Positions 1 to 64,000 of a stretch of 64,000 nt of DNA are shown here, piece by piece. The stretch lies in the sequence record PZ476263.1; one strand, written 5' to 3'. Below the pieces are notes generated by a model that worked only from the letters and a program-made list of their open reading frames with translations, searched no databases and was not told the DNA's origin. This DNA is from a phage. Every line of letters begins with the position of its first letter. Within the stretch, counting starts at the first letter, position 1. The position numbers were made by a program, and so were the translations under genes.

Positions 1-59
1 TTCTCTGGAGAAGCAGGCAAGAAATATGAATTCGATCCTTCATCTCTGAAGAGGTAAAA

Positions 60-428
60 ATGATTGACTTAGATAAGAAATACGTTAGAACTTTCGATTT
101 TGAATTGAGTGGTTACCCTGACGAAACATTCCGTGTGGTATTGGACTCTGTAACATATGAAGTGAGATTTACTTGGAATGAAAGGGATGAATCTTGGTTC
201 TTCTCTCTTGGAGATATCGGTGTCCCACCGACAATAACAACTAAACTCACATGTTATTCCGATATCATAGGCCCTTATCGTTATTTAGATAATGTGCCTG
301 ATGGTAACCTTTACCTCTTTCCACTGAGAAACATTGAAACTCGTGTGGGAAGGTATAATGTTGGCCCACTTGCGGGTGTTCAAATGATCTATGCCTCGCA
401 AGAAGAAGATGTGGAGACTATATTCTAA
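60..428 (+). CDS. hypothetical protein, first gene of tail/baseplate module
   Basis: 122-aa ORF; stop overlaps start of next gene (ATGA at 425-428), so co-translated with structural genes. Confidence 0.55.
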   Translation: MIDLDKKYVRTFDFELSGYPDETFRVVLDSVTYEVRFTWNERDESWFFSLGDIGVPPTITTKLTCYSDIIGPYRYLDNVPDGNLYLFPLRNIETRVGRYNVGPLAGVQMIYASQEEDVETIF

Positions 429-1384
429 TGAGAGCATTGGAAAGGACATATACTTTAGTTATCGGAAGACCTGTTTACATTGGTGAAAAGCCCGTCAATA
501 TCGAGAGATATGCGAGTAACACTAACCAAGGTGAGGCATACAAGATTACAGATCTTCATATGACCTTTGAGTTGAAAAAAGATAACTCGAAGGAACCGAA
601 TAAGGGATTTGTTAGTGTATTCAACCTTTCCGATGAAGTAGTTAACTACCTGTCTATCAACCAAAGAGAATCCTTGGCGGTTCTCTTATACGCAGGCTAC
701 AATGGGGATGAGAAATTAATATTCTCGGGAACTATTGAATGGGTTCAAGATACCTTCAAAGACGAGACACGAGAAACAAAATTCATATTTGGAGATGGAA
801 CTTTAAATTTAACTACTGCAACAACTGCCCGTTCTTATCGTAAAGGTACACCGACAAATCAGGTATTAAATGATCTTATTTCAGACCTGAAATTACCAAA
901 AGGTAGAGTGGTAGATTTCGGTAATCAAACTATTCAAAACTCTATGGCTTTTACAGGATCTGCGTCTCAAAATCTTGATAACCTGGCAAAGAATACCGGA
1001 TCTACTTTCTCTGTTCAAGATGGGGCTGTGTACTGGACGAAAGAAGGCTCTCGATTCGCTAATGTAATGTTTGAAATATCTGAAGACGGTGGAATGGTTG
1101 GTGTCCCAACATTAAAACAGCCTGCGGTTTCTAAAAAGAAGAAGAAAAAGGATACTAAAGAGTCCGCGAAGACAAAAGAGAAGAATGTTAAAGAGGATGT
1201 TGGTCTTACGGTAACCACATTACTTAACGGTGCAATTCTTCCTGAGTCAACTGTGTACTTAAATACAAAGTACATAAAAGGATTTTATAAGGTGATTGAG
1301 TTAACCCATCGCGGAGGTTATGAGGGCGGCGACTGGACAACTGAATTAGGATTGGCAGAAACACGAGGGGAGTTGATAAGATAA
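428..1384 (+). CDS. putative baseplate/tail assembly protein
   Basis: 318-aa ORF in co-oriented structural operon; internal lysine-rich linker (KKKKKKDTKESAKTKEK). Confidence 0.5.
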   Translation: MRALERTYTLVIGRPVYIGEKPVNIERYASNTNQGEAYKITDLHMTFELKKDNSKEPNKGFVSVFNLSDEVVNYLSINQRESLAVLLYAGYNGDEKLIFSGTIEWVQDTFKDETRETKFIFGDGTLNLTTATTARSYRKGTPTNQVLNDLISDLKLPKGRVVDFGNQTIQNSMAFTGSASQNLDNLAKNTGSTFSVQDGAVYWTKEGSRFANVMFEISEDGGMVGVPTLKQPAVSKKKKKKDTKESAKTKEKNVKEDVGLTVTTLLNGAILPESTVYLNTKYIKGFYKVIELTHRGGYEGGDWTTELGLAETRGELIR

Positions 1385-1387
1385 ATT

Positions 1388-2128
1388 ATGGCTTATGTAG
1401 ATCGCTACGATGCTGCACTTTCTGTATTCTTTTCCAGACATATGAGAAACGTGCATACAAATATCCGAGGGAGAGTTGTAGGCGTTAACTATGCAGTACC
1501 TTCCGTAGATGTTCAACCTATGGCACAAACTCAATTTGAGAATGGTACTGTGGATAAATTCCCTGTTCTTTATGATGTGCCTATAAACTTTCCTTCAGGT
1601 GCGGGTGGAAAGGCAAGATTGACTATGCCGATCAAAGTGGGGGATATGGTCGGCGTATCTTTTTCAGAAAGAAATGAATCAGATTTTAATGATGTTACCA
1701 CCCATCAATTATTCCCAGGGTGGGCAGTCACCCAAATATTTACAGACGGAAACTCTAAGGCTTCTCACCCAGACAACGTTGTGCTTGAAAATGATAAAGG
1801 ATCATTAACTTTCACGCCCGAGGGTAAAACAACATTGAAAAACGATGTTGCTACTTTTGACGTTTCTGAAACAGGTAAGCTTAACTATACAAATGGTCCC
1901 GCCAATCTTGAAATAGACGAATCGGGAAAAATGACATTCAGCAATGGGTCTGCGAACATAATAGCAAACCCTGGTGGATTGGTAACTGTAAACGGTTGTC
2001 AAATAACCCCTTCGGGGAACGTGATAACTGCATCCGGTATTGACTTAGAGCAATTCTACAGCGAATACAGAATCCATAAACACGGTGGTGTCGAAAGAGG
2101 TGGTGATATTAGTGGAGAACCAGTATAA
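1388..2128 (+). CDS. putative baseplate protein
   Basis: 246-aa ORF tightly packed between neighbours (stop/start overlap at 2125-2130). Confidence 0.5.
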   Translation: MAYVDRYDAALSVFFSRHMRNVHTNIRGRVVGVNYAVPSVDVQPMAQTQFENGTVDKFPVLYDVPINFPSGAGGKARLTMPIKVGDMVGVSFSERNESDFNDVTTHQLFPGWAVTQIFTDGNSKASHPDNVVLENDKGSLTFTPEGKTTLKNDVATFDVSETGKLNYTNGPANLEIDESGKMTFSNGSANIIANPGGLVTVNGCQITPSGNVITASGIDLEQFYSEYRIHKHGGVERGGDISGEPV

Positions 2129-2652
2129 TGGCAACAGTATTTAAAGATTTTCTTTTAAATCCGACAACTGGGGATCTTGATTTTAGTTCTCGAACCCTTG
2201 AGGTTGTCACATCTAACCAGATGAGCTTAAGACAAAGGCTTTATATCCGTTTTGGTATCTGGCAAGGAACTTGGTATTTCGATGAAGGTATTGGATTTCC
2301 TTACGGAATGTTTATCGCTAAGAAAACCTCTAAAACAGTTCTGGACAACAGGATAAAACAAGAAGTAAGACAAGAGCCAGATGTTATCGCAATAGAAGGC
2401 TTTACTTCTTCAATTGACGTGACTAGCAGAAGTTACAAATGCTTTTTTACGGTTGTTACTTCAGAAGGGGAAGAAATAAACTTTGCATTCTTAGGGGAGG
2501 ATGCTTTCGAATACCCTACCCCGCCAGAAGGTAACGTTGAATTGTGTGGTGATGTTGGTTCATTAATCGAATTTAAGAACAAGCTTTACTATCTTATCAA
2601 CTTCAGATTACCTAAATATGGTGATTCCACTTGGGTAAATAACTGGAAATAA
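2128..2652 (+). CDS. putative baseplate protein
   Basis: 174-aa ORF followed by rho-independent terminator. Confidence 0.5.
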   Translation: MATVFKDFLLNPTTGDLDFSSRTLEVVTSNQMSLRQRLYIRFGIWQGTWYFDEGIGFPYGMFIAKKTSKTVLDNRIKQEVRQEPDVIAIEGFTSSIDVTSRSYKCFFTVVTSEGEEINFAFLGEDAFEYPTPPEGNVELCGDVGSLIEFKNKLYYLINFRLPKYGDSTWVNNWK

Positions 2653-2657
2653 CACAA

Positions 2658-2683
2658 GGGAGCCTAGCGCTCCCTTTTCTTTT
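2658..2683 (+). terminator. rho-independent terminator
   Basis: GGGAGC-ctagc-GCTCCC hairpin followed by TTTTCTTTT. Confidence 0.7.
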
Positions 2684-2742
2684 AATTCTCGGAATATTAT
2701 GATAAAATACGCTTATCGTCTAATTTTGGAGCAGGAGGAACA

Positions 2743-4227
2743 ATGGCGTCCAATTACGGTCTAACGGGTAGTGGATTTAACCTCCCGCCGATGGAAGACT
2801 TAGTTCAGGAAACGAAGAAAACCTTTAAGAATGAATTTGGTGAGGACTTCAATACTGAAAGCAACTCCGTCGCAGACAAACTAATTTCTATTTTCAACGA
2901 ACGTGAATACCAACTTTGGCTTTTGATGGGTTCTGTATATTACGCTCAGACAATGCAAGGTGCGGAAGGTATTTACCTTGATGATCTTCTATCTAAACGC
3001 GGTATCTATCGTAACGGCAAGACTCGAAGCACAGGTCAGGTACAAATGACCATTGGGTCAACTGTTCCTTACAATATGATCTATTCCGCGACGGCTTATA
3101 CCATTGACAATGATTATCGTCTTTCTAACGATGTACAGGTAGCAGGGAACATCTTTGCTCAAGTCATTAAAGGAACTGATCTTTCTGTTGGTAGTTATCG
3201 TCTACAGATCCAGAATATTAATGATCAATCCATAAAGGTCATGACTTATCAACTAACAGCCACTTCCGGTGCGCCTGTTATCGCATTCTTCTCAGCAATC
3301 AAAGAATTTATCGTCGAAAACACGATCCTTTCCAATACGGATAAGATCATCATCGACTCTGTGGAAAATGCAATCTACATTGGTTATGATACTAACAAGA
3401 ATCTTACAGGGTTGTCAAGTCGTATCGACTTCAGAACTCAACCCATTGCAGGTAACCGAACGATAACTTTAGATGTTCGTGCAACAGAGCCTGGTCCAAT
3501 ATCTCGTGATGCTTACAGTGTACGAGGTATAAGTCCTGTCCCTGCCGACTTCCTCGATCTTACAAACCTTGTGGCGTTCACGCCTGGTTCAGATGTAGAA
3601 TCTGATAACGAATATCGACTTCGTGCAATCGATGCAGTTAATACCGGAAAGGCAACAAGAACCGCGATCTTGGCTGCATTGCTGAACAAGGTTGAAGGTA
3701 TTGAAAAGGTAAGGATCTTCGCAAACAACACTGACAAGACTAATGCACTTGGTGTCCCTCCTTACTCGTTTATGCCAGTTGTTTATGGTGGTAACACCGC
3801 AGAGATTAGTCAAGTCCTTTACGACACAATCGCAGGTTCCAATAACACTTCGGGAACTACCTTCTACAACATCACGACTGAAGATGACCAGGTGGAAACT
3901 ATTTGGCATACAAAAGCTCAGGCAAGAAGATTGAGCTTACGTATCAGCTATCGTGGAAGACCTCTTTCTGTTGTTGAAGAAACAACGATATCAAATAGCT
4001 TGATTACTGCGATAAATGGAACTATGATAGCCGGAACACTGTATAACGTACAGCTCGTGGGTACTGTTATCAGTTCTACCGCATCCTCCCGCTTTACTCA
4101 AGTTTTTGTAGAGATAAAGAACGTAGAAGAACCTGAATCTTCCTACGTGGGAACGGATGTGTCTGCGGCAGTGACAGAAGTTTTTGCATTGTCGGCAGAA
4201 AATATTGAATTCCGTCAAATAGTTTAA
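2743..4227 (+). CDS. putative baseplate wedge protein (J-like)
   Basis: 494-aa ORF with RBS GGAGGA upstream; size and position typical of baseplate wedge proteins; assignment by context only. Confidence 0.45.
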   Translation: MASNYGLTGSGFNLPPMEDLVQETKKTFKNEFGEDFNTESNSVADKLISIFNEREYQLWLLMGSVYYAQTMQGAEGIYLDDLLSKRGIYRNGKTRSTGQVQMTIGSTVPYNMIYSATAYTIDNDYRLSNDVQVAGNIFAQVIKGTDLSVGSYRLQIQNINDQSIKVMTYQLTATSGAPVIAFFSAIKEFIVENTILSNTDKIIIDSVENAIYIGYDTNKNLTGLSSRIDFRTQPIAGNRTITLDVRATEPGPISRDAYSVRGISPVPADFLDLTNLVAFTPGSDVESDNEYRLRAIDAVNTGKATRTAILAALLNKVEGIEKVRIFANNTDKTNALGVPPYSFMPVVYGGNTAEISQVLYDTIAGSNNTSGTTFYNITTEDDQVETIWHTKAQARRLSLRISYRGRPLSVVEETTISNSLITAINGTMIAGTLYNVQLVGTVISSTASSRFTQVFVEIKNVEEPESSYVGTDVSAAVTEVFALSAENIEFRQIV

Positions 4228-4237
4228 GGAGTTAATT

Positions 4238-4879
4238 GTGGCAGAGAACGTAGAGAAAAAAGATGTTAACCACATCCATCCTCTGCCCGATTTCGTAAAA
4301 GGCGGTATAGATTACTTACCGCCCGAGATCTTTGAAAACAAAGATAACTTGCAGAAGGTCCTTGAGATCTTTCTGAAACGTCTTGAACTCATTGATCAAA
4401 AAGCTGTTGAACTTGCAGAGATGAGAACAATAATCAATGCGGAAGGTGAGACGCTTGACGAGATCGGAAGACAAAATGGGATATTCCGTAATGGACTCAA
4501 TGACCCTGAATATCGCGCGGTAATCATCATCCTAACGGGTGTTGGTTCTAAGAGCGGCACAAGGTCAGAAATAATATCCACACTGAAGCAGCTTTTCGGT
4601 GACGAAGGTGTTACTACCTATAAGGGTAAGAACTACCGAATGGATATTAACATATTTAACACATGTGTTGAAGTTGAACTTATTCTTGACCAGATCCTCG
4701 ATATGCTTCCTTTGGTTACTCACTTGAGACTTGTGGAGCATCAAGGGTATCCCTTTGGATTTGAGGGTGACCAACAAGCTTTCGGGTGGGCATCTGTCTA
4801 TGACAGTGAAAGAACTGGTGCAGGTGGATTATCAACTTTAGTTTATGTATCTGACGAAGAAGACCCTTGGAGCTTCTAA
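4238..4879 (+). CDS. putative baseplate/tail protein
   Basis: 213-aa ORF, GTG start after RBS AAGGAG; sits between wedge-like gene and tail fibre gene. Confidence 0.5.
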   Translation: MAENVEKKDVNHIHPLPDFVKGGIDYLPPEIFENKDNLQKVLEIFLKRLELIDQKAVELAEMRTIINAEGETLDEIGRQNGIFRNGLNDPEYRAVIIILTGVGSKSGTRSEIISTLKQLFGDEGVTTYKGKNYRMDINIFNTCVEVELILDQILDMLPLVTHLRLVEHQGYPFGFEGDQQAFGWASVYDSERTGAGGLSTLVYVSDEEDPWSF

Positions 4880-4891
4880 TAGGAGAATTTA

Positions 4892-6526
4892 ATGGCTATA
4901 CCAACTACGCCGATTGTTGTTTTTGCGGCACAAGATGTTAACCTTCCTGGTACTGGAAGACCAAACAAATCAAAACCTATTGATGATCTGTTGGCGAAAG
5001 GTTATGACAAGGGCCAGAAACCTGCGGCGGAAGAATTTAACTATATCCTCCACCAATCTGGAGCTTGGCTTTCTTATATCATCAATGAGAAGTTCCCCGA
5101 GGTAGAAGAGGAATATCGCAGACTAATCAACGAGCTTGAAAATCGTATTAACGAACAGATCACTATTATTCGTCAAGACGTTGCTGCGGTAAGGCAAAAC
5201 GTAATTGAATTACGTCAATACTTGGATCAACAGGTGGCGAATCTTCGTCGTGAGATTACTGCGGTTGACCAACGGGTTACTCGTTTATCTCAAGACTTGG
5301 ATGCGGCTGTTGCTAACCTTACTTCACGTATAGATGCATTGGAGCCTCGTTTAGTTCCAATTGGTGCAATCCTTACATGGGCAGGACAAACCCCGCCTGC
5401 GGGTTATTTAGAGTGTAATGGTCAGGTATACAATACGAACCAAAACCCGAAACTCTATCAAGTTTTAGGAAGAAACGTAGTTCCTGATTATCGTGGTTTG
5501 TTCCTTCGTGGATGGGCGCATGGGTCTAACGCATACGATCCTGATTCTGGTCGTGCATTGGGATCTATTCAGGGCGATGCAATCCGAAACATTACGGGCG
5601 CAATGGGATATGAAAGTATCCGTACTGACCACGGTTATCGTGAAACTGGTGCACTTTATACTCAGTACAATTCCAACAGTGGTCCAGACCATGACCGTAA
5701 AAACCCTGCGGGTGATGTACGGTTTGATGCGAGCCGTGTAGTTCCTACCGCTCCTGAGAACAGACCAAAAAACGCCGCAGTTATGTATATCATAAAAACT
5801 GATCAGGCTCAGGGTACGGGAAGTCTTTCTCCTACGTCCTTGATTACTACACCTGATACGATAACTAACCGTGTTGGATTTACTCAAGGGATTAGTGCTC
5901 AAGTTCTTCCTGCAAACTTAGCTAGTCAGTATCCGGTAACTTGGACATCACAAAACGGTAATGTTGCAACCGTGGATAGTGCAGGTAACGTAAGATTGAC
6001 CGGACCTGGTGAGACGAATATTATTGCCTCTATATCTACGGGATTGTCGGCGCAGGTTAGAATTGTATCCTATACCGCACTAACAAGTATTAGTATTGGC
6101 ACTATTCCAACCATAGAAGTTAACGGGTCTGAAGTTGTACCTATTAACAGAGTACCTGCAAACTCCAATGAACCTCTGGTTTATTCAACCAGTAATGCAA
6201 ACGTGGCAGTAGTTACCCAAGGTGGTTATGTTTCAGGTGTTGCTCCAGGGACAGCTGTTATTACTGTGCGTGGCTCTATTTCTGGCGCTCAAGCTACAAG
6301 ACAGGTAACTGTAATTCCTGCGACTGTTGTTCAAACTATCGAAGATGTTCGTTTAGGTATTGAACAGCAAACCACTATGAACGGTGACAACTACACGAGT
6401 CCAGTTCGTGCTCCGGCAGGTTGTGTTATCACAGGTGTTGTTTCTGCGGGTCTTGGTCTTAACCAAGGTTATTATAAACCAATCCAGAAGCTTATGTCCG
6501 GCGTTTGGGTGACAGTTCAAGGATAA
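4892..6526 (+). CDS. tail fibre protein (coiled-coil, tail-collar motif, Ig-like repeats)
   Basis: 544 aa; heptad-rich segment (NELENRINEQITIIRQDVAAVRQNV...); tail-collar-like motif GAILTWAGQTPPAGYLECNGQ; two Big_2-like repeats (VTWTSQNGNVATVDSAGNVRLTGPGETNIIAS; LVYSTSNANVAVVTQGGYVSGVAPGTAVITV). Confidence 0.75.
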   Translation: MAIPTTPIVVFAAQDVNLPGTGRPNKSKPIDDLLAKGYDKGQKPAAEEFNYILHQSGAWLSYIINEKFPEVEEEYRRLINELENRINEQITIIRQDVAAVRQNVIELRQYLDQQVANLRREITAVDQRVTRLSQDLDAAVANLTSRIDALEPRLVPIGAILTWAGQTPPAGYLECNGQVYNTNQNPKLYQVLGRNVVPDYRGLFLRGWAHGSNAYDPDSGRALGSIQGDAIRNITGAMGYESIRTDHGYRETGALYTQYNSNSGPDHDRKNPAGDVRFDASRVVPTAPENRPKNAAVMYIIKTDQAQGTGSLSPTSLITTPDTITNRVGFTQGISAQVLPANLASQYPVTWTSQNGNVATVDSAGNVRLTGPGETNIIASISTGLSAQVRIVSYTALTSISIGTIPTIEVNGSEVVPINRVPANSNEPLVYSTSNANVAVVTQGGYVSGVAPGTAVITVRGSISGAQATRQVTVIPATVVQTIEDVRLGIEQQTTMNGDNYTSPVRAPAGCVITGVVSAGLGLNQGYYKPIQKLMSGVWVTVQG

Positions 6527-6531
6527 TAATC

Positions 6532-7044
6532 ATGAGAATGAATAATTTTAAAGTATACTCGCCAGAGGTTAAAGCTTTTGGTGAAGGAGTTCAATATTTT
6601 CAAGATGAAAAGGGAAGGGACTTCTATGAATCTCGTGGACTATTCAAAAAGAAATATGTAGTTTTCTTTGATGAGCACAATATAGTTCGTGGATGGGCAA
6701 AAAGTGAAGAAGTTACCCGTCTTCACCCAGGTGGTTTATCCGTTGTCGACCTGAATACCTTGCCGAAAGAATTTTCTTTACAGGATGGTGTGTGGTCATT
6801 CAATGGGAAACAGGTCGTTAAAGCCGACTATGATCCGGTATTTACCACGGAAGTAAGAAAGGCAGGTATTTTGCAAGTAATTGGGTCTGTTATCGCCCCA
6901 CTTCAAGATGCTGTTGAATTAGGAGAGGCTACGGAAGAAGAGACTGAAAAATACAATCATCTCCGCAGGATGAGAGTTAAAGTCATGCGTATTCCAGATA
7001 GCACTTGCCCCGCCGATATAGACTGGTCAGAGTTTACTGTCTAA
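6532..7044 (+). CDS. putative tail fibre assembly protein/chaperone
   Basis: About 170 aa, immediately downstream of tail fibre gene; start placed at ATG 6532 after AAGGA; track ORF begins 6505. Confidence 0.4.
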   Translation: MRMNNFKVYSPEVKAFGEGVQYFQDEKGRDFYESRGLFKKKYVVFFDEHNIVRGWAKSEEVTRLHPGGLSVVDLNTLPKEFSLQDGVWSFNGKQVVKADYDPVFTTEVRKAGILQVIGSVIAPLQDAVELGEATEEETEKYNHLRRMRVKVMRIPDSTCPADIDWSEFTV

Positions 7045-7056
7045 TCTTACATTTAT

Positions 7057-7073
7057 GTCGGGCTTCGGCCCGA
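7057..7073 (+). terminator. GC hairpin (possible weak terminator or RNA stabiliser)
   Basis: GTCGGGC-ttcg-GCCCGAC perfect hairpin after stop; no downstream T-run. Confidence 0.35.
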
Positions 7074-7086
7074 CTGTGGAGAATCT

Positions 7087-7419
7087 ATGATTGTTGATTT
7101 AATGGCAGTATTAAAAGCACTATGGGGCCTATTAACATTCATTCTTTTAGGTGCACTTAAGATATTTTATTCCGACTTCAAAAAATTGGAGTCCCGTCAA
7201 AGTGAACTTGAAAAGGATGTTCTGCGACTTAAAGAATCTGCGGTCACTAAGGATAGTATTGATGCGATCCTTGACCGAAAAATAAAACATATTACTGATA
7301 CCATTCAAGATATCCGCGAAGATATCACCGACATGAGAAGGGAGGCTAAGGAAGAGAACCATGCTCTTCAGCGTGATATTCGCGAATTGTTGAATAAGAT
7401 CATAGAGGGTCGTAAATGA
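7087..7419 (+). CDS. small membrane protein with coiled-coil
   Basis: 110 aa; N-terminal hydrophobic helix (LWGLLTFILLGAL) then charged coiled-coil. Confidence 0.5.
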   Translation: MIVDLMAVLKALWGLLTFILLGALKIFYSDFKKLESRQSELEKDVLRLKESAVTKDSIDAILDRKIKHITDTIQDIREDITDMRREAKEENHALQRDIRELLNKIIEGRK

Positions 7420-7874
7420 TTACAGCCATAATATATGGCCTTTGTTTTGTAATCCTTGCAACCCGAAAAGAGAGTGGCACGAAGATGGTGGCGGGGATTT
7501 GCCTCGCCTACCTGATTATCGAAAATATAATTTTGTATTATTTCAGCGGTATGATCGTCTTTGACATTTCTCTTTATTTTAATGTCCTCTGGGCATTGGA
7601 TTCGATACTGCTTTTCACTTTAGGTTGCACAGTGAAAGGATTAAGACAAAAGCTAATAGTCGGACTCAGTATACCTTTTATGCTTGTCCAAGTGTTTGCA
7701 ATCCAATACCCAGAACTTTTCCCTCTTTGGGTGTATGAATTCGCTTTCAAGGATGCCCACAAATATTTCATAGAGGTATTTGTGTTTGTATTTTCTTGGA
7801 AGGATAATACAGTCCCTGAGTGGATCAGAACAGCCATAGTAATATTTCTGGTCTTGATTGCTCATTTGGTCTGA
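7416..7874 (+). CDS. polytopic membrane protein
   Basis: 152 aa with at least four hydrophobic segments; ATGA overlap with upstream gene. Confidence 0.5.
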   Translation: MITAIIYGLCFVILATRKESGTKMVAGICLAYLIIENIILYYFSGMIVFDISLYFNVLWALDSILLFTLGCTVKGLRQKLIVGLSIPFMLVQVFAIQYPELFPLWVYEFAFKDAHKYFIEVFVFVFSWKDNTVPEWIRTAIVIFLVLIAHLV

Positions 7875-7896
7875 ACATTGATAATGAAGGTGATCC

Positions 7897-8157
7897 ATGT
7901 TAAAATTTCTGAAAGACCTAGTAACCTCCGCAATAGAACCAGATAAGGCTTCACATACGAAGTTTTGGTCCAATGTGGGTATGGCAGCTATGACTGCTGT
8001 CTTTTTATGGTATGGGTTTAATAATACATTACCAGAGTGGTACGTTTGGTTGTATGCCCCAACCGTGGTTGCTCCGCACCTGTTGAGTGACCTAATTAAC
8101 CTTCGCTGGGGATTATCTCTTAAAAAGGATAAAGACCCTTCAGACGAAAACAAGTAA
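7897..8157 (+). CDS. small membrane protein
   Basis: 86 aa, two hydrophobic helices, charged C-terminus. Confidence 0.5.
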   Translation: MLKFLKDLVTSAIEPDKASHTKFWSNVGMAAMTAVFLWYGFNNTLPEWYVWLYAPTVVAPHLLSDLINLRWGLSLKKDKDPSDENK

Positions 8158-8169
8158 GAGGAGACAACT

Positions 8170-11100
8170 GTGTCGTCTAATACCGATATTTTAGCTTTGC
8201 TTAATACGGAAGCGGATCAAGCTGTGGACCAAATCATTGAAGACTCTAGAAGACTTCACTTGGTGGTCAATGGTACAGGAACAGAACAAGTAGTTACTGA
8301 AGATGGTAGCCTGATTCCTACAATCCGTAAAGCAATTATTGATAATTTTTATTTCAAAACTCCACCTTTACCTTGGAGAAATGGAGGATCGGTTGTTGAG
8401 TTTAACCAACTGTATGCTTTCACCGATCTGAATGGGAATGTATCTTGGTGGTATGCTCCTGGTGCGACGAGTGCTTCTCCTGTTGTGATGAGAGATAGCC
8501 CAATCAATGATGGTAAGTTTAGACCATTCTTTGATAAAGGTAATATTCAAGACACTTACGCTCCGCTTCTTTCTCCGGCTTTCCGTGGAAACCCTACAGT
8601 ACCACTCCCTCCTGAGGGAGATTCTTCCTTTACCATTGCACCAACTGCATGGGTATCTCGCGAAATTGAAAAGGTCCGTGGTGAAATAGTTGAAGAATCT
8701 CGCGGTGAATTTCAAAACATTATTGTAAGGGACGATGCATCTCTTAAAGACCTCTACGTAAGTGGGGAAGCGATCTTTACAAGTGAGAGAATTGCTGCAT
8801 TGGATTCCGAGCTGTCGCTTAAGCGCTTAAGAATGGCAGGTCCACAAGCGGAGATGGCTTTTGAGCAAAATGGATCCTCCCCTGCTGCGGGACTTACCAA
8901 AAAGACAAATATAAAGCCTTATGAAATAACCACTGGCAGGTTCATTTCCAATACTGTGCAGGCTGACGAGATTAAAGTTGGTGATACCTCTCGTTCAGTA
9001 AACAGTTTGGATGTTGAAGGTTACATGCAGGCTGATTATTTACATCTGGAAGGTAATGCCAATAACGATGCGGAAAGACCTCAGTTAATTGTTGACGGCA
9101 TCGCAGAGATTAAAACTCTTCGCGTTATAGATACAATTGAAGGGTTGAAAGCTGACGTTGAAGGTCTAGATATTAACCCCAATAGTGTCGTAGTTGAAAG
9201 AACTTCAAGGGTAAAAGGTGCAGCAACTTTTGATTCTACCGTAAATGTATCCGGCACAACGACTTTAAATAATGTGGTTATTGAAGGTACGCTAACGGGC
9301 GCAGGGATCGGTGTTGACGGAAAAGATATTGCTCCTCGTTCAGTAAATGCGACTTCTGTAACTGTTGCACAAAATCTTAACGTAACTGGTGAGACTTTTG
9401 CAGCTGGGGATATGACTGTAAATAACCTTAGGGTTAACGGTGCACTCATCGCAGATATCGATATTGAGGGAAGTGATCTTAACTTCACCAACATTAACGT
9501 CTCAGAAAAAGCCACAATAAAAGACCTTGAAGTGACAGGAACTGTAACCGGATTTACTGTAAGTGTTGACGGAGAGGATATTTCTCCTGCAACGGTAACA
9601 ACCTCCGGCAATGTAACTGTTGGAAATAACCTTCGTGTCTCTGGCGATCTTACTGTAGATGGTGAACTGGCAATACCTGCCTTAGATACAGGAGAGATCA
9701 CTGCGGGAGATATTTCAGGTAATTCTTTAACCCTCGACGGCGATCTTACCACAGGTCCAGAGTCTACCACTCGTCTTCATAATCTCGTTGTCACAGGAAC
9801 GACCACAGGCCTCACTGTAACAGCGAATGTAGATGGACAAGACATTCTCCCATCCAGTGTCGCTACAGGCAATCTGGATGCATCTGGAGAGGTTTCAGCG
9901 GCATCTCTGTCGGTTACTGGGGCAACGCAAGTAAAAGACCTGAATATTACAGGGACTGTTACCGGATTACAGATCGATCTTTCTGACGAGGCGGTATCTG
10001 TTGATTCAATAACGGCAAGAAGAACTTCCAACTTCGCAGATATTAGTACGACAAATATCACAAATGCTGAAAAGATTACAACTCAGGATTTACAAATCCT
10101 CGGTGATCTTACAGATGCTGACGGTAACCCATTCTATGCCAATGTGACTGGTCAAGACATCTTACCTAACAGTGTTCAATCTGCAACATCTGTCCGAACT
10201 AAAACTTTACGTGTTGAAGAAACATCTCTTCTTGAAGGAACAGTTACTTTAAATAACGGATTGATTGTTACTGACGGGGACATAACTTCAACGCAAGGTA
10301 TTGCAAAGTTTAACGATGTTCAGATATTTGGTTCTTTAACAGATGCGAATGGTAATGGTATTGGCACTGTTGAAAGTATCCAAGGAAGAGATATTGCCCC
10401 TCGAAGTGTTGTGGCTCAAGTTGATGTTCAGGCCGCAGCCTTAGAAATAACAGGGCAGGCACATGTAGGTTCTTTGATTGTTGATGGAGAAACTACAACG
10501 AGCAGCATAAACATTTCAGGTATTGCAACTGCTAATGAAGTTATTGTTGACACGGTAAGGTCTGGTCAGATAACTTCAGGAAACGTAGTAATAACAAGAA
10601 CTGTAGGCTCTTCTGATCCGGCACTTGAAGTACGTGGCCCAGGGCAGATTCAAGGCGATCTCAGTGTTACTGGAACAATCTCTGGAAACATTGACCTGTC
10701 TGCCAAAGATATCAGTGTAAACTCTTTAACCTCAGCAGGAGCTATAACCGGAATATCTGTTTCTTCCAGCACTTCTGTAACTGGATTGTCTGCTACTTTT
10801 GGTGAAGATTACCCTGAAGCACCTGCCTACGGGATTACATCTTTATCTGGTGCAAACATTAATAAAAACCTTCGTGTTGGTGGTAATTTAACTGTTGTTG
10901 GGAACATCTCTGGAAACATTGATCTTAGTGGGAAGACTATCTCTCCGCAAGAGGTTGATGCAACCACGATTGGAGCTACAAATGCCAATCTGACCAACCT
11001 TACAGTTACCGGAAACCTGACTTTACCTTCAGTACCTTTGACTTCTCAAAGTCTTACGGCGGAGGGTCTTGTTAGTGCAGCTAAGTTTAGCACAACTCCA

Positions 11101-11403
11101 AAAGAAAATACAACCAGTTCTTCTACCTACATCCCTGACGGAACTACAAGCGTTTATAACGTTAACGTAGTAAACGATGTGGAAGTAAGAGCACCGTTGA
11201 ATTTGCTTACAAGTGCTAAAGGAGAATCAATTTTCCTGTTCTTCGAACAAGACTCCATCGGAGGTCATGCTGTAACCTTCGGTTCTGATTTTGTTATTCA
11301 TGGAAGTGAAACCATCAACACGGATCCTAGTTCAATAACTGTGGTAAACATGGTTTATCGTGGTAAAGGTCCTTTGATTGACGTTTTCATCACCCGTCGC
11401 TAA
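8170..11403 (+). CDS. large tail fibre protein with internal repeats
   Basis: 1077 aa, GTG start after AAGAGGAG; recurring motif G(K/Q/R/E)DI(A/L/S)P(R/N/A)SV about every 70-90 aa; Ser/Thr/Gly/Val-rich beta-like composition. Confidence 0.75.
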   Translation: MSSNTDILALLNTEADQAVDQIIEDSRRLHLVVNGTGTEQVVTEDGSLIPTIRKAIIDNFYFKTPPLPWRNGGSVVEFNQLYAFTDLNGNVSWWYAPGATSASPVVMRDSPINDGKFRPFFDKGNIQDTYAPLLSPAFRGNPTVPLPPEGDSSFTIAPTAWVSREIEKVRGEIVEESRGEFQNIIVRDDASLKDLYVSGEAIFTSERIAALDSELSLKRLRMAGPQAEMAFEQNGSSPAAGLTKKTNIKPYEITTGRFISNTVQADEIKVGDTSRSVNSLDVEGYMQADYLHLEGNANNDAERPQLIVDGIAEIKTLRVIDTIEGLKADVEGLDINPNSVVVERTSRVKGAATFDSTVNVSGTTTLNNVVIEGTLTGAGIGVDGKDIAPRSVNATSVTVAQNLNVTGETFAAGDMTVNNLRVNGALIADIDIEGSDLNFTNINVSEKATIKDLEVTGTVTGFTVSVDGEDISPATVTTSGNVTVGNNLRVSGDLTVDGELAIPALDTGEITAGDISGNSLTLDGDLTTGPESTTRLHNLVVTGTTTGLTVTANVDGQDILPSSVATGNLDASGEVSAASLSVTGATQVKDLNITGTVTGLQIDLSDEAVSVDSITARRTSNFADISTTNITNAEKITTQDLQILGDLTDADGNPFYANVTGQDILPNSVQSATSVRTKTLRVEETSLLEGTVTLNNGLIVTDGDITSTQGIAKFNDVQIFGSLTDANGNGIGTVESIQGRDIAPRSVVAQVDVQAAALEITGQAHVGSLIVDGETTTSSINISGIATANEVIVDTVRSGQITSGNVVITRTVGSSDPALEVRGPGQIQGDLSVTGTISGNIDLSAKDISVNSLTSAGAITGISVSSSTSVTGLSATFGEDYPEAPAYGITSLSGANINKNLRVGGNLTVVGNISGNIDLSGKTISPQEVDATTIGATNANLTNLTVTGNLTLPSVPLTSQSLTAEGLVSAAKFSTTPKENTTSSSTYIPDGTTSVYNVNVVNDVEVRAPLNLLTSAKGESIFLFFEQDSIGGHAVTFGSDFVIHGSETINTDPSSITVVNMVYRGKGPLIDVFITRR

Positions 11404-11407
11404 TAAA

Positions 11408-11430
11408 GGCCCTTCGGGGCCTTTTCTTTT
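11408..11430 (+). terminator. rho-independent terminator
   Basis: GGCCC-ttcg-GGGCC hairpin followed by TTTTCTTTT. Confidence 0.75.
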
Positions 11431-11441
11431 AAGGAGATAAC

Positions 11442-12674
11442 ATGATCCCTTTTCCAATTATAAACTTCGGTGCAGGACCTGTAATTCCGGCTGGGGTGAA
11501 AATTAAAAATATTCTTAATAATGTTTCTGGCGGAATCTATCTTTTGCTAACAAATGGTGATCTCTATGTTGTTGGTAATCAGGGCGGAAACGGTCTAGGA
11601 AAGAACGGAACAGCAAATATATTACCTTCTGGGTGGACCCTTACAAACACAGGTGTTGAGGAAGTCTATCCTGCAAGTATTACATATGGTTCTGGTGTGT
11701 GGGTTAAGAAGAATAATAATCTTTATGAGTATACGTCATCTTCAGTATTCCCTGCCGTAGCTACTGAACTAAATAACTCCTGGAACGTATTGCCTGCATC
11801 TTATTACACAATAGGAGGGGTTAATATACTGTCCTCCGCTGTCCAGATAACTAAAAACTACGCTATTCAACCTGACGGCACAGTTTACCAATTCAAAGCC
11901 ACAGGTCCTGAAGTGGCATGGCCCGAGAAGACTAAATACATTTTCGAAAATACCTTTAACCAAGTAAGGGTTGATGTTGACGGAAGTTTAAGATACAACG
12001 GTCCCAACGGGTACGACAGGATAGATGGCACTGTTTCTGGGGCAACTACCACATTGACTTGGAAAACAATAGGCGATTCCACAGTAAGATACGTGAAGGC
12101 AAAATGTTCGAGAGGTCAAATAAGAGATCCTTCCGGCGGGACTGGTGCGGTCCCTATAGTTGCTGTCTTTGCTCAAAGAGAAGATGGAGTTTGGGAAGGA
12201 TGCGGATCTACAGGTAGAGCAGGTTCCTCGCTTGGCAATTTACAAGGACCTACCTTGGGTGTAATGACCGACGTACCTGTGGGTAGTGACCTCTATACAG
12301 GTCAGGTATCCAGTTACAGAGAGGCGAGCTTAGGTGTGAGGACTGCCCTTCAAACATATATTGTAGATAGGGTTACCAATACGTACCTTTCCTCTGGCGG
12401 ACAAGGTGGTGAAACATACTCCCTGTACAGAAACTTACCTATCGCCACAAACTCTACCACTTATGCATCTATGGATCAACAGATAATTGATGATGGTGGT
12501 GTTCTGACGATTGCGGAAGGATTTGGAGATACCTTTGGACTACTTGCTACAAATAATGGGAGTCTTTATTGGGTTGGTAAGGGTTACAGTGGTACTAACT
12601 GGCCTTCTGACTTTAATAACACCTCTACTTATTTAAGTAAGTTCAATCTTGAAGGGATAGTGATTCCTGAATAA
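11442..12674 (+). CDS. putative distal tail fibre/receptor-binding protein
   Basis: 410 aa, Gly/Thr/Ser/Tyr-rich, last gene of structural operon before bidirectional terminator. Confidence 0.5.
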   Translation: MIPFPIINFGAGPVIPAGVKIKNILNNVSGGIYLLLTNGDLYVVGNQGGNGLGKNGTANILPSGWTLTNTGVEEVYPASITYGSGVWVKKNNNLYEYTSSSVFPAVATELNNSWNVLPASYYTIGGVNILSSAVQITKNYAIQPDGTVYQFKATGPEVAWPEKTKYIFENTFNQVRVDVDGSLRYNGPNGYDRIDGTVSGATTTLTWKTIGDSTVRYVKAKCSRGQIRDPSGGTGAVPIVAVFAQREDGVWEGCGSTGRAGSSLGNLQGPTLGVMTDVPVGSDLYTGQVSSYREASLGVRTALQTYIVDRVTNTYLSSGGQGGETYSLYRNLPIATNSTTYASMDQQIIDDGGVLTIAEGFGDTFGLLATNNGSLYWVGKGYSGTNWPSDFNNTSTYLSKFNLEGIVIPE

Positions 12675-12709
12675 TAAAAAAGGCTCCCAAAAGGGAGCCT
12701 TTATTTTTA
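12675..12709. terminator. bidirectional rho-independent terminator
   Basis: AGGCTCCC-aaaa-GGGAGCCT hairpin flanked by A-run and T-run; sits between convergent + and - blocks. Confidence 0.8.
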
Positions 12710-12719
12710 TCCTTGAATA

Positions 12720-13877
12720 TTAGAATGGAATTTCATCATCGAAATCCATCATTCCGTCTGCAACCGACATATCGATGTGACCATCTGAAATCGTAGATTG
12801 AGGAGCATCTTCTTCACTAGGCTTCAGATCCTGCTGTTTTACAGGATCCTCTACCTTGCCACCATTTCGAATCTTATCTTCCAGAGAATTAATGAATCGG
12901 AATGTTTCTTCTGTTTTCTGAATAAATGCATCAATACTTTCATTTCCCCAACGAGCAGAAAGAATACCGGACTGACCTAAACGTGCACCAAATGCATAAT
13001 CATCTAAAGATTTAAATTCATCACGTAGCTTGGCTTTAACAGAATCCATAGCTTGAAGGATCTGTTCTACGATAACACCTTTTTCCAAAACTGATTGTTC
13101 AGGGAACATAGCTTCAGAAATTGAAAGGGCATTTCCGAGGCGAATAGGTAGATCATCTTTCTTACTGCCGCCGGACTTATTGCCTGTTGAGCCGCCTGAA
13201 TTTTTAGGACCATACGCTTTAAAGTTAGTTACTTTACCTTCACCATCCCGCAGACCTGCAATTCGACCATCTTTAGCAATTTGAGCCAACTGATCATTAG
13301 AAAGAACGACAAAAACTTCTTCACCACTTTCCACTTTCACAACCACACGATTCCCATCTACCGATGTAATATCACCATAGATTTTAGTTGCCGTTGCAGA
13401 AGACGTTTGCTGGCCTTGCTGTGCTGACTGTTGGCGAGCCTCTCGTGCACCGGAAGCGTCCGTAACCTTAATCTTAGATTTCTTACCTTCAATTGATTCA
13501 CCTTGCTCACCATTAGCACGAGTAAAGACTTTCTTTGAAACAGGTAGACGAATCTTCATACCCTCTTTCAGATCAACGTAGCCACCTTCAGGATTCTTAA
13601 TCTGGAACTGATTTTCATACTTCAGATTCTTAACTTCACCTTCACCAAAAGAAATCCAAGCCTGATCTTCACCTTCTTTCAACAGAACAGAATATCGATG
13701 AGTATTGTTAATGCTCTTTTGTTGGCCTGTGCTCTTATCCTTGAATGTCGTAACTCGTGGACTGCCGTCTTCATTAATACGTTTGATAACGATTCGCTCA
13801 ATAGTACCCGCAGCGATAGAAACAGTAACATCGTTAACAGCATCGTATACAGAATTAATAACTTTAACTTCAGACAT
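12720..13877 (-). CDS. putative ssDNA-binding protein with SSB-type acidic C-terminal tail
   Basis: 385 aa; C-terminus ...MDFDDEIPF matches bacterial SSB tail (DFDDDIPF); Gly/Ser/Gln-rich linker; body not recognisably a canonical OB fold. Confidence 0.55.
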   Translation of the reverse strand: MSEVKVINSVYDAVNDVTVSIAAGTIERIVIKRINEDGSPRVTTFKDKSTGQQKSINNTHRYSVLLKEGEDQAWISFGEGEVKNLKYENQFQIKNPEGGYVDLKEGMKIRLPVSKKVFTRANGEQGESIEGKKSKIKVTDASGAREARQQSAQQGQQTSSATATKIYGDITSVDGNRVVVKVESGEEVFVVLSNDQLAQIAKDGRIAGLRDGEGKVTNFKAYGPKNSGGSTGNKSGGSKKDDLPIRLGNALSISEAMFPEQSVLEKGVIVEQILQAMDSVKAKLRDEFKSLDDYAFGARLGQSGILSARWGNESIDAFIQKTEETFRFINSLEDKIRNGGKVEDPVKQQDLKPSEEDAPQSTISDGHIDMSVADGMMDFDDEIPF

Positions 13878-13955
13878 TCAAACTCTCCTTTATTGATTAC
13901 CCTTTCGGGAACAGAAACTATATTACTACTTCAAAACTTCAATTGCAACTACTTT

Positions 13956-14342
13956 TTACAAATAAACACGTTTAGTTTTAGAATCCACACCCTCAAAAAG
14001 TTCATTGATAATGTTTAAATCTTTGATAAAGCGAACAGTAAAGTCCTCATCTTTCAATGCTCGTAAACGGTCACGTTTTACAATCTTAGGTTCACCGTCA
14101 TCATAATTCAAAACATCAGTTAGATCAAAGAGAGTGATCGTAATTTTTGCGTAAGTTTCCTTATCTATTTTTTGGTTCTTGTCAATCCCATAGACTGACG
14201 CAATTTCAAGTTCGTCTGTATCTTTACTGTATACAATGTTGGTATTCATTGCATACTCTACATCAGTCCATTTTGTGATATTACGAGTTGCAGATTTAAT
14301 TTTCCAACTATCGTCTAATTCGTATTTATCAAAAACGCTCAT
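13956..14342 (-). CDS. hypothetical protein
   Basis: 128-aa ORF in - strand block. Confidence 0.5.
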   Translation of the reverse strand: MSVFDKYELDDSWKIKSATRNITKWTDVEYAMNTNIVYSKDTDELEIASVYGIDKNQKIDKETYAKITITLFDLTDVLNYDDGEPKIVKRDRLRALKDEDFTVRFIKDLNIINELFEGVDSKTKRVYL

Positions 14343-14398
14343 CTTTATCTCCTTCGTTTAGGTTGAGGTAATCATCTTACCCCAACCTTTATTACCTG

Positions 14399-14842
14399 TC
14401 AATACTCTGCGCGAGGTTTAACTACACCAGCTTTAGAAATTGGAAGCTCATCTGCATCTTTACCACGAAGACTATTGATCCATTCCCGTTCTGTCATGAC
14501 ATATTCGTGGTTGTCCTCTTTTGCTAGGCGAACATAAATTTCATAAGCTGACTCTCCGACGGGTCCCATATTACCTCGATCACCTTGTGGACCAGATAAA
14601 ATCTTTTCTACCTGTGCTTTTTCAACGACAGGTTTTGATTTGTATAGCGACCAAATCAGCAGGCCAGTCCAAATAGCCAGACCCGCAAAAGGGTAAATCG
14701 ACAATACAAGTCCCAACAAAGAAAGGATTAAAATAATGTGTTTGTTAAGATGGTCCCGCTTATAAGCGATAACTACAGGAACAAACCAGATCGCCAATAC
14801 AATTAAAGACAGAAAAAGAAAAATTACTATTGCAACATCCAT
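14399..14842 (-). CDS. membrane protein with collagen-like G-X-Y stretch
   Basis: 147 aa; three predicted TM helices then GPQGDRGNMGPVGES (five G-X-Y triplets). Confidence 0.5.
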   Translation of the reverse strand: MDVAIVIFLFLSLIVLAIWFVPVVIAYKRDHLNKHIILILSLLGLVLSIYPFAGLAIWTGLLIWSLYKSKPVVEKAQVEKILSGPQGDRGNMGPVGESAYEIYVRLAKEDNHEYVMTEREWINSLRGKDADELPISKAGVVKPRAEY

Positions 14843-14857
14843 AATGACCTCCTCAGA

Positions 14858-15061
14858 TTAATCGCTTAAAGTAACAGTATCGAAAAACACATCCCGCATC
14901 CACTCTTCAGCGGGACGAATGTAATAACCAGTTTTACCTAGAGATTGGTAATATTTTAAAATCTCTTTGGCAATATCTTTAGTCAAACCTGCCGCTACAA
15001 TACAGCCACCAGGTCCAGAGACTACATGTGTTTTGTATTTATCATTTTTGTTTTTGCTCAT
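14858..15061 (-). CDS. hypothetical protein
   Basis: 67-aa ORF. Confidence 0.4.
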   Translation of the reverse strand: MSKNKNDKYKTHVVSGPGGCIVAAGLTKDIAKEILKYYQSLGKTGYYIRPAEEWMRDVFFDTVTLSD

Positions 15062-15350
15062 TATTCTCTCCCTCTAATTTTTGTTTAAGTTTTTCTGCAT
15101 CCCAACTGTATGAGCTTGGAAGCCCCATTTTAACGTCACTATCTGTAAATGTACATAAAACACCTTTTGCGTCCTGACCCCGTTTAATTATAGAACTATT
15201 ATTATAGTTCGGTTGACTTTTACAAAATTTGTGCAGACTAATAATTTCACTTGGGGTTAAGGATGGTAATTTAGAATAAGAATCTGGTTTTTCATCTTTT
15301 AAATCACAACCTGCAAGAAGAAAAATAAAAGCAACGATTAATTTTTTCAA
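15042..15350 (-). CDS. putative lipoprotein
   Basis: 102 aa; signal peptide with lipobox MKKLIVAFIFLLAGC. Confidence 0.55.
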   Translation of the reverse strand: MKKLIVAFIFLLAGCDLKDEKPDSYSKLPSLTPSEIISLHKFCKSQPNYNNSSIIKRGQDAKGVLCTFTDSDVKMGLPSSYSWDAEKLKQKLEGENNEQKQK

Positions 15351-15497
15351 TTCACGATCCTCCCCAATACTTAAACAATTCTACACATGCGATTGTTGAC
15401 AGTATGAACCATATGGCACTTACAACATTTACATACAGGAATCTACAACCTGCCATAGAAACCATTATAAAGAGGCAGACAAAAGTTTTATAATCAA

Positions 15498-15902
15498 TCA
15501 TTTCTTACTCTCCTTTTTTGATTTTTCGTCTGCATCTACCTGATCTTCCGCCAGACTAATTATCTGATAAACTGTTTCAGGGTTTTGAAGAAACTCTGTA
15601 TATTTCTTGATCCGAACTACGAGTTTTGAACGAACTTTTCTTTCTCTTTCTACTTGCTTGAAGTAATGACCCTTCTGAGTATAAGTCCACGCATAGTAAA
15701 CTGTTTTTGCACGATGGCGGGTTGATTTTAATTTCTCCGCCAGCTCCGTATACGGGTCATTATCTGTGGGACCAAAAAGAAAAATTTGTGCAAAATTCTC
15801 TTTCATAATTTGAGATTCTTCAGGTGTCAGTCGTGGACACTCTTCGGAACCGTACTTAGGACCTTTTACCATTGGTTTTTTAGGATAAACTTTACTATTC
15901 AT
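15498..15902 (-). CDS. hypothetical protein
   Basis: 134-aa basic ORF. Confidence 0.5.
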   Translation of the reverse strand: MNSKVYPKKPMVKGPKYGSEECPRLTPEESQIMKENFAQIFLFGPTDNDPYTELAEKLKSTRHRAKTVYYAWTYTQKGHYFKQVERERKVRSKLVVRIKKYTEFLQNPETVYQIISLAEDQVDADEKSKKESKK

Positions 15903-15977
15903 ATTAATACCTCACTCCCGTTATGTTACTTTTACTCCGATGTAAGAGGGGTATTATAACCCCTCTCGATTTATTTA

Positions 15978-16607
15978 TCAATCACAACTTGAAGAACTTG
16001 AACCGCTATCATAAGAGCTACTGTCATAAGAGCTGGATGAACTCTCATAAGATGATGAAGAAGAACTTGAAGAACAAGATCGACTAGGTTCATCGCTCGC
16101 CATAACAGCGGCATACGTTCCAATACCTCCTAAAACACCTGCTGTTAATGGTACGTCATTGTTGCTGTTGACTTGAGTTGTTCCAGATCGAGATGTCGAA
16201 TTATGGGCCTCTTTAATAAATTTACGTTTAGCCTTTGGCGGCAGTTTCTTACCTTGTGCATAAACAGGAAGGTCAACTTCTTTCAATTTCTCATCTAAAG
16301 GTTTAGCCTTTTTAGGTGGAACTTTTTCAAGCTTAGAAACTTTAACAGTTTTCTTGTCGATGTTAACTCCAACGACGACTTCATTTTCTTCCAGATCGGT
16401 TTCAAATTTTTGAATCTTCGGCTTAGTGAAACGAACACTTTCAGACTTAACATTTAAACCAACAGCTTCAACATATTCTTTTACCTTTTGGGGAGCCTGA
16501 ACATTGTTCACATACTTCCGAGAATTAATATACTCATCAACTTTTGAAGTTTCGATCTTGACAGGTACAAAAATAGATTTCACCCAAGAAAATAATTTTT
16601 TAAACAT
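15978..16607 (-). CDS. hypothetical protein with Ser-rich low-complexity C-terminus
   Basis: 209 aa; Lys-rich body; C-terminal SSSSSSSSYESSSSSYDSSSYDSGSSSSSCD. Confidence 0.5.
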   Translation of the reverse strand: MFKKLFSWVKSIFVPVKIETSKVDEYINSRKYVNNVQAPQKVKEYVEAVGLNVKSESVRFTKPKIQKFETDLEENEVVVGVNIDKKTVKVSKLEKVPPKKAKPLDEKLKEVDLPVYAQGKKLPPKAKRKFIKEAHNSTSRSGTTQVNSNNDVPLTAGVLGGIGTYAAVMASDEPSRSCSSSSSSSSYESSSSSYDSSSYDSGSSSSSCD

Positions 16608-16674
16608 AACTTCCTCCTTTCAATTTTTAATTCGAGGCTATTGTAATTCAATAGCCTTTGCTTGTCAATAAAAT

Positions 16675-16977
16675 TTAAATACCTTCTTCATCTTTTGGTC
16701 GACATTTCTTTTCCATAGCTTTTAGATTCTTATCAGTTTCTTCTGCGAGATCACGAAGTTTTTTAGCAAGAGGTTCACCAACAACGAACCATTTCTTTAC
16801 CGCAATCTTTGTCAACTTCGATAACCAATCGGCGAAATCTTCCATACGCCAAGCTACCCAACTGATAATCGCTGCAAAAATGTTTACAAACATCAACATA
16901 AATCGATGTGGGTTAATAATGCAAAGAATAACGATAAGGGAAAACATTTTTACAAAGTTAAATACAATTTTACTCAT
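16675..16977 (-). CDS. small membrane protein
   Basis: 100 aa, two hydrophobic helices. Confidence 0.45.
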   Translation of the reverse strand: MSKIVFNFVKMFSLIVILCIINPHRFMLMFVNIFAAIISWVAWRMEDFADWLSKLTKIAVKKWFVVGEPLAKKLRDLAEETDKNLKAMEKKCRPKDEEGI

Positions 16978-17381
16978 TTATTAATAGTCTCCTTAACAGT
17001 GTTTTGAATATTCTCATCCCATATTTCAAGGTCAAAGAATTCTAAAGGGCAATCGCCAATATCGTATGAGTTTGCAGTGCAAGGTGAAACCCAATAGCCT
17101 TCAGCAACTATTGATTGTACGCCTTCTGAACTAACAACATACTCAGTTATATAGGGAACCAAGATCGGTTCTACATCACCACAACCACATCCACAACAAA
17201 AATATTGACCATTTTTCAACTCATAGAGTTTATGTGGTGGTTTGATTATCACCTCTGCTAAAGGATATTCAGAGATGATTGCATCATTATACTGTTGGCC
17301 TCGGAACTTTGCAATAAATTTTAAAAAGTTTTGCGTATGTTTTTCTTGAGCTTCGTATTTACGTAAATTATCAATATTCAT
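16974..17381 (-). CDS. hypothetical protein
   Basis: 135 aa, Cys cluster CCGCGCGD. Confidence 0.45.
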   Translation of the reverse strand: MNIDNLRKYEAQEKHTQNFLKFIAKFRGQQYNDAIISEYPLAEVIIKPPHKLYELKNGQYFCCGCGCGDVEPILVPYITEYVVSSEGVQSIVAEGYWVSPCTANSYDIGDCPLEFFDLEIWDENIQNTVKETINK

Positions 17382-17614
17382 TTTTCTTCCTCTTTCCCTC
17401 CAAAGATACTAAAAGCTTTACTGTAGTCAATATGACCATCCACATAATGCTGTTCTTTCAACAGGCATTTCTTGCAAATACGGGATACTCTTGTCATATT
17501 GTCGGGATCATCTATGTACCGTCCTCTTATCGTGGTGTGCATATTTTCTGTTATGACCCACTCATGATTGCAAATAGTTTGAGGGTGTTCTTTTTTCTTT
17601 TTAAAAGGCCACAT
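17378..17614 (-). CDS. small zinc-ribbon-like protein
   Basis: Likely starts at MWPFKKKK (track ORF extends to 17683); C-x-H...CKKC pattern. Confidence 0.4.
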   Translation of the reverse strand: MWPFKKKKEHPQTICNHEWVITENMHTTIRGRYIDDPDNMTRVSRICKKCLLKEQHYVDGHIDYSKAFSIFGGKEEEK

Positions 17615-17615
17615 G

Positions 17616-17813
17616 TTATTTTCCTTTCTTTGTAATGATGAGTTTAAATTTACCATACACTGAATCAGAAAACAAGACATCAACTAAAGAATTATCGTCC
17701 GCTTTAACTTTAAGAAAGTTGCGATTGCCACATTGATTAATGACTTCATACTCCTTACCTTCACTAAAAAGACCCCAACCCTTAAAATTACTTTTCTCAC
17801 AGAGTAGCTTCAT
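17616..17813 (-). CDS. hypothetical protein
   Basis: 65-aa ORF. Confidence 0.4.
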   Translation of the reverse strand: MKLLCEKSNFKGWGLFSEGKEYEVINQCGNRNFLKVKADDNSLVDVLFSDSVYGKFKLIITKKGK

Positions 17814-17888
17814 ATTTTATCCCCTTCTCGTCATTTGATGTAGAGATTATAGTTCATAAAGTATGGACCTGTCAACATATTTATATAA

Positions 17889-17912
17889 ATAAAAAGGCCA
17901 CCCGAAGGTGAC
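17889..17912 (-). terminator. rho-independent terminator (- strand)
   Basis: GC hairpin AGGCCACCC-gaa-GGTGACCT with T-run on - strand. Confidence 0.6.
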
Positions 17913-17921
17913 CTTAATAAA

Positions 17922-18332
17922 TTAATCTTCCAGTGCTGCCAGTGCTGCCAGTTCCGCACGAAGTTCTTCTGGCGTTTTGTTCTTCAGTTCACGAAGTTCT
18001 GCATCTGCAAGCTGATCAATCAGGATCTGACGTTTACGCTTGATTTCTGCACGTTTTGCTGCTTCATCTTCTTCAGCTTTACGGATTTTAATTACCTCTT
18101 TAACAACGGCAAGAGCGAGATCCAGTTTCTTATCTTCTTGAGGTTTATCGTCCACAAAAGAAACTCCACCGAGGCTTTTAATTTCATCATCCAGGTCAAC
18201 AGCAATTCGGTTCAAAGAAAGTTCTGGACCACGAAGATGCAGTGTAAACAGGTCTTCAGTTGTGATATTGCCACGTACAGTTTTAAAACGCAGGTGCTGA
18301 CGAATAGCCTGTTCAAATACATTGTTACTCAT
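17922..18332 (-). CDS. hypothetical protein (coiled-coil)
   Basis: 136-aa ORF, charged helical C-terminus. Confidence 0.5.
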   Translation of the reverse strand: MSNNVFEQAIRQHLRFKTVRGNITTEDLFTLHLRGPELSLNRIAVDLDDEIKSLGGVSFVDDKPQEDKKLDLALAVVKEVIKIRKAEEDEAAKRAEIKRKRQILIDQLADAELRELKNKTPEELRAELAALAALED

Positions 18333-18358
18333 GATAATCTCCTCTGTTATTTATTAAA

Positions 18359-18634
18359 TTATTCTTTTTCGAAAGGGCCGCCAAGGGACACTTTAAGATC
18401 AAAAGATTTTGATAAAATAAAATCAGCGTCCTCATTAAAGAAGTCAAACTGAATAAAACATTCGTTTAGGCTCACACAAACCCCAACCGATTTTACACCG
18501 TTGACATCTTTCATCAGATATTCATATTCAGGTAATAATTTTACATCATAAAAATAAAAGACTCCAGAATCAATTTCGTCCCAACCATCCCAAGATTTAA
18601 CAAATTTACCTTCAATACCTTTTAAGTCGCTCAT
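18359..18634 (-). CDS. hypothetical protein
   Basis: 91-aa ORF. Confidence 0.45.
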   Translation of the reverse strand: MSDLKGIEGKFVKSWDGWDEIDSGVFYFYDVKLLPEYEYLMKDVNGVKSVGVCVSLNECFIQFDFFNEDADFILSKSFDLKVSLGGPFEKE

Positions 18635-18692
18635 TCTAATCTCCTCTCGTTGTTGATGTGATGATTATAGGCTTCCTTGCCCAATGTGTCAA

Positions 18693-20705
18693 TTAAAAAG
18701 TTACTTCAATTACACGATTAAATTTACCAGCTACTTTCAGAATCACAGATTTGCCAGAGGTTTCTGAGAAACCGATACCTGCCAGTTGCTGATCAGATGG
18801 TGCAACTTTCATCTTCTCTGCCAGAACTTCAAATACCTTCTTATGTTTGTTCAGCTCTGGGCGAAGGTATTCATTATAGAATCCACGAGTACCTTCTGGA
18901 TTTGCACAACCTTCCAACATAAAGAAGTAGTGGCGCAGGCCAGTTTTGTTGTTATCCCAATGGTTAGGTGAATTCATAATTACAGAGACTTTCTTAAAGT
19001 TTTCTGTGTTGATTCCCCATACCTTTTTGGAGACTGGTGCAGCCGCCTTCATTTTGCCAGTAATCTTTTCCACCTTACCATTAACAATCTTCACAGAGGC
19101 CACCTGAATTTTGTTGCCATCCTGCGGATTGTTCTCGGCACTCATGTTGTAAATTTCCCCGTTCACCTCCACTTGGATAGAGAAACCTGAACGAGTATTT
19201 GAACGACGACGATAGTTGTGAACAAAGATACCATAAACCCCATCAACGAGATCAGAATAGTAAATATTCTCAACTGGATCCACATCATTCCCAATTCCGC
19301 CTGCATTCATATCTACATCCAATTGACCACCCATTGGAGATCGACGATTACGGTTACCGAAGTAAACTGTGTAATTGCCTGGTTCAACAACAGACAGATC
19401 AAGGTCATCCCCGTTTGACCAAGACAAAGATACACGGAAAGGTGAATCTGTATTGCCGCCTGCTGCTTTAACGCGCTCTTTAATAGAGTCGGTTACTTCA
19501 CCATTGTACGACCAAGAGAAGTTGTTGTCCCACTTAAGCATGTTTGTAGCATCTGCATGTACAGGTGCGATCAGGGATACAAAGTTACCCGCCAGATTGT
19601 TACCAACAAACGCATCAATTCGTTCAGCCGATGGAAGAATATTCTTAAAGAAGTGCTCAGCACTTACCTTTTCCACCTTGTTCAGACTACGAGATGAACC
19701 TTTTGCAGACTCCTCTGAAAGCTCCTCAAACACATTGAACAGCTTCTTAGCTTCACGGTTAGCAAAGAGTACATTGTTAATCGTAATGTCTTCAATCGTC
19801 GCATATCGACGTGCAAGAGAGTCTTCCATACCCAACTCTGCAACTGTTTTCTGAGCCTGTTCAATCATACCTTTGGTGATCAAAGACGTTGGGCGCTTAT
19901 AGTTTGTCGGAGCCATAACTTTTTCCCAAGCTTTAACCGCAGCTTCCAGATCCATATCGTTAGATAAGTTTTCAAGCAACGTTCCTAAAGCTGTGTTACG
20001 GAATTTAAGAACATAGTTATGTTCAACTGCCATCGTCCACAAGAAACCTTGTTTCTCTGAAATGGAGCGACGATCATATTCCTTTTTCAGTTTAATAAAC
20101 AGGTCTACTAAACCACGGAATTCATTACCGCGATACAGAGAGCCTTGAGCAGTCAGTTCTTTGATCGTCTCAGCTGCATCAAGAGTAAGTTCTTTCATGC
20201 TGCGCTCAAAAACTTGAACAATACCACGGATATCGTTCTGCTTGGTTGGGATCACACCTTTATCATACACAACATTGCTCGGAAGAACTGCATAAAAGTG
20301 ATTATAAGTTACAACCTGCCCATTTTCAATAACGTTGTTTTTCTCTAAGCCAACACGGCGTTCATGATGGAAAAACTGATCAACAACATTGCTATTACGA
20401 ACTTTGTTGGCAAGAGAATCAACCACGGCCTGATAGTAGCCAGGGACAGTGATATCCCACACGGACACGATCTCATTGTCGACAAAAGTAACTACACGAC
20501 CAACGTCACGAATAAAGTTTTTGCAGCAATTGCAATCGTACTCACGACGCTCACGGTATACATTGTTAGTCCCTTCAGGGAAAGAATCAAGGTAAAGGTT
20601 GTAAAATTCATCTTTATCAATATCGACAACGAACAGTCCGGTTTTAGACATTTTAGCCAGTTGTTTCTGAATCTCGGTTACGAAAGCGTGGTAGTTGTTA
20701 GACAT
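18693..20705 (-). CDS. large hypothetical protein (enzyme-like, unassigned)
   Basis: 670-aa ORF; N-terminal Cys cluster YDCNCCKNF; no family recognised by eye. Confidence 0.6.
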   Translation of the reverse strand: MSNNYHAFVTEIQKQLAKMSKTGLFVVDIDKDEFYNLYLDSFPEGTNNVYRERREYDCNCCKNFIRDVGRVVTFVDNEIVSVWDITVPGYYQAVVDSLANKVRNSNVVDQFFHHERRVGLEKNNVIENGQVVTYNHFYAVLPSNVVYDKGVIPTKQNDIRGIVQVFERSMKELTLDAAETIKELTAQGSLYRGNEFRGLVDLFIKLKKEYDRRSISEKQGFLWTMAVEHNYVLKFRNTALGTLLENLSNDMDLEAAVKAWEKVMAPTNYKRPTSLITKGMIEQAQKTVAELGMEDSLARRYATIEDITINNVLFANREAKKLFNVFEELSEESAKGSSRSLNKVEKVSAEHFFKNILPSAERIDAFVGNNLAGNFVSLIAPVHADATNMLKWDNNFSWSYNGEVTDSIKERVKAAGGNTDSPFRVSLSWSNGDDLDLSVVEPGNYTVYFGNRNRRSPMGGQLDVDMNAGGIGNDVDPVENIYYSDLVDGVYGIFVHNYRRRSNTRSGFSIQVEVNGEIYNMSAENNPQDGNKIQVASVKIVNGKVEKITGKMKAAAPVSKKVWGINTENFKKVSVIMNSPNHWDNNKTGLRHYFFMLEGCANPEGTRGFYNEYLRPELNKHKKVFEVLAEKMKVAPSDQQLAGIGFSETSGKSVILKVAGKFNRVIEVTF

Positions 20706-20909
20706 TTAATATTCTCCTTTGTGTTTTGATGTGGTAATACTACTTACTTTTCTTTTTGTTGTCAACCTCTTTGTAGAATTCTTTTAAAAATTCTTCGGGA
20801 GGGACTCCCTTTTTATAGTAAGGTAAGCAATCAGAGATCACAAACCACCTGTGTGTTTTCATAGACCAAACGATCTTCTCACACTCGGCAATATACTGGA
20901 TAAAGGTCA

Positions 20910-21185
20910 TTAATCCTTTTTCCCATAAGAAAGAGATTCAAACTGAGATGAATCATTTTCAAAGGACACTTGCTTAGAGTCTTGTTGAGTCTGCTTGTCG
21001 ATCTGGATCAGGCATGTTTCAATCACCGACCCTAAAGGCATTCTCATGCTTTTGCTATAGGCAAGTAAAAACTTAAGTGCTTCTGCTTCTTCTTTTGACA
21101 TGTTTAGTGTAATCATTGTTTTCTCTCTTTTAGTATTATACGTGAACAACAAACCAGACTTGATTTTTATTATTGTAAACTTCAT
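20910..21185 (-). CDS. hypothetical protein
   Basis: 91-aa ORF. Confidence 0.4.
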   Translation of the reverse strand: MKFTIIKIKSGLLFTYNTKREKTMITLNMSKEEAEALKFLLAYSKSMRMPLGSVIETCLIQIDKQTQQDSKQVSFENDSSQFESLSYGKKD

Positions 21186-21321
21186 AAGATTTTAGTATGG
21201 AGTAACAATATTTTTGAAATCCTTTTACTAAGATCGTTGTTTTCTCTTCAGGGATTTCTGAAATATCTACATCAAATATTTCCATAACTACCTCACCGCT
21301 TTCAATTATGCGAATATTCAT
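21136..21321 (-). CDS. hypothetical protein
   Basis: 61-aa ORF. Confidence 0.35.
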   Translation of the reverse strand: MNIRIIESGEVVMEIFDVDISEIPEEKTTILVKGFQKYCYSILKSYEVYNNKNQVWFVVHV

Positions 21322-21331
21322 ATCAGTACCA

Positions 21332-21706
21332 CTATTTAAGTTTTTTCATCTTTTTGATCTGTGATGGCAAAATATAAGTTACTTCATTGAAGATTTCAAG
21401 ATCTTCTTTTTCAACCCATACTCGGCCCGTGTCTGGACAGAAAGTATGACCAACGAGGACAGTCATTGTGTTCTCTTCCCCGATCCCGTAGCAGGGTTGA
21501 CCATCACCATAGTTACTGAAAACAAAGTTTTCATTAGGTTTAAGTGCTTCACCTTGGACAAAGATAACGTAACCAGCTTCTTTCATCGCTTGGATTTCTT
21601 TTGCTCGTTCAAAGCCTTTCATGAAACGAGTGTAAGAGTGTTTATTGGCGAAATCTTTAATTTTGATCTCTTCTAACTTGATGTGGCGGATGTTCAAATG
21701 AGACAT
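21332..21706 (-). CDS. hypothetical protein
   Basis: 124-aa ORF. Confidence 0.5.
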   Translation of the reverse strand: MSHLNIRHIKLEEIKIKDFANKHSYTRFMKGFERAKEIQAMKEAGYVIFVQGEALKPNENFVFSNYGDGQPCYGIGEENTMTVLVGHTFCPDTGRVWVEKEDLEIFNEVTYILPSQIKKMKKLK

Positions 21707-21718
21707 TTTGTTTTCCTC

Positions 21719-21895
21719 TTATTTGTTAATGAATTGGCTAAGGATTTCGATAAGATCTTTAGCTTGTTTCTTGTCGAGAATCACGCTGTCTCCTGCGTGG
21801 AGGATTTCAATAACATCCTCTTCTGCATGATATTCAACTTCCTTTGCATGAAAATCTTCAGTTTCTTTAATCACTTTTACAATGCGCTGTGTCAT
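21719..21895 (-). CDS. hypothetical small acidic protein (not in ORF track, <60 aa)
   Basis: 58-aa ORF read from reverse complement, co-oriented with neighbours; the overlapping + ORF 21683..22009 is antisense and rejected. Confidence 0.4.
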   Translation of the reverse strand: MTQRIVKVIKETEDFHAKEVEYHAEEDVIEILHAGDSVILDKKQAKDLIEILSQFINK

Positions 21896-22005
21896 CTTGT
21901 TTCTCTCCTTTTCTCTCTTTCATCGTTTAGTTTCGATAAGGTGATAGTACATCAACTAACCAATTATTATTTAGCAATTAGTGCTAAACGCCATAATCAA
22001 TCTTA

Positions 22006-22248
22006 TTAATTTTCATTTAATACCCTTAGTGATTTCTTTTCACAAATATCCCTGAGCCTGACTACCTCTCCTATTAGATAGGAAATAGCCTTAGCTTGTA
22101 CTGGTTCATCGTAATCCCCAACTGTCCCAAACACTTCATCGAGAGATAGGAAGAACCCTGAAGAGTAAATACTGTTTTGATCTTCTATAGCACGGTCTGC
22201 ATTAAATTTAATATCTTCCAGGGTGCTATTACTGATATTCATAGTCAA
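22006..22248 (-). CDS. hypothetical protein
   Basis: 80-aa ORF. Confidence 0.45.
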   Translation of the reverse strand: MTMNISNSTLEDIKFNADRAIEDQNSIYSSGFFLSLDEVFGTVGDYDEPVQAKAISYLIGEVVRLRDICEKKSLRVLNEN

Positions 22249-22670
22249 ACTCCATAATCTATCTTAACAAGCTTCCCTTTGTAGTATCCAAAGTTTTTAG
22301 GAAATGCGTCGTACTCGAAGAAATCTCGGTCAAGGGTTCTATCTTTATCGTTATCAATCTCATCATAAAGTTTTTGTAGATCAGCTTTAAATAATTCCTC
22401 ATTTTCTACTGGTTTAGCCTTGTGCATCACAACCATAAGTCCGAACCTGTTTGAGTGAGCTATTGGGCACAGATGCGGGTTATTATACCCTTTCCACTGA
22501 CCCTCTGTCATATTGCTGAGCATTCCTTGAACAAACGCCTTCCATGAATTAAATCTTGGGAACTTAATCGCATACTTGTTTGTGATTATGACAATTCTCG
22601 TCCCGCCACTCCTGTTTATCTGCATCTTAATATCTCCAGACCTCGTTACTTGTTTCGATGAGGGCATCAT
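22245..22670 (-). CDS. hypothetical protein
   Basis: 141-aa ORF. Confidence 0.5.
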   Translation of the reverse strand: MMPSSKQVTRSGDIKMQINRSGGTRIVIITNKYAIKFPRFNSWKAFVQGMLSNMTEGQWKGYNNPHLCPIAHSNRFGLMVVMHKAKPVENEELFKADLQKLYDEIDNDKDRTLDRDFFEYDAFPKNFGYYKGKLVKIDYGV

Positions 22671-22712
22671 ACCAGAATGAATCTGTGTGTCAACACTTTT
22701 TATTCAGGCAAT

Positions 22713-22736
22713 AAAAAACCACCCCGAAGGGTGGCT
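22713..22736 (-). terminator. rho-independent terminator downstream of DNA polymerase (- strand)
   Basis: CCACCC-cgaa-GGGTGG hairpin with T-run on - strand. Confidence 0.7.
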
Positions 22737-22752
22737 TAAGATTAAAGTTTCA

Positions 22753-23651
22753 TTAGTGACAATCTCCCCAGCTGTATCCACACAAGTATTCCCCTGTGAT
22801 ATGCACTGGTGATTTCATCATCTTAGCTGCTTGTTCGACACAACGAACAACCATCTCTCCTACAGGGCAGTATGTAATAGTGAAGATACCATTTTCATCT
22901 GGATCACACTTAAACTTACCTTCCTTGACACAATGGCCTTCGAGGACCATCTTCTTAGCAAGACATGCCTCAACAAAAGCTTTTGCATCAGCTTCGTTAT
23001 CAAACTTCCATACCTTTTTGAACTTCTCCGGCACTTCAAGCTGGTACTCGTCATGGTAATAAATTGTACGACGTACACCTTGATCATACCAACCTTTTTT
23101 AACCAGCTGCCAATGCAACAGGATACCTACCAAGTCAAACATGGCAGCACCACCGTTCTGTTGGAAAGCGTTAAGCAATGAGTGTTTGGATCGGGTATAG
23201 ATCTTACGACCATCAAGACCATAAATGAATCGTTTACCGTTGGCTTCCCAAAACTTCTCAAGTGCTTCTTTACGACCTTTCAAACCTAAGTTGCTATCCC
23301 AAAATGCATCGATTACTGCTTGTGCTTTCTCCAATGAAATTCCAAGCATGGATGCAATCTTAGCTGCTTGAGCACCGTACATAATTCCATAGGTGATCCC
23401 CTTTCCTTCCCCACGAGATACTTTCTTACCCGCTGCCTTGGTATATGCTTCTGCGTTTCGACTATGAGCATCACCACTTTCCATAATTCGGAGGTAAGCA
23501 CCACCATCGAATTCATAACTTCCCCATGCAGCGACCATACCCTCTAAGTTAGAACCGTCTATACCTACCTGATACTTACCCTCGGGTACAGTGAAAAGGT
23601 CACGCATTTCTTTACCTAGAAGAACCTTAGGATCAGGCTTCGGCACGTTAG
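22753..23651 (-). CDS. DNA polymerase, family A (T7 gp5-like), 3' exon: palm/fingers from motif A to C-terminus
   Basis: GIDGSNLEGMV (motif A region), KGITYGIMYGA, GLDGRKIYTRSKHSLLNAFQQNGGA, YHDEYQLEV (motif C), C-terminus ...SWGDCH; parallels the T7 DNA polymerase C-terminal half as recalled; 5' boundary approximate. Confidence 0.85.
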
Positions 23652-24875
23652 CACAATATGTTCGTTAAAGGTCGCAACTCTTTAACCGGGATCGTATACA
23701 CCTGAAGAAATATCTCTTCACACTTTCGAGTACGATTCCTGTTTCTTTTGCTACGTCACAGAAATCTTTCCCATCAAGTATCATTTTTGTTATCTCTAGT
23801 TCCAACTCTTCTTTAGTTTTGTTTCTTAACTTACTGACCCCAAAAGTTTTATCTTCGGCAAATTTACCGATAAAAAATCTAACTGTCGGTTTCTCTAAGT
23901 TTAGGATCTCACAAATCTTTAAAAGAGTCGCACCTTTCCACCATAAAGATCTTGCTTCTTCTGCAAGATGTTTCTTTTCTTCCACTTCAGAAACACATTT
24001 CCCCATGTCGAAAGTTTTTAAGTATCTTGCTGCAAAGTGCCTTTCTTGTCCAAGGTCCAGAGAGATTTTTGCATACGAATCACCTGCCAGATATCTTTTA
24101 TGGATGTGCAGATACATCTCTCCATAGTTATCAAAGCCGGATTGTTTTGCTCTATTATCTCTTTTTGCCATTGAACTTCTTTCAGATGCGATAGTTTTTA
24201 TGGACTCACCAAAAGAGTTTCCAATTGCATCTGGACTAGGACTCACCGCTGAAAAAGTATTATTAGTCATGTTATAGAATTCTGTATTGTTGGCTGCATC
24301 ATTCTCTAAAAGAACTTTTTCTTCGATTTCACGAAGGAGATCTCTTTTGTCTACAACTTCCAACACCTCAGCTACAAATCTATGACCACTTTTTAAATCC
24401 TTTTTCATATCTGGATTGGAAGAGGACCCAAGATAAGGTTTTCCACTCTTAATCGAGATTATTGTGGGGATTCCATCCACATCTATCACTTTGCATTCAC
24501 TTTTACTTCCGATATATTTGTTCGGGTATTCTTCTTTATCGATGTTTTTCAAGAGATAAACAATGTTCATGTATACGTCCTCCGCTGTATCTTTCAACAC
24601 AGTTCAGACTATATCTTTGACACACTAAAGGATAGCTGAACCAATCTACCCCTAATGTATCACAAACCACTTCGATTGTCTACGCTTACAATCTACGCCT
24701 TCCGGCTAGTCGTTGAACCTTCTACCTGTCTGGTAGCTTGGCTGCTGATTGCCCAATCCTTTAACTTTTTAAACCTTCGCTTTGTATTCCTACTCGCAGT
24801 GGTATAAAGGCTCTAAGGGGTTCCCAGCAATTCAATTTGTTTTATACTGAGGCAGCTTTAGTTTACCACAGTGTG
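23652..24875 (-). mobile_element. group I intron interrupting the DNA polymerase gene, carrying a GIY-YIG homing endonuclease ORF
   Basis: All four conserved core elements on - strand RNA: P AAUUGCUGGGAAC (rc of 24820-24832), Q AAUCAGCAGCC (rc of 24740-24750), R GUUCAACGACUAGCC (rc of 24704-24718), S AAGAUAUAGUCUGAAC (rc of 24602-24617); polymerase reading frame resumes after the inserted ORF; exact splice sites not resolved. Confidence 0.75.
23665..24600 (-). CDS. GIY-YIG family homing endonuclease (intron-encoded)
   Basis: 311 aa; N-terminal MNIVYLLKNI...NKYIGSKSE matches the GIY...YIG module; Lys-rich C-terminal half; RBS GGAGGA; located inside the intron downstream of core element S. Confidence 0.75.
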   Translation of the reverse strand: MLKDTAEDVYMNIVYLLKNIDKEEYPNKYIGSKSECKVIDVDGIPTIISIKSGKPYLGSSSNPDMKKDLKSGHRFVAEVLEVVDKRDLLREIEEKVLLENDAANNTEFYNMTNNTFSAVSPSPDAIGNSFGESIKTIASERSSMAKRDNRAKQSGFDNYGEMYLHIHKRYLAGDSYAKISLDLGQERHFAARYLKTFDMGKCVSEVEEKKHLAEEARSLWWKGATLLKICEILNLEKPTVRFFIGKFAEDKTFGVSKLRNKTKEELELEITKMILDGKDFCDVAKETGIVLESVKRYFFRCIRSRLKSCDL

Positions 24876-26594
24876 TTTACGACGGCCTGTATTCGTTATT
24901 CCAGTATAACGTGCAGGTAATTTACCGTCCACCGCAAGTCGAGGATGGTTTAACCAACCTGTATCTACTTTATCCTCTTTCAAAGGATCAAGAACACTTC
25001 GACGGTTACGAAGAGATAGCCATTTTACAATCTGCTTTGCCATATCACCATCGACTCGCTCAAGGTTAGGACAAAGGCCCTGCTGATCCTTAAGCTGCGG
25101 TGATGTTGGTAATGCTCTTGCCTTCTTCCTGAAGAACTTATACATCTTCTCTTTATCTTGCCACTGCTTACCACTGATACCTAAACTTTTCAGAATCAGA
25201 TCGCGATATTCAGTCTGGTCAAGATCATCAATGTATTGACGAACAATGATATCGACTTCGTTATCGGGACGTTGTTTCTTAAACTGGTCCTTCGTCGCAT
25301 CTTTGGTTCGCCACAATGTTGGGACCCAACCCGCATCACGAATAAGGAATTTTTTAACGTCATCCTGATTACCAATACGCATCGGAATCATAATATCCGG
25401 CATCTTTTGATCTTTGATATCCATCAATGCACGGGCCATGTCTTCCGGTGGCAAAGGTACAAGATTTTCCTTTTTCACATTTTGAGAACGAATAAATTCA
25501 GCCATTTTGGATTCATCTTCTACACCATGCTCTACACAATACTTAATTGCAGCAGATGTGAGTGAACCATCGCCCTTAAACGGCTTACTTGGAGCGCCTT
25601 TAAATTCAAGAGCTTCCCAATTCACATTGTAACCTAACTTCTCTAACCATTTCCAGCCCGTACCAGAAAGAGATCCATCTCCTTTAAACGGCTTAGACGG
25701 GAAAGTAGGCTGTGCTGACTTGGACATCTCTTTCTTCGGCAGCTTTGGTTCAACCTCTTCTTCAATTTCTTTCATCATCGTATCAATACGATCACGCAAA
25801 GCTAAACCTTTCTCCACGTCGAAAGTAACACCCTGAATTTCTTGCTCAACCATCAAATAGTCGGTAAGCATACCTCGACGCAAGGCATTCTTCCAATTGA
25901 TGAGCTTCATCTTCTTCGGATCTTTGTCCGATTCATCTTTGTACATGAAACGTTTATCATCCGGCATAGAGTCACATGAAATTTCTTTCATGAGGGCATC
26001 CCATACCATTTCGTTGATGATTACGTCTTCAATAATACGATCACAATATTTCCACAAAGGGAGTCCACGCCAATCTTCGATTGCTACCTTCTGGTTTGCT
26101 ACTCGCATACCCCAAGCTTCAAGTCCATGAGGGCCTACAGGCTTCATTTTACCTGTAACTGGGTTCTTTACCATCTCGGGACAACCGCGCGGCAGAGGGC
26201 GATCTGGATACAGTGTACGGGACATTGAAAGGGTATCGAAGATGTTAACTTGTTTACCATTGATAGTCCCCATGCAACCAGGGTCTGCAAACATATCGTA
26301 TGTTGTTCCAAACATCTTTTTAAACAGCTGTAAGTCATAGCCGAAGATATTATGGATAGCAACAGCTTTTGGTTCAGTCACAAACCACTCATTAAGTTCT
26401 TCCAACTTACGGATCTTAAAGTTCTTACCTTTGGATTGAATAAACTTAACCGCTTGCTCGTAGCCTTCGCGGTTCGGATCGATAAAAATATTCCAATTGT
26501 CCTTTTTGTACTCTTTAAAAAGAACACAGTGAACAAGATCAACTTCTGTCAACAGGCCGTTAGCCTCTGCATCTCCAATAAACAAACCTTTCAT
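24858..26594 (-). CDS. DNA polymerase, family A (T7 gp5-like), 5' exon: 3'-5' exonuclease domain plus N-terminal part of polymerase domain
   Basis: FIGDAEANGL (Exo I), GPHGLEAWGMRV and GWVPT match T7 gp5 landmarks as recalled; ends ...TGRRKHTVVN just before the conserved PNL(Q)xIP region; last codons and stop probably intron-encoded. Confidence 0.85.
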   Translation of the reverse strand: MKGLFIGDAEANGLLTEVDLVHCVLFKEYKKDNWNIFIDPNREGYEQAVKFIQSKGKNFKIRKLEELNEWFVTEPKAVAIHNIFGYDLQLFKKMFGTTYDMFADPGCMGTINGKQVNIFDTLSMSRTLYPDRPLPRGCPEMVKNPVTGKMKPVGPHGLEAWGMRVANQKVAIEDWRGLPLWKYCDRIIEDVIINEMVWDALMKEISCDSMPDDKRFMYKDESDKDPKKMKLINWKNALRRGMLTDYLMVEQEIQGVTFDVEKGLALRDRIDTMMKEIEEEVEPKLPKKEMSKSAQPTFPSKPFKGDGSLSGTGWKWLEKLGYNVNWEALEFKGAPSKPFKGDGSLTSAAIKYCVEHGVEDESKMAEFIRSQNVKKENLVPLPPEDMARALMDIKDQKMPDIMIPMRIGNQDDVKKFLIRDAGWVPTLWRTKDATKDQFKKQRPDNEVDIIVRQYIDDLDQTEYRDLILKSLGISGKQWQDKEKMYKFFRKKARALPTSPQLKDQQGLCPNLERVDGDMAKQIVKWLSLRNRRSVLDPLKEDKVDTGWLNHPRLAVDGKLPARYTGITNTGRRKHTVVN

Positions 26595-26678
26595 GTTCTA
26601 AAACCCTCCTCATCTTCTCTTTACCTTTGACCATATGACCGACTAACTATCTTACACATGATCAAAGAGAAAGACAAC

Positions 26679-26912
26679 TTAATCTTCAATCAATTCGAAT
26701 TCTGGAGCGAAGAGAACTATATTTTGGTCCTCTTCACCTGCCCAGATCCTTGCTGTACAAGGCTTGCCGCTTTTACAACAAAAGTAAACATCGGCCTCGT
26801 AGATATCTCCTACAGAAATTCCATAAGAAGAAAGACTAACGCCATTGGTATCGGGAATGTCGTTCTTTCTGATCTTTATCGAAATTTCTTTTTCTACATA
26901 TGTATTTCTCAA
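26679..26912 (-). CDS. hypothetical protein
   Basis: 77-aa ORF. Confidence 0.45.
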   Translation of the reverse strand: MRNTYVEKEISIKIRKNDIPDTNGVSLSSYGISVGDIYEADVYFCCKSGKPCTARIWAGEEDQNIVLFAPEFELIED

Positions 26913-27352
26913 CGTTCAATCTCCTTCTTTTTGGACATAGTGATGAAATAGTTCTGACCTTTCTTGCACTGGTTAAACCAGCCAACAAGATATCCATCTT
27001 CGATACGAATATCATACTCAGGGTATTCGCCCGTTCCACTGATTATATGGAAAAGTTTACCGAAGTCAATAAAGGTCAGATTATACTGAAAGTTTTCCTC
27101 GTCCTGGAAGATTGCAACAGCAGAGCTTCGGCCCTTTGACGTAGTAATAAACTTAAGTTTAAGTTCACGATGCTCATGATCGACAATGTTAACTTTTCTC
27201 TCAAGCAAGTAATTTGGGTCAACACGGGGCCAATGAGCTTTAAATCTTTCAGCGCCTTCTTCAGTAAAGGCATCACCATCGTAACCAGTAAACCATTTAC
27301 CATTATCTTTTACGTAGCCATGATAACTACGCTTACCTTTTACTTTAATCAT
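26909..27352 (-). CDS. hypothetical protein
   Basis: 147-aa ORF. Confidence 0.5.
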   Translation of the reverse strand: MIKVKGKRSYHGYVKDNGKWFTGYDGDAFTEEGAERFKAHWPRVDPNYLLERKVNIVDHEHRELKLKFITTSKGRSSAVAIFQDEENFQYNLTFIDFGKLFHIISGTGEYPEYDIRIEDGYLVGWFNQCKKGQNYFITMSKKKEIER

Positions 27353-27552
27353 TCCGTTATCTCCTCTTGTTCTGGATCTTCGATCATTGAGCTTTTAACT
27401 CTTGACCCGTATGTGGTCATTTCACCCGACCTACTCGAACCCTCAGGTGCTCTTATGACAGCATGACCTCTTAATAGTGTTCCTTCGTAGGTTTGTCCAA
27501 CTACAAAACCCATTTGGGAAACACCATTATCTCTATAACAAAGTAAATTCAT
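27349..27552 (-). CDS. small paralogue array member 11 (divergent)
   Basis: 67 aa; GQTYEG...IEDPEQEE; shares family scaffold. Confidence 0.55.
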   Translation of the reverse strand: MNLLCYRDNGVSQMGFVVGQTYEGTLLRGHAVIRAPEGSSRSGEMTTYGSRVKSSMIEDPEQEEITE

Positions 27553-27763
27553 CGTTCTCTATTTTAATTTCCTCTGTGATTTTATTTTCGGGATCAAGAA
27601 TAAGGCATGACTTTTTACACGGCACGGAATAAAACAACCCCCGCTCGTTTGGACAGATAATTAAAATATTTCGACCTCCCATATCTTTACCCTCGTAAGA
27701 CTCTCCTACCATTACCCCTTTGTCCCTCAGGAAACTATCCTCTTTTATGTAGATATACCTCAT
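27533..27763 (-). CDS. small paralogue array member 10
   Basis: 76 aa; MRYIYIKED...VGESYEG...ILDPE. Confidence 0.6.
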   Translation of the reverse strand: MRYIYIKEDSFLRDKGVMVGESYEGKDMGGRNILIICPNERGLFYSVPCKKSCLILDPENKITEEIKIENDEFTLL

Positions 27764-27960
27764 AGGCTGTTTTCCTCAGGGTCAAGAATAAAATGTTTAT
27801 CTTCGCAAAATCCCCAGTTATTTTCTCGTCCTAATGGATAGATACAGAGAATATTTTTCTTTATACTTGCATATTTCCCTTCATAAGTACAGCCTATTTC
27901 TACATGTTTCCAAGTAGGAACACTTAAGCATATGTATTTTTTAAATGTTTCTTCATTCAT
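27760..27960 (-). CDS. small paralogue array member 9
   Basis: About 66 aa from internal Met (track ORF to 27984); KKYICLS...IGCTYEG...LCIYPLG...ILDPEE. Confidence 0.6.
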   Translation of the reverse strand: MNEETFKKYICLSVPTWKHVEIGCTYEGKYASIKKNILCIYPLGRENNWGFCEDKHFILDPEENSL

Positions 27961-28156
27961 TTTGGTCCTCCCCCTCAGGGTCAATAACGAAGTGTATAGA
28001 ATTTAAATATCTTATCCCACCATCCAACCCTGTCGGGTAGATACAAAGATAGTGAAGCATTACGCTATCTTCACATCCATAATAAGTCGATCCTAAAGAA
28101 ACTTGACTGCTTGCTTTATCTGATAAGCAGATGTACTTTTTTAAATCCTGTTTCAT
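27953..28156 (-). CDS. small paralogue array member 8
   Basis: 67 aa; KKYICLSD...GSTYYG...LCIYPTG...VIDPEGE. Confidence 0.6.
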   Translation of the reverse strand: MKQDLKKYICLSDKASSQVSLGSTYYGCEDSVMLHYLCIYPTGLDGGIRYLNSIHFVIDPEGEDQNE

Positions 28157-28359
28157 TCATTAACCTCCTCAGGGTCGAGAATGAAATCATTAAAATCGCA
28201 AATTATCCAATCAGCAGACCAAGGGTGATGACCATCAGGGAAAATATATAGAACACCAGGTATCATTCCCCCTATAAAACCTGTATATGTCTCGCCTATT
28301 TTGACAAGATCCTCGTTACTTTTTATACAGAGGAACTTTTTAGTGTTTTTATCTCTCAT
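28153..28359 (-). CDS. small paralogue array member 7
   Basis: 68 aa; KKFLCIKS...IGETYTG...LYIFPDG...ILDPEE. Confidence 0.6.
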   Translation of the reverse strand: MRDKNTKKFLCIKSNEDLVKIGETYTGFIGGMIPGVLYIFPDGHHPWSADWIICDFNDFILDPEEVNE

Positions 28360-28565
28360 TTTTTAATATCCTCTGGTTCCTTTGCAAAACTCTTAGTGCC
28401 TATATATACCCATCCACTACCTATTCCATGAGGATATATACAAAGTGCATCCGACATTGTACTGTCGAATCCTGAATAAGTCTCCCCCAAATTAAGATTT
28501 GAGCATCCTTTGGTGCTTATGCATATGTAATTTTGAATATACATTTCAGGTTTTTGTTTCATTTT
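28356..28565 (-). CDS. small paralogue array member 6
   Basis: About 69 aa from internal Met (track ORF to 28622); NYICIS...LGETYSG...LCIYPHG. Confidence 0.55.
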   Translation of the reverse strand, partial: KMKQKPEMYIQNYICISTKGCSNLNLGETYSGFDSTMSDALCIYPHGIGSGWVYIGTKSFAKEPEDIKK

Positions 28566-28566
28566 A

Positions 28567-28764
28567 TTACTCCTCGTGCTCGGGGTCAAGAACGAAGTCC
28601 GCAGAATGATAGTACACACCATAAGTTTCTATCCCTTTCGGAAAAATATGAAGATAGTTGCTCATTAAAATATCTTTACGACCATAATAGGTCAATCCTT
28701 GAGAGATTGCTGTACCTGCCTCATCAGATATGCAAAGATACTTTTTAAATCCTATTTCACTCAT
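28567..28764 (-). CDS. small paralogue array member 5
   Basis: 65 aa; KKYLCISD...GLTYYG...LHIFPKG...VLDPEHEE. Confidence 0.6.
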   Translation of the reverse strand: MSEIGFKKYLCISDEAGTAISQGLTYYGRKDILMSNYLHIFPKGIETYGVYYHSADFVLDPEHEE

Positions 28765-28953
28765 TTAATCTCCTTCCGGATCAGCCGCTAAGCAAGATCC
28801 CTTACAAGGTGCTGACCTGAGCCAACCCTCATCGTTTAAATAGTAAATGATAATAACAGCATCTCCTATACCCTCAGTGCCTTCGTAAGATTCTCCTATT
28901 ATCAACGGGTAGTCTTCCAAAAGGCGATCTTCTTTTATGTAGATATATTTCAT
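28765..28953 (-). CDS. small paralogue array member 4
   Basis: 62 aa; MKYIYIKED...IGESYEG...AADPEGD. Confidence 0.6.
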   Translation of the reverse strand: MKYIYIKEDRLLEDYPLIIGESYEGTEGIGDAVIIIYYLNDEGWLRSAPCKGSCLAADPEGD

Positions 28954-29145
28954 TTATTCATCGCCTTCGGGATCTTCGACAAAATTATCTAACTTTACAG
29001 GCATAGATAAATTATCAGTCACCTTCACTGTGATGTAAATACTTTGAAAAGATTTAAATTTATTCTCTTCCCGATAAGTCTCGCCAACTACCAAGAGTTT
29101 AGAGTCCTTATTTTGTATGCATAGATAATTTGTCATTGTTTTCAC
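28954..29145 (-). CDS. small paralogue array member 3
   Basis: 63 aa; NYLCIQN...VGETYRE...VEDPEGDE. Confidence 0.6.
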   Translation of the reverse strand: MKTMTNYLCIQNKDSKLLVVGETYREENKFKSFQSIYITVKVTDNLSMPVKLDNFVEDPEGDE

Positions 29146-29345
29146 CTGTATTCAGGGTCTTCCGTGAAACTCTCCTTATTGAAAAATAGAGTAGTATCTT
29201 CATTTGGGAACGTTATAGGTATGTACTTACCCCGAGGAATACTATCGTTTATAAAGTAAGTCATACCTAATTGAAGTTTAGTGCTGTGTATGTTACTTAT
29301 ACATATAACCCCGACAAATCTTTCACCCTTCCTCTCCTTCTTCAT
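29142..29345 (-). CDS. small paralogue array member 2
   Basis: 67 aa; VGVICISN...LGMTYF...TEDPEYR. Confidence 0.55.
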   Translation of the reverse strand: MKKERKGERFVGVICISNIHSTKLQLGMTYFINDSIPRGKYIPITFPNEDTTLFFNKESFTEDPEYR

Positions 29346-29532
29346 ATATTTCAGGATCCTCTACAAAATCAGATTTCTTAAGCCATAGTTCCAAAGTATC
29401 ACTTACCCTTACGGATATCTGCCCACCAAATATTTTAGATGGTCTTACATAGTAAGTTTCTCCGATTACAAGTTTGTAAGTAGACCTATTGCTAACGCAG
29501 AGAAACTTAACATATTTTTGCTGTATACTCAT
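29323..29532 (-). CDS. small paralogue array member 1
   Basis: 69 aa; KFLCVSN...IGETYY...VEDPEIYEE. Confidence 0.55.
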   Translation of the reverse strand: MSIQQKYVKFLCVSNRSTYKLVIGETYYVRPSKIFGGQISVRVSDTLELWLKKSDFVEDPEIYEEGEEG

Positions 29533-29849
29533 GCAAGGCTTCGAACATACTCAAAGACTTTTTCATAATCTTCACCAAAGGAAACATAACCACTTCCCTT
29601 CGGATTGTCTAAACCATATGAATCGTCTTCAAATTTTTCCAGAATGATCCCGCCAGTGTATTCGATATACATCAAATCTCGTACTTTTGTCCACTTACCT
29701 ATACCAAAGGAAGCGAGATCTTTTTTGCAAATTTTAACATGCATATCTTTCTCTCCAGTATGATAGATATAAACATCCCCACTTTGGAGCTGTTCAACAA
29801 TGACCTCTGGAAAGATACCGCTTTGTGATTTACCGAATACCTTTTTCAT
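29529..29849 (-). CDS. hypothetical protein
   Basis: 106-aa ORF immediately upstream of the array. Confidence 0.5.
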   Translation of the reverse strand: MKKVFGKSQSGIFPEVIVEQLQSGDVYIYHTGEKDMHVKICKKDLASFGIGKWTKVRDLMYIEYTGGIILEKFEDDSYGLDNPKGSGYVSFGEDYEKVFEYVRSLA

Positions 29850-29863
29850 TTTACCCCCAATAA

Positions 29864-30544
29864 TTAGTGATTGAATTTAAAAACTGCCCGTGCAAAACCT
29901 TCTGGTGTTAGTGATCGCAATTGTTTTGTCCGATCAGACTTTCCACCTAAATACCGCCATCCCCAAAAACATCCAATATGTTCAACAGGTTTCTTTTCAG
30001 GCATTATAAACCCATTTCCTGACCAAAGGCAAGTCTTTTTAGTGTAGGCATTCTGTAAAGGCATCTGAGGATGATAAGAACCTTCGTGTGGTTCCAGATA
30101 ACCCCCATACTCATACGGATCAAAGTAATGGTCAGGTTTTCGCCATAGGGTACTCATCTTTCCTACAGGATTCTCCACAAACCAAGGACAATTAAATGTA
30201 TTCGCAATCCGCTCTACCATTTTTGCATTGATGATTGACTCCATCAACTGATCATTAGTCCTCTCATGTTTTGCACCCGCTACCGTTAAGTTTGTGCAAG
30301 AAGGGAAAGAGAAGATGATATCTGGCTTTGGGATACCCGCTTTGGCTGCAAAGGCTTCAAAATTATCATCAATCCAACAATTCACATACTCAATATTTGG
30401 ATGCTCTTTACGCATCTTGTACTGACCGTGATCCGCCGTATCGGCATTGAAGCAATAAACTTTCCAACCTGCCTTTGCATACTCATAGCCCATAAAGCCA
30501 CTACCGTCAAAAAGCGACCAAACCACTTTAAAAATATTAATCAT
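29864..30544 (-). CDS. putative DNA (cytosine-5)-methyltransferase-like protein (short)
   Basis: 226 aa; motif I-like LFDGSGFMG, motif IV-like FSFPSCTNL (PC dipeptide), motif VI-like FVENPVG (ENV); too short for a canonical enzyme with target-recognition domain. Confidence 0.5.
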   Translation of the reverse strand: MINIFKVVWSLFDGSGFMGYEYAKAGWKVYCFNADTADHGQYKMRKEHPNIEYVNCWIDDNFEAFAAKAGIPKPDIIFSFPSCTNLTVAGAKHERTNDQLMESIINAKMVERIANTFNCPWFVENPVGKMSTLWRKPDHYFDPYEYGGYLEPHEGSYHPQMPLQNAYTKKTCLWSGNGFIMPEKKPVEHIGCFWGWRYLGGKSDRTKQLRSLTPEGFARAVFKFNH

Positions 30545-30545
30545 A

Positions 30546-30875
30546 TTATCCTCGGATTGAAAGTTTCGCCAAATAAAATATAACCAGGTACAAGCCGTAT
30601 GCTAACGCAACCGAACTCAGTATTGTAATTGTGACAGGCAAGGCCCATAAAAGAACGATAATCATCATCGTTAAACCGAATGCTCCACCAAAACACTCTA
30701 AAAAAGCTTCACTTCCGAACTTAATGGGGTCCAAAGATTTCTTTATCTTGTCCCTTAGGAAAAGAAAAGACATAATAACAAATATTGCGATCCCCAGCAA
30801 GACCCATTGGGTAACAGAGGTGTTTTGTCGGATAAAATGATACCATGCATCATAAATTACTGTCAAGTTTTCCAT
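30546..30875 (-). CDS. membrane protein
   Basis: 109 aa, three hydrophobic segments. Confidence 0.5.
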   Translation of the reverse strand: MENLTVIYDAWYHFIRQNTSVTQWVLLGIAIFVIMSFLFLRDKIKKSLDPIKFGSEAFLECFGGAFGLTMMIIVLLWALPVTITILSSVALAYGLYLVIFYLAKLSIRG

Positions 30876-31240
30876 TAGGTCCTCACTGATAGTTTAACAA
30901 GGATTTCAATAATTTTTACAAGTACAAAGATTAAGACTGCAAAAATAGACACAAAAATAATCAAAGGTAAAAGGTATATTGTCCCTGTGATCAATGCTGA
31001 AATAAGTAAGGAAAAGAAAATCTCCGGTACACCATCCCAACACCACAGTTGCTTACTCTTTTTGTATTGATACCTTAAAATACCAAATAAAGATACAATT
31101 GAAAAAGATATGAAAATGATAAATGGTGTTTCCTTCGAGATCAAGAAACTTATTACATCATTAAACCAAAATATTACGACTCTCTGTGCGAATTCAATCA
31201 TTTCTTTTTCCTCTCTTTCTTCTCTGGTTTTACATCGCAA
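30875..31240 (-). CDS. membrane protein
   Basis: 121 aa, several hydrophobic segments; ATGA overlap with downstream gene. Confidence 0.5.
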   Translation of the reverse strand: MRCKTREEREEKEMIEFAQRVVIFWFNDVISFLISKETPFIIFISFSIVSLFGILRYQYKKSKQLWCWDGVPEIFFSLLISALITGTIYLLPLIIFVSIFAVLIFVLVKIIEILVKLSVRT

Positions 31241-31407
31241 ATTTTGGCTTCATATGCAATTGGTGTTACATAGCGCCAAGTCTTTTTGTAATGGTCGAGG
31301 AGTTCTCTCATATTCTCCTCGTCCTTTGCCCAACCACAAACGTGAGGTATTTCATCAACAGACATTTGACACTTAATATACCAACGCGTTTCTGTGTTTT
31401 TATTCAT
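31198..31407 (-). CDS. hypothetical protein
   Basis: Likely starts at internal Met (MNKNTETRWY); track ORF extends to 31479. Confidence 0.4.
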   Translation of the reverse strand: MNKNTETRWYIKCQMSVDEIPHVCGWAKDEENMRELLDHYKKTWRYVTPIAYEAKICDVKPEKKERKKK

Positions 31408-31640
31408 GATTTTTTCACCAGTTCGTAAATCTCGAAGTCGGATTTCTTTACACACGCTCGCCAACCTGAAGATAAGCAACGAGCAACAACAAAGTCGTCT
31501 GGTAAAGAGGGTGTATTGTTTTCAACCATCAACACATCGCCTTTGAAAACATTAATTTCTATGCTTGTATTATCCCAACATACGTAAGAATAATTATCAT
31601 TTTTGGCAACTAAGAACATTTTAATATTTTTAATTGTCAT
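31404..31640 (-). CDS. hypothetical protein
   Basis: 78-aa ORF. Confidence 0.45.
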   Translation of the reverse strand: MTIKNIKMFLVAKNDNYSYVCWDNTSIEINVFKGDVLMVENNTPSLPDDFVVARCLSSGWRACVKKSDFEIYELVKKS

Positions 31641-31921
31641 TTTACCAACCCCAATTCATATGCCGAGTATAAATCATTTCCTTCGTACCCGTCAACAATA
31701 ATTTTCACATTTTTATCGCGACGCTCATCAACAACCATTCGAGATCCTGCGCCGGATTTAACAAGGTAGGTGTCCTTATTAACCCTTACCGTTTGTGTTC
31801 TTCTTGCAGAAACAATCTCAACCTGTGTATTTTTAGGAACAAATTTAACAATCTCCACCATAGTACCTTCGGTCCCCATTTCCATAAGGTCATACTTAAT
31901 AGCTTTCATTAATGTAGTCAT
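31637..31921 (-). CDS. hypothetical protein
   Basis: 94-aa ORF. Confidence 0.5.
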   Translation of the reverse strand: MTTLMKAIKYDLMEMGTEGTMVEIVKFVPKNTQVEIVSARRTQTVRVNKDTYLVKSGAGSRMVVDERRDKNVKIIVDGYEGNDLYSAYELGLVK

Positions 31922-32091
31922 TGTGCATTCTCCTCTGAAGGGCCTTCTTTAGCCTTTGCAATTGCGTTAATAGTGATTATATAGCTATCTTGTAAGTTTT
32001 CAAGCTCTTTCTTAGTGTCAAAAGGATACCATCCATCTTTAGACATCTTGGCTATGGTTTCGTAATCATCAAATTTCACATCTGAAGGCAT
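31921..32091 (-). CDS. hypothetical small protein (not in ORF track, <60 aa)
   Basis: 57-aa ORF read from reverse complement; TAATG and ATGA overlaps couple it to both neighbours. Confidence 0.4.
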
Positions 32092-32468
32092 TAGCATAAT
32101 TTTACCTCTTTGTTCAGAAAGTCTTTGGCAATAAGACGGATAATTTCTTCTGCGTTTTCAGAATTTACCACACCATAGTTCTTGAAAGGTAAAATGGTGT
32201 CTTCACAAACTTCTTCGAAGAATTTAAATTCGTCATCACATATTTCAAAATATTCGTCACCATTCTCCAGGCAAGTTAACTTTTTTCCATTTATACACAA
32301 AGCCTCTTCAATAAAATAAACCTCATTGAAAAGTCCAATTTTCGTAGGACAAAACACACCACCATTAGAATTAAGTAAATTTACCATTGGGGTGTTGGAA
32401 CGAGGATTATCCTCGACAAACTCAGAGACACGAGATTCTTTTAATTTGTACCATTTACCTAATTCCAT
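32091..32468 (-). CDS. hypothetical protein
   Basis: 125-aa ORF. Confidence 0.5.
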   Translation of the reverse strand: MELGKWYKLKESRVSEFVEDNPRSNTPMVNLLNSNGGVFCPTKIGLFNEVYFIEEALCINGKKLTCLENGDEYFEICDDEFKFFEEVCEDTILPFKNYGVVNSENAEEIIRLIAKDFLNKEVKLC

Positions 32469-32533
32469 CTTCTTTTCCTCTTTTATTGTGTTGATGAGAT
32501 AAGTATAAGGATATTTTAGGTGGCTGTCAATAG

Positions 32534-32562
32534 AAAAACCACCCCGAAGGGTGGTTTATTTT
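32534..32562. terminator. bidirectional rho-independent terminator downstream of primase-helicase
   Basis: CCACCC-cgaa-GGGTGG hairpin flanked by A-run and T-run. Confidence 0.7.
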
Positions 32563-32570
32563 GAAAAATA

Positions 32571-34613
32571 TCAGAAAGGTGCTTCCTCGTCGAAATCCAC
32601 ATCTTCAACTTCCGGTACGTCTGGAATGTTTGCTGCCGCTTCGACAATATCTTGTTGCTCCCAAATCTCTTCCATAGGTTGTCCAAGTTCTTCCATTACT
32701 TCCTTCATCTCTTGCTTCTGAGCTTCAAGGAAGTTTTCATCCGGATCTGGAATGTCCTCTTCTGTGATATCCGAACGGGTAAGGTCCGAATTACTTTCCG
32801 ACAGAGGCTGGATTTCAGCTGCCTTTGGCTTAAAGTCTGGAGAACGATGATCATCTTCTGGATGTGCTGCATACCATTCCCGAAGAGTCTCATATGGACT
32901 GTCCAAAAAGCCTTCTGGCGGCTCAAGGTAATCACCCGTGTCAATGTCATAGAACACAGGGAATTTACCAGCACGACCGTGTTTACGGTCATCCAGAATA
33001 ACAAACCATGAAGTATTTCGTTGCTTCATAGGTAGTTCTGGATCTTTGTTACGCTCAATACCCCACATGTAATACGTGTTACGCATCATTGCACGACTAC
33101 CAGCAAACTGAGCTGATTGAACTTGACCACCAAACTCGTGTGGCTTACCTGCATCTGGCTTATTGAGGTGGCAGAAGCAATAATAAGTAAAACCAAGTTC
33201 TTTAGCCAGCTTGGAGATCTCATCAGAGAACCGCTCAAGTTCCTGGTTAGCCTCTGACGCACTCATACCCTGAACAAGTCGAGTGATCGGGTCAATAAAG
33301 ATATCTTCACACCCTTCTACGATTACAGCATGGCGGATAGCACCTTTCAGTTCATCCCATACTGCACGACCATAGTTGTTATAGTAAATTACACTATCAC
33401 CAACTTCATCTGTCGCCTTGATCAGCTCTTCCTGCTTAAAGTATCCACGTTGACCTTCAAAAACTTCATTGCCCCAAATGTCACGGTAAGTCCCGTCAGG
33501 TTGCGGAAGCATTACTTTTTCTGCGTTAACGAAGTCTTTATGATATCGCTTACCTGCAATCTTCTTACAGGTGATTTCGTTCTCTTCTTCAAACTTAAAT
33601 ACCGCTGCTTTTGCTTTCTCTACGCCAGTGATATGTTCAACCAGCTGGTTAAGCAATTCACTCTTACCCATTTTTACACCCGCACCAATGAAGTAACCTT
33701 CACCGAGGCGACGGCCCAAAGTAAGTTTTGTCAGTGTAGGCCAAGGGAATTTTTTACCCAGCTTAGGGATTTCATGAGCCTTTTCACGGAATTGTGAATA
33801 AGTTGAAAAACCGTCCGGTACATATTCCTTTGGTTTCATTGCTGCCCAAAACAACTGATCAGCAAGACCTTTGTTATACATGTCACAAGGGTCCATATCT
33901 TCAGGGATATCGACCACCTTCATTTGAGGAATAACAGAGTAAACTGCGGCAACCGCATCTTTACCCTTCATAATTCCTTTTGCTTTTTCTGCTTCAGTTG
34001 CCCGATCCGCATCGAAAGCTACAATAATCTCATCAAACTTACTTAACAGCTTATAGTTGTTCTTTTGTGACAAGTTCTGAACAGCGTTAGAAGTTCCGTT
34101 AGAGATGGAAACAACTGTGAAGTTCGGTTTACGTGTCGCACCATCTTTGGGTTTATACTTTTCACGAAGAACTTGCCAAAGAACGGCAGCATCGTATTCA
34201 CCCTCAGTGATAAAGATCATTCGTTTGGAGGATTTATTAGCACCTTCAAGACCAAACAGATCACAAGCTACCGATTGAAAACCGATAGTTGTAAAATGAC
34301 CTTTCTGCTGTTTTGGGATTGTAAGATCACGCTTCTTAAAACCTACAATCTTCCCATCCAAAGTATACGGAAAGTAATGTGCTTCTGCCGAAAGACCGTC
34401 TTTTGCGGAAAGCTTAGTACGAATACCAAAACGCTCTGCTGTCTTTTCATCGATACCACGCTCAGGGATTGCTTTGAACGGATAAGTCATTACATCTGCA
34501 ACTGTTTCTTCTACTCGCGAAGAACTGCTACCAAAACTACGTTGAACACTGGCCTTTGGATTCTTATGCCCAAATTTGTAACCGCCAAACAAACTTTCTC
34601 CGATGGTACTCAT
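32571..34613 (-). CDS. DNA primase-helicase (T7 gp4-like)
   Basis: 680 aa; TOPRIM-like motifs IFITEGEYDAAV and IIVAFDAD; Walker A GAGVKMGKSEL; acidic C-terminus ending ...DVDFDEEAPF; no N-terminal Cys zinc ribbon visible. Confidence 0.85.
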   Translation of the reverse strand: MSTIGESLFGGYKFGHKNPKASVQRSFGSSSSRVEETVADVMTYPFKAIPERGIDEKTAERFGIRTKLSAKDGLSAEAHYFPYTLDGKIVGFKKRDLTIPKQQKGHFTTIGFQSVACDLFGLEGANKSSKRMIFITEGEYDAAVLWQVLREKYKPKDGATRKPNFTVVSISNGTSNAVQNLSQKNNYKLLSKFDEIIVAFDADRATEAEKAKGIMKGKDAVAAVYSVIPQMKVVDIPEDMDPCDMYNKGLADQLFWAAMKPKEYVPDGFSTYSQFREKAHEIPKLGKKFPWPTLTKLTLGRRLGEGYFIGAGVKMGKSELLNQLVEHITGVEKAKAAVFKFEEENEITCKKIAGKRYHKDFVNAEKVMLPQPDGTYRDIWGNEVFEGQRGYFKQEELIKATDEVGDSVIYYNNYGRAVWDELKGAIRHAVIVEGCEDIFIDPITRLVQGMSASEANQELERFSDEISKLAKELGFTYYCFCHLNKPDAGKPHEFGGQVQSAQFAGSRAMMRNTYYMWGIERNKDPELPMKQRNTSWFVILDDRKHGRAGKFPVFYDIDTGDYLEPPEGFLDSPYETLREWYAAHPEDDHRSPDFKPKAAEIQPLSESNSDLTRSDITEEDIPDPDENFLEAQKQEMKEVMEELGQPMEEIWEQQDIVEAAANIPDVPEVEDVDFDEEAPF

Positions 34614-34770
34614 TCCTTCTCCTTAATCATTGTCGCCAAATAAATTGTGTTGCCATTACTATTTACACCTATAGTTACTGATCCTACAAGATGATAACCA
34701 TGACCATAGCACTTCCCTATGATATTTTCAAGAATCGCTAAATTGGTATAACATAATAATTTAACCTCCA

Positions 34771-35046
34771 TTAAAAACCTCCAGTTTCTTCATTGAATGC
34801 TCGTTCGAGTTGAGCATTACGAACCTGATTTTCAATGTTACGATACACTACAGAGTAAGGAATATCAAGAGCAACTTCTTCACCATCTTCATAAACAGTT
34901 ACCGACCAAATGTCCATATAATCACTTGCGTCCCAGTCACTTGCGGCTTCTTCAATACCTTTGGTAAGGATAACTTCAGCCTCAACAACAACTTCTTTAC
35001 CAATTTCTTCGTTAAACATGGTGAATTCGATATTTACTGTACGCAT
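34771..35046 (-). CDS. hypothetical acidic protein
   Basis: 91-aa ORF. Confidence 0.45.
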   Translation of the reverse strand: MRTVNIEFTMFNEEIGKEVVVEAEVILTKGIEEAASDWDASDYMDIWSVTVYEDGEEVALDIPYSVVYRNIENQVRNAQLERAFNEETGGF

Positions 35047-35080
35047 TTATTGTCTCCTGATATTTTATATTTATTCTATA

Positions 35081-35275
35081 TTACTTTTGAGAAGTGATCT
35101 GATCTTCTCTAACCTGAACCTTAGTTCCGTCTGGCATTTCAACAAGATATGCGTTGCATGTCAAGTATTCTTGTTGGAGAAGAATTTTACCTTCTCCGTT
35201 GTAATCCCATTTTTGACTACCTTGCTCAAAATTAACCGAATCGTTGATCTCGTACTTGAAGGTCGTACTCTTCAC
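35081..35275 (-). CDS. hypothetical protein
   Basis: 64-aa ORF. Confidence 0.4.
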   Translation of the reverse strand: MKSTTFKYEINDSVNFEQGSQKWDYNGEGKILLQQEYLTCNAYLVEMPDGTKVQVREDQITSQK

Positions 35276-35471
35276 TTGTCAATACCTCCCCAATCTTTTC
35301 AAAGTTGTCTTTATTCAGATAAAAGTTCATAGTACCTTTATCTACCGGAAGAATCAACCACATTTCATCTTTTTCACAACCATAGTAATTAATTCCGTAC
35401 CCTAAATCACAGGCCCGATCAAAGTCACCTTGGCCTTTTACAACTTTACAACGGCATTCGTTTCTCATCAT
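35232..35471 (-). CDS. hypothetical protein
   Basis: 79-aa ORF, several Cys. Confidence 0.4.
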   Translation of the reverse strand: MMRNECRCKVVKGQGDFDRACDLGYGINYYGCEKDEMWLILPVDKGTMNFYLNKDNFEKIGEVLTSEEYDLQVRDQRFG

Positions 35472-35737
35472 TTACCTCTCGTATGTGGATGGTCAGGAAC
35501 AACATATTTAGAAATAACCTTCGAGATCTGCGTCCGACATTGTTGTGTGTTACCATATTTCTCTGTTGTTTCCATAATCTCGATGATCAACTTATTATAA
35601 AGATCAGGACGAATACGGGGAACTTTGTCTTCAGTCTTTAAAAGCTCCTCAATCGCATCATAAGCGATGCTTTTCATTTGCTGAGCGTTTCCATGATCAG
35701 CTTCGTCAAACCTTTCCCACAAGCGTTCTGGAGTCAT
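35468..35737 (-). CDS. hypothetical protein
   Basis: 89-aa ORF. Confidence 0.45.
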   Translation of the reverse strand: MTPERLWERFDEADHGNAQQMKSIAYDAIEELLKTEDKVPRIRPDLYNKLIIEIMETTEKYGNTQQCRTQISKVISKYVVPDHPHTRGK

Positions 35738-35967
35738 TAATCGTCACTCCCGATAACCTTTAGACCACCATCCATTTCATAGATGACGTGTTCTTTATTT
35801 TCGATCTCTTCTAATCGAGCAATAACGGCATCAAGAAAATTTTGTTCGTCTTTAATTTGTGCCTTAAGACGCTGTAAATTTTGAGAGCTAATGTCACGCA
35901 AGCTTAAGATCTGTGCCTTGTTCAGTTTTGAAAGGTCTTTGCTGTAATCAACAACTTCTAATTTCAT
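35737..35967 (-). CDS. hypothetical coiled-coil protein
   Basis: 76-aa ORF. Confidence 0.45.
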   Translation of the reverse strand: MKLEVVDYSKDLSKLNKAQILSLRDISSQNLQRLKAQIKDEQNFLDAVIARLEEIENKEHVIYEMDGGLKVIGSDD

Positions 35968-36049
35968 TTGTTATCTCCTGTTCTTAAGTATGTGTGTACT
36001 CTATCATAAGTTTTGAAAGGTGCAAGTGTTAATTACACCTTTCTTAAAA

Positions 36050-37402
36050 TTATTGAAAAATTGTCGGGAACTTTTCCTTATAGAAAGCCACAACATCTTG
36101 ATCAACGATAACATCCTTTACTCGCAAACGCTTAAGTAAGCGAAGACCGCTAGTATCTGTCGCACGAGAAAGCATAACGTAAGCCTGACCAGGTGAGAAT
36201 GTCCCATATCCTAGATCAATGTTAACTTTACCAAGTGTAAGACCCTGTGCTTTGTGTCCGGTGATCGCATATCCCAACTTAAATGGATACTGAATATATT
36301 CACCAATTGACTTATCAACCAAAACTGTTTTCTCTACCATCTTCTTAATGGTCTTCTTAGTCCCATCCGGCATATCAATCTCTACGTCTTCGAGAACATT
36401 TTTCTTTTCAGGGACTTGTGTAATATTGTTCCAAGTGAACGGTGCAATCGGGACCATTTTACCATCGATCTCTACAACAACGAAAGTTTTAGCGATACGT
36501 CGAATAATTCCAACAGTACCATTCACATAATCAGGGGTCTTTTTCTTCTGATCATTGTCATTAACGACAATCATAACCTTAAGACCTTCTTTGAGCATTA
36601 ATTTTTCATTAACAGGACGCTCAGTAAATTCACCTGTGATACGTGCATTGAATTCATGAGGTTCTGCCTTAATTTTAGAAAATTCTTTATTGTTAATCTC
36701 TTCCGCGAGCTTGTTTGTTGTTGTAAGAGTTACAGCACCCTCTAAAGAAGGCCCATAGCATTTACTGTTAAAGTAATTCACCGCATCAGGAATGTTTTTA
36801 CCGATACGAATATTATTGAGATGTTCAGCAAATTCTGGATCTGTTTGGCGATGAACCTTAGGCAAGTAAGCATAAGTCATATCCAAGGATTCCCAAGCCT
36901 CACAACCAAAAGGGATTTCTTTACCGTGAAGTTCACGGAATGTTGGAACTTCTTCTTTTTTAAGGACAGGCTTGATCTGGAAGCCATCACCAAACATGAT
37001 TACCTGCAAGCCACCGAAAGGCTCATTAACTTTACGATGATAACGCAGCTTCATATCGATCTCTTTAAGCTTGTCACTACGTGTCATGCCGATCTCATCG
37101 AATACGATTGCATCCAATGCTTCAGATGCCATAAGCATAGCGGGTTTCTTTGATTTAGCTTTATAATCTTCGCTTGTGGTTACTCCAAAGGTGAGTCCAA
37201 AAGCTTTATGAGTCGTCACACCACGGATATTCAATGAAGCTACGCCAGTTGGTGCGACAAAAAGAAAACTGTCAGCAAAGAATTCACGCAGAGAAGCGAT
37301 CATCATACTTTTACCACTACCACCAGGGCCTGTAACGAAAACATTCTTCCCTGCCATAATCTCTGCCATAGCCGCTTCTGTACCGATAACATAATTACTC
37401 AT
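36050..37402 (-). CDS. Dda/RecD-like superfamily 1 DNA helicase
   Basis: 450 aa; Walker A VTGPGGSGKS, Walker B FDEIGM, plus GDGFQ, TGHKAQGLT and YVMLSRA motifs typical of Dda/RecD/Pif1-type helicases. Confidence 0.85.
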   Translation of the reverse strand: MSNYVIGTEAAMAEIMAGKNVFVTGPGGSGKSMMIASLREFFADSFLFVAPTGVASLNIRGVTTHKAFGLTFGVTTSEDYKAKSKKPAMLMASEALDAIVFDEIGMTRSDKLKEIDMKLRYHRKVNEPFGGLQVIMFGDGFQIKPVLKKEEVPTFRELHGKEIPFGCEAWESLDMTYAYLPKVHRQTDPEFAEHLNNIRIGKNIPDAVNYFNSKCYGPSLEGAVTLTTTNKLAEEINNKEFSKIKAEPHEFNARITGEFTERPVNEKLMLKEGLKVMIVVNDNDQKKKTPDYVNGTVGIIRRIAKTFVVVEIDGKMVPIAPFTWNNITQVPEKKNVLEDVEIDMPDGTKKTIKKMVEKTVLVDKSIGEYIQYPFKLGYAITGHKAQGLTLGKVNIDLGYGTFSPGQAYVMLSRATDTSGLRLLKRLRVKDVIVDQDVVAFYKEKFPTIFQ

Positions 37403-37592
37403 TAATGTATTCTCCTACTTCTTCAGGATAAAGGACGTATGATTTACCATCTTTAAGGCTCTGTGCATAATAACAGAATACACTACCATCGGAAACAACT
37501 TCATCATACTCGATGTCTAAAACTTTAAAAATATCATTTGCTTTTGGATGATCGTCTCGGTCGCTGTAATCAGCCTTTAAAAAGATTTTCAC
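37395..37592 (-). CDS. hypothetical protein (start uncertain)
   Basis: GTG at 37592 overlaps the hydrolase stop (GTGA); track ORF from ATG 37667 would overlap the hydrolase 3' end. Confidence 0.4.
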   Translation of the reverse strand: MKIFLKADYSDRDDHPKANDIFKVLDIEYDEVVSDGSVFCYYAQSLKDGKSYVLYPEEVGEYINE

Positions 37593-38105
37593 TTTTTCTT
37601 CTCCTCTTTGTCTTTGTAAAAAACATGATTTTCTATTGTAACCGTACGCTTGAGAAGTTTTCTCCAAATTGGTTTAACCTTCTTCGTATGATAGTACAGA
37701 GATCCGTATGTCGGGTCAAGTCTTTTATAAAGTAATTCATTATCTTTTATTTTGTGAACAAACTTAGATATGTTTATCGCAACTTCCCATGAATCTTTAT
37801 CAGTGATTCGATAATCAGATTTAACAAGTGTCCATGAAAATTGTGAAGACTGGTAAAAACACCCCCTTCATGGTGGTAGGGAACTTATCATGTTTCATTC
37901 TGTTCATGGTCACAAAAGCAACAGCCATCTGACCATTAACTGTCTCACCTCTCGCCTCCATATAGACATTACAGGCAAGAGATTTTACAGAATTATCCTT
38001 CTTACTGCATTTATGGATAACCTTCTGTGCTCTCTCTTTGGCATAAGTAAAGCCTGGTGCCAGAGACAGAGTACAAACTAAAACACCTAAAACAATATTT
38101 CTCAT
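37589..38105 (-). CDS. SleB/CwlJ-type cell-wall hydrolase with signal peptide (putative endolysin), interrupted by +1 frameshift in G5 tract
   Basis: Signal peptide MRNIVLGVLVCTLSLAPGFTYA; Hydrolase_2-like NVYMEARGETVNGQMAVAFVTMNR; frame breaks at C5 (+ strand 37862-37866), and one G fewer would continue ...MKG-CFYQSSQFSWT, the expected motif. Confidence 0.6.
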
Positions 38106-38151
38106 CTTTCCTCCAATTGAGGACCCAGTTTATCACTGGGTCGCTCTCTTG

Positions 38152-38535
38152 TCAATTCCCTTTTTTACTTACAATCTGATCAGCGATCCCTTTCCACAGA
38201 TCATTTAAGAAAGGATTGCTGGTGATAACTTCACCCAACCAAGGACCATACAGACGATAAACATAATCATCTGTTATCGCATACAAAGAACCTTGACGTA
38301 CTGCAAGTCCACGAACAAGGGAAGTTGTTACTCGTCTACCATAATCCCCTGTTTCTTTTGCAACGGATTCTTTGTTTTCAATATAACCAACAAGATTTAC
38401 GAGTTTATCAATACCATCGATCTTGAATCCACACTTACTTTCAAGATCTTCTTGCAAAGTACTAAAACCTTCCAAGCATAAATTGCCACCGAATTTTAAA
38501 CCATACTTAGCTGCAAATTTATCTTGTGAATTCAT
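38152..38535 (-). CDS. hypothetical protein
   Basis: 127-aa ORF. Confidence 0.5.
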   Translation of the reverse strand: MNSQDKFAAKYGLKFGGNLCLEGFSTLQEDLESKCGFKIDGIDKLVNLVGYIENKESVAKETGDYGRRVTTSLVRGLAVRQGSLYAITDDYVYRLYGPWLGEVITSNPFLNDLWKGIADQIVSKKGN

Positions 38536-38738
38536 CAGTATTTCCCTGTTTGGATTTTTCGGGTCTGTTCAGCAATATTTTCAACAGTTTGCTTAACTTT
38601 AATAATCGCTCCATCCACTAAAGTAACTTCAACATGATTACCGTATAGTTCGTTATAACGCTCACGAAAATACAAGACAGATTCTGCACGAACACCGATT
38701 TTAGTATCATCACCACAAATTTCTAATTCTACAAACAT
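38535..38738 (-). CDS. hypothetical protein
   Basis: Likely starts at internal Met (MFVELEICG); track ORF to 38858 overlaps neighbour. Confidence 0.4.
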   Translation of the reverse strand: MFVELEICGDDTKIGVRAESVLYFRERYNELYGNHVEVTLVDGAIIKVKQTVENIAEQTRKIQTGKY

Positions 38739-38739
38739 A

Positions 38740-39003
38740 TCATTCCTCCTTTTCTGCTTCATAACGACGAAGAACAGCTTCACAAATGCCAAGAAATTCT
38801 TGAGTGGAGATATCTTTACCTGCCATACCGATTGTATTGAATAAAACTTCAAGGTCAATAGCTTTTGTATCTTTCTTGAGTTTCAGGGAACCATCTTTAT
38901 TGTACTTCAATTTTTCCAAGAAGAGCATTTGTGGATGTTTACCATTCGGATCAGTGGTTGCAAGATAATCCATAATGTCTTCACGAGGTTCAACGATATT
39001 CAT
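38740..39003 (-). CDS. hypothetical protein
   Basis: 87-aa ORF. Confidence 0.45.
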   Translation of the reverse strand: MNIVEPREDIMDYLATTDPNGKHPQMLFLEKLKYNKDGSLKLKKDTKAIDLEVLFNTIGMAGKDISTQEFLGICEAVLRRYEAEKEE

Positions 39004-39004
39004 A

Positions 39005-39448
39005 TTATTCTCCTGTTAAGTTAAGCTTTGTACCTTTACGAGATTCTAAGAAATTTTTCAAATCTCCGAACTTACCCTTGGGTTTTTCTAAATAAGATGG
39101 TGCTTTATTATAATCCCACTCTTCCTTGGTCTTGTCAATGTCTTTTACACGATCCTCTATGAGTTTTCGAAAAGTGTAAGCTGAATAACCAGAGCGAATA
39201 ACTTTTGGAGGTACGTAGCGCATAAGTCCTGCATCTATCGCCCTTTTGGACAGCCTCAGCTTTTGGTTGTGCATCTTTATACATTTTAAAACATATTGAG
39301 AAAATTCTTCTTTGAATGCTGGATGAATCAATGATTCAGGTGCACCAAACTGAACCTTATTGTAATTTCCATTTCCATCATTAAAGTAACATACTTCTGG
39401 ACGACCTGCAATCACTTCAACATTAAATTCTTCAACTGTGAACTTCAT
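39005..39448 (-). CDS. hypothetical protein
   Basis: 147-aa ORF. Confidence 0.5.
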   Translation of the reverse strand: MKFTVEEFNVEVIAGRPEVCYFNDGNGNYNKVQFGAPESLIHPAFKEEFSQYVLKCIKMHNQKLRLSKRAIDAGLMRYVPPKVIRSGYSAYTFRKLIEDRVKDIDKTKEEWDYNKAPSYLEKPKGKFGDLKNFLESRKGTKLNLTGE

Positions 39449-39515
39449 AATAAAAATGCCCTCACTGTTTCCAATAAGGGCATATTAATATAATTTTAAC
39501 TACCTGTCAATCACT

Positions 39516-39923
39516 TTAAGAGACAAATACAAAATCTTCGAACTTCTCTTTAACCACTCTCCATTTCCACAGGTGACCATCAAGAGGTAACTCTTCCCCT
39601 TTTTCCCAACCACCACCATTTTTGAAAGATTTGTCCTGAGTTAAACGAAACCTTTTATTATCTACAAAAACCCCTTTAACTTTTTCACCAAGTGAAATAG
39701 TGGAACTCTTAGATGCAATGCATTCAAAAACAAGAGATTCAACATCTAAAGAGTCACGATGCATCTCTTCAAAATTTATCTCTAAAACCTTGGCGACAAC
39801 GGGAAGACCCGCTTCAATCTTTTCTTTAGCTTTCAACAGGAATTCCAGATCATCAGAGTCTTTTTCAAATTTGAACTCTTCATCATTATTCCATTTTGTC
39901 CACAATTGGTATTTCTTGATCAT
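39516..39923 (-). CDS. hypothetical protein
   Basis: 135-aa ORF. Confidence 0.5.
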   Translation of the reverse strand: MIKKYQLWTKWNNDEEFKFEKDSDDLEFLLKAKEKIEAGLPVVAKVLEINFEEMHRDSLDVESLVFECIASKSSTISLGEKVKGVFVDNKRFRLTQDKSFKNGGGWEKGEELPLDGHLWKWRVVKEKFEDFVFVS

Positions 39924-39937
39924 CTTTTAATCCTTCT

Positions 39938-40258
39938 TTAATTGAGTAGTTGGATTTTTGGAGTTGTGTCTGCTTTAGCTTCATCACGGAGTCGTTGACG
40001 AACATACAGTTCAATATCTGTTGGTCGCCACAGTTCAACAATAACGACTTCAAATCGGTTAGGATGAGCACCTAGTTGGCTGTTCATATGCTCTGCCATA
40101 AGATCTGCACTGGTTTTGTCTGCAAATACTGCCTTCGCGACAATATTTTTACCGTCTGCCGTCTGGCCCATGCTCATCGATGGGATGTTGTGACCCGCAT
40201 CGTTATCACGAATAGCGAATACCAGTGTAGTGCTTGCATCTTTTAGTAAATCAGTCAT
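39938..40258 (-). CDS. hypothetical protein
   Basis: Likely starts at internal Met (MTDLLKD); track ORF to 40369. Confidence 0.45.
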   Translation of the reverse strand: MTDLLKDASTTLVFAIRDNDAGHNIPSMSMGQTADGKNIVAKAVFADKTSADLMAEHMNSQLGAHPNRFEVVIVELWRPTDIELYVRQRLRDEAKADTTPKIQLLN

Positions 40259-40463
40259 TAATAATCTCCACCTTGTCTGTAATTGAACCCATGTAACACA
40301 AACCCTCAGGACCGCCAAACGGGACCAGTATCTTATTTTTGTACTCCATAGCATCATCCGATGCTTCAAAGATCATACTGTATACTGGCTTACCGAATAA
40401 GTCACAGTCTGTAATATAACGGAACTTATCTCCCTTTACAATATCTTTCGCAAGTTTATTCAT
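40251..40463 (-). CDS. hypothetical protein
   Basis: 70-aa ORF. Confidence 0.4.
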   Translation of the reverse strand: MNKLAKDIVKGDKFRYITDCDLFGKPVYSMIFEASDDAMEYKNKILVPFGGPEGLCYMGSITDKVEIIND

Positions 40464-41154
40464 TTTCTTTATTCTCCAGGGTGATTGGTGATATACCTAA
40501 ACCTTCCATACCCTTATTTAAGATTACACGGTGTACACTAGCTTCAAACTCAGCCTGTGCTTGTGCCTTGATCACTTCGGTATTCTCCTCGAACATACGG
40601 ACAGCAAAATCTGTAGTTTCAGGCAGTTTTCGATGAATCTCTGTCAGTTTGGAGTAAGCTATCGCAAGTTTTCCTTTGGTCACTTTACCACTCGTAATCA
40701 TATTTTCAATATCTGAAAGACCATCTTCATAGTCTTTGAGCATCTTTTGTAAATCCTTTTTAATGTCTACACCAGATAATTCAGATGTACTCTTTTGACC
40801 GACAATACGCGGGATCGGGCCTTCACCTTTTACATGACGTAAAGTAGCCGGAACACCTTGACCACTATGGCAAGACACGAGACTGGCCCATTGGTAAGCG
40901 GTCATTTCAACTTCAACAATACGCTGGCGAGATTTTTCATAATATGTTGGGATACCTGAAGTAACATCCTGATAGCCTTGACTAATCCGTAAACAAACAC
41001 GCTGGTTATGTGTGGTATCTGATCCAAACATTTCCATGTCACCACCCTGAGGATGAGTAATAGTCACCATCCCATAAGCAGGGTGTTCTTGAATAAGACG
41101 GTCCATCGAACCTACTTGCTGAACTTTAACTTCTGGTTTTTGTTTGTTGCTCAT
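40456..41154 (-). CDS. hypothetical protein
   Basis: 232-aa ORF. Confidence 0.55.
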   Translation of the reverse strand: MSNKQKPEVKVQQVGSMDRLIQEHPAYGMVTITHPQGGDMEMFGSDTTHNQRVCLRISQGYQDVTSGIPTYYEKSRQRIVEVEMTAYQWASLVSCHSGQGVPATLRHVKGEGPIPRIVGQKSTSELSGVDIKKDLQKMLKDYEDGLSDIENMITSGKVTKGKLAIAYSKLTEIHRKLPETTDFAVRMFEENTEVIKAQAQAEFEASVHRVILNKGMEGLGISPITLENKENE

Positions 41155-41158
41155 ATGA

Positions 41159-41464
41159 TCACTCCTTCAAAGATTCAATGCATTCTTCCAAAATCTGTTT
41201 TGCATGTTTAAGTTTAATGTTGTTTTGACTTTGTTTTTGTTTTTCACGAATTTCTTCAAAGAAAAGATGATCAGCCAAGTTCATAAGTTCTGTTGCTAAT
41301 TCACGGGCCTCTTCACGAGACAAACGGATGCCTGCCGCTGCTGATTTGCCACTTGCAATCTGCGTCATGTTGGTTTCAATAACAATCTTACCCCTTTCAA
41401 TCTCGGAGGGAGAGATACACAAAGAACCTTCATATTGTGAACTTTTTTCTTTATACAATTTCAT
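41159..41464 (-). CDS. hypothetical coiled-coil protein
   Basis: 101-aa ORF. Confidence 0.45.
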   Translation of the reverse strand: MKLYKEKSSQYEGSLCISPSEIERGKIVIETNMTQIASGKSAAAGIRLSREEARELATELMNLADHLFFEEIREKQKQSQNNIKLKHAKQILEECIESLKE

Positions 41465-41474
41465 ACTTTTCTCC

Positions 41475-42017
41475 TTATTTACGTTTAAATTTGTTATGGC
41501 CTTTTCCTTTCTTCAATTTCGATTGTTTCCAATCTGAAGTATTTGAATTTCCAATTTCAATCGGGCTTGCAAACCAACTTGTAAGATCTTTCTTAGTGAT
41601 ATGCTTCCCAATAGTAGGACATGCACCAAGTAATACAGCTTTAGATTTAATTTCTACAACAGCTTCATTAACTTCATCTTTAAAAGAATCCATAAATTTA
41701 CCAGTTGTCTCAATATCGTAATTACTGTATGAATGAACATAAAGCATAGTTTTAAGCTCATGACGGTTACTTACAACAACTTTAAAACCAGTGTAAGTCC
41801 TCAATCTTGAAAAGATTTCCTGAATGTCATCTGCATCTACAACCGAATCTTTGTCAAGAGACTGAATCAATAAGTATTTAAAATCGAATTTGTAGTCAGA
41901 TTTTGGATTCTTGATTGTTTCAACATACTCTTCAAGACGTTCCCACTCAGTAGGATCATTAATAAGGTCTTCAATACGAAAGATAAAGGGATGCTTGCGA
42001 TTTTGTTGAACTGTCAT
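41475..42017 (-). CDS. hypothetical protein
   Basis: 180-aa ORF, basic C-terminus. Confidence 0.5.
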   Translation of the reverse strand: MTVQQNRKHPFIFRIEDLINDPTEWERLEEYVETIKNPKSDYKFDFKYLLIQSLDKDSVVDADDIQEIFSRLRTYTGFKVVVSNRHELKTMLYVHSYSNYDIETTGKFMDSFKDEVNEAVVEIKSKAVLLGACPTIGKHITKKDLTSWFASPIEIGNSNTSDWKQSKLKKGKGHNKFKRK

Positions 42018-42071
42018 TTTATTATCCTCTTTTGTTTAAGTAGGGTCATTATACATGACCCTTATTGTGTG

Positions 42072-42323
42072 TCAAGCAAAAATTAAAGAAAGTACCTTAA
42101 CAACGACCTGTGGGAACAGGATGATATAATAAACCCCTAAAAGTAAGAAAGGGATAATCAATAACTTTGACTTTACACTGAAAGTTTTATTGAACAAAGA
42201 TTTAATCTGTTCGTAAGTATTGATGATTGTCTGATAATAGGCGGCAGATCCTGAAAAAATACCGATAAGAATCAGAACCATTACACTCGCATTTTCAGAA
42301 ATTGTAAAAATTGCATCGATCAT
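42072..42323 (-). CDS. small membrane protein
   Basis: 83 aa, two or three hydrophobic helices. Confidence 0.45.
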   Translation of the reverse strand: MIDAIFTISENASVMVLILIGIFSGSAAYYQTIINTYEQIKSLFNKTFSVKSKLLIIPFLLLGVYYIILFPQVVVKVLSLIFA

Positions 42324-42325
42324 TT

Positions 42326-42574
42326 TTATTCTCCTTGGTTAATGGTGGAAACTGAAATACGGGTTTTACCTGTGCTGTAAGATGTACTTACCTGTGCACT
42401 TGGACAATAGATTGCACGTAGTGCAGGACCTTGACCACGTACAACGTAAATCTCACAACCTTTTGCCACAAGCTCTGGAGGAAGAACATAGCTATCTGAT
42501 ACTTTTTCCGTTTGTCGGTCGTCACATGCACTAATCATAAACACTAATGCGATTACTGTCAACAACTTTTTCAT
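42326..42574 (-). CDS. putative small lipoprotein
   Basis: 82 aa; signal peptide with lipobox MKKLLTVIALVFMISAC. Confidence 0.5.
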   Translation of the reverse strand: MKKLLTVIALVFMISACDDRQTEKVSDSYVLPPELVAKGCEIYVVRGQGPALRAIYCPSAQVSTSYSTGKTRISVSTINQGE

Positions 42575-42934
42575 TTAATCAACCCTCTTAAAGTAAACCC
42601 TAACCTTAACGACATCAAGAATCTTATTGCTATTCCCGCCGCAATTTTGTAGTCGACGACGTTTATCATCGGCTTCACTGTAGTCCCCAAATAAGTAAAA
42701 ATCTTTTCCAATTGTGGGGATATTATCCTGACCACGAATGGCTAATGCATATTTAATGCCGTCGCCTTCGATAAGTCCACGACTTACTTGTTTACTTACC
42801 CATTTCTCAAACTCCTTTGGTGTGGTGTCTTCAATCTCTTTGTAACCTTCCATTCCCCAAAGCTTATCCCAAAACTTGTCTTCAATCAAGATAATTTTAT
42901 CTTTTAATTTCTTAATGCTATTTTTAATCTTCAT
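42575..42934 (-). CDS. hypothetical protein
   Basis: 119-aa ORF. Confidence 0.5.
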   Translation of the reverse strand: MKIKNSIKKLKDKIILIEDKFWDKLWGMEGYKEIEDTTPKEFEKWVSKQVSRGLIEGDGIKYALAIRGQDNIPTIGKDFYLFGDYSEADDKRRRLQNCGGNSNKILDVVKVRVYFKRVD

Positions 42935-43421
42935 CTATAATTTTCATCCAACTTGGTTTAGAGAATCCCATCGCAAGAGTATCAATCTCTTGCTTAGCCT
43001 TTTGTTCTATTACATTTTGCAATACGATTTCGTTTGCCTCTGGTAAACTAGAATACGCTTCTCTGATTACCCTGTCAAACTTTTCCTTCATCTTTTTAAC
43101 TTCAACCTTAATTTCTACTTCGTCCATTGCATCTTTACAAACACAACAATGACCCTTAAAGTTTAATGTTGACCTGTCTTGTATTGGGAGTGCCACTCTC
43201 CCACAATAAGCACATACGGGAGTACCATAATCACCGATCATCACTGTTTTTGTGGGACGCAAACCAGTTTTAGTAGGGTTCCAGTCAGAAACCCAACCAT
43301 CTTTTCCATAAAGAGTGGAAAAGAAAGGGTATGCTCTTTCATCTACATGATCTTCATCTTTATTTTTCGTCTTTCCTAAGAATTTTATCATCTTCGTATC
43401 CTCGTCGTTTTGATGATTCAA
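42924..43421 (-). CDS. hypothetical protein with Cys-rich zinc-finger-like motif; first gene of leftward block
   Basis: 165 aa; CAYCGR...CCVCKD. Confidence 0.5.
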   Translation of the reverse strand: MNHQNDEDTKMIKFLGKTKNKDEDHVDERAYPFFSTLYGKDGWVSDWNPTKTGLRPTKTVMIGDYGTPVCAYCGRVALPIQDRSTLNFKGHCCVCKDAMDEVEIKVEVKKMKEKFDRVIREAYSSLPEANEIVLQNVIEQKAKQEIDTLAMGFSKPSWMKIIDED

Positions 43422-43449
43422 ATTTACGAGAACTTGAGGGAGAAGTCAA
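43421..43449 (-). promoter_or_regulatory. sigma70-like promoter for leftward block
   Basis: On - strand TTGACT (rc 43444-43449), 17-nt spacer, TAAATT (rc 43421-43426); spacer contains the GAACTTGAGGG motif also repeated at 51.3-51.5 kb. Confidence 0.5.
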
Positions 43450-43512
43450 TACTTGATTTTCATTTATTTTGTGATATTCTTCTCTCAACTTAAACGAGAA
43501 GGAGAGTAATAG

Positions 43513-44043
43513 ATGAAAAAAGATAAAGAGCTTGCAATTGCAATCAGTCTTGCAGCACATCACCACGTTGATCAAACAGATAAAGGAGGTAACGTATACA
43601 TCCTTCACCCTTTGGAAGTTATGAATACTCTAGCAAGTCGTGGTGATTATCATCTTATGGCTGCTGGTGTTCTTCACGACATTCTGGAGGATTGCCCTGT
43701 TACTGAACAAGATTTATTGGACGCAGGGATTAGTATAAAGACAGTAAGAACAGTGAAGAAAGTTACAAAGGTTAAGGGTCAGAAACCTCGGGACTATCTC
43801 TTAGGTATCTTGTATGACATTAACGCTTCAAAAGTTAAGTTGGCAGATCTTAAGCATAACTTGGATCTTCTACGTGTTCGTGAAATCGACGAGAAAGCAG
43901 TAAAAAGAATTAAAAAATATGTTGACATGTATACCGTAATAGAGCAATCTATTGCCTGGCAACAAAAGAACTTTGAAGATTCGGATTCTTACTATAATGC
44001 AAGAGATGAGTATCTGGAGGAGTTAATCAAAATACTGAAATAA
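43513..44043 (+). CDS. small alarmone hydrolase (RelA/SpoT-type HD domain, (p)ppGpp hydrolase-like)
   Basis: 176 aa; HD-domain motifs AAHHH, AAGVLHDILED and KLADLKHNL, characteristic of SpoT/Mesh1-type hydrolases. Confidence 0.7.
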   Translation: MKKDKELAIAISLAAHHHVDQTDKGGNVYILHPLEVMNTLASRGDYHLMAAGVLHDILEDCPVTEQDLLDAGISIKTVRTVKKVTKVKGQKPRDYLLGILYDINASKVKLADLKHNLDLLRVREIDEKAVKRIKKYVDMYTVIEQSIAWQQKNFEDSDSYYNARDEYLEELIKILK

Positions 44044-44059
44044 ATTATTAAAAAAGTTA

Positions 44060-44088
44060 TTGACACGATAAACAAAACGCTCCATAAT
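44060..44088 (+). promoter_or_regulatory. sigma70-like promoter
   Basis: TTGACA (44060-44065), 17 nt, CATAAT (44083-44088); RBS AAAGGAG before ATG 44121. Confidence 0.6.
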
Positions 44089-44120
44089 GAGCACATCAAC
44101 TAAACGAAAGGAGAAACAAA

Positions 44121-45350
44121 ATGCAAGCAACTTATCAACGTATGGACCAGAGCATGTTCAAAAAACGTATCAGCATTCGTCATATGGAAGCGCTTATTCG
44201 CTTGGGTGCATCGATTGGTAAAACTGTGTTCTTTTATGGCGGCGCTGGTCTGGGTAAATCCGAGAAAGTTCGTCAGATCGCAGACGCAATGTTCCCAAAT
44301 CGCGTAGGTAATAACCTCTGTGATGTTCGTCTGTCCGATAAAGAACCACAAGACGTTGCAGGTATTCCGATCCCTGTTACCTTGATTGATGAGAAAACTG
44401 GTAAAGAAGTTACTCGTACCGTTTATGCTGTACCAAACTTCTGGCCTACCGATCCTGATTGGCAGGGTATTGTTTTCCTTGATGAACTGCCTAACGCCCC
44501 GCTGGGTACTCAGCACTCGGCATATCAGGTAATTCTGGATCACGTTGCAGGTGAGCATAAATTCCCTGAAGGCTGCGTGTTTGTAGGTGCGGGTAACCGT
44601 GATACCGATGGTGCAGGTACTACCACAATGCCAGGTCCATTGGTTAACCGTATGATCTTGGCAGAAATTGATTATAACTTGGATGTTTGGATTGAAGATT
44701 ATGCGATTCCTTATCGTTTACATCCGAACGTAATTGGTTTCCTCAAGCAATTCCCTGAACATTTTTACACAGGGGATGTTGAGAACCGAAGCACTCAGGT
44801 ATTCGCTTCGCCTCGCCAATGGAAAACTGTTTCAGATATCCTTTATAAATATGATCAAGGAACTATGTCTGAATTTATCGCAGAGGTGGCGATTGCAGGT
44901 ACAGTTGGCGAAGGTCTTGAAGTTCAAGTATTGGCTTATCATATGCGTACTAAAGAACTTCCGGCGATTGAAGACATTTTCAGCGGTAAAACTAAAGAGC
45001 ATAAGTTGGATCGTAGTAAAAACGACCTGGTTTATGTATTGGCACAGACTGGTCTTCGTAAGATGGAAGATGAAGTCATGGATAATGAGATTAAGGATGA
45101 AGATTTCCTGGAGCGTTCAGGTAACTTCTTAACCTTTATGTACAATAACTATTACGATAACAACAAGGATACTCTGATTGCGATGATCTTGGGTGTATTC
45201 CGTGGTCCAAATGACAAGCCGTCCATTTTGACTGTTAACCCTCGTCGTCAGAAGATGATCCCGATGATGCGTAAGACTTGTCCGACCATCTCAGCTGTTG
45301 TTATGGAGTACATGACTCGTTATGGTCAACTGATTAAAGATTTTGAATAA
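44121..45350 (+). CDS. MoxR/CbbQ/CobS-like AAA+ ATPase
   Basis: 409 aa; Walker A FFYGGAGLGKSE; Walker B VFLDELPNAP. Confidence 0.75.
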   Translation: MQATYQRMDQSMFKKRISIRHMEALIRLGASIGKTVFFYGGAGLGKSEKVRQIADAMFPNRVGNNLCDVRLSDKEPQDVAGIPIPVTLIDEKTGKEVTRTVYAVPNFWPTDPDWQGIVFLDELPNAPLGTQHSAYQVILDHVAGEHKFPEGCVFVGAGNRDTDGAGTTTMPGPLVNRMILAEIDYNLDVWIEDYAIPYRLHPNVIGFLKQFPEHFYTGDVENRSTQVFASPRQWKTVSDILYKYDQGTMSEFIAEVAIAGTVGEGLEVQVLAYHMRTKELPAIEDIFSGKTKEHKLDRSKNDLVYVLAQTGLRKMEDEVMDNEIKDEDFLERSGNFLTFMYNNYYDNNKDTLIAMILGVFRGPNDKPSILTVNPRRQKMIPMMRKTCPTISAVVMEYMTRYGQLIKDFE

Positions 45351-45355
45351 AATCG

Positions 45356-45384
45356 TTGACAACAAAATCTAACTGACTTATTAT
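45356..45384 (+). promoter_or_regulatory. sigma70-like promoter
   Basis: TTGACA (45356-45361), 17 nt, TATTAT (45379-45384). Confidence 0.5.
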
Positions 45385-45432
45385 AGGGGCATCTCGAAAG
45401 GGGTGTCCCTTTTTAATACCGGAGGATATGTA

Positions 45433-46950
45433 ATGATTGACCAAAAAGAAAAAGATATGATTCAACAACAAGACTCAGAAGCTGTTCGTATTATCGAGGC
45501 AGCAAGCCTTCAGTTGATGCGATTTAAACCGTTTTACGGAGTCATGCTGTCATCCATGCCCGTTAAGAACGGTACTTCATGGTGCTCCACAATGGCAACT
45601 GATGGTCGTAACCTCTATTATCATCCAGAATTTATCGCAGGGATGACAGATGAGCGTAAACAGTTAGTTCTTTCACGCCTGAAAGCTTCTGTGAGCGATC
45701 CTCAGCGCCTTAAAGAACTTACCCTGTACATCGAGTCATTTTATCGTCGTAAGACCGCCAGAGAGGTCGCTCTTATCCTTGAGCACGAATGTGACCACGT
45801 AGTTTCTGATCACGCCAGTCGTGGGAAAGGTTTTAATCACGAGCTTTACAATATTGCTGCGGATCATCGTATCAATACAACGGCAGTCCTGATCCATCAA
45901 AAAGGTGATGCATTAGGTAAGGCTTGGTTCCCTCAGGGTGAAAAGACAGTATTTGATCCGTTGCAAGAGTTTGGTTTTATGCATTGGGCTTATTGTGATT
46001 TCAAATTCAAAGATATGTATACAGAGCAGATCTATGAAATTTTGAACAAAGAAGAAAATGAGAAAGATAAATCTGATGGGAAAGGAAATGGATCGGGTAA
46101 CGGTGGGCCGGATGGCGATCTGAAAGGTGTTGACCAACACACAGATGAAAACGGTGATCCTGATGATGGTAATAATGATGTTGAAGATGCATTAGGTATC
46201 GACAAGAAAAGCAAACCAAAGCAGACAGCCGAAGAGCGTCAATATAACGATGGTGTAATGCGTCGAGCTATTGAGAATGCTGTTCAGGCGGCGGGTTCTG
46301 GTGCGCCGGAAGATGCTCGTCTCTTTGTTGAAGCTGACGGTAAGCCAAAGATTAACTACCTTCGTTTGCTTCGTCGTACTATTGAGCGTTTATTTAAACA
46401 GGATGTGTCTTATCGTCGTTTATCTCGTCGTAGTCACTCTTTGACTCGTACATTGCGTGGTGCTGGTTATATTAGTTCTCGACAAACTGTTGGTTTACCT
46501 TCTCACAACAAGCAGAAGACTATTCGTGCGGGTGTTTTCTTTGATGTGTCGGGTTCTTTTAACGATGAACTTCTTAAGCCAACAATGCGAGAGATCAGGG
46601 GTCTTTGTAATCTTTATGATGAGTTTGAAGTTACAATGGCCTGTTGGTCAACTAAGGTTGGTAACATAGAAACTTACACCAAAAAGAATATTAAGGACAT
46701 GGCTAACTATAAGATTAAGACTACTTTTGGTACGGACGTATCTTGTGTCTTTGAAGAGCTAGATAAGATGGAAAATCCTATGGATCAGATCATTATCTAT
46801 ACGGATGGTTACTTCTCTGATGTTTCTCAAACAAAAGATTGGGCCAAAAAGTATGGTAAGAATGTTCTTTGGATCATCCTTGGTCGTGGAGGAAATTCTT
46901 TCAAACCTCCATTCGGCAACGCGATTGATTTTGATAAGTACGTTAAGTAA
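45433..46950 (+). CDS. VWA-domain protein with HExxH motif and acidic linker (partner of AAA+ ATPase)
   Basis: Start placed at ATG 45433 after GGAGGA (track starts at GTG 45403); HECDH motif; acidic low-complexity segment; C-terminal VFFDVSGSF... resembling a VWA MIDAS region. Confidence 0.6.
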   Translation: MIDQKEKDMIQQQDSEAVRIIEAASLQLMRFKPFYGVMLSSMPVKNGTSWCSTMATDGRNLYYHPEFIAGMTDERKQLVLSRLKASVSDPQRLKELTLYIESFYRRKTAREVALILEHECDHVVSDHASRGKGFNHELYNIAADHRINTTAVLIHQKGDALGKAWFPQGEKTVFDPLQEFGFMHWAYCDFKFKDMYTEQIYEILNKEENEKDKSDGKGNGSGNGGPDGDLKGVDQHTDENGDPDDGNNDVEDALGIDKKSKPKQTAEERQYNDGVMRRAIENAVQAAGSGAPEDARLFVEADGKPKINYLRLLRRTIERLFKQDVSYRRLSRRSHSLTRTLRGAGYISSRQTVGLPSHNKQKTIRAGVFFDVSGSFNDELLKPTMREIRGLCNLYDEFEVTMACWSTKVGNIETYTKKNIKDMANYKIKTTFGTDVSCVFEELDKMENPMDQIIIYTDGYFSDVSQTKDWAKKYGKNVLWIILGRGGNSFKPPFGNAIDFDKYVK

Positions 46951-46959
46951 GGAGGTATC

Positions 46960-47331
46960 TTGGACCAGTACGGTACTAAACACAGTATCCTTCGTAAAGG
47001 AGGACACCTCACTGTGTTCTCTATGGATCCCAAAGGGAATTTTAAATCAGAATGGATAATAACTTACAACGGCAAGGGTTTTAAAATGACAAGGTACACT
47101 TACCCTAGTTTTATTAGAAAAGATATTGTCAGCGAAGATACATTCTTGTATCCTGATAAGCTTAAGGATGAGGATATTGATTTTATCGAGGCACTCTTAG
47201 GGACACTAACTGATCAAGAGAGATCTTTGATTAAGCTTTGTTCCTTACTTGTTGCAAAATGGGCGGCGGGTCATTCAGAAGAAGATTTGTTAACAACGAC
47301 TAACAACGTAGTTAAGAGTTGGTCTAACTAA
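46960..47331 (+). CDS. hypothetical protein
   Basis: 123 aa, RBS AAGGAGG. Confidence 0.55.
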   Translation: MDQYGTKHSILRKGGHLTVFSMDPKGNFKSEWIITYNGKGFKMTRYTYPSFIRKDIVSEDTFLYPDKLKDEDIDFIEALLGTLTDQERSLIKLCSLLVAKWAAGHSEEDLLTTTNNVVKSWSN

Positions 47332-47494
47332 CAACATTCTCTTTATGCCCGTTTAGGCATACAATACTATATTAGATAATAAAACCCCTCGCTACGCTCA
47401 CCATTCTGGCCCTGGGGTTTTATATATCTATTAAAAAATTAACCACACTCACATCCGTTCGGTACTTAATTTTTTAAGTTTTCCCAAAATTGTG

Positions 47495-47523
47495 TTGACA
47501 CACAAACATACTGAAGATATAGT
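47495..47523 (+). promoter_or_regulatory. sigma70-like promoter
   Basis: TTGACA (47495-47500), 17 nt, TATAGT. Confidence 0.45.
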
Positions 47524-47790
47524 GAGTTAAAGGAAAAGATATGAATGTTAATGATTTATATAGTAAACTATCCAAAAGGTTCTTTACTTTCTATGGATTG
47601 ATGTTGATTGGTTTAGTTATGTTCTTAGTTGGATCTGTAGGTAAGTTGATCTTAAAATTGTTGGAGGTAATATGATCACAGTTACAAACATGAAGTGGTG
47701 GGCATTAGCTCAAGTGGCTAATGATCAAGATGGTGGTGATGGTAAACGTGCAGTGGCACAGATCTATGTGTATGGTAAAGGAGGTAACTG

Positions 47791-48162
47791 ATGTTGGAAT
47801 TTATTAATAATCTTGATTGGTATTTAGTAGCTTTAGTGGTTGTATACCTTATTTGTGTACCTTTGGTGTTATTCAACTTTGTGGACCTACTGGCCCTAGA
47901 TGATAAATCTGAAACTGCCACTTTTGGTGATCATCTAATGGCGATAGTTTGTGTATTGTCTGCACCCTTGGCACTGCTGTGCTTCTATTTTGTGGCCTTT
48001 GCTTTCTATTTCCCAAAAAGCAAATATGGGAAAAAGTACATTGCATGGAAGATTGAACGAAAACTACGTCGTAAGAAGATTATTAGTCCACTTGATTGGG
48101 CAGTGACCAAACGCCGCATTAGCCGAAAGGAGAAGAGAGATGAAACAGATAACCAAGTTTAA
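47791..48162 (+). CDS. membrane protein
   Basis: 123 aa, two hydrophobic helices, basic C-terminus; preceded by two tiny ORFs (47541-47675, 47672-47791). Confidence 0.5.
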   Translation: MLEFINNLDWYLVALVVVYLICVPLVLFNFVDLLALDDKSETATFGDHLMAIVCVLSAPLALLCFYFVAFAFYFPKSKYGKKYIAWKIERKLRRKKIISPLDWAVTKRRISRKEKRDETDNQV

Positions 48163-48293
48163 GTGGAAGTTTTGGGAGTACACTCTGATCATTGCTGGTT
48201 GGTTATTTGGCTATGGTCATGAAGTGTATTACAATGTGAAACATAAGAGAAATATGGCTTACATTCGTCATGTCTTCCACAAAAGAGGTTAAG

Positions 48294-48821
48294 ATGAAAA
48301 TTGAAAGATCAATGGTTGAGAAGATTACCATCATGGGTCTTAAGAATTACACACCTATCACGGTGATTGTTGAAAATGGAGAGACGGAAGAGCAAGCGAA
48401 CATTAAAATATCTTGCTTTGGTGAAACTTGGTCACACTATTGGGGCAGTATGGGGTCATCGATTGGGGACTTCTTTAATCGTTGCGATAACGATTATCTG
48501 ATCTCTAAGTTAACCAATATCCCTCAAAAAGAAGAGGACTTGTTCCTTGATTGGAAAGTTATGCGTGATATTGTGCTAAAGGCAAGACGTAGACGAGAAA
48601 TTTCAGAGACAGATGCAAGACAGGCTTATTACTACATTTTATTTTATAAACCTGATCGTCATGAATTTGGAAATGGGTTGCCAGACGACCTTCAGCCTAT
48701 TGAAGAGTTGAGAGAATACTGGTATATTGACTGGCCTATGCGAGATAACCCGAAGTACAACTACATTTATGGGATCATTGATGCAGTACGAATTGCATTG
48801 AATACTGAAAAAGGTTGTTGA
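48294..48821 (+). CDS. hypothetical protein
   Basis: Start placed at ATG 48294 after AAGAGG (track starts 48270). Confidence 0.5.
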   Translation: MKIERSMVEKITIMGLKNYTPITVIVENGETEEQANIKISCFGETWSHYWGSMGSSIGDFFNRCDNDYLISKLTNIPQKEEDLFLDWKVMRDIVLKARRRREISETDARQAYYYILFYKPDRHEFGNGLPDDLQPIEELREYWYIDWPMRDNPKYNYIYGIIDAVRIALNTEKGC

Positions 48822-48846
48822 CAACACCACATGGGTGCAGTAAGAT
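48818..48846 (+). promoter_or_regulatory. sigma70-like promoter
   Basis: TTGACA (48818-48823), 17 nt, TAAGAT (48841-48846), overlapping the stop of the upstream gene. Confidence 0.5.
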
Positions 48847-48876
48847 GTACCCATCAAGACAGAAGAGGGAAACAAA

Positions 48877-49557
48877 ATGAGTCATCTTATCGCAAAAATT
48901 AAACCAAACAAACTGGAAGAATTTCTTAAACGTGATTCTGCAAATAAATCTATTTATCATTCTTTGGGTGATAAATTTAAAATTAAACCTGCCAATTCAA
49001 GATGCCGAACAGCGGCCCCTGTACTTTTACCTCAGTATGGGTTCAGTGCAGAAGAAATTGAATATTTCATGAATGTAGTCCCAGATGAAAAATGTGAAGG
49101 GTTTGAATTTAAAGTTGTGTACACTGGAAATAAGGAACGGATGTCTTCTTACCTTGGAAGTTTGTTTGACGGAAAAGAGTTGGATTTTGAATTCACTGTT
49201 GAATTGAAATCCCTGAAATATGGCAGTACAGGAGAATTGGCTTGGTATTTTAAAGACCATCGGATTGACTTTTGTTTAAGTCATGGAGCATTTATTAAAG
49301 ATTTTTCCTTGACTTTAGATTCTGTTTTGGCATACTTAAAACATGTTCAAGAGAAACAAGACGCGGCAAATAAGAAACTAGAGGAGAGTCGAATGAATCC
49401 TAAGAATATTGCATCTCAACGCTACAACGGTTCTACAGTGCAGAGCATCCCTCTTGAGCTAGTAGTGGAAAAGAAAGTTGTAATCCATGATCTTGAAATC
49501 ACTAAACAAAACATTCAAGAAGTTTTTAAGAAAATCTCAAAAATGTTGGAGGACTGA
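48877..49557 (+). CDS. hypothetical protein
   Basis: 226-aa ORF. Confidence 0.55.
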   Translation: MSHLIAKIKPNKLEEFLKRDSANKSIYHSLGDKFKIKPANSRCRTAAPVLLPQYGFSAEEIEYFMNVVPDEKCEGFEFKVVYTGNKERMSSYLGSLFDGKELDFEFTVELKSLKYGSTGELAWYFKDHRIDFCLSHGAFIKDFSLTLDSVLAYLKHVQEKQDAANKKLEESRMNPKNIASQRYNGSTVQSIPLELVVEKKVVIHDLEITKQNIQEVFKKISKMLED

Positions 49558-49559
49558 TT

Positions 49560-49862
49560 ATGAACATTGATGTAGATATTGAAAAACTTTCTCAGGTATT
49601 TGCTGTTCGTGAAAAAATTGCGGTTGACTTTGAGTTTGAAGAAGATGGTCATAAAGACCTTGATTGGTCAAAACTGGAAAAGGATTTCTTAGATGATTTT
49701 CATGACCAAAGTTTTTCAGAGTTTGTTGAAATTACAGGGGATGATTCGGTATGGATGACCTTCTATATGGAAGCTGAAATTGATAATAAGTCTCACTTCC
49801 TTCAAGCACTGGCTTGGATCGAGGCTTACCAACAAGTTATTAATTTAAATATCGTTCGATAA
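49560..49862 (+). CDS. hypothetical highly acidic protein
   Basis: 100 aa, very D/E/F-rich. Confidence 0.5.
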   Translation: MNIDVDIEKLSQVFAVREKIAVDFEFEEDGHKDLDWSKLEKDFLDDFHDQSFSEFVEITGDDSVWMTFYMEAEIDNKSHFLQALAWIEAYQQVINLNIVR

Positions 49863-49872
49863 GGGGGCTTAT

Positions 49873-50112
49873 ATGAGTACGAAGGACGTAAAATTTTATA
49901 TTGGCACTAAGCGAAAAGATTCACGAAAACTAATCATCGTTGAAAATACGAAAACTAATCTGGTTTACGAATTCGATGTTTTTAAGGACCAGGCTCTTGA
50001 TTATCAATCGGTTGTTGATTGGTGGAAAGATGATGATACGGTAAATTACTTTGCCAGCGATATCAAATCCATCCTCCGCTTCTCAACCGTTGAAGAACTG
50101 AAACCAGAATAA
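49873..50112 (+). CDS. hypothetical protein
   Basis: 79-aa ORF. Confidence 0.5.
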   Translation: MSTKDVKFYIGTKRKDSRKLIIVENTKTNLVYEFDVFKDQALDYQSVVDWWKDDDTVNYFASDIKSILRFSTVEELKPE

Positions 50113-50118
50113 GATATA

Positions 50119-50140
50119 AGGGGCCTAAGCGCCCCTTTAA
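50119..50140 (+). terminator. possible terminator
   Basis: AGGGGC-ctaagc-GCCCCT hairpin with short T stretch. Confidence 0.4.
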
Positions 50141-50218
50141 CGCATCAAAGAACAAAAGATGATAAATGACCTTACCTGATACAAAAAGTCCCCACAATAG
50201 CTTACAGGAGATGATAAA

Positions 50219-51031
50219 ATGGCACTCGGATTTGATCCTTTAGTACTTTACGGCATTGTTGAACCATCAACATACAAAACTAACTTTCTTCCTGACGAAC
50301 CGGATACCAAATACTATGTCAAATGTGTAGACGAGATCATAAGAGATGTGGAAAATGAAAACTACGCTGATGCAATCACAGACCTTAATTCTTTGCGTAG
50401 CGACCTTGACATGGGATCTGAACTTACTGACTATATAAATGCAAGTAATGACGCTATCAACAAATTCCACACGGTAATTAAAGATTTGGTTTTAACATAC
50501 GAAGATCTCGATAAGGAGAAATTAACTAAGACTTCCGCCTTGCAATTTATTGAAAGGGTCGGTGAACTACTTGATGAAATCAAACCTGACAGTATTGGCA
50601 TGTCTGCATGGGGTTACTTAGACTCAGATGCAAGAACCTTTGCCCAAACGTTACCTGGATTAAAGCGAGCTAATTTCAGATGGGATCCTGAGAGCGATTG
50701 CTATGTTTCAACAATACATAATAACCATACAAGAGGCTCACTCTTTGCAAAGATCTACCCTAATGGCGACCTGTACATCAATGATCACTTTAATGAAACA
50801 TCTTTACTTTTCAAAAAAGAGAAACAAGGGTATGCCTATAGCTACTTGCTTTACTTCTCAACAAAGGATAAGAAGTTTGGGCCTCACTACGATACTAAAG
50901 TTTTCAAGGAATATTTTGAAGACTGGACACAGCCTACAGACGAAGAGATTTTACTGTTCAATGCAACTATGTCTTATGAGCACGACTTTAGTATCTTTAA
51001 GTATCTTGCTGGAGAGGAATTCGATATTTGA
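50219..51031 (+). CDS. hypothetical protein
   Basis: 270-aa ORF. Confidence 0.55.
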   Translation: MALGFDPLVLYGIVEPSTYKTNFLPDEPDTKYYVKCVDEIIRDVENENYADAITDLNSLRSDLDMGSELTDYINASNDAINKFHTVIKDLVLTYEDLDKEKLTKTSALQFIERVGELLDEIKPDSIGMSAWGYLDSDARTFAQTLPGLKRANFRWDPESDCYVSTIHNNHTRGSLFAKIYPNGDLYINDHFNETSLLFKKEKQGYAYSYLLYFSTKDKKFGPHYDTKVFKEYFEDWTQPTDEEILLFNATMSYEHDFSIFKYLAGEEFDI

Positions 51032-51163
51032 TATTTGATCTCGGGTTGATTTTCAGATTTCAAAGTCAAATTGAAATTGAGATATTTGTCCGTGATATTT
51101 GTTTTGTTTTAGAAAATCAGATTTCAAATTGAAAAATGAATTTGAGATATGAAAGTAGACAAT

Positions 51164-51190
51164 GAGAGGCCAATGGCCTCTTTTCTTTTT
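51164..51190 (+). terminator. rho-independent terminator
   Basis: GAGGCC-aat-GGCCTC hairpin followed by TTTTCTTTTT. Confidence 0.7.
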
Positions 51191-51329
51191 GATACGGAAC
51201 CTATACTTACTAACCCTCCACGTACACGATCCGATAACGCCCCTATGCAAACATACGACAATTAATGTATGACTTACACAACCTCCTTAATCAATTAAAA
51301 TAGTCAAGCTTAAGACCCTAAAAAATTTT

Positions 51330-51520
51330 GAGAACTTGAGGGCTTTTTCATTTTCCAGATCGTATTTTCGATTACTCGAACGAGAACTTGAGAGCTTTCT
51401 CACTAGAAAATTTGGAACTTGAGGGCTTTTTCATTTTTGAGATCGTATTCTGGATTGAGAACTTGAGCTACAGGCCAGATACTTGAGGGCTTTTTCATTT
51501 TCCAAATCGTATTTTGAATT
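51330..51520. repeat. iteron-like direct repeats (five copies of GAACTTGAG(G/A)GCTTT...)
   Basis: Units at about 51330, 51381, 51414, 51457 and 51481; three share the longer form ACTTGAGGGCTTTTTCATTTT(C/T)(C/G)A(G/A)ATCGTATT; inside an ~800-bp ORF-free region. Confidence 0.6.
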
Positions 51521-51855
51521 GAAAAATTTTTCATATGCATAAAATTATATGCATGTCAAGGTCTGGAGGGATAAAATTTTACAGAGTTGAGAATTATTCT
51601 CATTTGCAGAATAGCGGGCAGGGGTGGTGATTATTTCGTGAAACCGTCCTCATCACCATGAATGTATAATAGCACCGTTCAGCTCAAGATTGCAAGAGGT
51701 ATTTTAATTTATTTTTCAATAAATTTTAAACGAATTACCGGCGATCAACCTTACATCTGGTCGCCCAGTATGTTAGCCCCGCCTTTACGCCGTGGGGTGG
51801 CGCTTCCTCTTCTGTATGTAAAACAATATAAGCCCGATCCTTGGGCTTGTCAAGA

Positions 51856-52122
51856 TTATTTTTTGTTTTCTTGCCAGGCTAGGACACCTAACCAGAAAAA
51901 GACGTTCCCTTTCTCGACCTTAGGTATATTACTTTCACCGCCACCGCTTTGCATCCATTCCGCACCGTTATTATACATCTCAAGCTCATAAAGATCGGTT
52001 ATCTTTGTATCCTTAAGGTTAAGGATTGTTTCAACCTTTAAGCCTGTTGCGCTCGCCACTTGGTGGACCGTTCCGCCTTGCCATTTTAAAGCGTGCATAA
52101 GGTGTAGTGTAGTAGTTGTCAT
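51856..52122 (-). CDS. putative HTH DNA-binding regulator
   Basis: 88 aa; helix-turn-helix-like TVHQVASATGLKVETILNL; diverges from rightward small-gene cluster. Confidence 0.45.
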   Translation of the reverse strand: MTTTTLHLMHALKWQGGTVHQVASATGLKVETILNLKDTKITDLYELEMYNNGAEWMQSGGGESNIPKVEKGNVFFWLGVLAWQENKK

Positions 52123-52329
52123 GTTGTGTTGCCCTTTCTTCTATTGTGCGCCCTAGTTGACGCGGTAAAAAGATATTAACTCTTCTTCCTATATAAAGCA
52201 AGTAAAAAGAAACATAAAAAAGATTGAAAATGTTGTTGACGTAGGAAAAAGGTTGGCGTAGTATTCATCTCATCGAACGGCGGCACAACTTAACGCCTAC
52301 ATTAATTAACGTTACTCACTAAGGGGTAA

Positions 52330-52518
52330 ATGATGGAAAGAAAAATTAATCAGCTTGCACCTGGTGCGGTAATGATTCACGAAGGATCAAAACACACTGT
52401 AGTAACTAATCGCCCACACAATGTAAGAGCAAACAAAAATATATTGCAGTTAAAGGATCGTTTTGGTATAGTACAGACTTACACGATTGAGTCAAACAAA
52501 TCAGTTATCGCACACTAA
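52330..52518 (+). CDS. hypothetical small protein
   Basis: 62 aa, RBS AAGGGG. Confidence 0.5.
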   Translation: MMERKINQLAPGAVMIHEGSKHTVVTNRPHNVRANKNILQLKDRFGIVQTYTIESNKSVIAH

Positions 52519-52535
52519 TTAAAAAGGTATACACT

Positions 52536-52871
52536 ATGAGTCAGCAAACTAAATATTTCATCGAAGGCGTTCAAGCGGCATCAACTGGTTTAGGTCCAGT
52601 AAGCCGTTATAAAAAGCCTGAGAACATCGCTGAATTTATGAAAGGGTATGAATCTGTAAGCCGTGAGGCAATGATACTGAGATTCGAATCTAATCCGGTA
52701 GGCAAGTCTAAAAATTCATACAGTGAAGCGCCCGACGTTGTTTATGTTGGTACAGTTAAGCAATGTAACGACCGATTGATCATGTTGCAGCAAAAAGACC
52801 GTAGCGGATTTTTTAAGGTCTACACTAATGATGGTAAACCTTATGAATACGAAAGCAAATATTTCAAATAA
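52536..52871 (+). CDS. hypothetical small protein
   Basis: 111-aa ORF. Confidence 0.5.
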   Translation: MSQQTKYFIEGVQAASTGLGPVSRYKKPENIAEFMKGYESVSREAMILRFESNPVGKSKNSYSEAPDVVYVGTVKQCNDRLIMLQQKDRSGFFKVYTNDGKPYEYESKYFK

Positions 52872-52886
52872 GTTTTAAAAAAGTAG

Positions 52887-52946
52887 TTGACAGCAAGAAA
52901 GTAAACAAGTATATTACACACATAGCGGCGGCAATGATGCAACCGC
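52887..52946 (+). promoter_or_regulatory. sigma70-like promoter plus conserved 5' leader hairpin
   Basis: TTGACA 52887-52892, 17 nt, TATATT 52910-52915; leader hairpin GCGG...CCGC 52925-52946. Confidence 0.6.
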
Positions 52947-52968
52947 AAGACAAAGAGAGATTATCAAG

Positions 52969-53184
52969 ATGGCTAAAGTAACTTTTAAAAAATCCCATAC
53001 CGTTTCCAATGTTGCAGCTGTAAACATGACTATGCCAACTTATAAAACACGCGACGCAGCTCGCAAGGTGGCAACGAAGATCCGCAGTGCTGGCTTGTCT
53101 GTCACGCAGCCTGTAAAAACGGAAAACGGTTGGCAATTGAATGTTAAGCATGTTGGCGGTACTCTTACAATCAACAAAGGCTAA
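52969..53184 (+). CDS. hypothetical small basic protein
   Basis: 71-aa ORF. Confidence 0.55.
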   Translation: MAKVTFKKSHTVSNVAAVNMTMPTYKTRDAARKVATKIRSAGLSVTQPVKTENGWQLNVKHVGGTLTINKG

Positions 53185-53254
53185 TAATAATACTAATCTT
53201 TCATAGCCGGATCGCTGGTCCGGCAAATAACCAACAATATAAAAGGAAACAAAG

Positions 53255-53407
53255 ATGGCTTATTCCAACAACGTAGAAAAAATCAAAGCAAACAAAGATC
53301 GTAAAGCCTGGAATGAAACGGTGATCCGTAAAGGTGCAAAACTGAATAAGACCAAACGTGATCGCACTGATAAACGTGCCTTTGTTGAAATGGAAACAGA
53401 GATCTAA
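53255..53407 (+). CDS. hypothetical small basic protein (not in ORF track)
   Basis: 50-aa ORF with RBS AAAGGAAA. Confidence 0.4.
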   Translation: MAYSNNVEKIKANKDRKAWNETVIRKGAKLNKTKRDRTDKRAFVEMETEI

Positions 53408-53408
53408 C

Positions 53409-53699
53409 ATGAAAAAATTTATTATCGGCGCGGCGGCGGTGTTTCTTTCCTTGAATTGCCAGGCTAATGATACAAAATATCTAAGATGTAACGCCGTCAT
53501 GACCGATGAACAATCAGGGAACACGTTTAAAAAGCCGTTCGAAATAAATCCGGCTGCATTTAATGACGGTGTATTCTACCAAAAGAAAGGGAAAGGCAGT
53601 ACAACGATCTACTATGACGCATCAAAAAACCGAGGGGATATCAGTATCATGGTTGGCCCTGAGGTTGTAGTGTCCGGTTACTTCTCCTGTGAGAAATAA
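53409..53699 (+). CDS. small secreted protein
   Basis: N-terminal signal peptide MKKFIIGAAAVFLSLNCQA; start placed at 53409 (track ORF starts 53358). Confidence 0.5.
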   Translation: MKKFIIGAAAVFLSLNCQANDTKYLRCNAVMTDEQSGNTFKKPFEINPAAFNDGVFYQKKGKGSTTIYYDASKNRGDISIMVGPEVVVSGYFSCEK

Positions 53700-53703
53700 A
53701 GCA

Positions 53704-53732
53704 AGGCCCCTCCCCTGGGGCCTTTTTCTTTT
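53704..53732 (+). terminator. rho-independent terminator
   Basis: AGGCCCC-tccc-ctGGGGCCT hairpin followed by TTTTTCTTTT. Confidence 0.7.
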
Positions 53733-53760
53733 ATGTCCCCCAAAATATTTAAAAATGTTG

Positions 53761-53788
53761 TTGACAGTAAAATTGATTCTGATAAGAT
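53761..53788 (+). promoter_or_regulatory. sigma70-like promoter driving ncRNA-like element copy 1
   Basis: TTGACA 53761-53766, 16 nt, TAAGAT 53783-53788. Confidence 0.55.
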
Positions 53789-53794
53789 GTATCC

Positions 53795-53869
53795 CATCAG
53801 GACGGGGAACGAAGTAAACACTTCCCGTTAAGTAGTCCAGGAGTAAGACATACGAAAAACTCCCCTGAT
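53795..53869 (+). ncRNA. candidate small structured RNA, copy 1
   Basis: No ORF; outer ATCAGG/CCTGAT pairing and inner ACGGGGA/UCCCGU hairpin; near-identical second copy at 56493-56569 with a different loop. Confidence 0.45.
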
Positions 53870-53887
53870 AAAAAGATTTAAAAGTGG

Positions 53888-53942
53888 TTGACAAGAAATT
53901 AAAAACTGTTAAGATGTATCACATAGGGCGGCAATGAGGCCG
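53888..53942 (+). promoter_or_regulatory. sigma70-like promoter plus leader hairpin
   Basis: TTGACA 53888-53893, TAAGAT 53910-53915, hairpin GCGGC-aatgag-GCCGC 53926-53942. Confidence 0.6.
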
Positions 53943-53965
53943 CAGATAACAAAGAGATAAAGAAA

Positions 53966-54337
53966 ATGGCTAAAAATATCAATGTTGCAATGTACGCTGA
54001 ATCCACCAACGCAGATAATGTAAAATTTAAAATTAGCGAGATTGAAGCGGTTCACATTTTGGCTAAACGTTGGTTTCAATCTTCATACGGTAATACTTAT
54101 TTCTCTTTGTCTGTTGATATCGAGATCAGCGGTAAAATGATTGAAGTGGTAAACGTGCCGTTCCAATATGGCTACGGGGATCACTTTGACACTGTGGCAA
54201 TGGAAGAATTTAGCAAGGTTATTGATATGGAAAGTAAAGAATTTTTAAAAGGTAATTACCTGACACGTTTTTGTAAAGATAATGATGTATCTGTTTACTG
54301 CAATGCAGTTGATGTAAAACGTAAAAAAGATTTATAA
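53966..54337 (+). CDS. hypothetical small protein
   Basis: 123-aa ORF. Confidence 0.55.
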   Translation: MAKNINVAMYAESTNADNVKFKISEIEAVHILAKRWFQSSYGNTYFSLSVDIEISGKMIEVVNVPFQYGYGDHFDTVAMEEFSKVIDMESKEFLKGNYLTRFCKDNDVSVYCNAVDVKRKKDL

Positions 54338-54343
54338 TTGTTG

Positions 54344-54404
54344 TTGACAAGATAATTAAAAAGCGTAGAATGTACAACATAGAGGGCGGGAATGGTTCCC
54401 GCCT
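54344..54404 (+). promoter_or_regulatory. sigma70-like promoter plus leader hairpin
   Basis: TTGACA 54344-54349, TAGAAT 54366-54371, hairpin GGCGGGAA...TTCCCGCC 54384-54404. Confidence 0.6.
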
Positions 54405-54425
54405 CACTAAAAAGAGATTAAAATC

Positions 54426-54650
54426 ATGGCTATTATCACCACCAAAATCACAAATACTGTTGGCGAGTCTTTTGTAGTTGCATTTATCACCAATCAACCT
54501 GTTGATGATATTCATTGCACTGTCAACAATTTTGCAGAAAATAATTTTGGTCAATGGTCATCTGTTGAGTACATTGAAACGGTCCAGGTTGCAGCGTTCA
54601 AGGTTAGCCAACATGTTGATTATATTGTTGCACTTGATGAATTAAATTAA
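54426..54650 (+). CDS. hypothetical small protein
   Basis: 74-aa ORF. Confidence 0.5.
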   Translation: MAIITTKITNTVGESFVVAFITNQPVDDIHCTVNNFAENNFGQWSSVEYIETVQVAAFKVSQHVDYIVALDELN

Positions 54651-54657
54651 AAAGTAG

Positions 54658-54714
54658 TTGCAAACAATCTTAAAAAGCGTATAATGTTTTACATAGAGCG
54701 GGAACTATTCCCGC
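54658..54714 (+). promoter_or_regulatory. sigma70-like promoter plus leader hairpin
   Basis: TTGCAA 54658-54663, TATAAT 54680-54685, hairpin GCGGGAA...TTCCCGC 54698-54714. Confidence 0.6.
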
Positions 54715-54736
54715 CAGATATAACGAGGAAAGTGTA

Positions 54737-54979
54737 ATGGAAACCATTTTAATCAAAGACACTGCAACTACTGTTACTTATGATAATGATTGTATTATCC
54801 CTGGTACTGATTACGGCGAACGTGTACCCGTTCAAGTCGAGATTGACACTACATACATTGACCAGGCTGAAAAGTGTATCACTATTGTTATTGGTGAATA
54901 TCGTTTTCTACCAGAAGAGATCCAAAAATGGCAGTATATGATTGACCGTTCGAAATTAGTTGCACAAAGTTTAAAATAA
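54737..54979 (+). CDS. hypothetical small acidic protein
   Basis: 80-aa ORF. Confidence 0.5.
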   Translation: METILIKDTATTVTYDNDCIIPGTDYGERVPVQVEIDTTYIDQAEKCITIVIGEYRFLPEEIQKWQYMIDRSKLVAQSLK

Positions 54980-54982
54980 TAC

Positions 54983-55042
54983 TTGCAATTAGTTTTCAGT
55001 ACTGTACAATGTTTTACATCGAGAGCGGTAGTATTGCCGCTC
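54983..55042 (+). promoter_or_regulatory. sigma70-like promoter plus leader hairpin
   Basis: TTGCAA 54983-54988, TACAAT 55005-55010, hairpin GAGCGG...CCGCTC 55023-55042. Confidence 0.6.
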
Positions 55043-55062
55043 ACAGCAAAGAGAAATCTAAA

Positions 55063-55305
55063 ATGAAAAAATTATCTTCCATCGTCAATCATAATGAAAT
55101 TTTCATTAATGAAAAATCCTACGCATGCATTCAACTAAAAGAGATGAAAGGTGATCGCCGTGTAACTGTCGTTCGCAAAGTTAAAAGTAAGCCTTTTAGT
55201 AATTACTCTATCGATACCGTTCGCATCAATAACGAAGATTATTTGATCGATAGTCAAATAACTTGCAGTCCCACAGCTTCAGTTAGTGCACCATATCACT
55301 ATTGA
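55063..55305 (+). CDS. hypothetical small protein
   Basis: Start placed at ATG 55063 downstream of promoter/hairpin (track starts 55009). Confidence 0.5.
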   Translation: MKKLSSIVNHNEIFINEKSYACIQLKEMKGDRRVTVVRKVKSKPFSNYSIDTVRINNEDYLIDSQITCSPTASVSAPYHY

Positions 55306-55330
55306 CAGAAGGGCCGAGAGGCCCTATAAT
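55302..55330 (+). promoter_or_regulatory. consensus sigma70 promoter with GC hairpin in spacer
   Basis: TTGACA 55302-55307, 17-nt spacer containing GGGCC-gaga-GGCCC, TATAAT 55325-55330. Confidence 0.6.
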
Positions 55331-55364
55331 ACAAACCACCTTAACAAAGAATGAGAGAAACAAA

Positions 55365-55571
55365 ATGATTAATGAAAAACAGATTAACGATGTTCGTGAT
55401 GAGGCTTACTGTACTGCTATTACCAATGGATCACGCGCCGCTTTCAATCTTGTTGTTGACTTGTACCCTGAGCAAGCCGAAAACATTCTTTACCAAGTCA
55501 GTGTAAAGTTGGAAGCAACCGGACACACAAAGTTATCAAACGGAATTGACAAGTTGATCAAAACACTTTAA
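55365..55571 (+). CDS. hypothetical small protein
   Basis: Start placed at ATG 55365 (MINEKQ) after the promoter; track ORF starts 55302. Confidence 0.5.
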   Translation: MINEKQINDVRDEAYCTAITNGSRAAFNLVVDLYPEQAENILYQVSVKLEATGHTKLSNGIDKLIKTL

Positions 55572-55653
55572 TATCTGGTTAACTTTTATCAATGCCGTCG
55601 TTATAGTGGCGGCATGAATAAAAGAAATCATTCTACAACGTAAAGGTTGAAAA

Positions 55654-55965
55654 ATGGATCAAGTCATCCCAATGATAGGTTTAATCGGCTTAGGCTACAT
55701 CGCTACCAGTTTAGCTATGAGTTACATCAATAAGAGAAGAGATAAAATGTTTTGTTACTTTGAATATACTTACAACGGTAAAACAGGGTCATCCCGTGAC
55801 TATGGCCCAATGTTAGAGATTGATGCGGTTGGTGCTATGCGGTATCGAGAGAGCTTAGGGGCAAAGATAACGTTTGAAGTATACCGATCTACCGAAGAGG
55901 AATTATTTTCGATCATTGATGAACGTGCTTACATGCAAGAGCAACAAGATAAACGCCGTAAATAA
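55654..55965 (+). CDS. small membrane-anchored protein
   Basis: 103 aa; N-terminal hydrophobic helix IPMIGLIGLGYIATSLAM. Confidence 0.5.
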   Translation: MDQVIPMIGLIGLGYIATSLAMSYINKRRDKMFCYFEYTYNGKTGSSRDYGPMLEIDAVGAMRYRESLGAKITFEVYRSTEEELFSIIDERAYMQEQQDKRRK

Positions 55966-56014
55966 TTAATATTGTAAATAATTAACAAATCAAACAACAA
56001 GCAAGGTAAACATA

Positions 56015-56158
56015 ATGAATACAAATATTAACCGTGAGAAAGTAAAAAGCAAAAACAAAATGGACTATGAAGAAGTAAAAGCAATGAAGAAAAGCAAAGA
56101 TAACAAACAACAACGCCGCAGGACGCGCTACAGTTGGGAAAACATAGACATCCTTTAA
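56015..56158 (+). CDS. hypothetical small basic protein (not in ORF track)
   Basis: 47-aa Lys/Arg-rich ORF. Confidence 0.35.
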   Translation: MNTNINREKVKSKNKMDYEEVKAMKKSKDNKQQRRRTRYSWENIDIL

Positions 56159-56190
56159 GATTGTATAAGTTGAAACATAAATCATCACAA

Positions 56191-56217
56191 AGGCCCTTTA
56201 AGGGCCTTATTTCATTG
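56191..56217 (+). terminator. rho-independent terminator
   Basis: AGGCCC-ttta-AGGGCCT hairpin followed by T-rich tract. Confidence 0.6.
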
Positions 56218-56227
56218 GAGGGAATAC

Positions 56228-56455
56228 ATGATTAATCCATATAGCTTAACAGAGTTGATCCGACTTCTGAAATCTAAGCCGCTAGGGACGGCTTATACTT
56301 ATATTGTGATGGAGGGTAAGGATTATGCAGGGGTAAGCCGATCTATCACGGCAACGGCCTCTAGGGAGGGCCTAAAGGTGAGTATTTCGCAGATCCTTAT
56401 TGTTGATCCTTCCACATGTGAGACGAAAGAAGCTGTAAAAATAATTAGAAAATAG
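56228..56455 (+). CDS. hypothetical small protein
   Basis: 75 aa, RBS GGAGGG. Confidence 0.5.
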   Translation: MINPYSLTELIRLLKSKPLGTAYTYIVMEGKDYAGVSRSITATASREGLKVSISQILIVDPSTCETKEAVKIIRK

Positions 56456-56458
56456 TAT

Positions 56459-56486
56459 TGACACTGTATTGGAATAGTGTAGAATT
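56459..56486 (+). promoter_or_regulatory. sigma70-like promoter driving ncRNA-like element copy 2
   Basis: TTGACA 56459-56464, 16 nt, TAGAAT 56481-56486. Confidence 0.55.
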
Positions 56487-56492
56487 TATTAC

Positions 56493-56569
56493 ATCAGGAC
56501 GGGGAACAAAAACAAATAGTTCCCCGTTAAGTAGCCCAGGAGTAAGGCAGACGAAAAACTCCCCTGATA
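56493..56569 (+). ncRNA. candidate small structured RNA, copy 2
   Basis: Same element as 53795-53869; perfect ACGGGGAA/TTCCCCGT stem; loop differs while stems are conserved. Confidence 0.45.
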
Positions 56570-56576
56570 AAAAGAT

Positions 56577-56604
56577 TGACAACAAATAGTAAATAAGTAC
56601 AATA
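56577..56604 (+). promoter_or_regulatory. sigma70-like promoter
   Basis: TTGACA 56577-56582, 16 nt, TACAAT 56599-56604. Confidence 0.55.
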
Positions 56605-56654
56605 AGACTTAATGAGACGGGCAAAGGTCCAAAACAACAACAAGGTAACTTATC

Positions 56655-56891
56655 ATGATTGAACAAATCAAAACTACTAAACCAAATTTTAACGGTGATG
56701 TTTCTCACTTTATTGGTGACAATGAAAGAGGAACACCCTACGCTGCGGTAACAGTTCAGCCAAATGGTGATTATTGGTTTACCTTGTACGGGTCTTATTC
56801 CTTTGGACGTTCGGCACATGAAAAGATCTTACAAGTAGTTAAGCCTACAGGAAAGAACATCACGGCAGAAAAATATTTTACTAAACATTAA
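56655..56891 (+). CDS. hypothetical small protein
   Basis: 78-aa ORF. Confidence 0.5.
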   Translation: MIEQIKTTKPNFNGDVSHFIGDNERGTPYAAVTVQPNGDYWFTLYGSYSFGRSAHEKILQVVKPTGKNITAEKYFTKH

Positions 56892-56898
56892 AAAGTAC

Positions 56899-56956
56899 TT
56901 CCAAACTAAGTTTAAAAGCGTATAATGTTTTACATCAAGAGCGGCAAGGGCCGCTC
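56899..56956 (+). promoter_or_regulatory. sigma70-like promoter plus leader hairpin
   Basis: TTCCAA (weak -35) 56899-56904, TATAAT 56921-56926, hairpin GAGCGGC-aagg-GCCGCTC 56939-56956. Confidence 0.55.
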
Positions 56957-56978
56957 ACACAAACAAAGAGAAATTATC

Positions 56979-57230
56979 ATGACTAACAAAACTAAAACTA
57001 CTAAAACTTATAACGGTCACAAAAACAAAACTCATTGGAATGTTTCCTTATGGATTAATAACGGTGAGTCATTGTATCGGCTTGCTCAAAATTGCATCGC
57101 TCAAAGTAAAACGAAAGATATTGCGGCGGAATGTATGTACCGCAGATTAAAAGCCAACGGTACTACTACAACGCCGGACGGATTCAAGTATAGCACTACG
57201 GCGATCCGTGCTGCAATGGTTGGAATGTAA
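56979..57230 (+). CDS. hypothetical small basic protein
   Basis: Start placed at ATG 56979 downstream of promoter/hairpin (track starts 56925). Confidence 0.5.
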   Translation: MTNKTKTTKTYNGHKNKTHWNVSLWINNGESLYRLAQNCIAQSKTKDIAAECMYRRLKANGTTTTPDGFKYSTTAIRAAMVGM

Positions 57231-57286
57231 CATTCAATACTGAGTTAATGGCGGGATTAGTTCCCGCCTTTGCGGAGAAATATCTA

Positions 57287-57574
57287 ATGAGCAAAGTAAT
57301 TGACTATAAAGTGTTAACTAAATCATTGTCAATCAGTGAGTGCAACGATGGTTTTTGGATGTACGATGAAACACGCGGCATGAATCTAGCTATGAAGGCT
57401 AAAACGGCTGAGGCGGCGTATGTGCAAGCCCTGGAATACTACCAGAGACGTTTAAAGGAAGTAGAAAACAATTATCAGAATCTCAAAGAGAAAGTAGATC
57501 ATTTCGTTGGTCAATTCGTTGACGATGACGAGGAAGACGGGCACTACTGCAACCGCTGCGGATCTTACAATTAA
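57287..57574 (+). CDS. hypothetical small protein
   Basis: Start placed at ATG 57287 after leader hairpin GGCGGGAttagTTCCCGCC (57250-57268); track starts 57248. Confidence 0.45.
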   Translation: MSKVIDYKVLTKSLSISECNDGFWMYDETRGMNLAMKAKTAEAAYVQALEYYQRRLKEVENNYQNLKEKVDHFVGQFVDDDEEDGHYCNRCGSYN

Positions 57575-57596
57575 ATAAATAAATAAATAAAAAAGT

Positions 57597-57658
57597 TTGA
57601 CAACGTTTTAAATTAGTGTAATATGTATCACATAGAGCGGTGGAATGGTCTACCGCTC
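57597..57658 (+). promoter_or_regulatory. sigma70-like promoter plus leader hairpin
   Basis: TTGACA 57597-57602, TAATAT 57619-57624, hairpin GAGCGGT...ACCGCTC 57635-57658. Confidence 0.6.
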
Positions 57659-57678
57659 ACAAATAAGAGATTATCAAA

Positions 57679-57858
57679 ATGACTATCATCGCAAAAACTG
57701 AAATAATCGGCCTGGATTCTATCATCATGACGTTTGAAGAACAAAAAGGTATGTATGTAGTTTCCTATAGTAATTATGTTCGGGAGTATGAAACGGTAGA
57801 CGAAGCCTTTGAAAGTTACATTCGTCAGGTGAATAAAGCATACGACGACTACCGCTAA
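57679..57858 (+). CDS. hypothetical small protein (not in ORF track)
   Basis: 59-aa ORF directly downstream of promoter/hairpin. Confidence 0.45.
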   Translation: MTIIAKTEIIGLDSIIMTFEEQKGMYVVSYSNYVREYETVDEAFESYIRQVNKAYDDYR

Positions 57859-57945
57859 AATATATTACCAGTACTATTAAAGATATTGACAATGTTTGAT
57901 AGTACTGTATGATTGATTTTATCAAGACTCCTAAAGGATCACAAA

Positions 57946-58089
57946 ATGAAAATTTGCCAATGTGGTAAAAAGTCTATCCCTGGTTTAAAACGTGGTGTTT
58001 CTCTTTGTCAGTATCATTATAATGTTAAAATATGGGGTAAACAGTGGGCCGACCAAGTGGAAGCATCAAAGAAAGTAAAAAGTAATTAA
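57946..58089 (+). CDS. hypothetical small Cys-containing protein (not in ORF track)
   Basis: 47-aa ORF MKICQCGKK...CQYHY; promoter TTGACA/TATGAT upstream. Confidence 0.35.
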   Translation: MKICQCGKKSIPGLKRGVSLCQYHYNVKIWGKQWADQVEASKKVKSN

Positions 58090-58180
58090 AATATTTAAAC
58101 AGTTGACATTGGTTTATGTGGTCGGGTACAATGACCACATAGACAAATGAAACAAACAATATAAATTAACGAGGTTTATC

Positions 58181-58492
58181 ATGATCTTTGAAGTTTTTGC
58201 GGGTATGTGTTTTTATGGTGCTGCCGCCGTTCGTCAATGCGATGATTATGTAGTTGAATCATATAATGATGTTTTAACTTGTGAGATCGTAACTAGTGAA
58301 TACTCACGGGATCGCCGTTGGATTAATCCAGCCTGTATCGACTCTCTGGAAGCTATGCCAGAAGGTCAAGAATTAACAGAAGAAGAAACAGAAGAGGTTA
58401 GAGAGGTATTATCTTACATGCTCGATAACTTAGATTCTAGTGCACTGCAAAGAATGTATGCAGTAGCACAAGAAAGCGAACTGACCAACTGA
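58181..58492 (+). CDS. hypothetical small acidic protein
   Basis: 103-aa ORF; promoter TTGACA/TACAAT with hairpin ATGTGGTC...GACCACAT over the -10. Confidence 0.5.
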   Translation: MIFEVFAGMCFYGAAAVRQCDDYVVESYNDVLTCEIVTSEYSRDRRWINPACIDSLEAMPEGQELTEEETEEVREVLSYMLDNLDSSALQRMYAVAQESELTN

Positions 58493-58519
58493 CCAAAACA
58501 GATAACAAGGTAAACAAAA

Positions 58520-58702
58520 ATGAAAGCATCAATGATGGTTGCAACTGTAAACATTATCATAGGTAACGGCACGGGACACCATGAGATCATAAAAAACAAG
58601 GCTTACAGCCTTGCAACCTTAAAGGCGGATATGCGCTTATCCCTGGGGCAAATCAAAGCTTACTTTCGTGAAGGTCATCACAAAAAGGTAGTAAATTCTT
58701 AA
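58520..58702 (+). CDS. hypothetical small protein
   Basis: 60-aa ORF. Confidence 0.45.
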   Translation: MKASMMVATVNIIIGNGTGHHEIIKNKAYSLATLKADMRLSLGQIKAYFREGHHKKVVNS

Positions 58703-58721
58703 AATATTTCTTTACTTGTGG

Positions 58722-58750
58722 GCCTATCTTCTTTAAGATAGGCTTTATCA
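58722..58750 (+). terminator. rho-independent terminator
   Basis: GCCTATCTT-cttt-AAGATAGGC hairpin followed by T-rich tract. Confidence 0.55.
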
Positions 58751-58782
58751 GTTTTAGAATACACAAACAAAGAGGGTACAAA

Positions 58783-59076
58783 ATGAAAAAGGCAAATCAA
58801 TATTTCTTCCTGAATGCCGTTAATGATCATATCGTTGTTAGCATGTTGGTTAATTCGAATCCAATGATGCTAACATTTTGTGACGAGGCATACACTTTAC
58901 CAAAACATAAAAAAGCATTTTTAAAAGTGGTTGCAACTCCAAATAAAACAGGGTATATTCTTGACTATAAGGTCACAGAAGGTCAGAAAGTGATTGCAGT
59001 CGGTGAAAGCACCGAGATCCCTAAGGATGAGATCTACGGCGTGATCGCTGGTTTTGTGAATGCAGTGTTTGAATAA
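58783..59076 (+). CDS. hypothetical small protein
   Basis: 97 aa, RBS AGAGGG. Confidence 0.5.
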   Translation: MKKANQYFFLNAVNDHIVVSMLVNSNPMMLTFCDEAYTLPKHKKAFLKVVATPNKTGYILDYKVTEGQKVIAVGESTEIPKDEIYGVIAGFVNAVFE

Positions 59077-59102
59077 TCATACAACCATAAAGAGACAAGA
59101 TC

Positions 59103-59324
59103 ATGAATAAAGTAACTGAATTTTTATATCAATCATTGGCAACTTTACTGTTTACCGTTGCAGGTATCGCCCTTATCAGTGGTGTTGGTGCAATGTTTAT
59201 CGGTTACTTCACTTTTACCGCTATTACTTTCATCGTTTGTCCTGTAATGGCATACGCCGCTACAAAAATTGTAATCTATGTGGATGATAAAATTTATCCT
59301 AAAAAGTCATTGCATACTAAGTAA
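59103..59324 (+). CDS. small membrane protein
   Basis: 73 aa, two hydrophobic helices. Confidence 0.5.
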   Translation: MNKVTEFLYQSLATLLFTVAGIALISGVGAMFIGYFTFTAITFIVCPVMAYAATKIVIYVDDKIYPKKSLHTK

Positions 59325-59387
59325 GATTAAAGTATATTACATACATTGAAGCGGTGAACGGTTCACCGCACAAAAAGAGTAAATAAA

Positions 59388-59540
59388 ATGTTTAAGTTAA
59401 TAACCTGGGAACATCAATCATCTTCACCAATCACCCGCACCTTTTTTGATCTGTGTACCGCTTATCGTTTAGCTAAAGGTGGTTACTATAAAGCCCAGAT
59501 TATTGATGAAAACAATGTAATACTGTACGAATTCAAATAA
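59388..59540 (+). CDS. hypothetical small protein (not in ORF track)
   Basis: 50-aa ORF downstream of leader hairpin GCGGTGAAC...GTTCACCGC (59349-59370). Confidence 0.4.
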   Translation: MFKLITWEHQSSSPITRTFFDLCTAYRLAKGGYYKAQIIDENNVILYEFK

Positions 59541-59742
59541 AAAACTTTAAAAAAGTAGTTGACACGAATAACAGATAGTATATAATTACTATCAACAAGA
59601 CGGGAAACAGGTTCCCCACTAAATAATCTTACAGGAGTCCGTAAAATGATGGCAATCTTCTTAATCTCTCTTCTGGTCGCTGTTTCTTCTGCAACTGCTG
59701 CCGCTGTTCTGTATGATACCCGTTACAATGAGAACTGATAAA

Positions 59743-59970
59743 ATGCTAAACATGAAAAACGTTGTCGGAAAGACTGAGACACTAAAAGCGCTTAATCCTG
59801 GTCAATCAACGGTGTGGATCTGCACTGAGGCCGGAAAGGTCGAAAGAGATATGAGATTATTTACTGCGACCGCTTGCAGATTAAAATTTAAGATTGTTCA
59901 AAGTAGCGCGATGATTGTAAAGGTAAATGATTTACCAGTAGAATCCATTATTATTACCCGTATAGAGTGA
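59743..59970 (+). CDS. hypothetical small protein
   Basis: Start uncertain (ATG 59713 or 59743); a 30-codon hydrophobic mini-ORF (59647-59738) lies upstream. Confidence 0.45.
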   Translation: MLNMKNVVGKTETLKALNPGQSTVWICTEAGKVERDMRLFTATACRLKFKIVQSSAMIVKVNDLPVESIIITRIE

Positions 59971-59982
59971 AAGAGGCCATAA

Positions 59983-60291
59983 ATGTATAAAGACTATATT
60001 TTCAACGATAAATATAACAATGTGATTGAAATCAGCGAACAATCGAAAGATGCGGCGGTAAATCGTATCGGGCAAGTTTTAGGATTATCAGCAAAGGATC
60101 TTATTCTAGTGCATGATCTTATTCTAGTGCATGAGTCTGATAATCCTGATTACCTGGCTGCAAGGGATAGCGGCTTGAATCATGAGTCTGCAATAGAGGT
60201 CGCAAATGGTGAGATATCACTAGATGACGCTCTCGGGGCAATGGATATGGTTAGCGAGTGTAATTTTATGCTTATGGAGGCTTCAAAATGA
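59983..60291 (+). CDS. hypothetical small acidic protein
   Basis: 102 aa; internal 22-bp perfect direct repeat (aggatcttattctagtgcatga twice, 60095-60138). Confidence 0.5.
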   Translation: MYKDYIFNDKYNNVIEISEQSKDAAVNRIGQVLGLSAKDLILVHDLILVHESDNPDYLAARDSGLNHESAIEVANGEISLDDALGAMDMVSECNFMLMEASK

Positions 60292-60480
60292 ATCCTAACG
60301 GCCTTGAATTTAAAGCTATTCCCAACCTTGCCGGATTGCGTAACAAATCGGCACGAAATCAAAGAAGATTGGAGAAAAAGAAGAATAATAGAAAATAATT
60401 GTTGACACCCTTCCTTAAATCCTTTAAATTGCTCCACATAGGGCGGCAATAGTGCCGCTCACTAATCTGGAGTTATCACC

Positions 60481-60882
60481 ATGACTTTTACAATCCTTTC
60501 TTATGCTGACGTAGCAAACATCGCTAAAACTTTTGGACCTCGGGCACTGGAATATGCCGTATCTAATGGTAATCTGACAAAGGAGCAATGCTACCTGATC
60601 GGCAGTTGTAAACGTTGGGCGGTATCCCGTAACATCGAGATTGAAAACGTTAATGATGGGAATATCGAGTACACTGTTGATGCCGTATTCCAATCTATTG
60701 ACCTGGGCGGTATCTATAATACCAATCTTAACGATGTTCGTATTATCCGCACTGGCTTCGGTGCTTATGATGTATCTATCCGTGAAGCTATGGACAAGGG
60801 ATACATTAGCAAGGATCAATTAGCTTACATCATGCAACAAACTAAGGAACGTAACGAAGTAAAGGCTATCTTAGGCTTGTAA
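60481..60882 (+). CDS. hypothetical protein
   Basis: 133-aa ORF downstream of promoter TTGACA plus leader hairpin GCGGCA...TGCCGC. Confidence 0.55.
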   Translation: MTFTILSYADVANIAKTFGPRALEYAVSNGNLTKEQCYLIGSCKRWAVSRNIEIENVNDGNIEYTVDAVFQSIDLGGIYNTNLNDVRIIRTGFGAYDVSIREAMDKGYISKDQLAYIMQQTKERNEVKAILGL

Positions 60883-60900
60883 TCCGGTAGTCAGCTTACA

Positions 60901-60926
60901 AGGCCCCTTCATGGGGCCTTTCTTTT
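60901..60926 (+). terminator. rho-independent terminator
   Basis: AGGCCCC-ttcat-GGGGCCT hairpin followed by TTCTTTT. Confidence 0.7.
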
Positions 60927-60969
60927 ATGTGTTGAGCAAAAATAAATTAAAAATAATTCAAAAAGACTA

Positions 60970-60997
60970 TTGACTCAACCGCAAAAAAGGGTAGAAT
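60970..60997 (+). promoter_or_regulatory. sigma70-like promoter driving long ORF-free leader
   Basis: TTGACT 60970-60975, 16 nt, TAGAAT 60992-60997. Confidence 0.55.
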
Positions 60998-61003
60998 GTA
61001 TTA

Positions 61004-61287
61004 CATCAAGACGATGAAGCAGCGATGTAAAGTAGTCGCCCTGGTGAGTAAGTTCGGTGAAGGTTAATCGACCTAAGTAACCGAAAGTTAGTAAGGATAA
61101 GGACTCTGGGATTGAATACGTCATAGACGGGCTACACTATCCAGTCAGTGAAGAGGTCGGCTGAGCAATGACCCTACGGCTTTACGAAGACCGTGCTATC
61201 CTGTGACTAACAACAAAAACAGTAAAAAGCAGTAAGAAACACAAAGTAAAGAATTTTAATCAAATCACAAAATAAAAGGTTGACATC
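61004..61287 (+). ncRNA. candidate structured RNA / long 5' leader (about 280 nt, ORF-free)
   Basis: Promoter-proximal region with no ORF over 17 codons; many local stem-forming segments; the TTGACA at 61279 is too close to the ATG to serve the downstream gene, so 61288 is probably transcribed through this leader. Confidence 0.4.
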
Positions 61288-61527
61288 ATGCAAACGATCA
61301 TTACTAAGTTTTTGGCCCCTACTAATACCCGTTGCGCTCGCATCATTGCAAAATGCTGGTTGACAAATATCACGATTGCTTATCCAGTAGCGGAGATCAA
61401 CGAAGCCCACAAAATTGCAGCTCAGCAATTGATCGTTAAGTTAAAGATGACGACGGGCAATGATTGGAATATCGTTGCAAGTGGTGAAACACCGGACGGA
61501 TCAGGTTATGCATTTATCATCAAATAA
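61288..61527 (+). CDS. hypothetical small protein
   Basis: 79 aa, RBS AAAGG. Confidence 0.5.
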   Translation: MQTIITKFLAPTNTRCARIIAKCWLTNITIAYPVAEINEAHKIAAQQLIVKLKMTTGNDWNIVASGETPDGSGYAFIIK

Positions 61528-61609
61528 GTGTTGACAAGCTAGGTAATAAATAGTAAATTGATGTTCTGGCGGCGCAACGGTGCACGGCATAGGTTAAGGA
61601 CCAATTATC

Positions 61610-61996
61610 ATGAAAACAGAAATCATTATTGAAATCATCAACGGTTATAAAGAAGCCTTTATCTTTGCTGAATCAGCCAGGGATCATGAAGGTAATTTTA
61701 TAGAGAACATGACTGATTATGAATTTTCAGATCAAGCCCAGCAACGGATCATTCGTGACGTGGCGGCTTTTTGTGATGCCAATGATGCCGCTATCTCTGA
61801 GGCAATGAGCGACGGCGCAACAGCCAACCAGATCGGGAATGATTTACATTTTACCCGTAACGGTCACGGCGTAGGCTTTTGGGATCGCCCTGAAATATAC
61901 ACCACTAACACGGCTAACCGCTTAACTAATGCGGCTAAGTTTATGCCAGATGTGACGGCTTACATTCGTGAAGATAATTTGATTTATATTGAATAA
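61610..61996 (+). CDS. hypothetical acidic protein
   Basis: 128-aa ORF; promoter TTGACA/TAAATT upstream. Confidence 0.55.
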   Translation: MKTEIIIEIINGYKEAFIFAESARDHEGNFIENMTDYEFSDQAQQRIIRDVAAFCDANDAAISEAMSDGATANQIGNDLHFTRNGHGVGFWDRPEIYTTNTANRLTNAAKFMPDVTAYIREDNLIYIE

Positions 61997-62079
61997 AAGT
62001 ATTGACACAGATCGGCATTGTGCTATGATTTACCACGTAGGGCGGCAATATCGCCGCCTCAATCAAAGGAAGTAAAACC

Positions 62080-62379
62080 ATGAATCAGACCACTTTAATT
62101 TCTTCTCTTCTTTCTTATGACGATGACCGCCTGAGCAACGGATCACTTTTTGATGCTATTACCTTTGAATCCTCAAAGATTGGTGCAAGCGTTCTTAAAT
62201 TTGCATATCTTGAAAATTACGAAATCAATCAGATTCGTTTGAACATCCTGGATAGCATTACCACTGAGGAAGGCGTAAAGGTTAGCAAGGCCGCAAGCAA
62301 GGAAGGTAAAACGTTTATCATTGTTGATTATCTCGATATCTATGGGGATAAGGCCAGTAAGTATTTTATTGCACAATAA
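62080..62379 (+). CDS. hypothetical small protein
   Basis: 99-aa ORF downstream of TTGACA/TATGAT plus leader hairpin GGCGGC...GCCGCC. Confidence 0.55.
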   Translation: MNQTTLISSLLSYDDDRLSNGSLFDAITFESSKIGASVLKFAYLENYEINQIRLNILDSITTEEGVKVSKAASKEGKTFIIVDYLDIYGDKASKYFIAQ

Positions 62380-62390
62380 AGGAAAACATC

Positions 62391-62582
62391 ATGACCGTTG
62401 ATCAAGTTAGAAAGGTTTTAGCAGCGTTGCGCTATCACAACCACAGCAAGGTAAAGAATGATCCTGATTATCTGGATTCATCATTGGAAGAGGATACCTT
62501 GCAAGCTATAAGCCATATGCAAACAATGCTTAAGCGTATGACTGAGAAAAACAGATCAGATTATATTGGCGATAAGATTTAA
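62391..62582 (+). CDS. hypothetical small protein
   Basis: 63-aa ORF. Confidence 0.45.
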   Translation: MTVDQVRKVLAALRYHNHSKVKNDPDYLDSSLEEDTLQAISHMQTMLKRMTEKNRSDYIGDKI

Positions 62583-62670
62583 AAAGTACTTGCATTGTAC
62601 TTAGAATCAAGTATAATGTTTTATATCGAGAGGGGGGAAACGGTTCTCCCTGATAATAAGGAATAAAATC

Positions 62671-62874
62671 ATGACTGCTGCTAACCGCCTGATCGCCGTC
62701 CTGAATAAAGCAAAAACTAACCTTTTAGACGTTCAAATCAAAGAACAGGCGAACGGTGAGATTCTCGCCACGGTATCCGATGGCGGTTACATATCAGAGT
62801 CATTCACTACCGATAATCTGGATCATCTTGTCTGGAAATTAGAAATTATCGTAGAGGATATGCAAATCATCTAA
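62671..62874 (+). CDS. hypothetical small protein
   Basis: 67-aa ORF downstream of TTGCAT/TATAAT plus GC hairpin. Confidence 0.5.
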   Translation: MTAANRLIAVLNKAKTNLLDVQIKEQANGEILATVSDGGYISESFTTDNLDHLVWKLEIIVEDMQII

Positions 62875-62883
62875 TCATTGCAA

Positions 62884-62907
62884 AGGCCCTTCGGGGCCTT
62901 TCTTGTT
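62884..62907 (+). terminator. rho-independent terminator ending the small-gene cluster
   Basis: AGGCCC-ttcg-GGGCCT hairpin followed by TTCTTGTT. Confidence 0.7.
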
Positions 62908-62912
62908 ATCGG

Positions 62913-62986
62913 TGTCACTCCCCCAACCTATATAAACCTTCCTATCCTATTCCTCCCATCAATCCACAACCTAACCCAACCGTTTG
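62913..62986 (+). repeat. G-depleted tract on + strand
   Basis: About 70 consecutive nt with no G (tcactcccccaacctatataaaccttcctatcc...). Confidence 0.6.
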
Positions 62987-63278
62987 GATTATCTAATCAT
63001 CAATACCTATAAAATCTTATACTATATCACAATAGCTTTTCCCTTGTCCACAATAATTATGAAAGAGAACCATTGCCAGAATATCGAGAGGGTGGCGCGA
63101 CCGTAGGGAGCGACACTATAAAACGAGTATACCCTCCTACCGCTATGCGGTCATCGGTGATAACCGATATCGTTACACGCTATCTGTTCTCTTCGTTTCC
63201 TCGTTTTATAGTGTCTATCAGTTAAACAAAATTAGTCTTTGTCAATTATTATTTCACTTATTCCCAAAATAAATTGGC

Positions 63279-63362
63279 TGTAGTTACTATTGAATGTAGC
63301 AATAGTTCAAATGATTGTAGTAATAGTTCAACTGAATGTAGTAATAGTTAAAATGATTGTAT
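63279..63362. repeat. tandem 21-bp direct repeats (about 3.5 copies)
   Basis: tgaatgtagcaatagttcaaa / tgattgtagtaatagttcaac / tgaatgtagtaatagttaaaa / tgattgtat. Confidence 0.7.
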
Positions 63363-64000
63363 ATTCACTTTATTTGAATATGTAATCAATAGGGTTGCTT
63401 ATACCATAGATGATTAGTAGTGTCAACAGGTAATTATTGTTCGCAAAGAGATAGAGATTGTTTATTCTTTGTCCACAATGAAGGTCGTAAGGGCACTTAT
63501 AGCATGGTTTTCTTTACCTTTGCTTGATAAAGCACGCTTCTCTCTTCTTGTCAAATAAAAATTTATTTTTTCTTTCTTGCCAGAATATCGAGGGTGACTT
63601 GCCCCAATGTTGGGAGGGCCGTCGGTCGTGGAATCTATCAAGTTGGAATGATTCGACCTGCAACCTTTATTGTTGGGATAGTCACGTCTGTAATCGTCCC
63701 AAACCAGGCGGGGCGCGGAGTAGGGGAGTAGTCGGGTCGTCAGTCAATCCATTTTGGCAACTGGTCCGGCTTAGTGCGTATAAGTTGTATTATGTTAAAT
63801 GCAGATCGAAATCGGTATTCTAAATCAGATTCAGAAGTCAATAGAAATCTTTAACTTTATTGTTGGAAGGGCACAACATTTTTCTTGACAAGTCGAATCA
63901 AAGATGTATTGTGGATTGAAAATAAATGAAGATAATGCTTGACTTCTTGGATATTTTGAAAACATCGGACCCCCCTCCCCCTCCCCCGAGAGCGGCGTGC

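What the first reader, a model, noticed from the sequence alone, without database searches (positions are those of the whole stretch)
12720..34613. Two replication proteins end in an SSB-like acidic C-terminal tail (DFD(D/E)E(I/A)PF)
The 385-aa protein at 12720..13877 ends ...MDFDDEIPF and the primase-helicase at 32571..34613 ends ...DVDFDEEAPF. Both resemble the bacterial SSB C-terminal tip (DFDDDIPF), which recruits replication and repair partners. In T7 the gp2.5 SSB and gp4 helicase both use acidic tails ending in Phe to contact the polymerase. A shared tail here suggests a common docking site, or that the phage proteins use host SSB-interaction pockets.
Basis: partly seen in the sequence, partly recalled or inferred. 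Interest (0 to 1): 0.5.

Follow-up and report, generated by a model that had tools for sequence, protein, structure and literature searches.

The report
SSB-like tails on two replisome proteins
In this rV5-like phage, the single-strand DNA-binding protein and the T7-type primase-helicase both end in a conserved acidic "…PF" peptide almost identical to the tip of the host SSB; this is a real docking motif, but it follows the known T7 pattern, and its presence on the SSB-like protein has already been reported in a 2026 preprint.

Summary
The 385-aa protein ends MDFDDEIPF* and the 680-aa primase-helicase ends DVDFDEEAPF*. The motif occurs nowhere else in six frames.

The 385-aa protein has two OB-like barrels, a helical domain and a disordered acidic tail. 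It belongs to phrog_4477 and is 26% identical to Bas52_0087. A 2026 preprint describes Bas52_0087 as SSB-like with an E. coli-like FDDDIPF tip.

All 90 family members searched carry D[FW]D[DE]D[IV]PF. About 80% of 141 more distant representatives also end in an acidic PF.

The 680-aa protein is a T7 gp4 homologue. Of 45 full-length relatives, 33 end in acidic …PF, and 89% of shorter relatives end in Phe. The polymerase is closest to T7 gp5.

The best reading is therefore the T7 scheme: acidic C-terminal tails dock SSB and helicase onto the polymerase. The SSB tip is held identical to the host SSB tip, which suggests it also engages host SSB partners. No partner was shown here.

Side finding: in many other phages the same …IPF tip is followed by a conserved, undescribed 14–16-aa extension, APIGLQY…. 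It occurs on canonical SSBs, on this SSB-like family and on primase-helicases.

The parts
12720..13877 (-). Gene for the 385-aa SSB-like protein (phrog_4477; the Bas52_0087 family)
   Evidence: ORF and translation. phrog_4477 E 8.8e-76 and no Pfam hit. 26% identity over the full length to bas52_0087, E 7e-21. 90 homologues found.
13461..13862 (-). Residues 6-139: N-terminal beta-barrel (OB-like) domain
13215..13391 (-). Residues 163-221: second small beta-barrel, following a Q/S-rich linker (residues 148-160)
   Evidence: AF2 secondary structure and pLDDT. Conserved block KxYGEI...GGRLAG...FKAYGP.
12870..13154 (-). Residues 242-336: helical domain. By my reading of the alignment, it starts at the invariant Asp that probably corresponds to the Bas52 escape site D252.
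   Evidence: AF2 helices 242-336, pLDDT about 90. Invariant D240. The escape mutants D252V and Y351C lie at a predicted oligomerisation interface in the preprint.
12723..12869 (-). Residues 337-385: disordered acidic linker (net charge -9) ending in the tip
   Evidence: pLDDT 45-57. Charge. The region is poorly alignable apart from the last 8 residues.
12723..12746 (-). Codons for the tip DFDDEIPF, followed by the stop at 12720-12722
   Evidence: Family statistics at each position: D-8 100%, F-7 92%, D-6 98%, D/E-5 90%, D-4 97%, I-3 91%, P-2 100%, F-1 100% (n=90).
12679..12702 (.). Bidirectional intrinsic-terminator hairpin between the convergent genes 11442..12674 (+) and 12720..13877 (-)
32571..34613 (-). 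Gene for the 680-aa T7 gp4-type primase-helicase (no zinc-binding domain)
   Evidence: Pfam DnaB_C 29.8 bits (cut-off 27); weak Toprim hit. phrog_239 E 1e-159. T7 gp4 in the PDB by sequence, E 3e-21, and by fold, E 4.7e-31. No Cys in the first 60 aa.
32574..32903 (-). Residues 571-680: C-terminal acidic region, net charge -28, lying beyond the part that aligns with T7 gp4
   Evidence: charge. (the alignment to gp4 ends at residue 528). (low-confidence helices 626-659; residues 653-680 disordered).
32574..32597 (-). Codons for the tip DFDEEAPF, followed by the stop at 32571-32573
   Evidence: Of 45 homologues of at least 600 aa, 33 end in PF with acidic residues at -5/-6, and 8 end in PF plus one residue.
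32536..32557 (-). Intrinsic-terminator hairpin after the primase-helicase gene, followed by a promoter-like site at 32502-32530
24858..26594 (-). DNA polymerase A, N-terminal 578-aa fragment (candidate docking partner; inferred)
   Evidence: phrog_17. 92% identical to W70_84 residues 1-577.
22753..23646 (-). DNA polymerase A, C-terminal 297-aa fragment. It contains GKRFIYGLDGRK, which aligns with the T7 gp5 front-basic-patch region.
   Evidence: Pfam DNA_pol_A. The best PDB match is T7 gp5, E 1.3e-14. The KR pair aligns with R590/R591, and the motif is conserved in W70 and K54_rec1.

Best explanation
The two tails are C-terminal short linear docking motifs: an acidic run ending in Pro-Phe-COOH. 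Each sits at the end of a disordered, strongly negative region. One is on the phage's own single-strand DNA-binding protein, which has two OB-like barrels, a helical domain and a tail. The other is on its T7 gp4-type primase-helicase. The replisome is homologous to that of T7 (gp4-like helicase-primase, gp5-like family A polymerase). The most likely mechanism is therefore the T7 one: both tails bind the same basic/hydrophobic surface(s) of the phage polymerase. That would keep the polymerase tethered to the helicase and let it take over ssDNA from the SSB. The SSB tail probably also folds back on its own OB cleft when the protein is off DNA. The SSB-like protein's tip is held essentially identical to the host SSB-Ct (DFDDDIPF) across the whole family, so it probably also fits the SSB-Ct pockets of host proteins. 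Shown here: the motifs, their position, their conservation, the disorder and charge of the regions carrying them, and the fold and homology assignments. Inferred: every binding partner.
For: The motif is present only at these two C-termini and is far beyond chance expectation. SSB-like family: all 90 members searched carry D[FW]D[DE]D[IV]PF, with near-zero entropy at 7 of the 8 tip positions, while the preceding linker is variable. Of 141 further representatives at 50% clustering, 98 end in acidic-x-[IVLAT]PF, and most of the rest end in PF, PF plus 1-2 residues, PW or DF. Primase-helicase family: 33 of 45 long homologues end in acidic PF, and 62 of 70 shorter ones end in Phe. Both tails are also present in the Vequintavirus JLBYU08, whose SSB-like protein is only about 25% identical (YVFDDDIPF and GFEDDETPF), and in W70. 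The tails sit in disordered regions with net charges of -9 and -28. The 385-aa protein has OB folds most like ssDNA binders. No canonical SSB is detectable in the window or in the complete genome of relative W70. The 680-aa protein is a gp4 homologue, and the polymerase is closest to T7 gp5. In T7, the acidic tails of gp2.5 and gp4, each ending in Phe, bind basic patches of gp5 (PMC12339929: front basic patch K587/K589/R590/R591; PDB 6P7E holds the gp4 tail peptide DTDF). The window polymerase has K-R aligned with R590/R591. The same 14-16-aa extension is appended to the PF tip of the SSB-like protein in some phages and of the primase-helicase in others. I read this as evolution treating the two tips as equivalent modules.
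Against: No interaction was tested, and no complex could be modelled. The T7 front basic patch is only half conserved: the loop carrying K587/K589 is absent and K594 is Tyr. The two tips are under very different constraint, which does not fit a single shared site being the only function. In one primase-helicase clade the tip is followed by one extra residue (…LPFD/E/Q), and in other phages by a 14-16-aa cap. A free Phe carboxylate, critical in T7 and in SSB-Ct pockets (from my own knowledge), is therefore not always present. The Aeromonas phage 2L372D primase-helicase has no PF tail, although its SSB-like protein has the tip.
Confidence: 0.55

Rival explanations
1. Host-SSB mimicry is the main function. 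The tips are copies of the host SSB-Ct. They would let phage ssDNA-bound SSB and the helicase recruit host SSB-interacting proteins (for example chi/Pol III, PriA, RecQ, RNase HI or Topo III), or titrate them (for example ExoI/SbcB), in competition with host SSB. This is compatible with the best explanation.
For: The SSB-like tip is identical or nearly identical to the 8-9-residue E. coli tip across a family whose members share as little as about 25-30% identity. Some members share 11 residues (PPMDFDDDIPF) with the C-terminus of the E. coli SSB sequence I supplied from memory. This constraint is much tighter than the T7 polymerase-docking rule of acidic residues plus a terminal aromatic, which is what the primase-helicase shows. 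The primase-helicase keeps Pro-Phe, the core of SSB-Ct, rather than the T7-type D-F. The preprint on Bas52_0087 links this protein genetically to a defence system (DRT10) that is modulated by the SSB-Ct-binding exonuclease SbcB, and proposes competition with SbcB.
Against: No binding data exist; the preprint's link to SbcB is explicitly speculative. Its escape mutations lie in the helical domain and not in the tip. The phage encodes its own polymerase, primase-helicase and other helicases, so a need for host replisome factors is not evident. Bacterial SSB tips are equally invariant for reasons that may include binding to their own OB fold (PMC3936761), so invariance alone does not prove host partners.
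Confidence: 0.3
2. The tails act only in cis. They would be DNA-mimicking autoinhibitory tails that occupy the DNA-binding surface of their own protein (the OB cleft, or the helicase/primase surface) and tune DNA affinity or oligomerisation, with no shared external partner.
For: [quoted passage not shown] Both tails sit on long flexible acidic linkers.
Against: An acidic run would suffice for DNA mimicry. The strict Pro-Phe terminus shared by two unrelated folds points to a pocket that reads a terminal aromatic residue. In T7 and E. coli the cis interaction coexists with trans partners.
Confidence: 0.1
3. The resemblance is incidental. It would be a compositional accident, or a non-functional relic of recombination with a host or prophage ssb gene.
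For: Distant family members carry linker-plus-tip strings such as PPMDFDDDIPF, which also ends the E. coli SSB sequence supplied from memory. An ancient acquisition of the tip from an ssb gene is therefore conceivable.
Against: The expected number of chance matches is about 2e-6. The tip is invariant while the adjacent linker drifts, and it is conserved to the limit of detectable homology. The DNA encoding the two tips shares only about 10 nt and then diverges, so there has been no recent gene conversion.
Confidence: 0.02

Closest known systems
Bacteriophage T7 replisome: acidic C-terminal tails of gp2.5 (SSB) and gp4 (primase-helicase), both ending in Phe, which bind basic patches of gp5 polymerase/thioredoxin
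   Same: The replisome type is the same. The window's primase-helicase is a gp4 homologue, and its family A polymerase is closest to gp5. The SSB and the helicase both carry a disordered acidic tail with a C-terminal Phe. A terminal Phe is almost universal in the gp4-like family.
Bacterial SSB C-terminal tip (SSB-Ct, DFDDDIPF) on an intrinsically disordered linker, the hub for SSB-interacting proteins
   Same: The architecture is the same: an OB core, a disordered linker and an acidic tip. The 385-aa protein's tip matches 8 of 9 residues, and most family members are identical to the E. coli tip.
   Different: There is no PF00436 domain and no significant sequence similarity outside the tip. 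The domain organisation differs. Here the motif also occurs on a helicase-primase, which is not a known carrier of SSB-Ct.
Bas52_0087 of Escherichia phage RudolfGeigy (Vequintavirus), described in bioRxiv 10.64898/2026.04.29.721553 as an SSB-like trigger of the DRT10 defence system
   Same: It belongs to the same protein family (26% identity over the full length, E 7e-21; locus tag and accession checked). The predicted architecture is the same (two OB folds and a disordered C-terminus). The tip is the same, and the preprint points out FDDDIPF as E. coli SSB-like.
   Different: The window protein is a divergent member from a W70/UPEC06-like lineage (66% identical to the closest phage records). 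The preprint does not mention the primase-helicase tail ('primase' occurs 0 times) or the T7-type polymerase-docking interpretation.
Twinkle / gp4B-type primase-helicases without a zinc-binding domain
   Same: TOPRIM plus DnaB-like helicase in one chain, with no N-terminal zinc ribbon.
   Different: Twinkle is a much weaker structural match than T7 gp4 (E about 1e-18 against 5e-31). I know of no PF-type acidic tip described for Twinkle (from my own knowledge).

Membership tests
Bacterial-type SSB (Pfam PF00436) | OB domain recognisable by the PF00436 profile or by sequence similarity to bacterial SSB | tested here: not met
   No Pfam hit at E<=0.01. No PDB sequence hit. tblastn with E. coli SSB finds only the 9-aa tip (E 0.34) and a non-significant 56-aa stretch (E 2).
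Bacterial-type SSB (Pfam PF00436) | Disordered linker ending in the acidic tip D-D-D-I-P-F at the extreme C-terminus | tested here: met
   Ends …MDFDDEIPF*. Residues 337-385 have low pLDDT and charge -9. The family consensus is DFDDDIPF.
Bacterial-type SSB (Pfam PF00436) | Binds ssDNA as a homo-oligomer (usually a tetramer of four OB folds) | not testable with these tools
   Only fold similarity to ssDNA-binding OB domains is available.
T7 gp2.5-type phage SSB | Sequence or fold homology to gp2.5 | tested here: not met
T7 gp2.5-type phage SSB | Acidic C-terminal tail with an essential terminal Phe | tested here: met
   The sequence feature is present and invariant. Essentiality was not tested.
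phrog_4477 / Bas52_0087-type SSB-like protein of Vequintavirinae and relatives | Full-length homology; two OB-like barrels, a helical domain and a disordered tail with an (F)DDDIPF tip | tested here: met
   phrog_4477 E 8.8e-76 across the full profile. E 7e-21 against bas52_0087. AF2 architecture. Tip.
T7 gp4-type bifunctional primase-helicase | TOPRIM primase domain fused to a DnaB/RecA-type helicase domain, homologous to gp4 | tested here: met
   PDB 5ikn/6n7i/1q57 by sequence, E 3e-21 over residues 46-528. Foldseek top 13 hits are all T7 gp4, E down to 4.7e-31. DnaB_C is above the Pfam cut-off; Toprim is below it.
T7 gp4-type bifunctional primase-helicase | N-terminal Cys4 zinc-binding domain for primase site recognition | tested here: not met
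   No Cys in the first 60 residues. The alignment to gp4 starts at gp4 residue 78.
T7 gp4-type bifunctional primase-helicase | Acidic C-terminal tail ending in Phe that binds the polymerase | tested here: inconclusive
   The tail is present and conserved. Binding to the polymerase was not testable. The basic-patch alignment is only partial.
SSB-Ct short linear motif (as a motif class, on the primase-helicase) | Acidic residues followed by hydrophobic-Pro-Phe with a free C-terminal carboxylate, at the end of a disordered region | tested here: met
   DVDFDEEAPF*. Residues 653-680 have pLDDT below 50. Position -3 is Ala/Pro/Cys rather than Ile in the family. Recognition by SSB-Ct pockets was not tested.

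The most novel reading that the evidence does not exclude
The …D-D-x-P-F tip would be a portable phage module that plugs any replisome protein (SSB, SSB-like protein or primase-helicase) into pockets evolved to read the host SSB-Ct. Phages would further control it with a previously undescribed 14-16-aa cap (APIGLQY-x-x-[LI]-L-x-C-M, or APIGLQY-xxHAIYVL) fused directly after the terminal Phe. The cap removes the free carboxylate, so it would mask the tip from host SSB partners or from defence sensors triggered by phage SSBs, or it would add a second binding site. In Vequintavirinae-like genomes the cap sits on either the SSB-like protein or the primase-helicase. This implies that the two tips are functionally interchangeable.
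Probability: 0.2. Interest if true: 0.7.

Novelty: new member of a known kind. Interest (0 to 1): 0.38.

Why it matters
The result indicates that the T7 rule, in which SSB and helicase hold the polymerase by acidic tails ending in Phe, extends to the large rV5-like myophages. These phages are widely used in therapy and as models for defence systems. It also identifies the unannotated phrog_4477 protein as their SSB. The near-identity of the SSB tip with the host tip gives a concrete, testable handle on how these phages interact with host DNA-repair proteins. It also bears on defence systems that sense phage SSBs, such as DRT10 with SbcB. In itself it is an expected feature and only a modest surprise. 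The capped variants found elsewhere are the part that could lead to something new.

Tried and rejected
1. I first read 12 SSB-like homologues as having an alternative tail (…GLQYPNHAIYVL). The alignment showed that they keep DFDDDIPF and add 15-16 residues, so I dropped the planned test of co-variation between alternative tails.

2. I considered that the extension is read-through into a mobile HNH cassette or an intron. In L007/L008 an HNH ORF does start inside it. I rejected this as the general explanation for three reasons. APIGLQY is kept through synonymous third-position changes. In L006 it is separated from the next gene by a terminator. In L005 no HNH gene follows it.

3. Pfam and PDB sequence searches with the 385-aa protein returned nothing useful.

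4. A possible third tail-bearing protein, W70_220 (…DEDIPF), has only one homologous cluster, so its conservation cannot be judged.

5. Alignment to the T7 gp5 front basic patch gave only partial conservation. It is not decisive.

6. A recent gene conversion between the two tails is rejected, because only about 10 nt are shared.

7. Literature searches for rV5 SSB tails, for DFDDDIPF with phage, and for APIGLQY found nothing specific. A broader SSB-Ct/phage search then found the Bas52_0087 preprint. The Hna defence paper contains nothing on tails.

Full report
**1. Observation**

The coordinates are right, but the plus-strand translations are full of stops. Both genes are on the minus strand. 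The 385-aa ORF 12720..13877 ends …ADGMMDFDDEIPF*, and the 680-aa ORF 32571..34613 ends …PEVEDVDFDEEAPF*.

The pattern [DE]F[DE][DE][DE]xPF occurs only twice in all six frames, both times directly before a stop. Only 4 of 1030 stop-to-stop ORFs end in PF. With the window's amino-acid frequencies, about 2e-6 such termini are expected among 77 long ORFs.

The E. coli SSB C-peptide is DFDDDIPF (PMC3936761). The 385-aa protein matches the 9-residue MDFDDDIPF at 8 positions. Each gene is followed by an intrinsic-terminator hairpin.

**2. What the phage and the proteins are**

The window is a Vequintavirinae-like (rV5-like) myophage. Its closest records are Escherichia phages W70 and UPEC06, at 66% protein identity for the 385-aa protein.

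*The 680-aa protein.*
- It has Pfam DnaB_C plus a weak Toprim hit and matches phrog_239, DNA primase/helicase.
- It matches T7 gp4 by sequence (E 3e-21 over residues 46-528).
- An AF2 model (pLDDT 84) matches T7 gp4 chains first (E 4.7e-31), then Twinkle, then DnaB.
- It lacks the N-terminal zinc ribbon; there is no Cys in the first 60 residues.
- Beyond the gp4-like core it has a roughly 110-residue region of net charge -28. The last 28 residues are predicted to be disordered.

*The polymerase.* It is a family A enzyme whose best solved relative is T7 gp5 (E 1.3e-14). Here it is split into 578-aa and 297-aa ORFs by a GIY-YIG-like gene.

*The 385-aa protein.*
- It has no Pfam or PDB sequence match but belongs to phrog_4477 (E 8.8e-76).
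- An AF2 model built on 90 homologues (pLDDT 78) shows a beta-barrel at residues 6-139, a second small barrel at 163-221, a helical domain at 242-336 and a disordered tail at 337-385.
- In BFVD, the matches beyond its own family are mostly phage SSBs.
- No canonical SSB is detectable in the window or in the complete W70 genome. This protein is therefore the only SSB candidate found in the window and in the complete genome of its relative W70.

**3. Conservation**

*SSB-like family* (90 sequences, down to about 28% identity).
- Tip positions: D-8 100%, F-7 92%, D-6 98%, D/E-5 90%, D-4 97%, I-3 91%, P-2 100%, F-1 100%.
- 47 of the 90 retrieved homologues end in exactly DFDDDIPF.
- Positions -9 to -12 are variable, and the linker before them is hardly alignable.
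- A profile search of 1.8 billion representatives found 196 family members. Many are shorter proteins that share only the helical domain and tail.
- Of 141 new sequences, 98 end in acidic-x-[IVLAT]PF. Most of the rest end in PF, PF plus 1-2 residues, PW or DF.

*Primase-helicase family*.
- Of 45 homologues of at least 600 aa, 33 end in PF preceded by acidic residues (consensus D[WF]DD[EDQ]xPF).
- Eight end in PF plus one residue.
- Among 70 shorter relatives, 62 end in Phe, as T7 gp4 does.

*Both tips in the same genome.* Both occur together in W70 and in the Vequintavirus JLBYU08, whose SSB-like protein is only about 25% identical (YVFDDDIPF and GFEDDETPF). The exception is Aeromonas phage 2L372D, whose primase-helicase has no PF end.

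Both tails are therefore selected features. They are under unequal constraint. The SSB tip is frozen in the host-like form, whereas the helicase tip keeps only the acidic run plus Pro-Phe.

**4. Mechanism**

In T7, the acidic tails of gp2.5 and gp4, each ending in Phe, bind basic patches of gp5. PMC12339929 describes the front basic patch K587/K589/R590/R591 and PDB 6P7E with the gp4 peptide DTDF. Its reference list covers the essential terminal Phe of gp2.5. From my own memory of Richardson-laboratory work, the tails can be exchanged between the two proteins.

The helicase-primase and polymerase here are homologues of the T7 proteins. The SSB has the same logic of an OB core plus an acidic, Phe-terminated tail. 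The most economical explanation is therefore the same coupling mechanism.

The only direct check I could make is weak. In the window polymerase, the segment aligned to gp5 587-594 reads GKRFIYGLDGRK. K-R sits opposite R590/R591, but the loop carrying K587/K589 is absent. The motif is conserved in W70 and K54_rec1.

The host-like invariance of the SSB tip goes beyond what T7-type docking needs. It suggests either engagement of host SSB-Ct pockets or the same cis interaction with the OB fold that is documented for E. coli SSB. I cannot separate these two possibilities.

**5. What is already known**

A bioRxiv preprint (10.64898/2026.04.29.721553, April 2026) isolated Bas52 escape mutants of the DRT10 defence system in Bas52_0087. 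It describes that protein as SSB-like, with two OB folds, a disordered C-terminus and an FDDDIPF motif resembling the E. coli SSB tip. It speculates about competition with SbcB/ExoI.

I confirmed that bas52_0087 (QXV84166.1, phage RudolfGeigy) is the Vequintavirus member of this family. It aligns with the window protein over its full length (26% identity, E 7e-21). The preprint does not mention the primase-helicase.

The SSB-like half of the finding is therefore already described for an orthologue. The primase-helicase half follows the T7 precedent, and I found no description of it for these phages.

**6. Side finding: a cap after the tip**

Twelve SSB-like homologues keep DFDDDIPF and continue with APIGLQYPNHAIYVL-type sequences. 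In K54_rec1 and other Klebsiella phages, the same extension follows the PF of the primase-helicase instead (…DDDTPF-APIGLQYAKHAIYVI). In Aeromonas phage 2L372D it follows the tip of the short SSB-like protein.

Third-position differences within APIGLQY show that selection acts on the peptide.

A DNA pattern for PF-APIGLQY hit 43 viral contigs. Every hit was in frame after an SSB-type tip and 14-16 residues before the stop. Of 37 complete carrier ORFs, 24 are canonical PF00436 SSBs and 3 are DnaB_C primase-helicases.

Among 185,579 species genomes there are only 9 hits. Seven are genuine, and most of those come from gammaproteobacterial contigs, including a 45-kb Vibrio plasmid. Neighbours of capped canonical SSBs are often RdgC, MT-A70 methylases, FtsK_gamma, ERF or YqaJ proteins.

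The string APIGLQY is absent from the searchable literature, and the window itself has no cap or cap remnant. The cap removes the free carboxylate of the terminal Phe, so it should change what the tip can bind. Its function is unknown.

**7. Verdict**

The feature is a new member of a known kind: T7-type acidic, Phe-terminated docking tails in the sequence form of the bacterial SSB-Ct. Half of it is already noted in a preprint. Interest is moderate to low for the window itself. The capped tips deserve separate follow-up.

Noticed in passing
L006:25917-25966 (primase-helicase of Klebsiella phage K54_rec1); L005:39141-39185 (Aeromonas phage 2L372D gp072); L007/L008; L010-L052; L054-L058, L060, L061; proteins P0007, P0008, P0013, P0015, P0020, P0054, P0065, P0070, P0082, P0086-88: A conserved 14-16-aa extension (APIGLQY-[PRK]x[LI]L[NLM]C[MI], or APIGLQY-xxHAIYVL) is fused directly after the …DDDIPF tip. 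It occurs on canonical phage SSBs (24 of 37 carriers are PF00436), on this SSB-like family and on primase-helicases. The peptide is under selection, shown by synonymous changes. It is rare in bacterial chromosomes (7 genuine hits among 185,579 species genomes) and absent from the searchable literature. It is not present in the window.
   Followed up: partly
window 34434-34613 (-), first 60 codons of the primase-helicase: The gp4-like primase-helicase has no zinc-binding domain: there is no Cys in the first 60 residues, and the alignment to T7 gp4 begins at gp4 residue 78. How primase sites are recognised, and whether a separate primase exists, is open.
   Followed up: partly
window 22753-26594 (-): The family A DNA polymerase is split into 578-aa and 297-aa ORFs by a 311-aa gene (23665..24600) with a weak, sub-threshold similarity to GIY-YIG/SegE-type and homing endonucleases. 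The split falls at W70_84 residue 577/580. W70 and JLBYU08 are split at a different site (about residue 777), which is continuous in the window.
   Followed up: partly
L002:2451-5625 (W70 record 51450-54624): In W70 the primase-helicase gene is interrupted by an HNH homing-endonuclease gene (W70_67). The acidic PF tail (…DVDFDDEAPF) therefore sits on a separate 222-aa ORF (W70_68) annotated as hypothetical. The database fragments P0112, P0113, P0115, P0121 and P0134 (about 503-527 aa) look like the same kind of interruption.
   Followed up: partly
L002:45163-45684 (-), W70_220, outside the region covered by the window: A 173-aa ORFan (phrog_12009) ends …FIVDEDIPF and may be a third carrier of the tip. 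Only one homologous cluster exists (94% identical, with the same ending), so conservation cannot be judged.
   Followed up: partly
window 4238-4879 (+) and 60-428 (+): A baseplate protein (phrog_4056) ends …VSDEEDPWSF, conserved as …DDEDPWGF in W70. A neighbouring 122-aa structural-module ORF ends …QEEDVETIF. These are acidic, aromatic-terminated ends in the structural module and are probably unrelated to replication.
   Followed up: no
window 27349-29532 (-): A run of small ORFs (about 62-76 aa). Five of them have very acidic C-termini of similar form (…DPEGEDQNE, …EDPEGDE, …LDPEHEE, …EDPEQEEITE, …YEEGEEG), which suggests a tandem paralogous family of small early proteins.
   Followed up: no
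proteins P0188-P0192, P0197, P0201 and P0184 (primase-helicase homologues): A clade of primase-helicases ends in …[DE]LPF plus one extra residue (D, E, Q or N), so the Phe is not the terminal residue. Seven members of the wider SSB-like family likewise end in …IPFN, …IPFS or …PFA.
   Followed up: no
L007:1588-2060, L008:1212-1658, L009:5126-5563: An HNH endonuclease gene lies immediately downstream of the SSB-like gene in three metagenomic relatives. In the capped variants its start codon lies inside the cap-coding segment, in another frame. In the uncapped relative, the 5' part of this HNH region is replaced by unrelated sequence.
   Followed up: partly
window 32091-32468 (-) and 13956-14342 (-): The gene just downstream of the primase-helicase is an FRD2-family protein (Pfam PF03197). 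The gene just upstream of the SSB-like gene is a DUF7325 protein. In JLBYU08, the gene in the same position next to the SSB-like gene is annotated as a second 'putative single-stranded DNA-binding protein'.
   Followed up: no

Follow-up and report, generated by a model that had tools for sequence, protein, structure and literature searches.

A mobile IA2-like group I intron with a GIY-YIG endonuclease very probably splits the family A DNA polymerase gene in a Vequintavirinae-like coliphage

Why should a phage carry its DNA polymerase gene in two pieces? The question is raised by a 64,000-nucleotide stretch of phage DNA (sequence record PZ476263.1; the whole of it is termed the window here), on the minus strand of which an earlier note, made from the sequence alone, had recognized two co-oriented polymerase ORFs. 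Both are present, and we conclude that the gene is very probably interrupted by a mobile IA2-like group I intron carrying a GIY-YIG endonuclease, in a Vequintavirinae-like coliphage with a family A polymerase. The window shares about 80-85% DNA identity with coliphages A7_1 and A5-4, and its phage is an rV5-like myovirus and a relative of the Vequintavirinae. The description T7-like given earlier holds for the polymerase, whose closest solved structure in its spliced form is T7 gp5; a T7-like phage is ruled out. The parts of the split gene are as follows (a slash marks a splice site).
24858..26594, minus strand: exon-1 ORF, 578 aa, C-terminus ...TGRRKHTVVN before the stop
22753..23646, minus strand: exon-2 ORF, 297 aa, N-terminus VPKPDPKVLLGKEMRDLF...GIDGSNLEG
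24865..26594, minus strand: DNA polymerase exon 1, 1730 nt, 3' end ...ACU GUG GU/
22753..23653, minus strand: DNA polymerase exon 2, 901 nt with stop, 5' end U GCU AAC GUG CCG
24858..24860, minus strand: UAA stop of the exon-1 frame in unspliced RNA, 5-7 nt inside the intron
22716..22737, minus strand: intrinsic-terminator-like hairpin and T-run, 16 nt past the polymerase stop codon

Exon 1 encodes the 3'-5' exonuclease domain and the N-terminal portion of the polymerase domain. It matches PHROG 17 DNA polymerase (E 2.8e-52), and is 86% identical to the A7_1 polymerase gene as far as the 5' splice site. All the catalytic motifs lie within exon 2, as GIDGSNLE (motif A), RGEGKGITYGIMYG (motif B) and YHDEYQ (motif C), and this exon matches both Pfam DNA_pol_A PF00476 (E 3e-11, 43.3 bits; cut-off 34.3) and PHROG 8888 (E 5e-153). 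The predicted spliced product aligns to T7 gp5 over motifs A-C (E 2.5e-16), and by these matches is a family A DNA polymerase of 876 aa.

What lies between the exons? The P, Q, R and S strings of a group I core that had been picked out by eye are found in order on the minus strand, at about 24833, 24750, 24717 and 24617. That their occurrence is far beyond chance is shown by the covariance-model scan that had been proposed: Rfam RF00028 matches 24585..24952 (minus strand) over the whole model, positions 1-253 of 253, with 73.8 bits (gathering score 50 bits) and E 7.3e-17, and this is the only Rfam hit across the 64-kb window. The identity of the ribozyme is thereby established. By the RF00028 model the insertion is a group I intron, for which guanosine-dependent self-splicing would be expected from its family. 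Its elements, together with the exon strand of P1, are listed below.
23654..24864, minus strand: group I intron, 1211 nt, from RF00028, absence from the A7_1 allele and the break in identity with the metagenomic phage L017; 5' end AAACUAAAG..., 3' end ...ACAUAUUG, its last base the terminal G at 23654 (...AUAUUG)
24865..24872, minus strand: P1 5' strand, the last 8 nt of exon 1, ACUGUGGU
24585..24864, minus strand: ribozyme core, from the P1 3' strand to P9
24853..24846, minus strand: internal guide sequence, GCCUCAGU
24839..24834 / 24668..24663, minus strand: P3
24829..24824 / 24748..24743, minus strand: P4
24741..24718, minus strand: P6
24711..24707 / 24611..24607, minus strand: P7
24706..24697, minus strand: P7.1
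24693..24674, minus strand: P7.2
24661..24619, minus strand: P8
24602..24585, minus strand: P9
23664..23686, minus strand: 3'-terminal hairpin GUUAAAG-AGUUGCGAC-CUUUAAC, 10 nt before the 3' splice site

P2 is missing. The section 24706..24674 reads GCCGGAAGGC-GUA-GAUUGUAAGCGUAGACAAUC, and both of its hairpins form in the minimum-free-energy fold. The presence of P7.1 and P7.2 between P7 and P3', linked by G-U-A, defines subgroup IA2 (PMC3428280), and the intron is thus IA2-like. The same fold recovers P1, P3, P4, P5, P6, P7.1, P7.2, P8 and P9, while the fold z-score of the core by itself is modest at -2.05. Since a MAFFT alignment of six intron cores is unreliable in the P5 extension, P7.1/P7.2 and P8, covariation was counted on helices extracted by hand. 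Across the six related introns compensatory changes occur in 3/6 pairs of P3 and 5/7 pairs of P9, and P4 and P7 are invariant. The 3'-terminal hairpin, which overlaps the final codons of the endonuclease gene, is conserved in all six, with compensatory changes in three of its seven pairs.

The remainder of the intron is largely occupied by a coding sequence.
23665..24570, minus strand: homing endonuclease gene, 301 aa plus stop, 3' of P9
24578..24583, minus strand: endonuclease Shine-Dalgarno sequence GGAGGA, 7 nt upstream of ATG 24570
A 311-aa GIY-YIG ORF had been listed here. As a nuclease of that type it stands, on the strength of the I-TevI profile match, but its length does not: starting at GTG 24600 it overlaps helix P9, and the start is likely to be ATG 24570, giving 301 aa. 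Homologues with independently called frames begin at an identical M-N-I-V-Y. In this family the ORF stops 11 nt short of the 3' splice site. The protein comprises a SegE/I-TevI-like GIY-YIG nuclease domain (about 1-105), a linker, and C-terminal helix-turn-helix modules (about 124-295). The family profile matches I-TevI (1ln0) with E 1.3e-6, and hhalign returns a probability of 97.4% (E 1e-11); the nuclease domain has the GIY-YIG alpha/beta fold. Compared with Pfam the window protein alone falls below the cut-off (SegE, PF19835, 16.6-18.5 bits against a gathering score of 25). Among Pfam families SegE fits the nuclease domain best, and is hit by 20 of the 36 family members (best E 1e-5).

The active site is less orthodox. 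The GIY...YIG module of the earlier note is probably the IVY...YIG motif at residues 3-21, but in both profile and fold alignments this forms an additional N-terminal hairpin, and it is residues 33-50 (GIPTII...PYLGSS) that superpose on the GIY-YIG hairpin of I-TevI. In that register the invariant Glu83 and Asn100 fall on Glu75 and Asn90 of I-TevI, and Tyr46 falls on Tyr17. Pro35 takes the place of the first GIY Tyr, and the catalytic Arg27 of I-TevI is matched by Lys56, at a variable Lys/Arg position; indeed the alignment of homologues contains no invariant Arg within the nuclease domain. With Pro at the first GIY Tyr and no invariant Arg, the active site is unconventional. Tyr5 and Tyr19 in the extra hairpin are both invariant, and may act as substitutes.

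How did the intron come to this gene? Between the window and L017 the intron core is 96.6% and the endonuclease gene 96.9% identical, whereas the polymerase exons are only 71% and 69% identical. The drop in identity comes no more than 7 nt from the 5' splice site and 3 nt from the 3' splice site. A co-conversion tract was looked for in the flanking exons of both introns, and none is visible beyond those distances. The intron is absent from the polymerase genes of A7_1, A5-4 and A73, the nearest to that of the window. Judged from these identities, the intron is recently and horizontally transferred between distantly related phages, and 97% intron against 70% exon identity makes this a clean case of such transfer. 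An intron with a homologous endonuclease splits very divergent polymerase genes in L004-L009, L011, L012, L016, L017 and L018, in each at the window site or within a few nucleotides of it; the 3' junction of L011 is ambiguous. Rfam gave no match for the introns of L012 or Xanthomonas phage phiL7; the latter is nevertheless a published intron, and in L012 the P, Q, R and S strings can be seen by eye.

The endonuclease family is rare: 5.8 billion proteins yield 38 clusters, and 50,697 phage genomes a single match. Most of its copies lie within introns at the polymerase hot spot. At least one homologue, that of L010, is free-standing, directly ahead of a polymerase gene that is not interrupted and whose equivalent site reads LHKIV/CNIPRV. 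If the L010 enzyme cuts the same polymerase site, the family might conceivably provide a snapshot of the merging of a free-standing enzyme with an ORF-less intron at its target into a single mobile element, a suggestion that we make tentatively; the route of endonuclease-gene invasion or collaborative homing is discussed in PMC3984707. A short similarity between the P9 region and the homing site (ACTGTG-TTG) was considered as an operator or invasion footprint and rejected. It is present in the window copy but not at the P9 position of L004, the sole other copy examined, and is therefore treated as chance.

Could the intron splice and yet be immobile, its endonuclease being inactive, or retained as a maturase or DNA-binding regulator? 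The unconventional active site would be compatible with this, and defunct intron endonucleases such as T4 I-TevIII are known (PMC2988022). However, the whole endonuclease ORF is under strong purifying selection (dN/dS 0.05-0.09), the catalytic Glu and Asn do not vary, and the high identity to the L017 intron within a divergent gene, together with the absence from the nearest relative, is the pattern of recent homing. We therefore regard immobility as improbable. We infer an active endonuclease, and a cleavage site near the insertion. As a mobile element the intron would express the enzyme from its own ribosome-binding site downstream of P9. A promoter scan within the intron gave no more sites than shuffled sequence, and so no internal promoter is claimed. 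In a mixed infection the endonuclease would cut intron-less polymerase alleles near the insertion site, and recombinational repair off the intron-bearing genome would copy the intron into the cut allele.

Three independent lines establish the exact limits of the intron, 24864..23654: an intron-less allele, the P1 and P10 pairings, and the break in identity with L017. The intron-less allele, of the kind that had been proposed for comparison, is provided by coliphage A7_1 (...TGRRKHTIVANVPKPDEK...), whose polymerase is the closest (85-86% nucleotide identity). Exons 1 and 2 taken together are colinear with it. Joining 24865 to 23653 restores the reading frame, giving HTVVANVPKP where A7_1 has HTIVANVPKP, and an 876-aa polymerase of equal length; the exon-1 stop codon at 24860..24858, suspected of being intronic, is so. 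The predicted ligated junction is ...ACUGUGGU-UGCUAACG..., also written ...CACACUGUGGU/UGCUAACGUGCC..., and the matching site in A7_1 is ...CGTAAGCATACGATCGT/AGCAAACGTACC....

In P1 ACUGUGGU pairs with the guide GCCUCAGU in seven of eight positions, with a U·G wobble at the 5' splice site that is preserved in six homologous introns, and with changes on both sides in 6/8 pairs. The one mismatch, U-U, is shared by most of the homologous introns. P10 comprises 3 bp in the window intron and 5-6 bp in L004, L007 and L008, and it covaries, an A-U pair in L007 being swapped for U-A in L008 or the reverse. Rfam's own P1, at 24948..24925, lies inside conserved polymerase coding sequence, and was dropped for that at 24872..24846, which is backed by the homologues, by covariation and by the minimum-free-energy fold. 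Might the boundaries nonetheless lie elsewhere, for example with the 5' splice site one codon upstream (ACUGU/), to give HTVANVP? That site is also preceded by U and leaves the 3' splice site in frame, but its U would oppose U rather than G in the guide sequence, the product would lack one residue relative to that of A7_1, and the wobble is found at the proposed position in all the homologous introns; such alternatives are highly improbable.

With these boundaries the insertion falls within V-V/A-N-V-P. In T7 gp5 and Pol I the aligned segment is PNLxQIP, on the upstream side of motif A, as had been proposed from the sequence. The segment corresponds to PNLQNIP of Pol I, directly before motif A.

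The least probable of the alternatives is a split gene without splicing, in which a free-standing endonuclease cassette and a dead ribozyme relic separate two polymerase halves, each translated on its own, that assemble. The two ORFs can be called separately, exon 2 having a possible GTG start, non-splicing split genes do exist in phages (in Aeromonas phage Aeh1 NrdA is split in this way by mobE; cited in PMC7344957), and L010 has its free-standing homologue; yet the core matches the full Rfam model far over threshold, the pairing of P1, P3 and P9 is kept through compensatory changes, the core is free of decay in the 97%-identical copy, whose host gene is 70% identical, the break lies inside a conserved segment whose joining gives the exact length of the uninterrupted homologue, and no Shine-Dalgarno sequence is found upstream of GTG 23646, in contrast to the GGAGGA of the endonuclease gene. 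With the ribozyme core intact and conserved, and exon 2 lacking a ribosome-binding site, the two-subunit scenario is unsupported.

For a splicing intron, then, the expected sequence of events is familiar. After transcription the ribozyme would fold, with the last eight nucleotides of exon 1 paired to the guide in P1 and the U·G wobble at the cleavage site. Exogenous guanosine would attack the 5' splice site, P10 and the terminal G would position the 3' splice site, and ligation of the exons would generate the mRNA for the 876-aa polymerase. Unspliced RNA would give only the 578-aa fragment, without motifs A, B and C, so that splicing would be required for replication.

How does this element compare with known systems? 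It is of a type long known in phage polymerase genes. Group I introns interrupt those of SPO1/SP82 (I-HmuI/II), Bastille (I-BasI), cyanophage Pf-WMP3 (I-PfoP3I) and phiL7, at E. coli Pol I codon 674 in SPO1, Bastille and Pf-WMP3 and codon 676 in phiL7 (PMC3428280). Like that of the window, the introns of SPO1, Bastille, Pf-WMP3 and phiL7 are of IA2 type, in a family A polymerase gene and at the same hot spot, Pol I codons 674-676. They differ in host, the window's being a Vequintavirinae-like coliphage, and they carry HNH (nicking) enzymes in internal loops such as P6a, whereas the window has a GIY-YIG enzyme 3' of P9. The enzymes that PMC3428280, PMC11878797 and PMC7344957 report at the polymerase hot spot are HNH, LAGLIDADG and one group without a recognised domain, with no GIY-YIG; the window intron adds a GIY-YIG carrier. 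CB7 shares the phage subfamily, the gene and the layout of intron plus endonuclease, but its enzyme is HNH. The closer relatives A5-4 and A73 have an HNH intron near the polymerase C-terminus, which is missing from the window.

The I-TevI system likewise involves a group I intron of an E. coli myovirus, interrupting a different gene of nucleotide metabolism. In both, the enzyme is modular, with an N-terminal GIY-YIG nuclease and C-terminal DNA-binding modules, and a Shine-Dalgarno sequence lies some 7-8 nt upstream of the AUG. The window nuclease domain is of SegE type with the extra N-terminal beta-hairpin, about 23% identical to I-TevI, and its DNA-binding region consists of several helix-turn-helix modules, unlike I-TevI. 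Michel et al. 1992 reportedly placed the sunY ORF, too, on the 3' side of the catalytic core, the 3' splice site being remote. T4 SegE and the other Seg GIY-YIG enzymes (PF19835; PMC2988022) are free-standing, whereas the window copy is intron-borne; the L010 enzyme, like the Seg enzymes, stands free beside its presumed target gene.

Our understanding of how such elements work is unchanged, but annotations are affected. A single spliced gene of 876 aa should replace the two polymerase ORFs, the intron should be entered as a feature, and the 301-aa ORF, now 'hypothetical', should be renamed as a GIY-YIG homing endonuclease. Similar re-annotation is due for GenBank phage vB_VibM_10AMN and many metagenomic contigs. 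The rare endonuclease family could serve as a new specificity.

The correspondence with phiL7 is close. The phiL7 junction is ...DPNL/QNVS. If NVP in the window is taken as N678-I679-P680 of Pol I, the split codon corresponds to L676, which would place the two insertion sites 1 nt apart. The two introns share the 3' end ...AACAUAUUG.

The reading of the earlier note, a polymerase gene holding a group I intron with a GIY-YIG homing endonuclease, is supported by the analysis. The split polymerase with its group I core is real, far beyond chance, and to judge from sequence comparison the intron is very probably splicing-competent and recently mobile, with a functional GIY-YIG homing endonuclease. 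The elements are:

24865..26594 (-), polymerase exon 1
23654..24864 (-), group I intron
start at ATG 24570 (-), endonuclease gene within the intron, 3′ of P9
22753..23653 (-), polymerase exon 2

Both co-oriented polymerase reading frames are present where they had been placed, at 24858..26594 (578 aa, ending ...TGRRKHTVVN*) and 22753..23646 (297 aa, beginning VPKPDPKVLLGKEMRDLF...GIDGSNLEG) on the - strand. Both parts match PHROG DNA polymerase families, and exon 2 also Pfam DNA_pol_A. Over the polymerase region, identity is 83-86% to unclassified Vequintavirinae coliphages (A7_1, A5-4, A73, W70, UPEC06, LTH01) and ~77% to the Certrevirus phages CR3 and CR8. A second 20-kb piece of the window is ~80% identical to the same coliphages, and thus the phage is an rV5-like myovirus and not a T7-like phage. 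The best solved relative of the spliced polymerase is nevertheless T7 gp5 (E = 2.5e-16).

Three independent lines agree on the ends of the intron: an intron-less allele, the RNA pairings and a break in sequence identity. The uninterrupted polymerase of A7_1 (1477..4131 of its locus) reads ...TGRRKHTIVANVPKPDEKVLLGKEMRELF..., and joining the window at 24865|23653 (...ACU GUG GU + U GCU AAC GUG CCG...) gives ...TGRRKHTVVANVPKPDPKVLLGKEMRDLF... in a single open frame of 876 aa, colinear with A7_1 and of equal length. The intron is therefore 24864..23654, 1211 nt. In P1 the final eight nucleotides of exon 1, ACUGUGGU, pair with GCCUCAGU (24853..24846), the cleavage site falling at a U·G wobble. 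The last intron base is G. The same P1 forms in five homologous introns (L004, L007, L008, L009 and L011), with changes on both sides at 6 of 8 pairs. P10 has 3 bp in the window compared with 5-6 bp in L004, L007 and L008, and L007 differs from L008 by a compensatory swap. Lastly, the metagenomic phage contig L017 shares 96.6% of nucleotides in the intron core and 96.9% in the endonuclease gene, but only 71 and 69% in the flanking exons; beyond the proposed splice sites the high identity reaches into the exons by at most 7 nt on the 5′ side and 3 nt on the 3′ side.

The polymerase needs splicing, because the exon 1 frame stops in the intron, motifs A (GIDGSNLE), B (RGEGKGITYGIMYG) and C (YHDEYQ) all lie in exon 2, and no Shine-Dalgarno sequence precedes the only candidate start of exon 2, GTG 23646. 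The stop in unspliced RNA, UAA 24860..24858, falls 5-7 nt inside the intron, as had been suspected. The intron reading frame has GGAGGA 7 nt upstream of its ATG. A terminator-like hairpin (22737..22716, -; 9-bp stem and T-run) lies 16 nt past the polymerase stop. Directly past it, ahead of the next gene, is the best promoter-like site of the region, TTGACA-16-TATGAT with TG, 11 of 12 matches; hairpin and promoter-like site together span 22666..22737 (-).

The proposed P, Q, R and S strings occur in the order described, and a whole-window Rfam scan gives a single match, RF00028 (group I intron), at 24585..24952 (-), spanning the full-length model (73.8 bits, gathering score 50, E = 7.3e-17). 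The elements run P1, P3, P4, an extended P5, P6, P7, P7.1, GUA, P7.2, P3′, P8, P7′ and P9, without P2, and P9 is capped by a GAAA tetraloop. Subgroup IA2 phage introns are described with the same order (PMC3428280). Folded without constraints, 24872..24571 gives a minimum-free-energy structure that includes P1, P3, P4, P5, P6, P7.1, P7.2, P8 and P9. Among six introns 3 of 6 pairs covary in P3 and 5 of 7 in P9, while P4 and P7 are invariant. A 3′-terminal hairpin, GUUAAAG...CUUUAAC (23686..23664), lies 10 nt upstream of the 3′ splice site, where it overlaps the final endonuclease codons (...LKSCDL*); its compensatory changes show it to be RNA element and coding sequence at once.

Group I introns in unrelated genes of many phages, among them N4-like Pseudomonas phages, phage nepoznato and phages of Staphylococcus, Bacillus and Lactococcus, share 70-86% identity with the opening ~130-160 nt of the intron (P3 to the beginning of P7). 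The most similar cores (79-86% over ~130 nt) are those of Pseudomonas phage PAP02 (L015 2447..2710), in the RNA polymerase large subunit gene of N4-like Litunavirus phages, and Escherichia phage nepoznato (L014 2446..2714), in a hypothetical gene of a Phapecoctavirus; such introns are mostly unannotated. The published phiL7 polymerase intron has no Rfam match at the gathering threshold, and that of L012 has none even at E ≤ 0.001, though its P, Q, R and S strings can be picked out by eye. Intron counts that rely on Rfam are therefore too low for phage genomes.

A database search finds 38 endonuclease homologues of ~300 aa, mostly without a precomputed Pfam domain and none named by its source. 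Their alignment starts at M-N-I-V-Y, favouring ATG 24570 and 301 aa over the 311-aa GTG frame proposed earlier. Alone, the protein matches Pfam SegE_GIY-YIG (E = 0.0025, below cut-off) and PHROG 7504 ‘homing endonuclease’ (E = 1e-5) weakly; of 36 family members 20 match SegE_GIY-YIG and four GIY-YIG. Searched against PDB, the family profile retrieves the I-TevI catalytic domain (E = 1.3e-6), and hhalign of the N-terminal 112 residues with I-TevI gives a probability of 97.4%. The hairpin aligned with the GIY-YIG of I-TevI is residues 33-50, and the N-terminal IVY...YIGS hairpin is an extra one, typical of the SegE-type domain. Glu75 and Asn90 of I-TevI have invariant counterparts in Glu83 and Asn100. 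The active-site assignment is incomplete, because the first Tyr of GIY is Pro, Arg27 aligns with Lys56, and the invariant Tyr5 and Tyr19 lie in the added hairpin. Residues ~124-295 are all-helical and family members match helix-turn-helix families; the layout is the usual nuclease-linker-DNA-binding one. The dN/dS ratio is 0.05 against the L017 copy and 0.09 against that of L018, and thus the protein is kept by selection.

How widely is the intron distributed? The L017 polymerase is 70% identical to that of the window and its intron copy 97%, while A7_1, with the nearest polymerase, is without the intron. So are A5-4, A73 and relatives, which have another intron with an HNH frame near the polymerase C-terminus. 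In A5-4 (L002 3821..4554) and A73 this interruption, which does not occur in the window, holds a 172-aa HNH_3 frame, with a sub-threshold group I match (42.9 bits, E = 2e-9, local search); GenBank labels it as separate polymerase fragments and a hypothetical protein. In 11 of 12 other loci examined an endonuclease homologue lies behind a group I core between polymerase fragments, at the same site or within a few nt (H-x-V-V/I | A/V-N-V/I/M-P), in polymerases otherwise very divergent (e.g. TARSRHSVI|VNVPSAG in L007). One of these loci belongs to the cultured Vibrio phage vB_VibM_10AMN (OR472329, 32096..35668): between exon 1 and exon 2 it has a group I intron scoring 68.9 bits and an endonuclease homologue of 29% identity, all labelled ‘hypothetical protein’ in GenBank. 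Its junction, RS|VNAP, appears to lie 1 nt from the window site, equivalent to that of phiL7. A free-standing homologue (44% identity) occurs in a Logan contig (ERR9698285; L010 3001..3903), flanked by a dnaB-like helicase gene and a 765-aa polymerase without interruption; the contig has no Rfam match. The polymerase gene of the metagenomic phage L005 has three separate group I matches (3681..4006, 5210..5470 and 5844..6118; 70, 102 and 78 bits), and its close relatives L004 and L006 two each. Inteins are seen in a neighbouring replication gene, a DnaB-like helicase (Hom_end_hint, L007 1..529), and in the polymerase itself, in exon 2 (Hint/Intein_splicing, L012 4025..6196); selfish elements of several kinds are found in such replication modules.

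Ever since SPO1, phage family-A polymerase genes have been known to carry group I introns; the published sites are E. coli Pol I codons 674 (SPO1, SP82, Bastille, Pf-WMP3), 676 (phiL7) and 881 (phiI, W31), all with HNH endonucleases (PMC3428280). We read the phiL7 junction as ...DPNL|QNVS. Taking NVP as N678-I679-P680, the split codon of the window would be L676, 1 nt from the phiL7 site, which agrees with the placement in the PNLxxIP segment, a known hot spot. The Vequintavirinae phage CB7 has two polymerase introns with HNH enzymes and demonstrated splicing (PMC7344957). Bastillevirinae polymerase introns carry HNH or LAGLIDADG enzymes or endonucleases in which no domain is recognised, and the GIY-YIG enzymes seen in that group were confined to introns of the ribonucleotide reductase and thymidylate synthase genes (PMC11878797); T4 I-TevI and I-TevII are the classical GIY-YIG intron endonucleases (PMC2988022). 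What is new is limited to the presence of a SegE-type GIY-YIG family in a polymerase intron, to where it lies, 3′ of P9, and to the host lineage. The finding is of use for correct annotation, as a clear example of an intron passed horizontally, and for an uncharacterised family of endonucleases with intron-borne and free-standing forms.

Elsewhere in the window, four tandem small reading frames of 67-76 aa at 27349..28156 (-) share a motif, ~G-x-T/S-Y-E/Y-G ... I-x-P ... L/I-DPE, and look like a tandem paralogue array.

Follow-up and report, generated by a model that had tools for sequence, protein, structure and literature searches.

Multigene families of large eukaryotic DNA viruses, the 'genomic accordions', and the orphan immunity-gene arrays of bacterial polymorphic-toxin loci are believed to keep pace with targets that vary in a host or competitor. 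In lytic phages, most of the small early genes lack a known function, and among them, families that are expanded and rapidly reshuffled rank with the best leads for host-takeover or counter-defence proteins. In T4, the small counter-defence gene tifA has been found amplified in tandem (Srikant, Guegler and Laub 2022, PMC9391042), while Nip of phage phi3T, directed against SpbK, and Orf65/TifA of an enterococcal phage, directed against type IV restriction, are counter-defence proteins with SH3-like domains (PMC11984713, PMC11322646).

Here, we analyzed a window of 64,000 nucleotides (PZ476263.1) from a lytic, coliphage-like virus, in which 11 minus-strand genes are real, diverged copies of one mini-protein. 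Their copy number and order shift between related phages by recombination, which makes the array a good candidate for a host-interaction or anti-defence toolkit. No description of the family was found in the literature.

Eleven tandem genes of one mini-protein family

The ORF listing places exactly 11 successive, closely packed genes of one family, 60-76 aa in length, at 27349-29532 on the minus strand (Table 1). All members are linked by pairwise blastp, with E-values down to 1e-17 (reached between D1 and D2, members 4 and 10), and they fall into three subgroups, {A,B,C}, {E,F,G,H,I}, and {D1,D2,J}, with identities of 17-45% between array copies. A family HMM searched against the 817 six-frame ORFs of the window matched exactly these 11 (E 1e-14 to 1e-26; next-best ORF, E 0.012). 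HMMs built with one subtype left out recovered every member at E 1e-12 to 1e-21, except for D2 (5e-7), D1 (1e-4), and J (8e-5), with the best non-family ORF at E 0.001-0.2. The homology between the members thus goes beyond chance. A preliminary description made from the letters alone had proposed eleven consecutive minus-strand paralogues, produced by repeated duplication and diversification of a small domain and belonging to no recognised family. The ORF list, pairwise blastp, and family HMM bear out the first part, and together with the leave-one-out HMMs they place the paralogy, and with it the duplication, on solid ground. The protein alignment and HMM searches that it had suggested as a check gave statistical support to the paralogy and led to no characterised family, and searches of Pfam, PHROGs, NCBIfam, and the PDB ended without a match.

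Table 1. Coordinates of the array members, flanking genes, and junction repeat in the window
Feature	Position	Strand	Remarks
Member 1, subtype A, 69 aa	29323-29532	-	ATG overlaps stop of upstream 106-aa gene by 4 nt; left-out HMM E 7.6e-13
Member 2, subtype B, 67 aa	29142-29345	-	23-nt overlap with member 1; left-out HMM E 1.6e-12
Member 3, subtype C, GTG start (63 aa) or ATG start at 29136 (60 aa)	28954-29145	-	Left-out HMM E 7.5e-14
Member 4, subtype D first copy (D1), 62 aa	28765-28953	-	YIYIKED-type N-terminus; left-out HMM E 1.1e-4
Member 5, subtype E, 65 aa	28567-28764	-	Left-out HMM E 1.4e-18
Member 6, subtype F, 68 aa from ATG at 28562	28356-28562	-	Left-out HMM E 9.9e-14
Member 7, subtype G, 68 aa	28153-28359	-	Left-out HMM E 4e-13
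Member 8, subtype H, 67 aa	27953-28156	-	Modelled as five-stranded SH3-like barrel
Member 9, subtype I, 66 aa from ATG	27760-27960	-	TTG-started 74-aa ORF reaches 27984; left-out HMM E 2.6e-21
Member 10, subtype D second copy (D2), 76 aa	27533-27763	-	Longer tail ending DEFTLL; left-out HMM E 4.5e-7
Member 11, subtype J, 67 aa	27349-27552	-	Left-out HMM E 7.7e-5; model pLDDT 79.8
DNA methyltransferase-like gene, 226 aa	29864-30544	-	phrog_757, E 3e-82; conserved left border of variable slot
106-aa gene directly upstream of array	29529-29849	-	Homologues in same clade only; no Pfam or PHROG match
147-aa gene, phrog_7983	26909-27352	-	Conserved right border of slot; 4-nt overlap with member 11
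Junction repeat, 3 copies	27773-27816, 27972-28015, 28166-28209		Encodes F-I-L-D-P-E and tail

The genes are tightly packed, with overlaps to the preceding gene, from member 1 to member 11, of 4, 23, 4, 0, 0, -4, 4, 4, 8, 4, and 20 nt. For member 6, a longer 88-aa ORF that extends to 28622 and overlaps member 5 is an unlikely reading. Start and stop codons overlap or abut, and an AGGAG-like sequence lies 5-11 nt upstream at 8 of the 12 array junctions, within the upstream gene, where the codons of the acidic tail double as Shine-Dalgarno-like sequences for the next gene. This geometry makes translational coupling along the array plausible. Promoter-like matches are not enriched (36 found versus 29 +/- 5 expected from shuffles), and explanations by an RNA or a DNA repeat were dropped after no Rfam match was obtained and Tandem Repeats Finder reported no array, the DNA copies being too diverged apart from the junction string. 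Elsewhere in the window, we found neither further copies of the family, the only borderline ORF lying at 17616-17816, nor a second paralogue family.

Conserved motifs, variable segments, and the junction repeat

The family signature consists of ICI, G-x-T-Y, D-P-E, and an acidic tail; in the alignment, the G and Y of G-x-T/S-Y and the P-E of D-P-E are invariant, and the D is at least 90% conserved. Of the motif scaffold first proposed, G-x-T-Y and D-P-E stood as described, while I-Y-P-x-G proved typical of subgroup E-I only. The high variability noted between these anchors was also confirmed, in that the entropy between subtypes peaks in strand 4 and three loops, notably loops 2 and 3, whereas strands 1, 2, and 5 and D-P-E have the lowest values. 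Orthologues differ at a rate of 0.167 in loops 1-3, strand 4, and the turn versus 0.089 in strands 1, 2, 3, and 5 and D-P-E, and their most variable segment is the tail (0.44), which in most members comprises 2-8 residues after D-P-E.

The conserved C-terminus had been reported as visible even at the nucleotide level, and indeed cctcagggtcaagaa recurs at the junctions at 27773, 27972, and 28166, and a shorter form occurs at 27588, 27776, and 28580. This junction-repeat sequence class hosts recombination breakpoints. Synonymous variation of the D-P-E codons indicates that the constraint on the conserved C-terminus acts at the level of the protein. The alternative that D-P-E is kept solely as a ribosome-binding site for the next gene or as a recombination site was rejected, as all synonymous codons are in use; it is also contradicted by the retention of the motif in J, which precedes a non-member gene, and in the second domain of P0030, a fusion protein of 221 aa.

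Predicted fold and comparison with known families

Structure prediction, another check that had been suggested, returned a five-stranded SH3-like barrel for both subtypes modelled with AF2 (H, pLDDT 82.8; J, pLDDT 79.8), with the same order of the five strands and the beta-barrel topology of the SH3 type. As modelled, the family consists of stand-alone SH3-fold mini-proteins of 60-76 aa. The array proteins share 5-20% sequence identity with eukaryotic-type SH3 domains (e.g., PDB 2cre, 2vkn, 2drm); unlike these, they carry a signature of their own and are not parts of larger proteins. The PxxP-binding residues (ALYDY in the RT loop, WW at strand c, and the P/Y of SNY in the 3-10 helix) are absent from the family alignments. 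Since a generic barrel of this kind binds peptide, nucleic acid, or sugar, the SH3-like fold leaves the function unspecified.

Profile searches agreed in finding no established family. Neither single members nor the 28 aligned sequences matched Pfam, PHROGs, or NCBIfam, no SH3 family in Pfam was hit by any of the 28 members even at E up to 5, and a sequence-profile search of the PDB returned no hit up to E 10. Matches were also lacking to the KOW, Sm, and Sso7d profiles, to Pfam LSM or Hfq, and to the Acb2/Tad1 hairpin (PF24729), and the models begin with a strand, unlike Sm/LSm/Hfq proteins with their N-terminal helix. A tentative link leads to P0035 (DUF6501/DUF7244, phrog_4927 repeat module), which the family profile matched at E 2e-4 in 1.84 billion proteins with a score summed over four repeats. 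The two share the N-terminal-half pattern C-[IV]-x(3)-G-x(3)-L-x(2)-G-x-[ST]-Y, and hhalign gave a probability of 55% over the N-terminal 35 columns only; the P0035-type module lacks D-P-E, unlike the array family, and no array member matches DUF6501 (PF20111) or the related PHROGs directly. Long proteins retrieved by the exhaustive search (e.g., P0018, P0022, P0032) were judged spurious, being internally repetitive and matching the profile only in several short partial pieces. A second profile iteration with the distant homologues added brought in no new families.

Turnover of the array by recombination

Among related phages, copy number is 7, 8, 9, or 11, and 14 subtypes are combined in six architectures. 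All arrays agree in their first and last positions; subtype J, the most conserved member, takes the last place in every one, and subtype A has orthologues in loci L002-L007 and L011. Gene boundaries are the same in more than ten independent assemblies. Gene callers missed some of the short ORFs in related contigs, as with J, which is uncalled in L002-L004.

While the family originated by old tandem duplications, its present remodelling proceeds by homologous recombination, with crossovers at the gene ends that encode the conserved motifs (5' 'ICI' and 3' 'F-x-L-D-P-E plus tail'), and related phages therefore differ in their sets and orders of cassettes. Breakpoints were located at 29297 (about codon 16 of subtype B), at 28589-28596 in the D-P-E-coding end of subtype E, at 27973, and at 27794-27799 in subtype I. 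The K gene in L002 is a clear chimera of B/K half-cassettes, and the window compared with L003 is a mosaic in which dS is 0 in some genes and 0.2-0.4 in others.

Orthologues evolve mostly under purifying selection (dN/dS mostly 0.03-0.36), with J at 0.03-0.15 and subtype F highest at 0.6-0.8. As these values lie mostly well below 1, they give no direct indication of an arms race, with subtype F as a possible exception. Between paralogues, dN/dS was abandoned because synonymous sites are saturated, which puts positive selection between them beyond testing.

Distribution and genomic neighbourhood

In an exhaustive scan of 1.84 billion protein representatives, nearly all occurrences of the family came from a single small clade of Vequintavirinae-like metagenomic phages. 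Searching the array DNA or the 11 concatenated proteins against 50,697 GenBank phage records (megablast, blastn, tblastn) gave no match, a scan of IMG/VR with member J revealed no relative, and DNA-pattern scanning of JGI metagenome contigs returned 0 matches. The closest cultured phage, Escherichia phage A7_1, has a polymerase that is 93% identical and lacks the array family.

The array and the 106-aa gene upstream of it sit in a variable slot between the DNA methyltransferase and DNA polymerase genes. The gene run holding the array begins upstream of the methyltransferase gene, runs on into the DNA polymerase gene, and also includes primase/helicase genes; such a position among replication genes would fit a phage-internal role too. 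The 106-aa gene is present in all array-bearing loci and absent from A7_1, and it is probably part of the same inserted module as the array. In A7_1, where the methyltransferase-like gene has a 45% identical orthologue, the slot is filled by other genes, so that its content differs between close relatives in the manner of an accessory island (six architectures; other genes in A7_1). One A7_1 gene, A71_161, encodes an Acb2/Tad1-hairpin protein (PF24729, E 1.4e-16) and is flanked by the orthologues of the two genes that come next after the array. No known counter-defence gene was found within the window's own slot. The neighbourhood argument for counter-defence is weak: the Acb2-like gene belongs to a different phage, and replication modules often contain methyltransferase genes.

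Proposed function and alternative explanations

We tentatively favour the view that the array is a repertoire of small, cassette-shuffled binding proteins for host interaction or counter-defence. Each paralogue would be a small cytoplasmic binding protein, made early or mid infection as judged from the sequence. Its barrel would be built and capped by the conserved strands, G-x-T-Y, and D-P-E, the last probably serving as a helix N-capping box, and a paralogue-specific binding surface would be formed by the variable loops (RT, n-Src, and distal equivalents) and strand 4. With translation coupled along the array through the Shine-Dalgarno-like sequences of the acidic tails and the start/stop overlaps, such a repertoire of binders or inhibitors would act on variable host proteins, most plausibly anti-phage defence components or other strain-variable host factors, and changes in the repertoire would adjust which hosts can be infected. 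We infer a likeness to families that bind variable targets, as the preliminary description did, and this likeness is strengthened because the canonical ligand-binding loops of the SH3-like fold are the variable segments and because cassettes turn over between related phages. No array member matched any of the known anti-defence families. A bolder version, which we hold to be possible and rather doubtful, would make the array a recombination-driven specificity library. Here, the motif-coding gene ends of SH3-fold inhibitors would act as crossover sites at which co-infecting relatives swap cassettes and half-cassettes, and each inhibitor would neutralise its own variant of a host defence effector that is polymorphic, giving a phage-side counterpart of the bacterial immunity-gene arrays and a new anti-defence family.

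The mini-proteins might instead be phage-internal adaptors that dock on phage or host replication, recombination, or transcription machinery, for example via the acidic D-P-E tail, and tune DNA metabolism with no part in counter-defence. Such a role would suit an array placed in one gene run with primase/helicase, methyltransferase, and DNA polymerase genes, the conservation of member J and of the first and last positions, and an acidic C-terminus that recalls the tails through which T7 gp2.5/gp4 and SSB make their replisome contacts. We nevertheless regard it as unlikely, given that the closest relative is wholly without the family despite its near-identical polymerase, that 7-11 copies of changing composition are unusual for parts of a core machine, and that the tails are short and the most variable segment between orthologues. 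Still less probable is the view that the mini-proteins are small nucleic-acid-binding barrels (Sso7d-, KOW-, Sm-, or Tudor-like) with a role in shielding DNA or RNA or in controlling the expression of phage or host genes. The barrel cores carry a net charge of -5 to +4, which is near neutral to acidic, whole-protein pI is 4.2-5.6 with one exception of 7.9, the N-terminal Sm helix and matches to the KOW, Sm, and Sso7d profiles are missing, and the P0035 link is itself tentative.

Tight packing of similarly sized genes on one strand would also accommodate the subunits of a single hetero-oligomer, such as a ring of paralogous barrels kept in fixed proportions by translational coupling, and rings of this kind exist elsewhere, as in the eukaryotic Sm/LSm heptamers. 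This is very improbable here, where stoichiometry is not kept (7, 8, 9, or 11 genes, changing order, subtype D duplicated) and the Sm motifs and N-terminal helix are absent. Hardly credible is the reading that there is no functional family at all, the pattern stemming from artefacts of gene calling, from duplicates in decay, or from a single long repeat protein that frameshifts or assembly errors have split. The ORFs are indeed very short, have no annotated homologues, and in part escape gene callers; however, the orthologues are under purifying selection, each gene has its own start and stop codon and most have an SD-like sequence, boundaries are identical across the independent assemblies, the AF2 models are confident, and the D-P-E codons are synonymously variable.

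The favoured repertoire of binding proteins is open to direct tests of specificity, owing to a compact scaffold that is modelled with confidence, to the 14 variants found in nature, and to crossovers at gene ends through which the repertoire is seen to change. If the members are inhibitors, they would represent a new anti-defence family and a natural phage 'binder library' that could serve to engineer the host range of therapeutic coliphages; if their role is phage-internal, the array would still be a clear, modest case of multigene-family evolution in a phage.

Comparison with known systems

Nip and Orf65 resemble the array proteins in that predicted SH3-like domains help them neutralise a host defence protein, and Orf65 is strongly acidic too. 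Both are single-copy, multi-domain proteins of Firmicutes phages, Nip having 279 aa and an HU-like dimerisation domain, and the likeness to the array is at the level of the fold only. The 'genomic accordions' and the orphan immunity arrays share with the phage array diverged tandem paralogues whose number and content vary between close relatives; they involve other organisms, folds, and sizes, and the analogy is one of evolutionary mode only. The T4 tifA copies are identical and come from laboratory evolution, whereas the array copies are old, 17-45% identical, and kept as distinct subtypes, and no sequence kinship is expected. The parallel with T4 lies in the mode: a lytic coliphage expands a small accessory gene into tandem copies through recombination, and the accessory repertoire is tied to host range.

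Paralogy of the array genes

The ORF listing of the window reveals 11 consecutive minus-strand ORFs, with start codons picked to fit the family alignment and with neighbors that overlap by 4-23 nt, abut, or leave a 4-nt gap. At the two ends of the array, 4-nt overlaps join the first member to the stop of the upstream 106-aa gene and the last member to the start of the downstream 147-aa gene. The family alignment spans the full length of all members, with no variation at the G and Y of G-x-T/S-Y or at the P-E of D-P-E. Pairwise blastp (E down to 1e-17) resolved three connected subgroups (A/B/C, E/F/G/H/I, and D1/D2/J, where D1 and D2 are the two subtype-D copies), and a family HMM applied to the 817 ORFs from all six frames of the window selected exactly the 11 array ORFs. 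HMMs built without the tested subtype recovered nine members at E 1e-12 to 1e-21 and D1, D2, and J at E 5e-7 to 1e-4, with the top unrelated ORF at 0.001-0.2. Paralogy of the 11 members is statistically solid, and both the paralogs of the preliminary description and the recurring nucleotide string that it placed at the gene junctions are borne out.

At the DNA level the copies were too diverged to register with Tandem Repeats Finder, a Rfam search of the array region matched no family, and the array was the only paralogous family found within the 64-kb window. Outside the family, the HMM scored best in the window (E 0.012) on a 66-aa ORF (MKLLCEKSNFKGWGLFSEGKEYEV...), which has the C-x(n)-G-x-x-Y pattern in common with the array members but no D-P-E and may be a lone, distant relative.

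Features of the window and of related loci
Feature	Position	Strand	Remarks
66-aa ORF	17616-17816	-	
DNA polymerase A gene, split	22753-26594	-	
Polymerase C-terminal part	22753-23646	-	297 aa
ORF between polymerase parts	23665-24600		311 aa; weak GIY-YIG/SegE-like homing-endonuclease similarity (Pfam E 0.0025, phrog_7504 E 1e-5)
Polymerase N-terminal part	24858-26594	-	578 aa
147-aa gene	downstream of array	-	phrog_7983
Array	27349-29532	-	11 ORFs, 60-76 codons each
Breakpoint	27794-27799		D-P-E end of I
Breakpoint	27973		D-P-E end of H
Breakpoint	28589-28596		D-P-E end of E
Breakpoint	29297		codon 16 of B, just past ICI motif
DNA methyltransferase-like gene	29864-30544	-	phrog_757, E 3e-82; 226-aa allele
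FRD2-family gene	32091-32468	-	PF03197, E 1.7e-18
Promoter-like site ranked best	32530-32502	-	TTGACA-17-TATACT
Terminator-like hairpin	32557-32536	-	AAACCACCC-TTCG-GGGTGGTTT, then T run
Primase/helicase gene	32571-34613		one ORF of 680-681 aa, as in L004, L006, L008
Primase/helicase, L002	50-1778		called as 165-aa and 366-aa ORFs
Primase/helicase, L003	1-1389		called as 165-aa and 366-aa ORFs
Primase/helicase, L005	169-2964		called as 314-aa, 165-aa, and 367-aa ORFs
Methyltransferase, L005	4991-5701		236-aa allele
Methyltransferase, L008	4787-5497		236-aa allele
A71_161, phage A7_1 (L001)	7318-7602		94 aa; Acb2/Tad1 hairpin PF24729, E 1.4e-16, above curated cut-off
221-aa and 124-aa genes, L009	4297-5338		

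Array architectures and cassette exchange

Clustering of all members at ≥55% identity defined 14 subtypes within the clade, arranged in six architectures. The ends are stable (A or N first, D J last), and the middle is reshuffled. The earlier proposal of repeated duplication and diversification of a small domain is supported.

Array architectures in the window and in related loci
Loci	Order	Copies
Window, L003	A B C D E F G H I D J	11
L002	A K L F G H I D J	9
L004, L011	A B C G M E D D J	9
L008	N K L F G H D J	8
L005-L007	A K H L F G D J	8
L012	N K F G H D J	7

Colinearity of the relatives with the window is interrupted at few places only, listed as breakpoints. The L002 K gene is chimeric: 49 of its leading 51 nt match the window B gene, and beyond them it has 36% identity to B and 90-94% to its K counterparts in L005 and L008. 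The junction on the right in L002 falls in a stretch that the E and L genes have in common at their 3' ends, TTCTTGACCCCGAG[C/T]ACGAGGAGTAA, with 26 of 27 nt identical. Moreover, the window and the 97%-identical L003 form a mosaic, with dS of 0 for A, C, E, and F and 0.2-0.4 for H, D2, and J. The breakpoints, the chimera, and the mosaic dS therefore establish the conserved motif-coding gene ends as crossover sites at which cassettes are exchanged.

Predicted fold, variability, and the D-P-E motif

AlphaFold2 models of H (pLDDT 82.8) and of J, the most divergent member (pLDDT 79.8), agree in their five strands and in strand order. The array proteins are modeled as SH3-like in fold but do not belong to the SH3 family; the canonical PxxP-binding residues that eukaryotic SH3 domains carry are missing from them, and the likeness is one of fold only. 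When the family alignment was mapped onto the model, entropy was lowest in strands 1, 2, and 5 and D-P-E. It peaked in strand 4 and loops 2 and 3, and loop 1 too exceeded the conserved strands; the three loops correspond to the RT, n-Src, and distal loops. Orthologs differ at a rate of 0.167 in loops 1-3, strand 4, and the turn versus 0.089 in strands 1, 2, 3, and 5 and D-P-E, and the tail after D-P-E is their most variable segment (0.44). The barrel cores are approximately neutral, and the tails turn most proteins acidic (pI 4.2-5.6).

All synonymous alternatives are in use at the D-P-E codons (GAT 27, GAC 27; CCT 30, CCC 13, CCG 6, CCA 11; GAA 32, GAG 28), and the motif is retained in J, whose next gene is a non-member, and within the second domain of the fusion protein P0030, so the constraint acts at the protein level. 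In both models D-P-E starts a short helical turn after the final strand, and D-P-E-E is reminiscent of a classical helix N-capping box, which would offer a simple structural reason for its conservation. Codons of the Glu/Gly-rich tail, such as GAGGAG and GGAGA, also yield AGGAG-like sequences 5-11 nt ahead of the next start at eight of the 12 junctions; the tail is thus dual-use, which supports, rather than proves, translational coupling along the array.

Genomic neighborhood

The DNA polymerase A fragment adjoining the array has 93% identity to its counterpart in Escherichia phage A7_1, an unclassified member of Vequintavirinae, and 82-83% to those in Cronobacter and Pectobacterium phages, so the window derives from a large, lytic phage of myovirus type that probably infects Enterobacteriaceae. 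The minus-strand order is primase/helicase, FRD2-family gene, several small genes, methyltransferase-like gene, 106-aa gene, array, 147-aa gene, 77-aa gene, and DNA polymerase. A consensus scan listed no terminator-like sites inside the array. The strongest promoter-like sites, at 32530 and 32003, are upstream, and such matches showed no enrichment relative to shuffled sequence, so that co-transcription of the array and the replication genes is something that we infer. The best-ranked site directly follows a strong terminator-like hairpin between the helicase and FRD2 genes, and this pair (32502-32557) is likely a transcription-unit boundary upstream of the array. A segment of the FRD2-family protein, ALCINGKKLTCLENGDEYF, recalls the N-terminal half-motif of the array family at a similarity far below significance.

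A7_1 orthologs of the methyltransferase, 147-aa, and 77-aa genes have 41-45% identity. A7_1 lacks the 106-aa gene, found solely in the array-bearing clade, as well as the array, and the slot between its methyltransferase and 147-aa orthologs instead holds a 405-aa phrog_6077 protein and a 110-aa protein. Its gene A71_161 lies between the orthologs of the 147-aa and 77-aa genes, which come after the array; in the window, no gene occupies the matching position. The methyltransferase-like gene exists as two very different alleles within the clade: the 226-aa allele is 99-100% identical among the window, L002, L003, and L004, and the 236-aa allele has 46% identity to it, a distance similar to that of the A7_1 gene. 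Mosaicism thus extends to the left flank of the array.

The polymerase gene, split in the window, is a single unbroken gene of 876-877 aa in L002-L005; in L008 the polymerase ORF measures 779 aa, and an HNH_3 gene lies two genes downstream of it. The separately called primase/helicase ORFs of L002, L003, and L005 may mark a further replication gene that is split or carries an insertion.

Distribution of the family

Database searches indicate a very narrow distribution. A profile search of 5.8 billion clustered proteins returned 17 clusters, all on a few long phage contigs, and exhaustive HMMER over 1.84 billion representatives returned 29 matches at E ≤1e-3, the credible ones being the array-bearing clade and three distant proteins. 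P0036 is a single-domain protein of 82 aa; P0030 (221 aa) has two tandem domain copies and a helical tail, and an adjoining 124-aa gene also carries the domain at its N-terminus. On L009, an unrelated phage-like contig, the P0030-type 221-aa and 124-aa proteins have similar helical C-terminal tails (...MNELLDEL...). The third, P0035 (270 aa, four repeats), carries Pfam DUF6501, to which the family is tentatively linked (hhalign probability 55% over 35 columns). Searches of 50,697 GenBank phage records with megablast, blastn, and tblastn and a DNA-pattern scan of JGI metagenome contigs gave no match to the array, and an IMG/VR scan with member J gave no relative. Likewise, Pfam, PHROGs, NCBIfam, and PDB sequences gave no consistent match, in line with the original failure to recognize a known family.

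Candidate role of the array and comparison with known systems

The reading that we tentatively favor is that the array would be a repertoire of small binders or inhibitors against variable host proteins, most plausibly defense components. The family is accessory, clade-specific, expanded, and shuffled; among its most variable segments are the equivalents of the loops that, in SH3-type barrels, make up or adjoin the ligand surface; the array occupies a variable slot adjoining a methyltransferase gene; and the counterpart neighborhood of A7_1 has an Acb2/Tad1-hairpin gene, from a known family of immune-signal sponges. Against host-directed binding, the SH3-like fold is generic, the neighborhood evidence is indirect, and orthologs are mostly under purifying selection.

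Another point against host-directed binding is the place of the array among replication genes, which fits a phage-internal adaptor equally well. A role as a replisome or transcription adaptor is rather doubtful overall; nucleic-acid binding is unlikely, and a hetero-oligomeric ring very improbable. A non-functional artifact is scarcely credible: gene boundaries are identical across >10 independent metagenomic assemblies, and ortholog dN/dS is 0.03-0.36 in nearly all subtypes, tightest in J (0.03-0.15) with F as the outlier (0.6-0.8), indicating that the array ORFs are real genes. The remaining probability belongs to functions outside those named.

Overall, the array is a good, experimentally tractable lead with a candidate role. 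There are precedents for the favored reading: T4 multiplies tifA in tandem (PMC9391042), and Nip and Orf65 are SH3-like-domain counter-defense proteins of other phages (PMC11984713, PMC11322646). The SH3-like fold and tandem paralog families in viruses are already known; the family as a set of sequences and a phage array of 11 copies are new, and exchange of cassettes and half-cassettes is directly visible at conserved gene ends.
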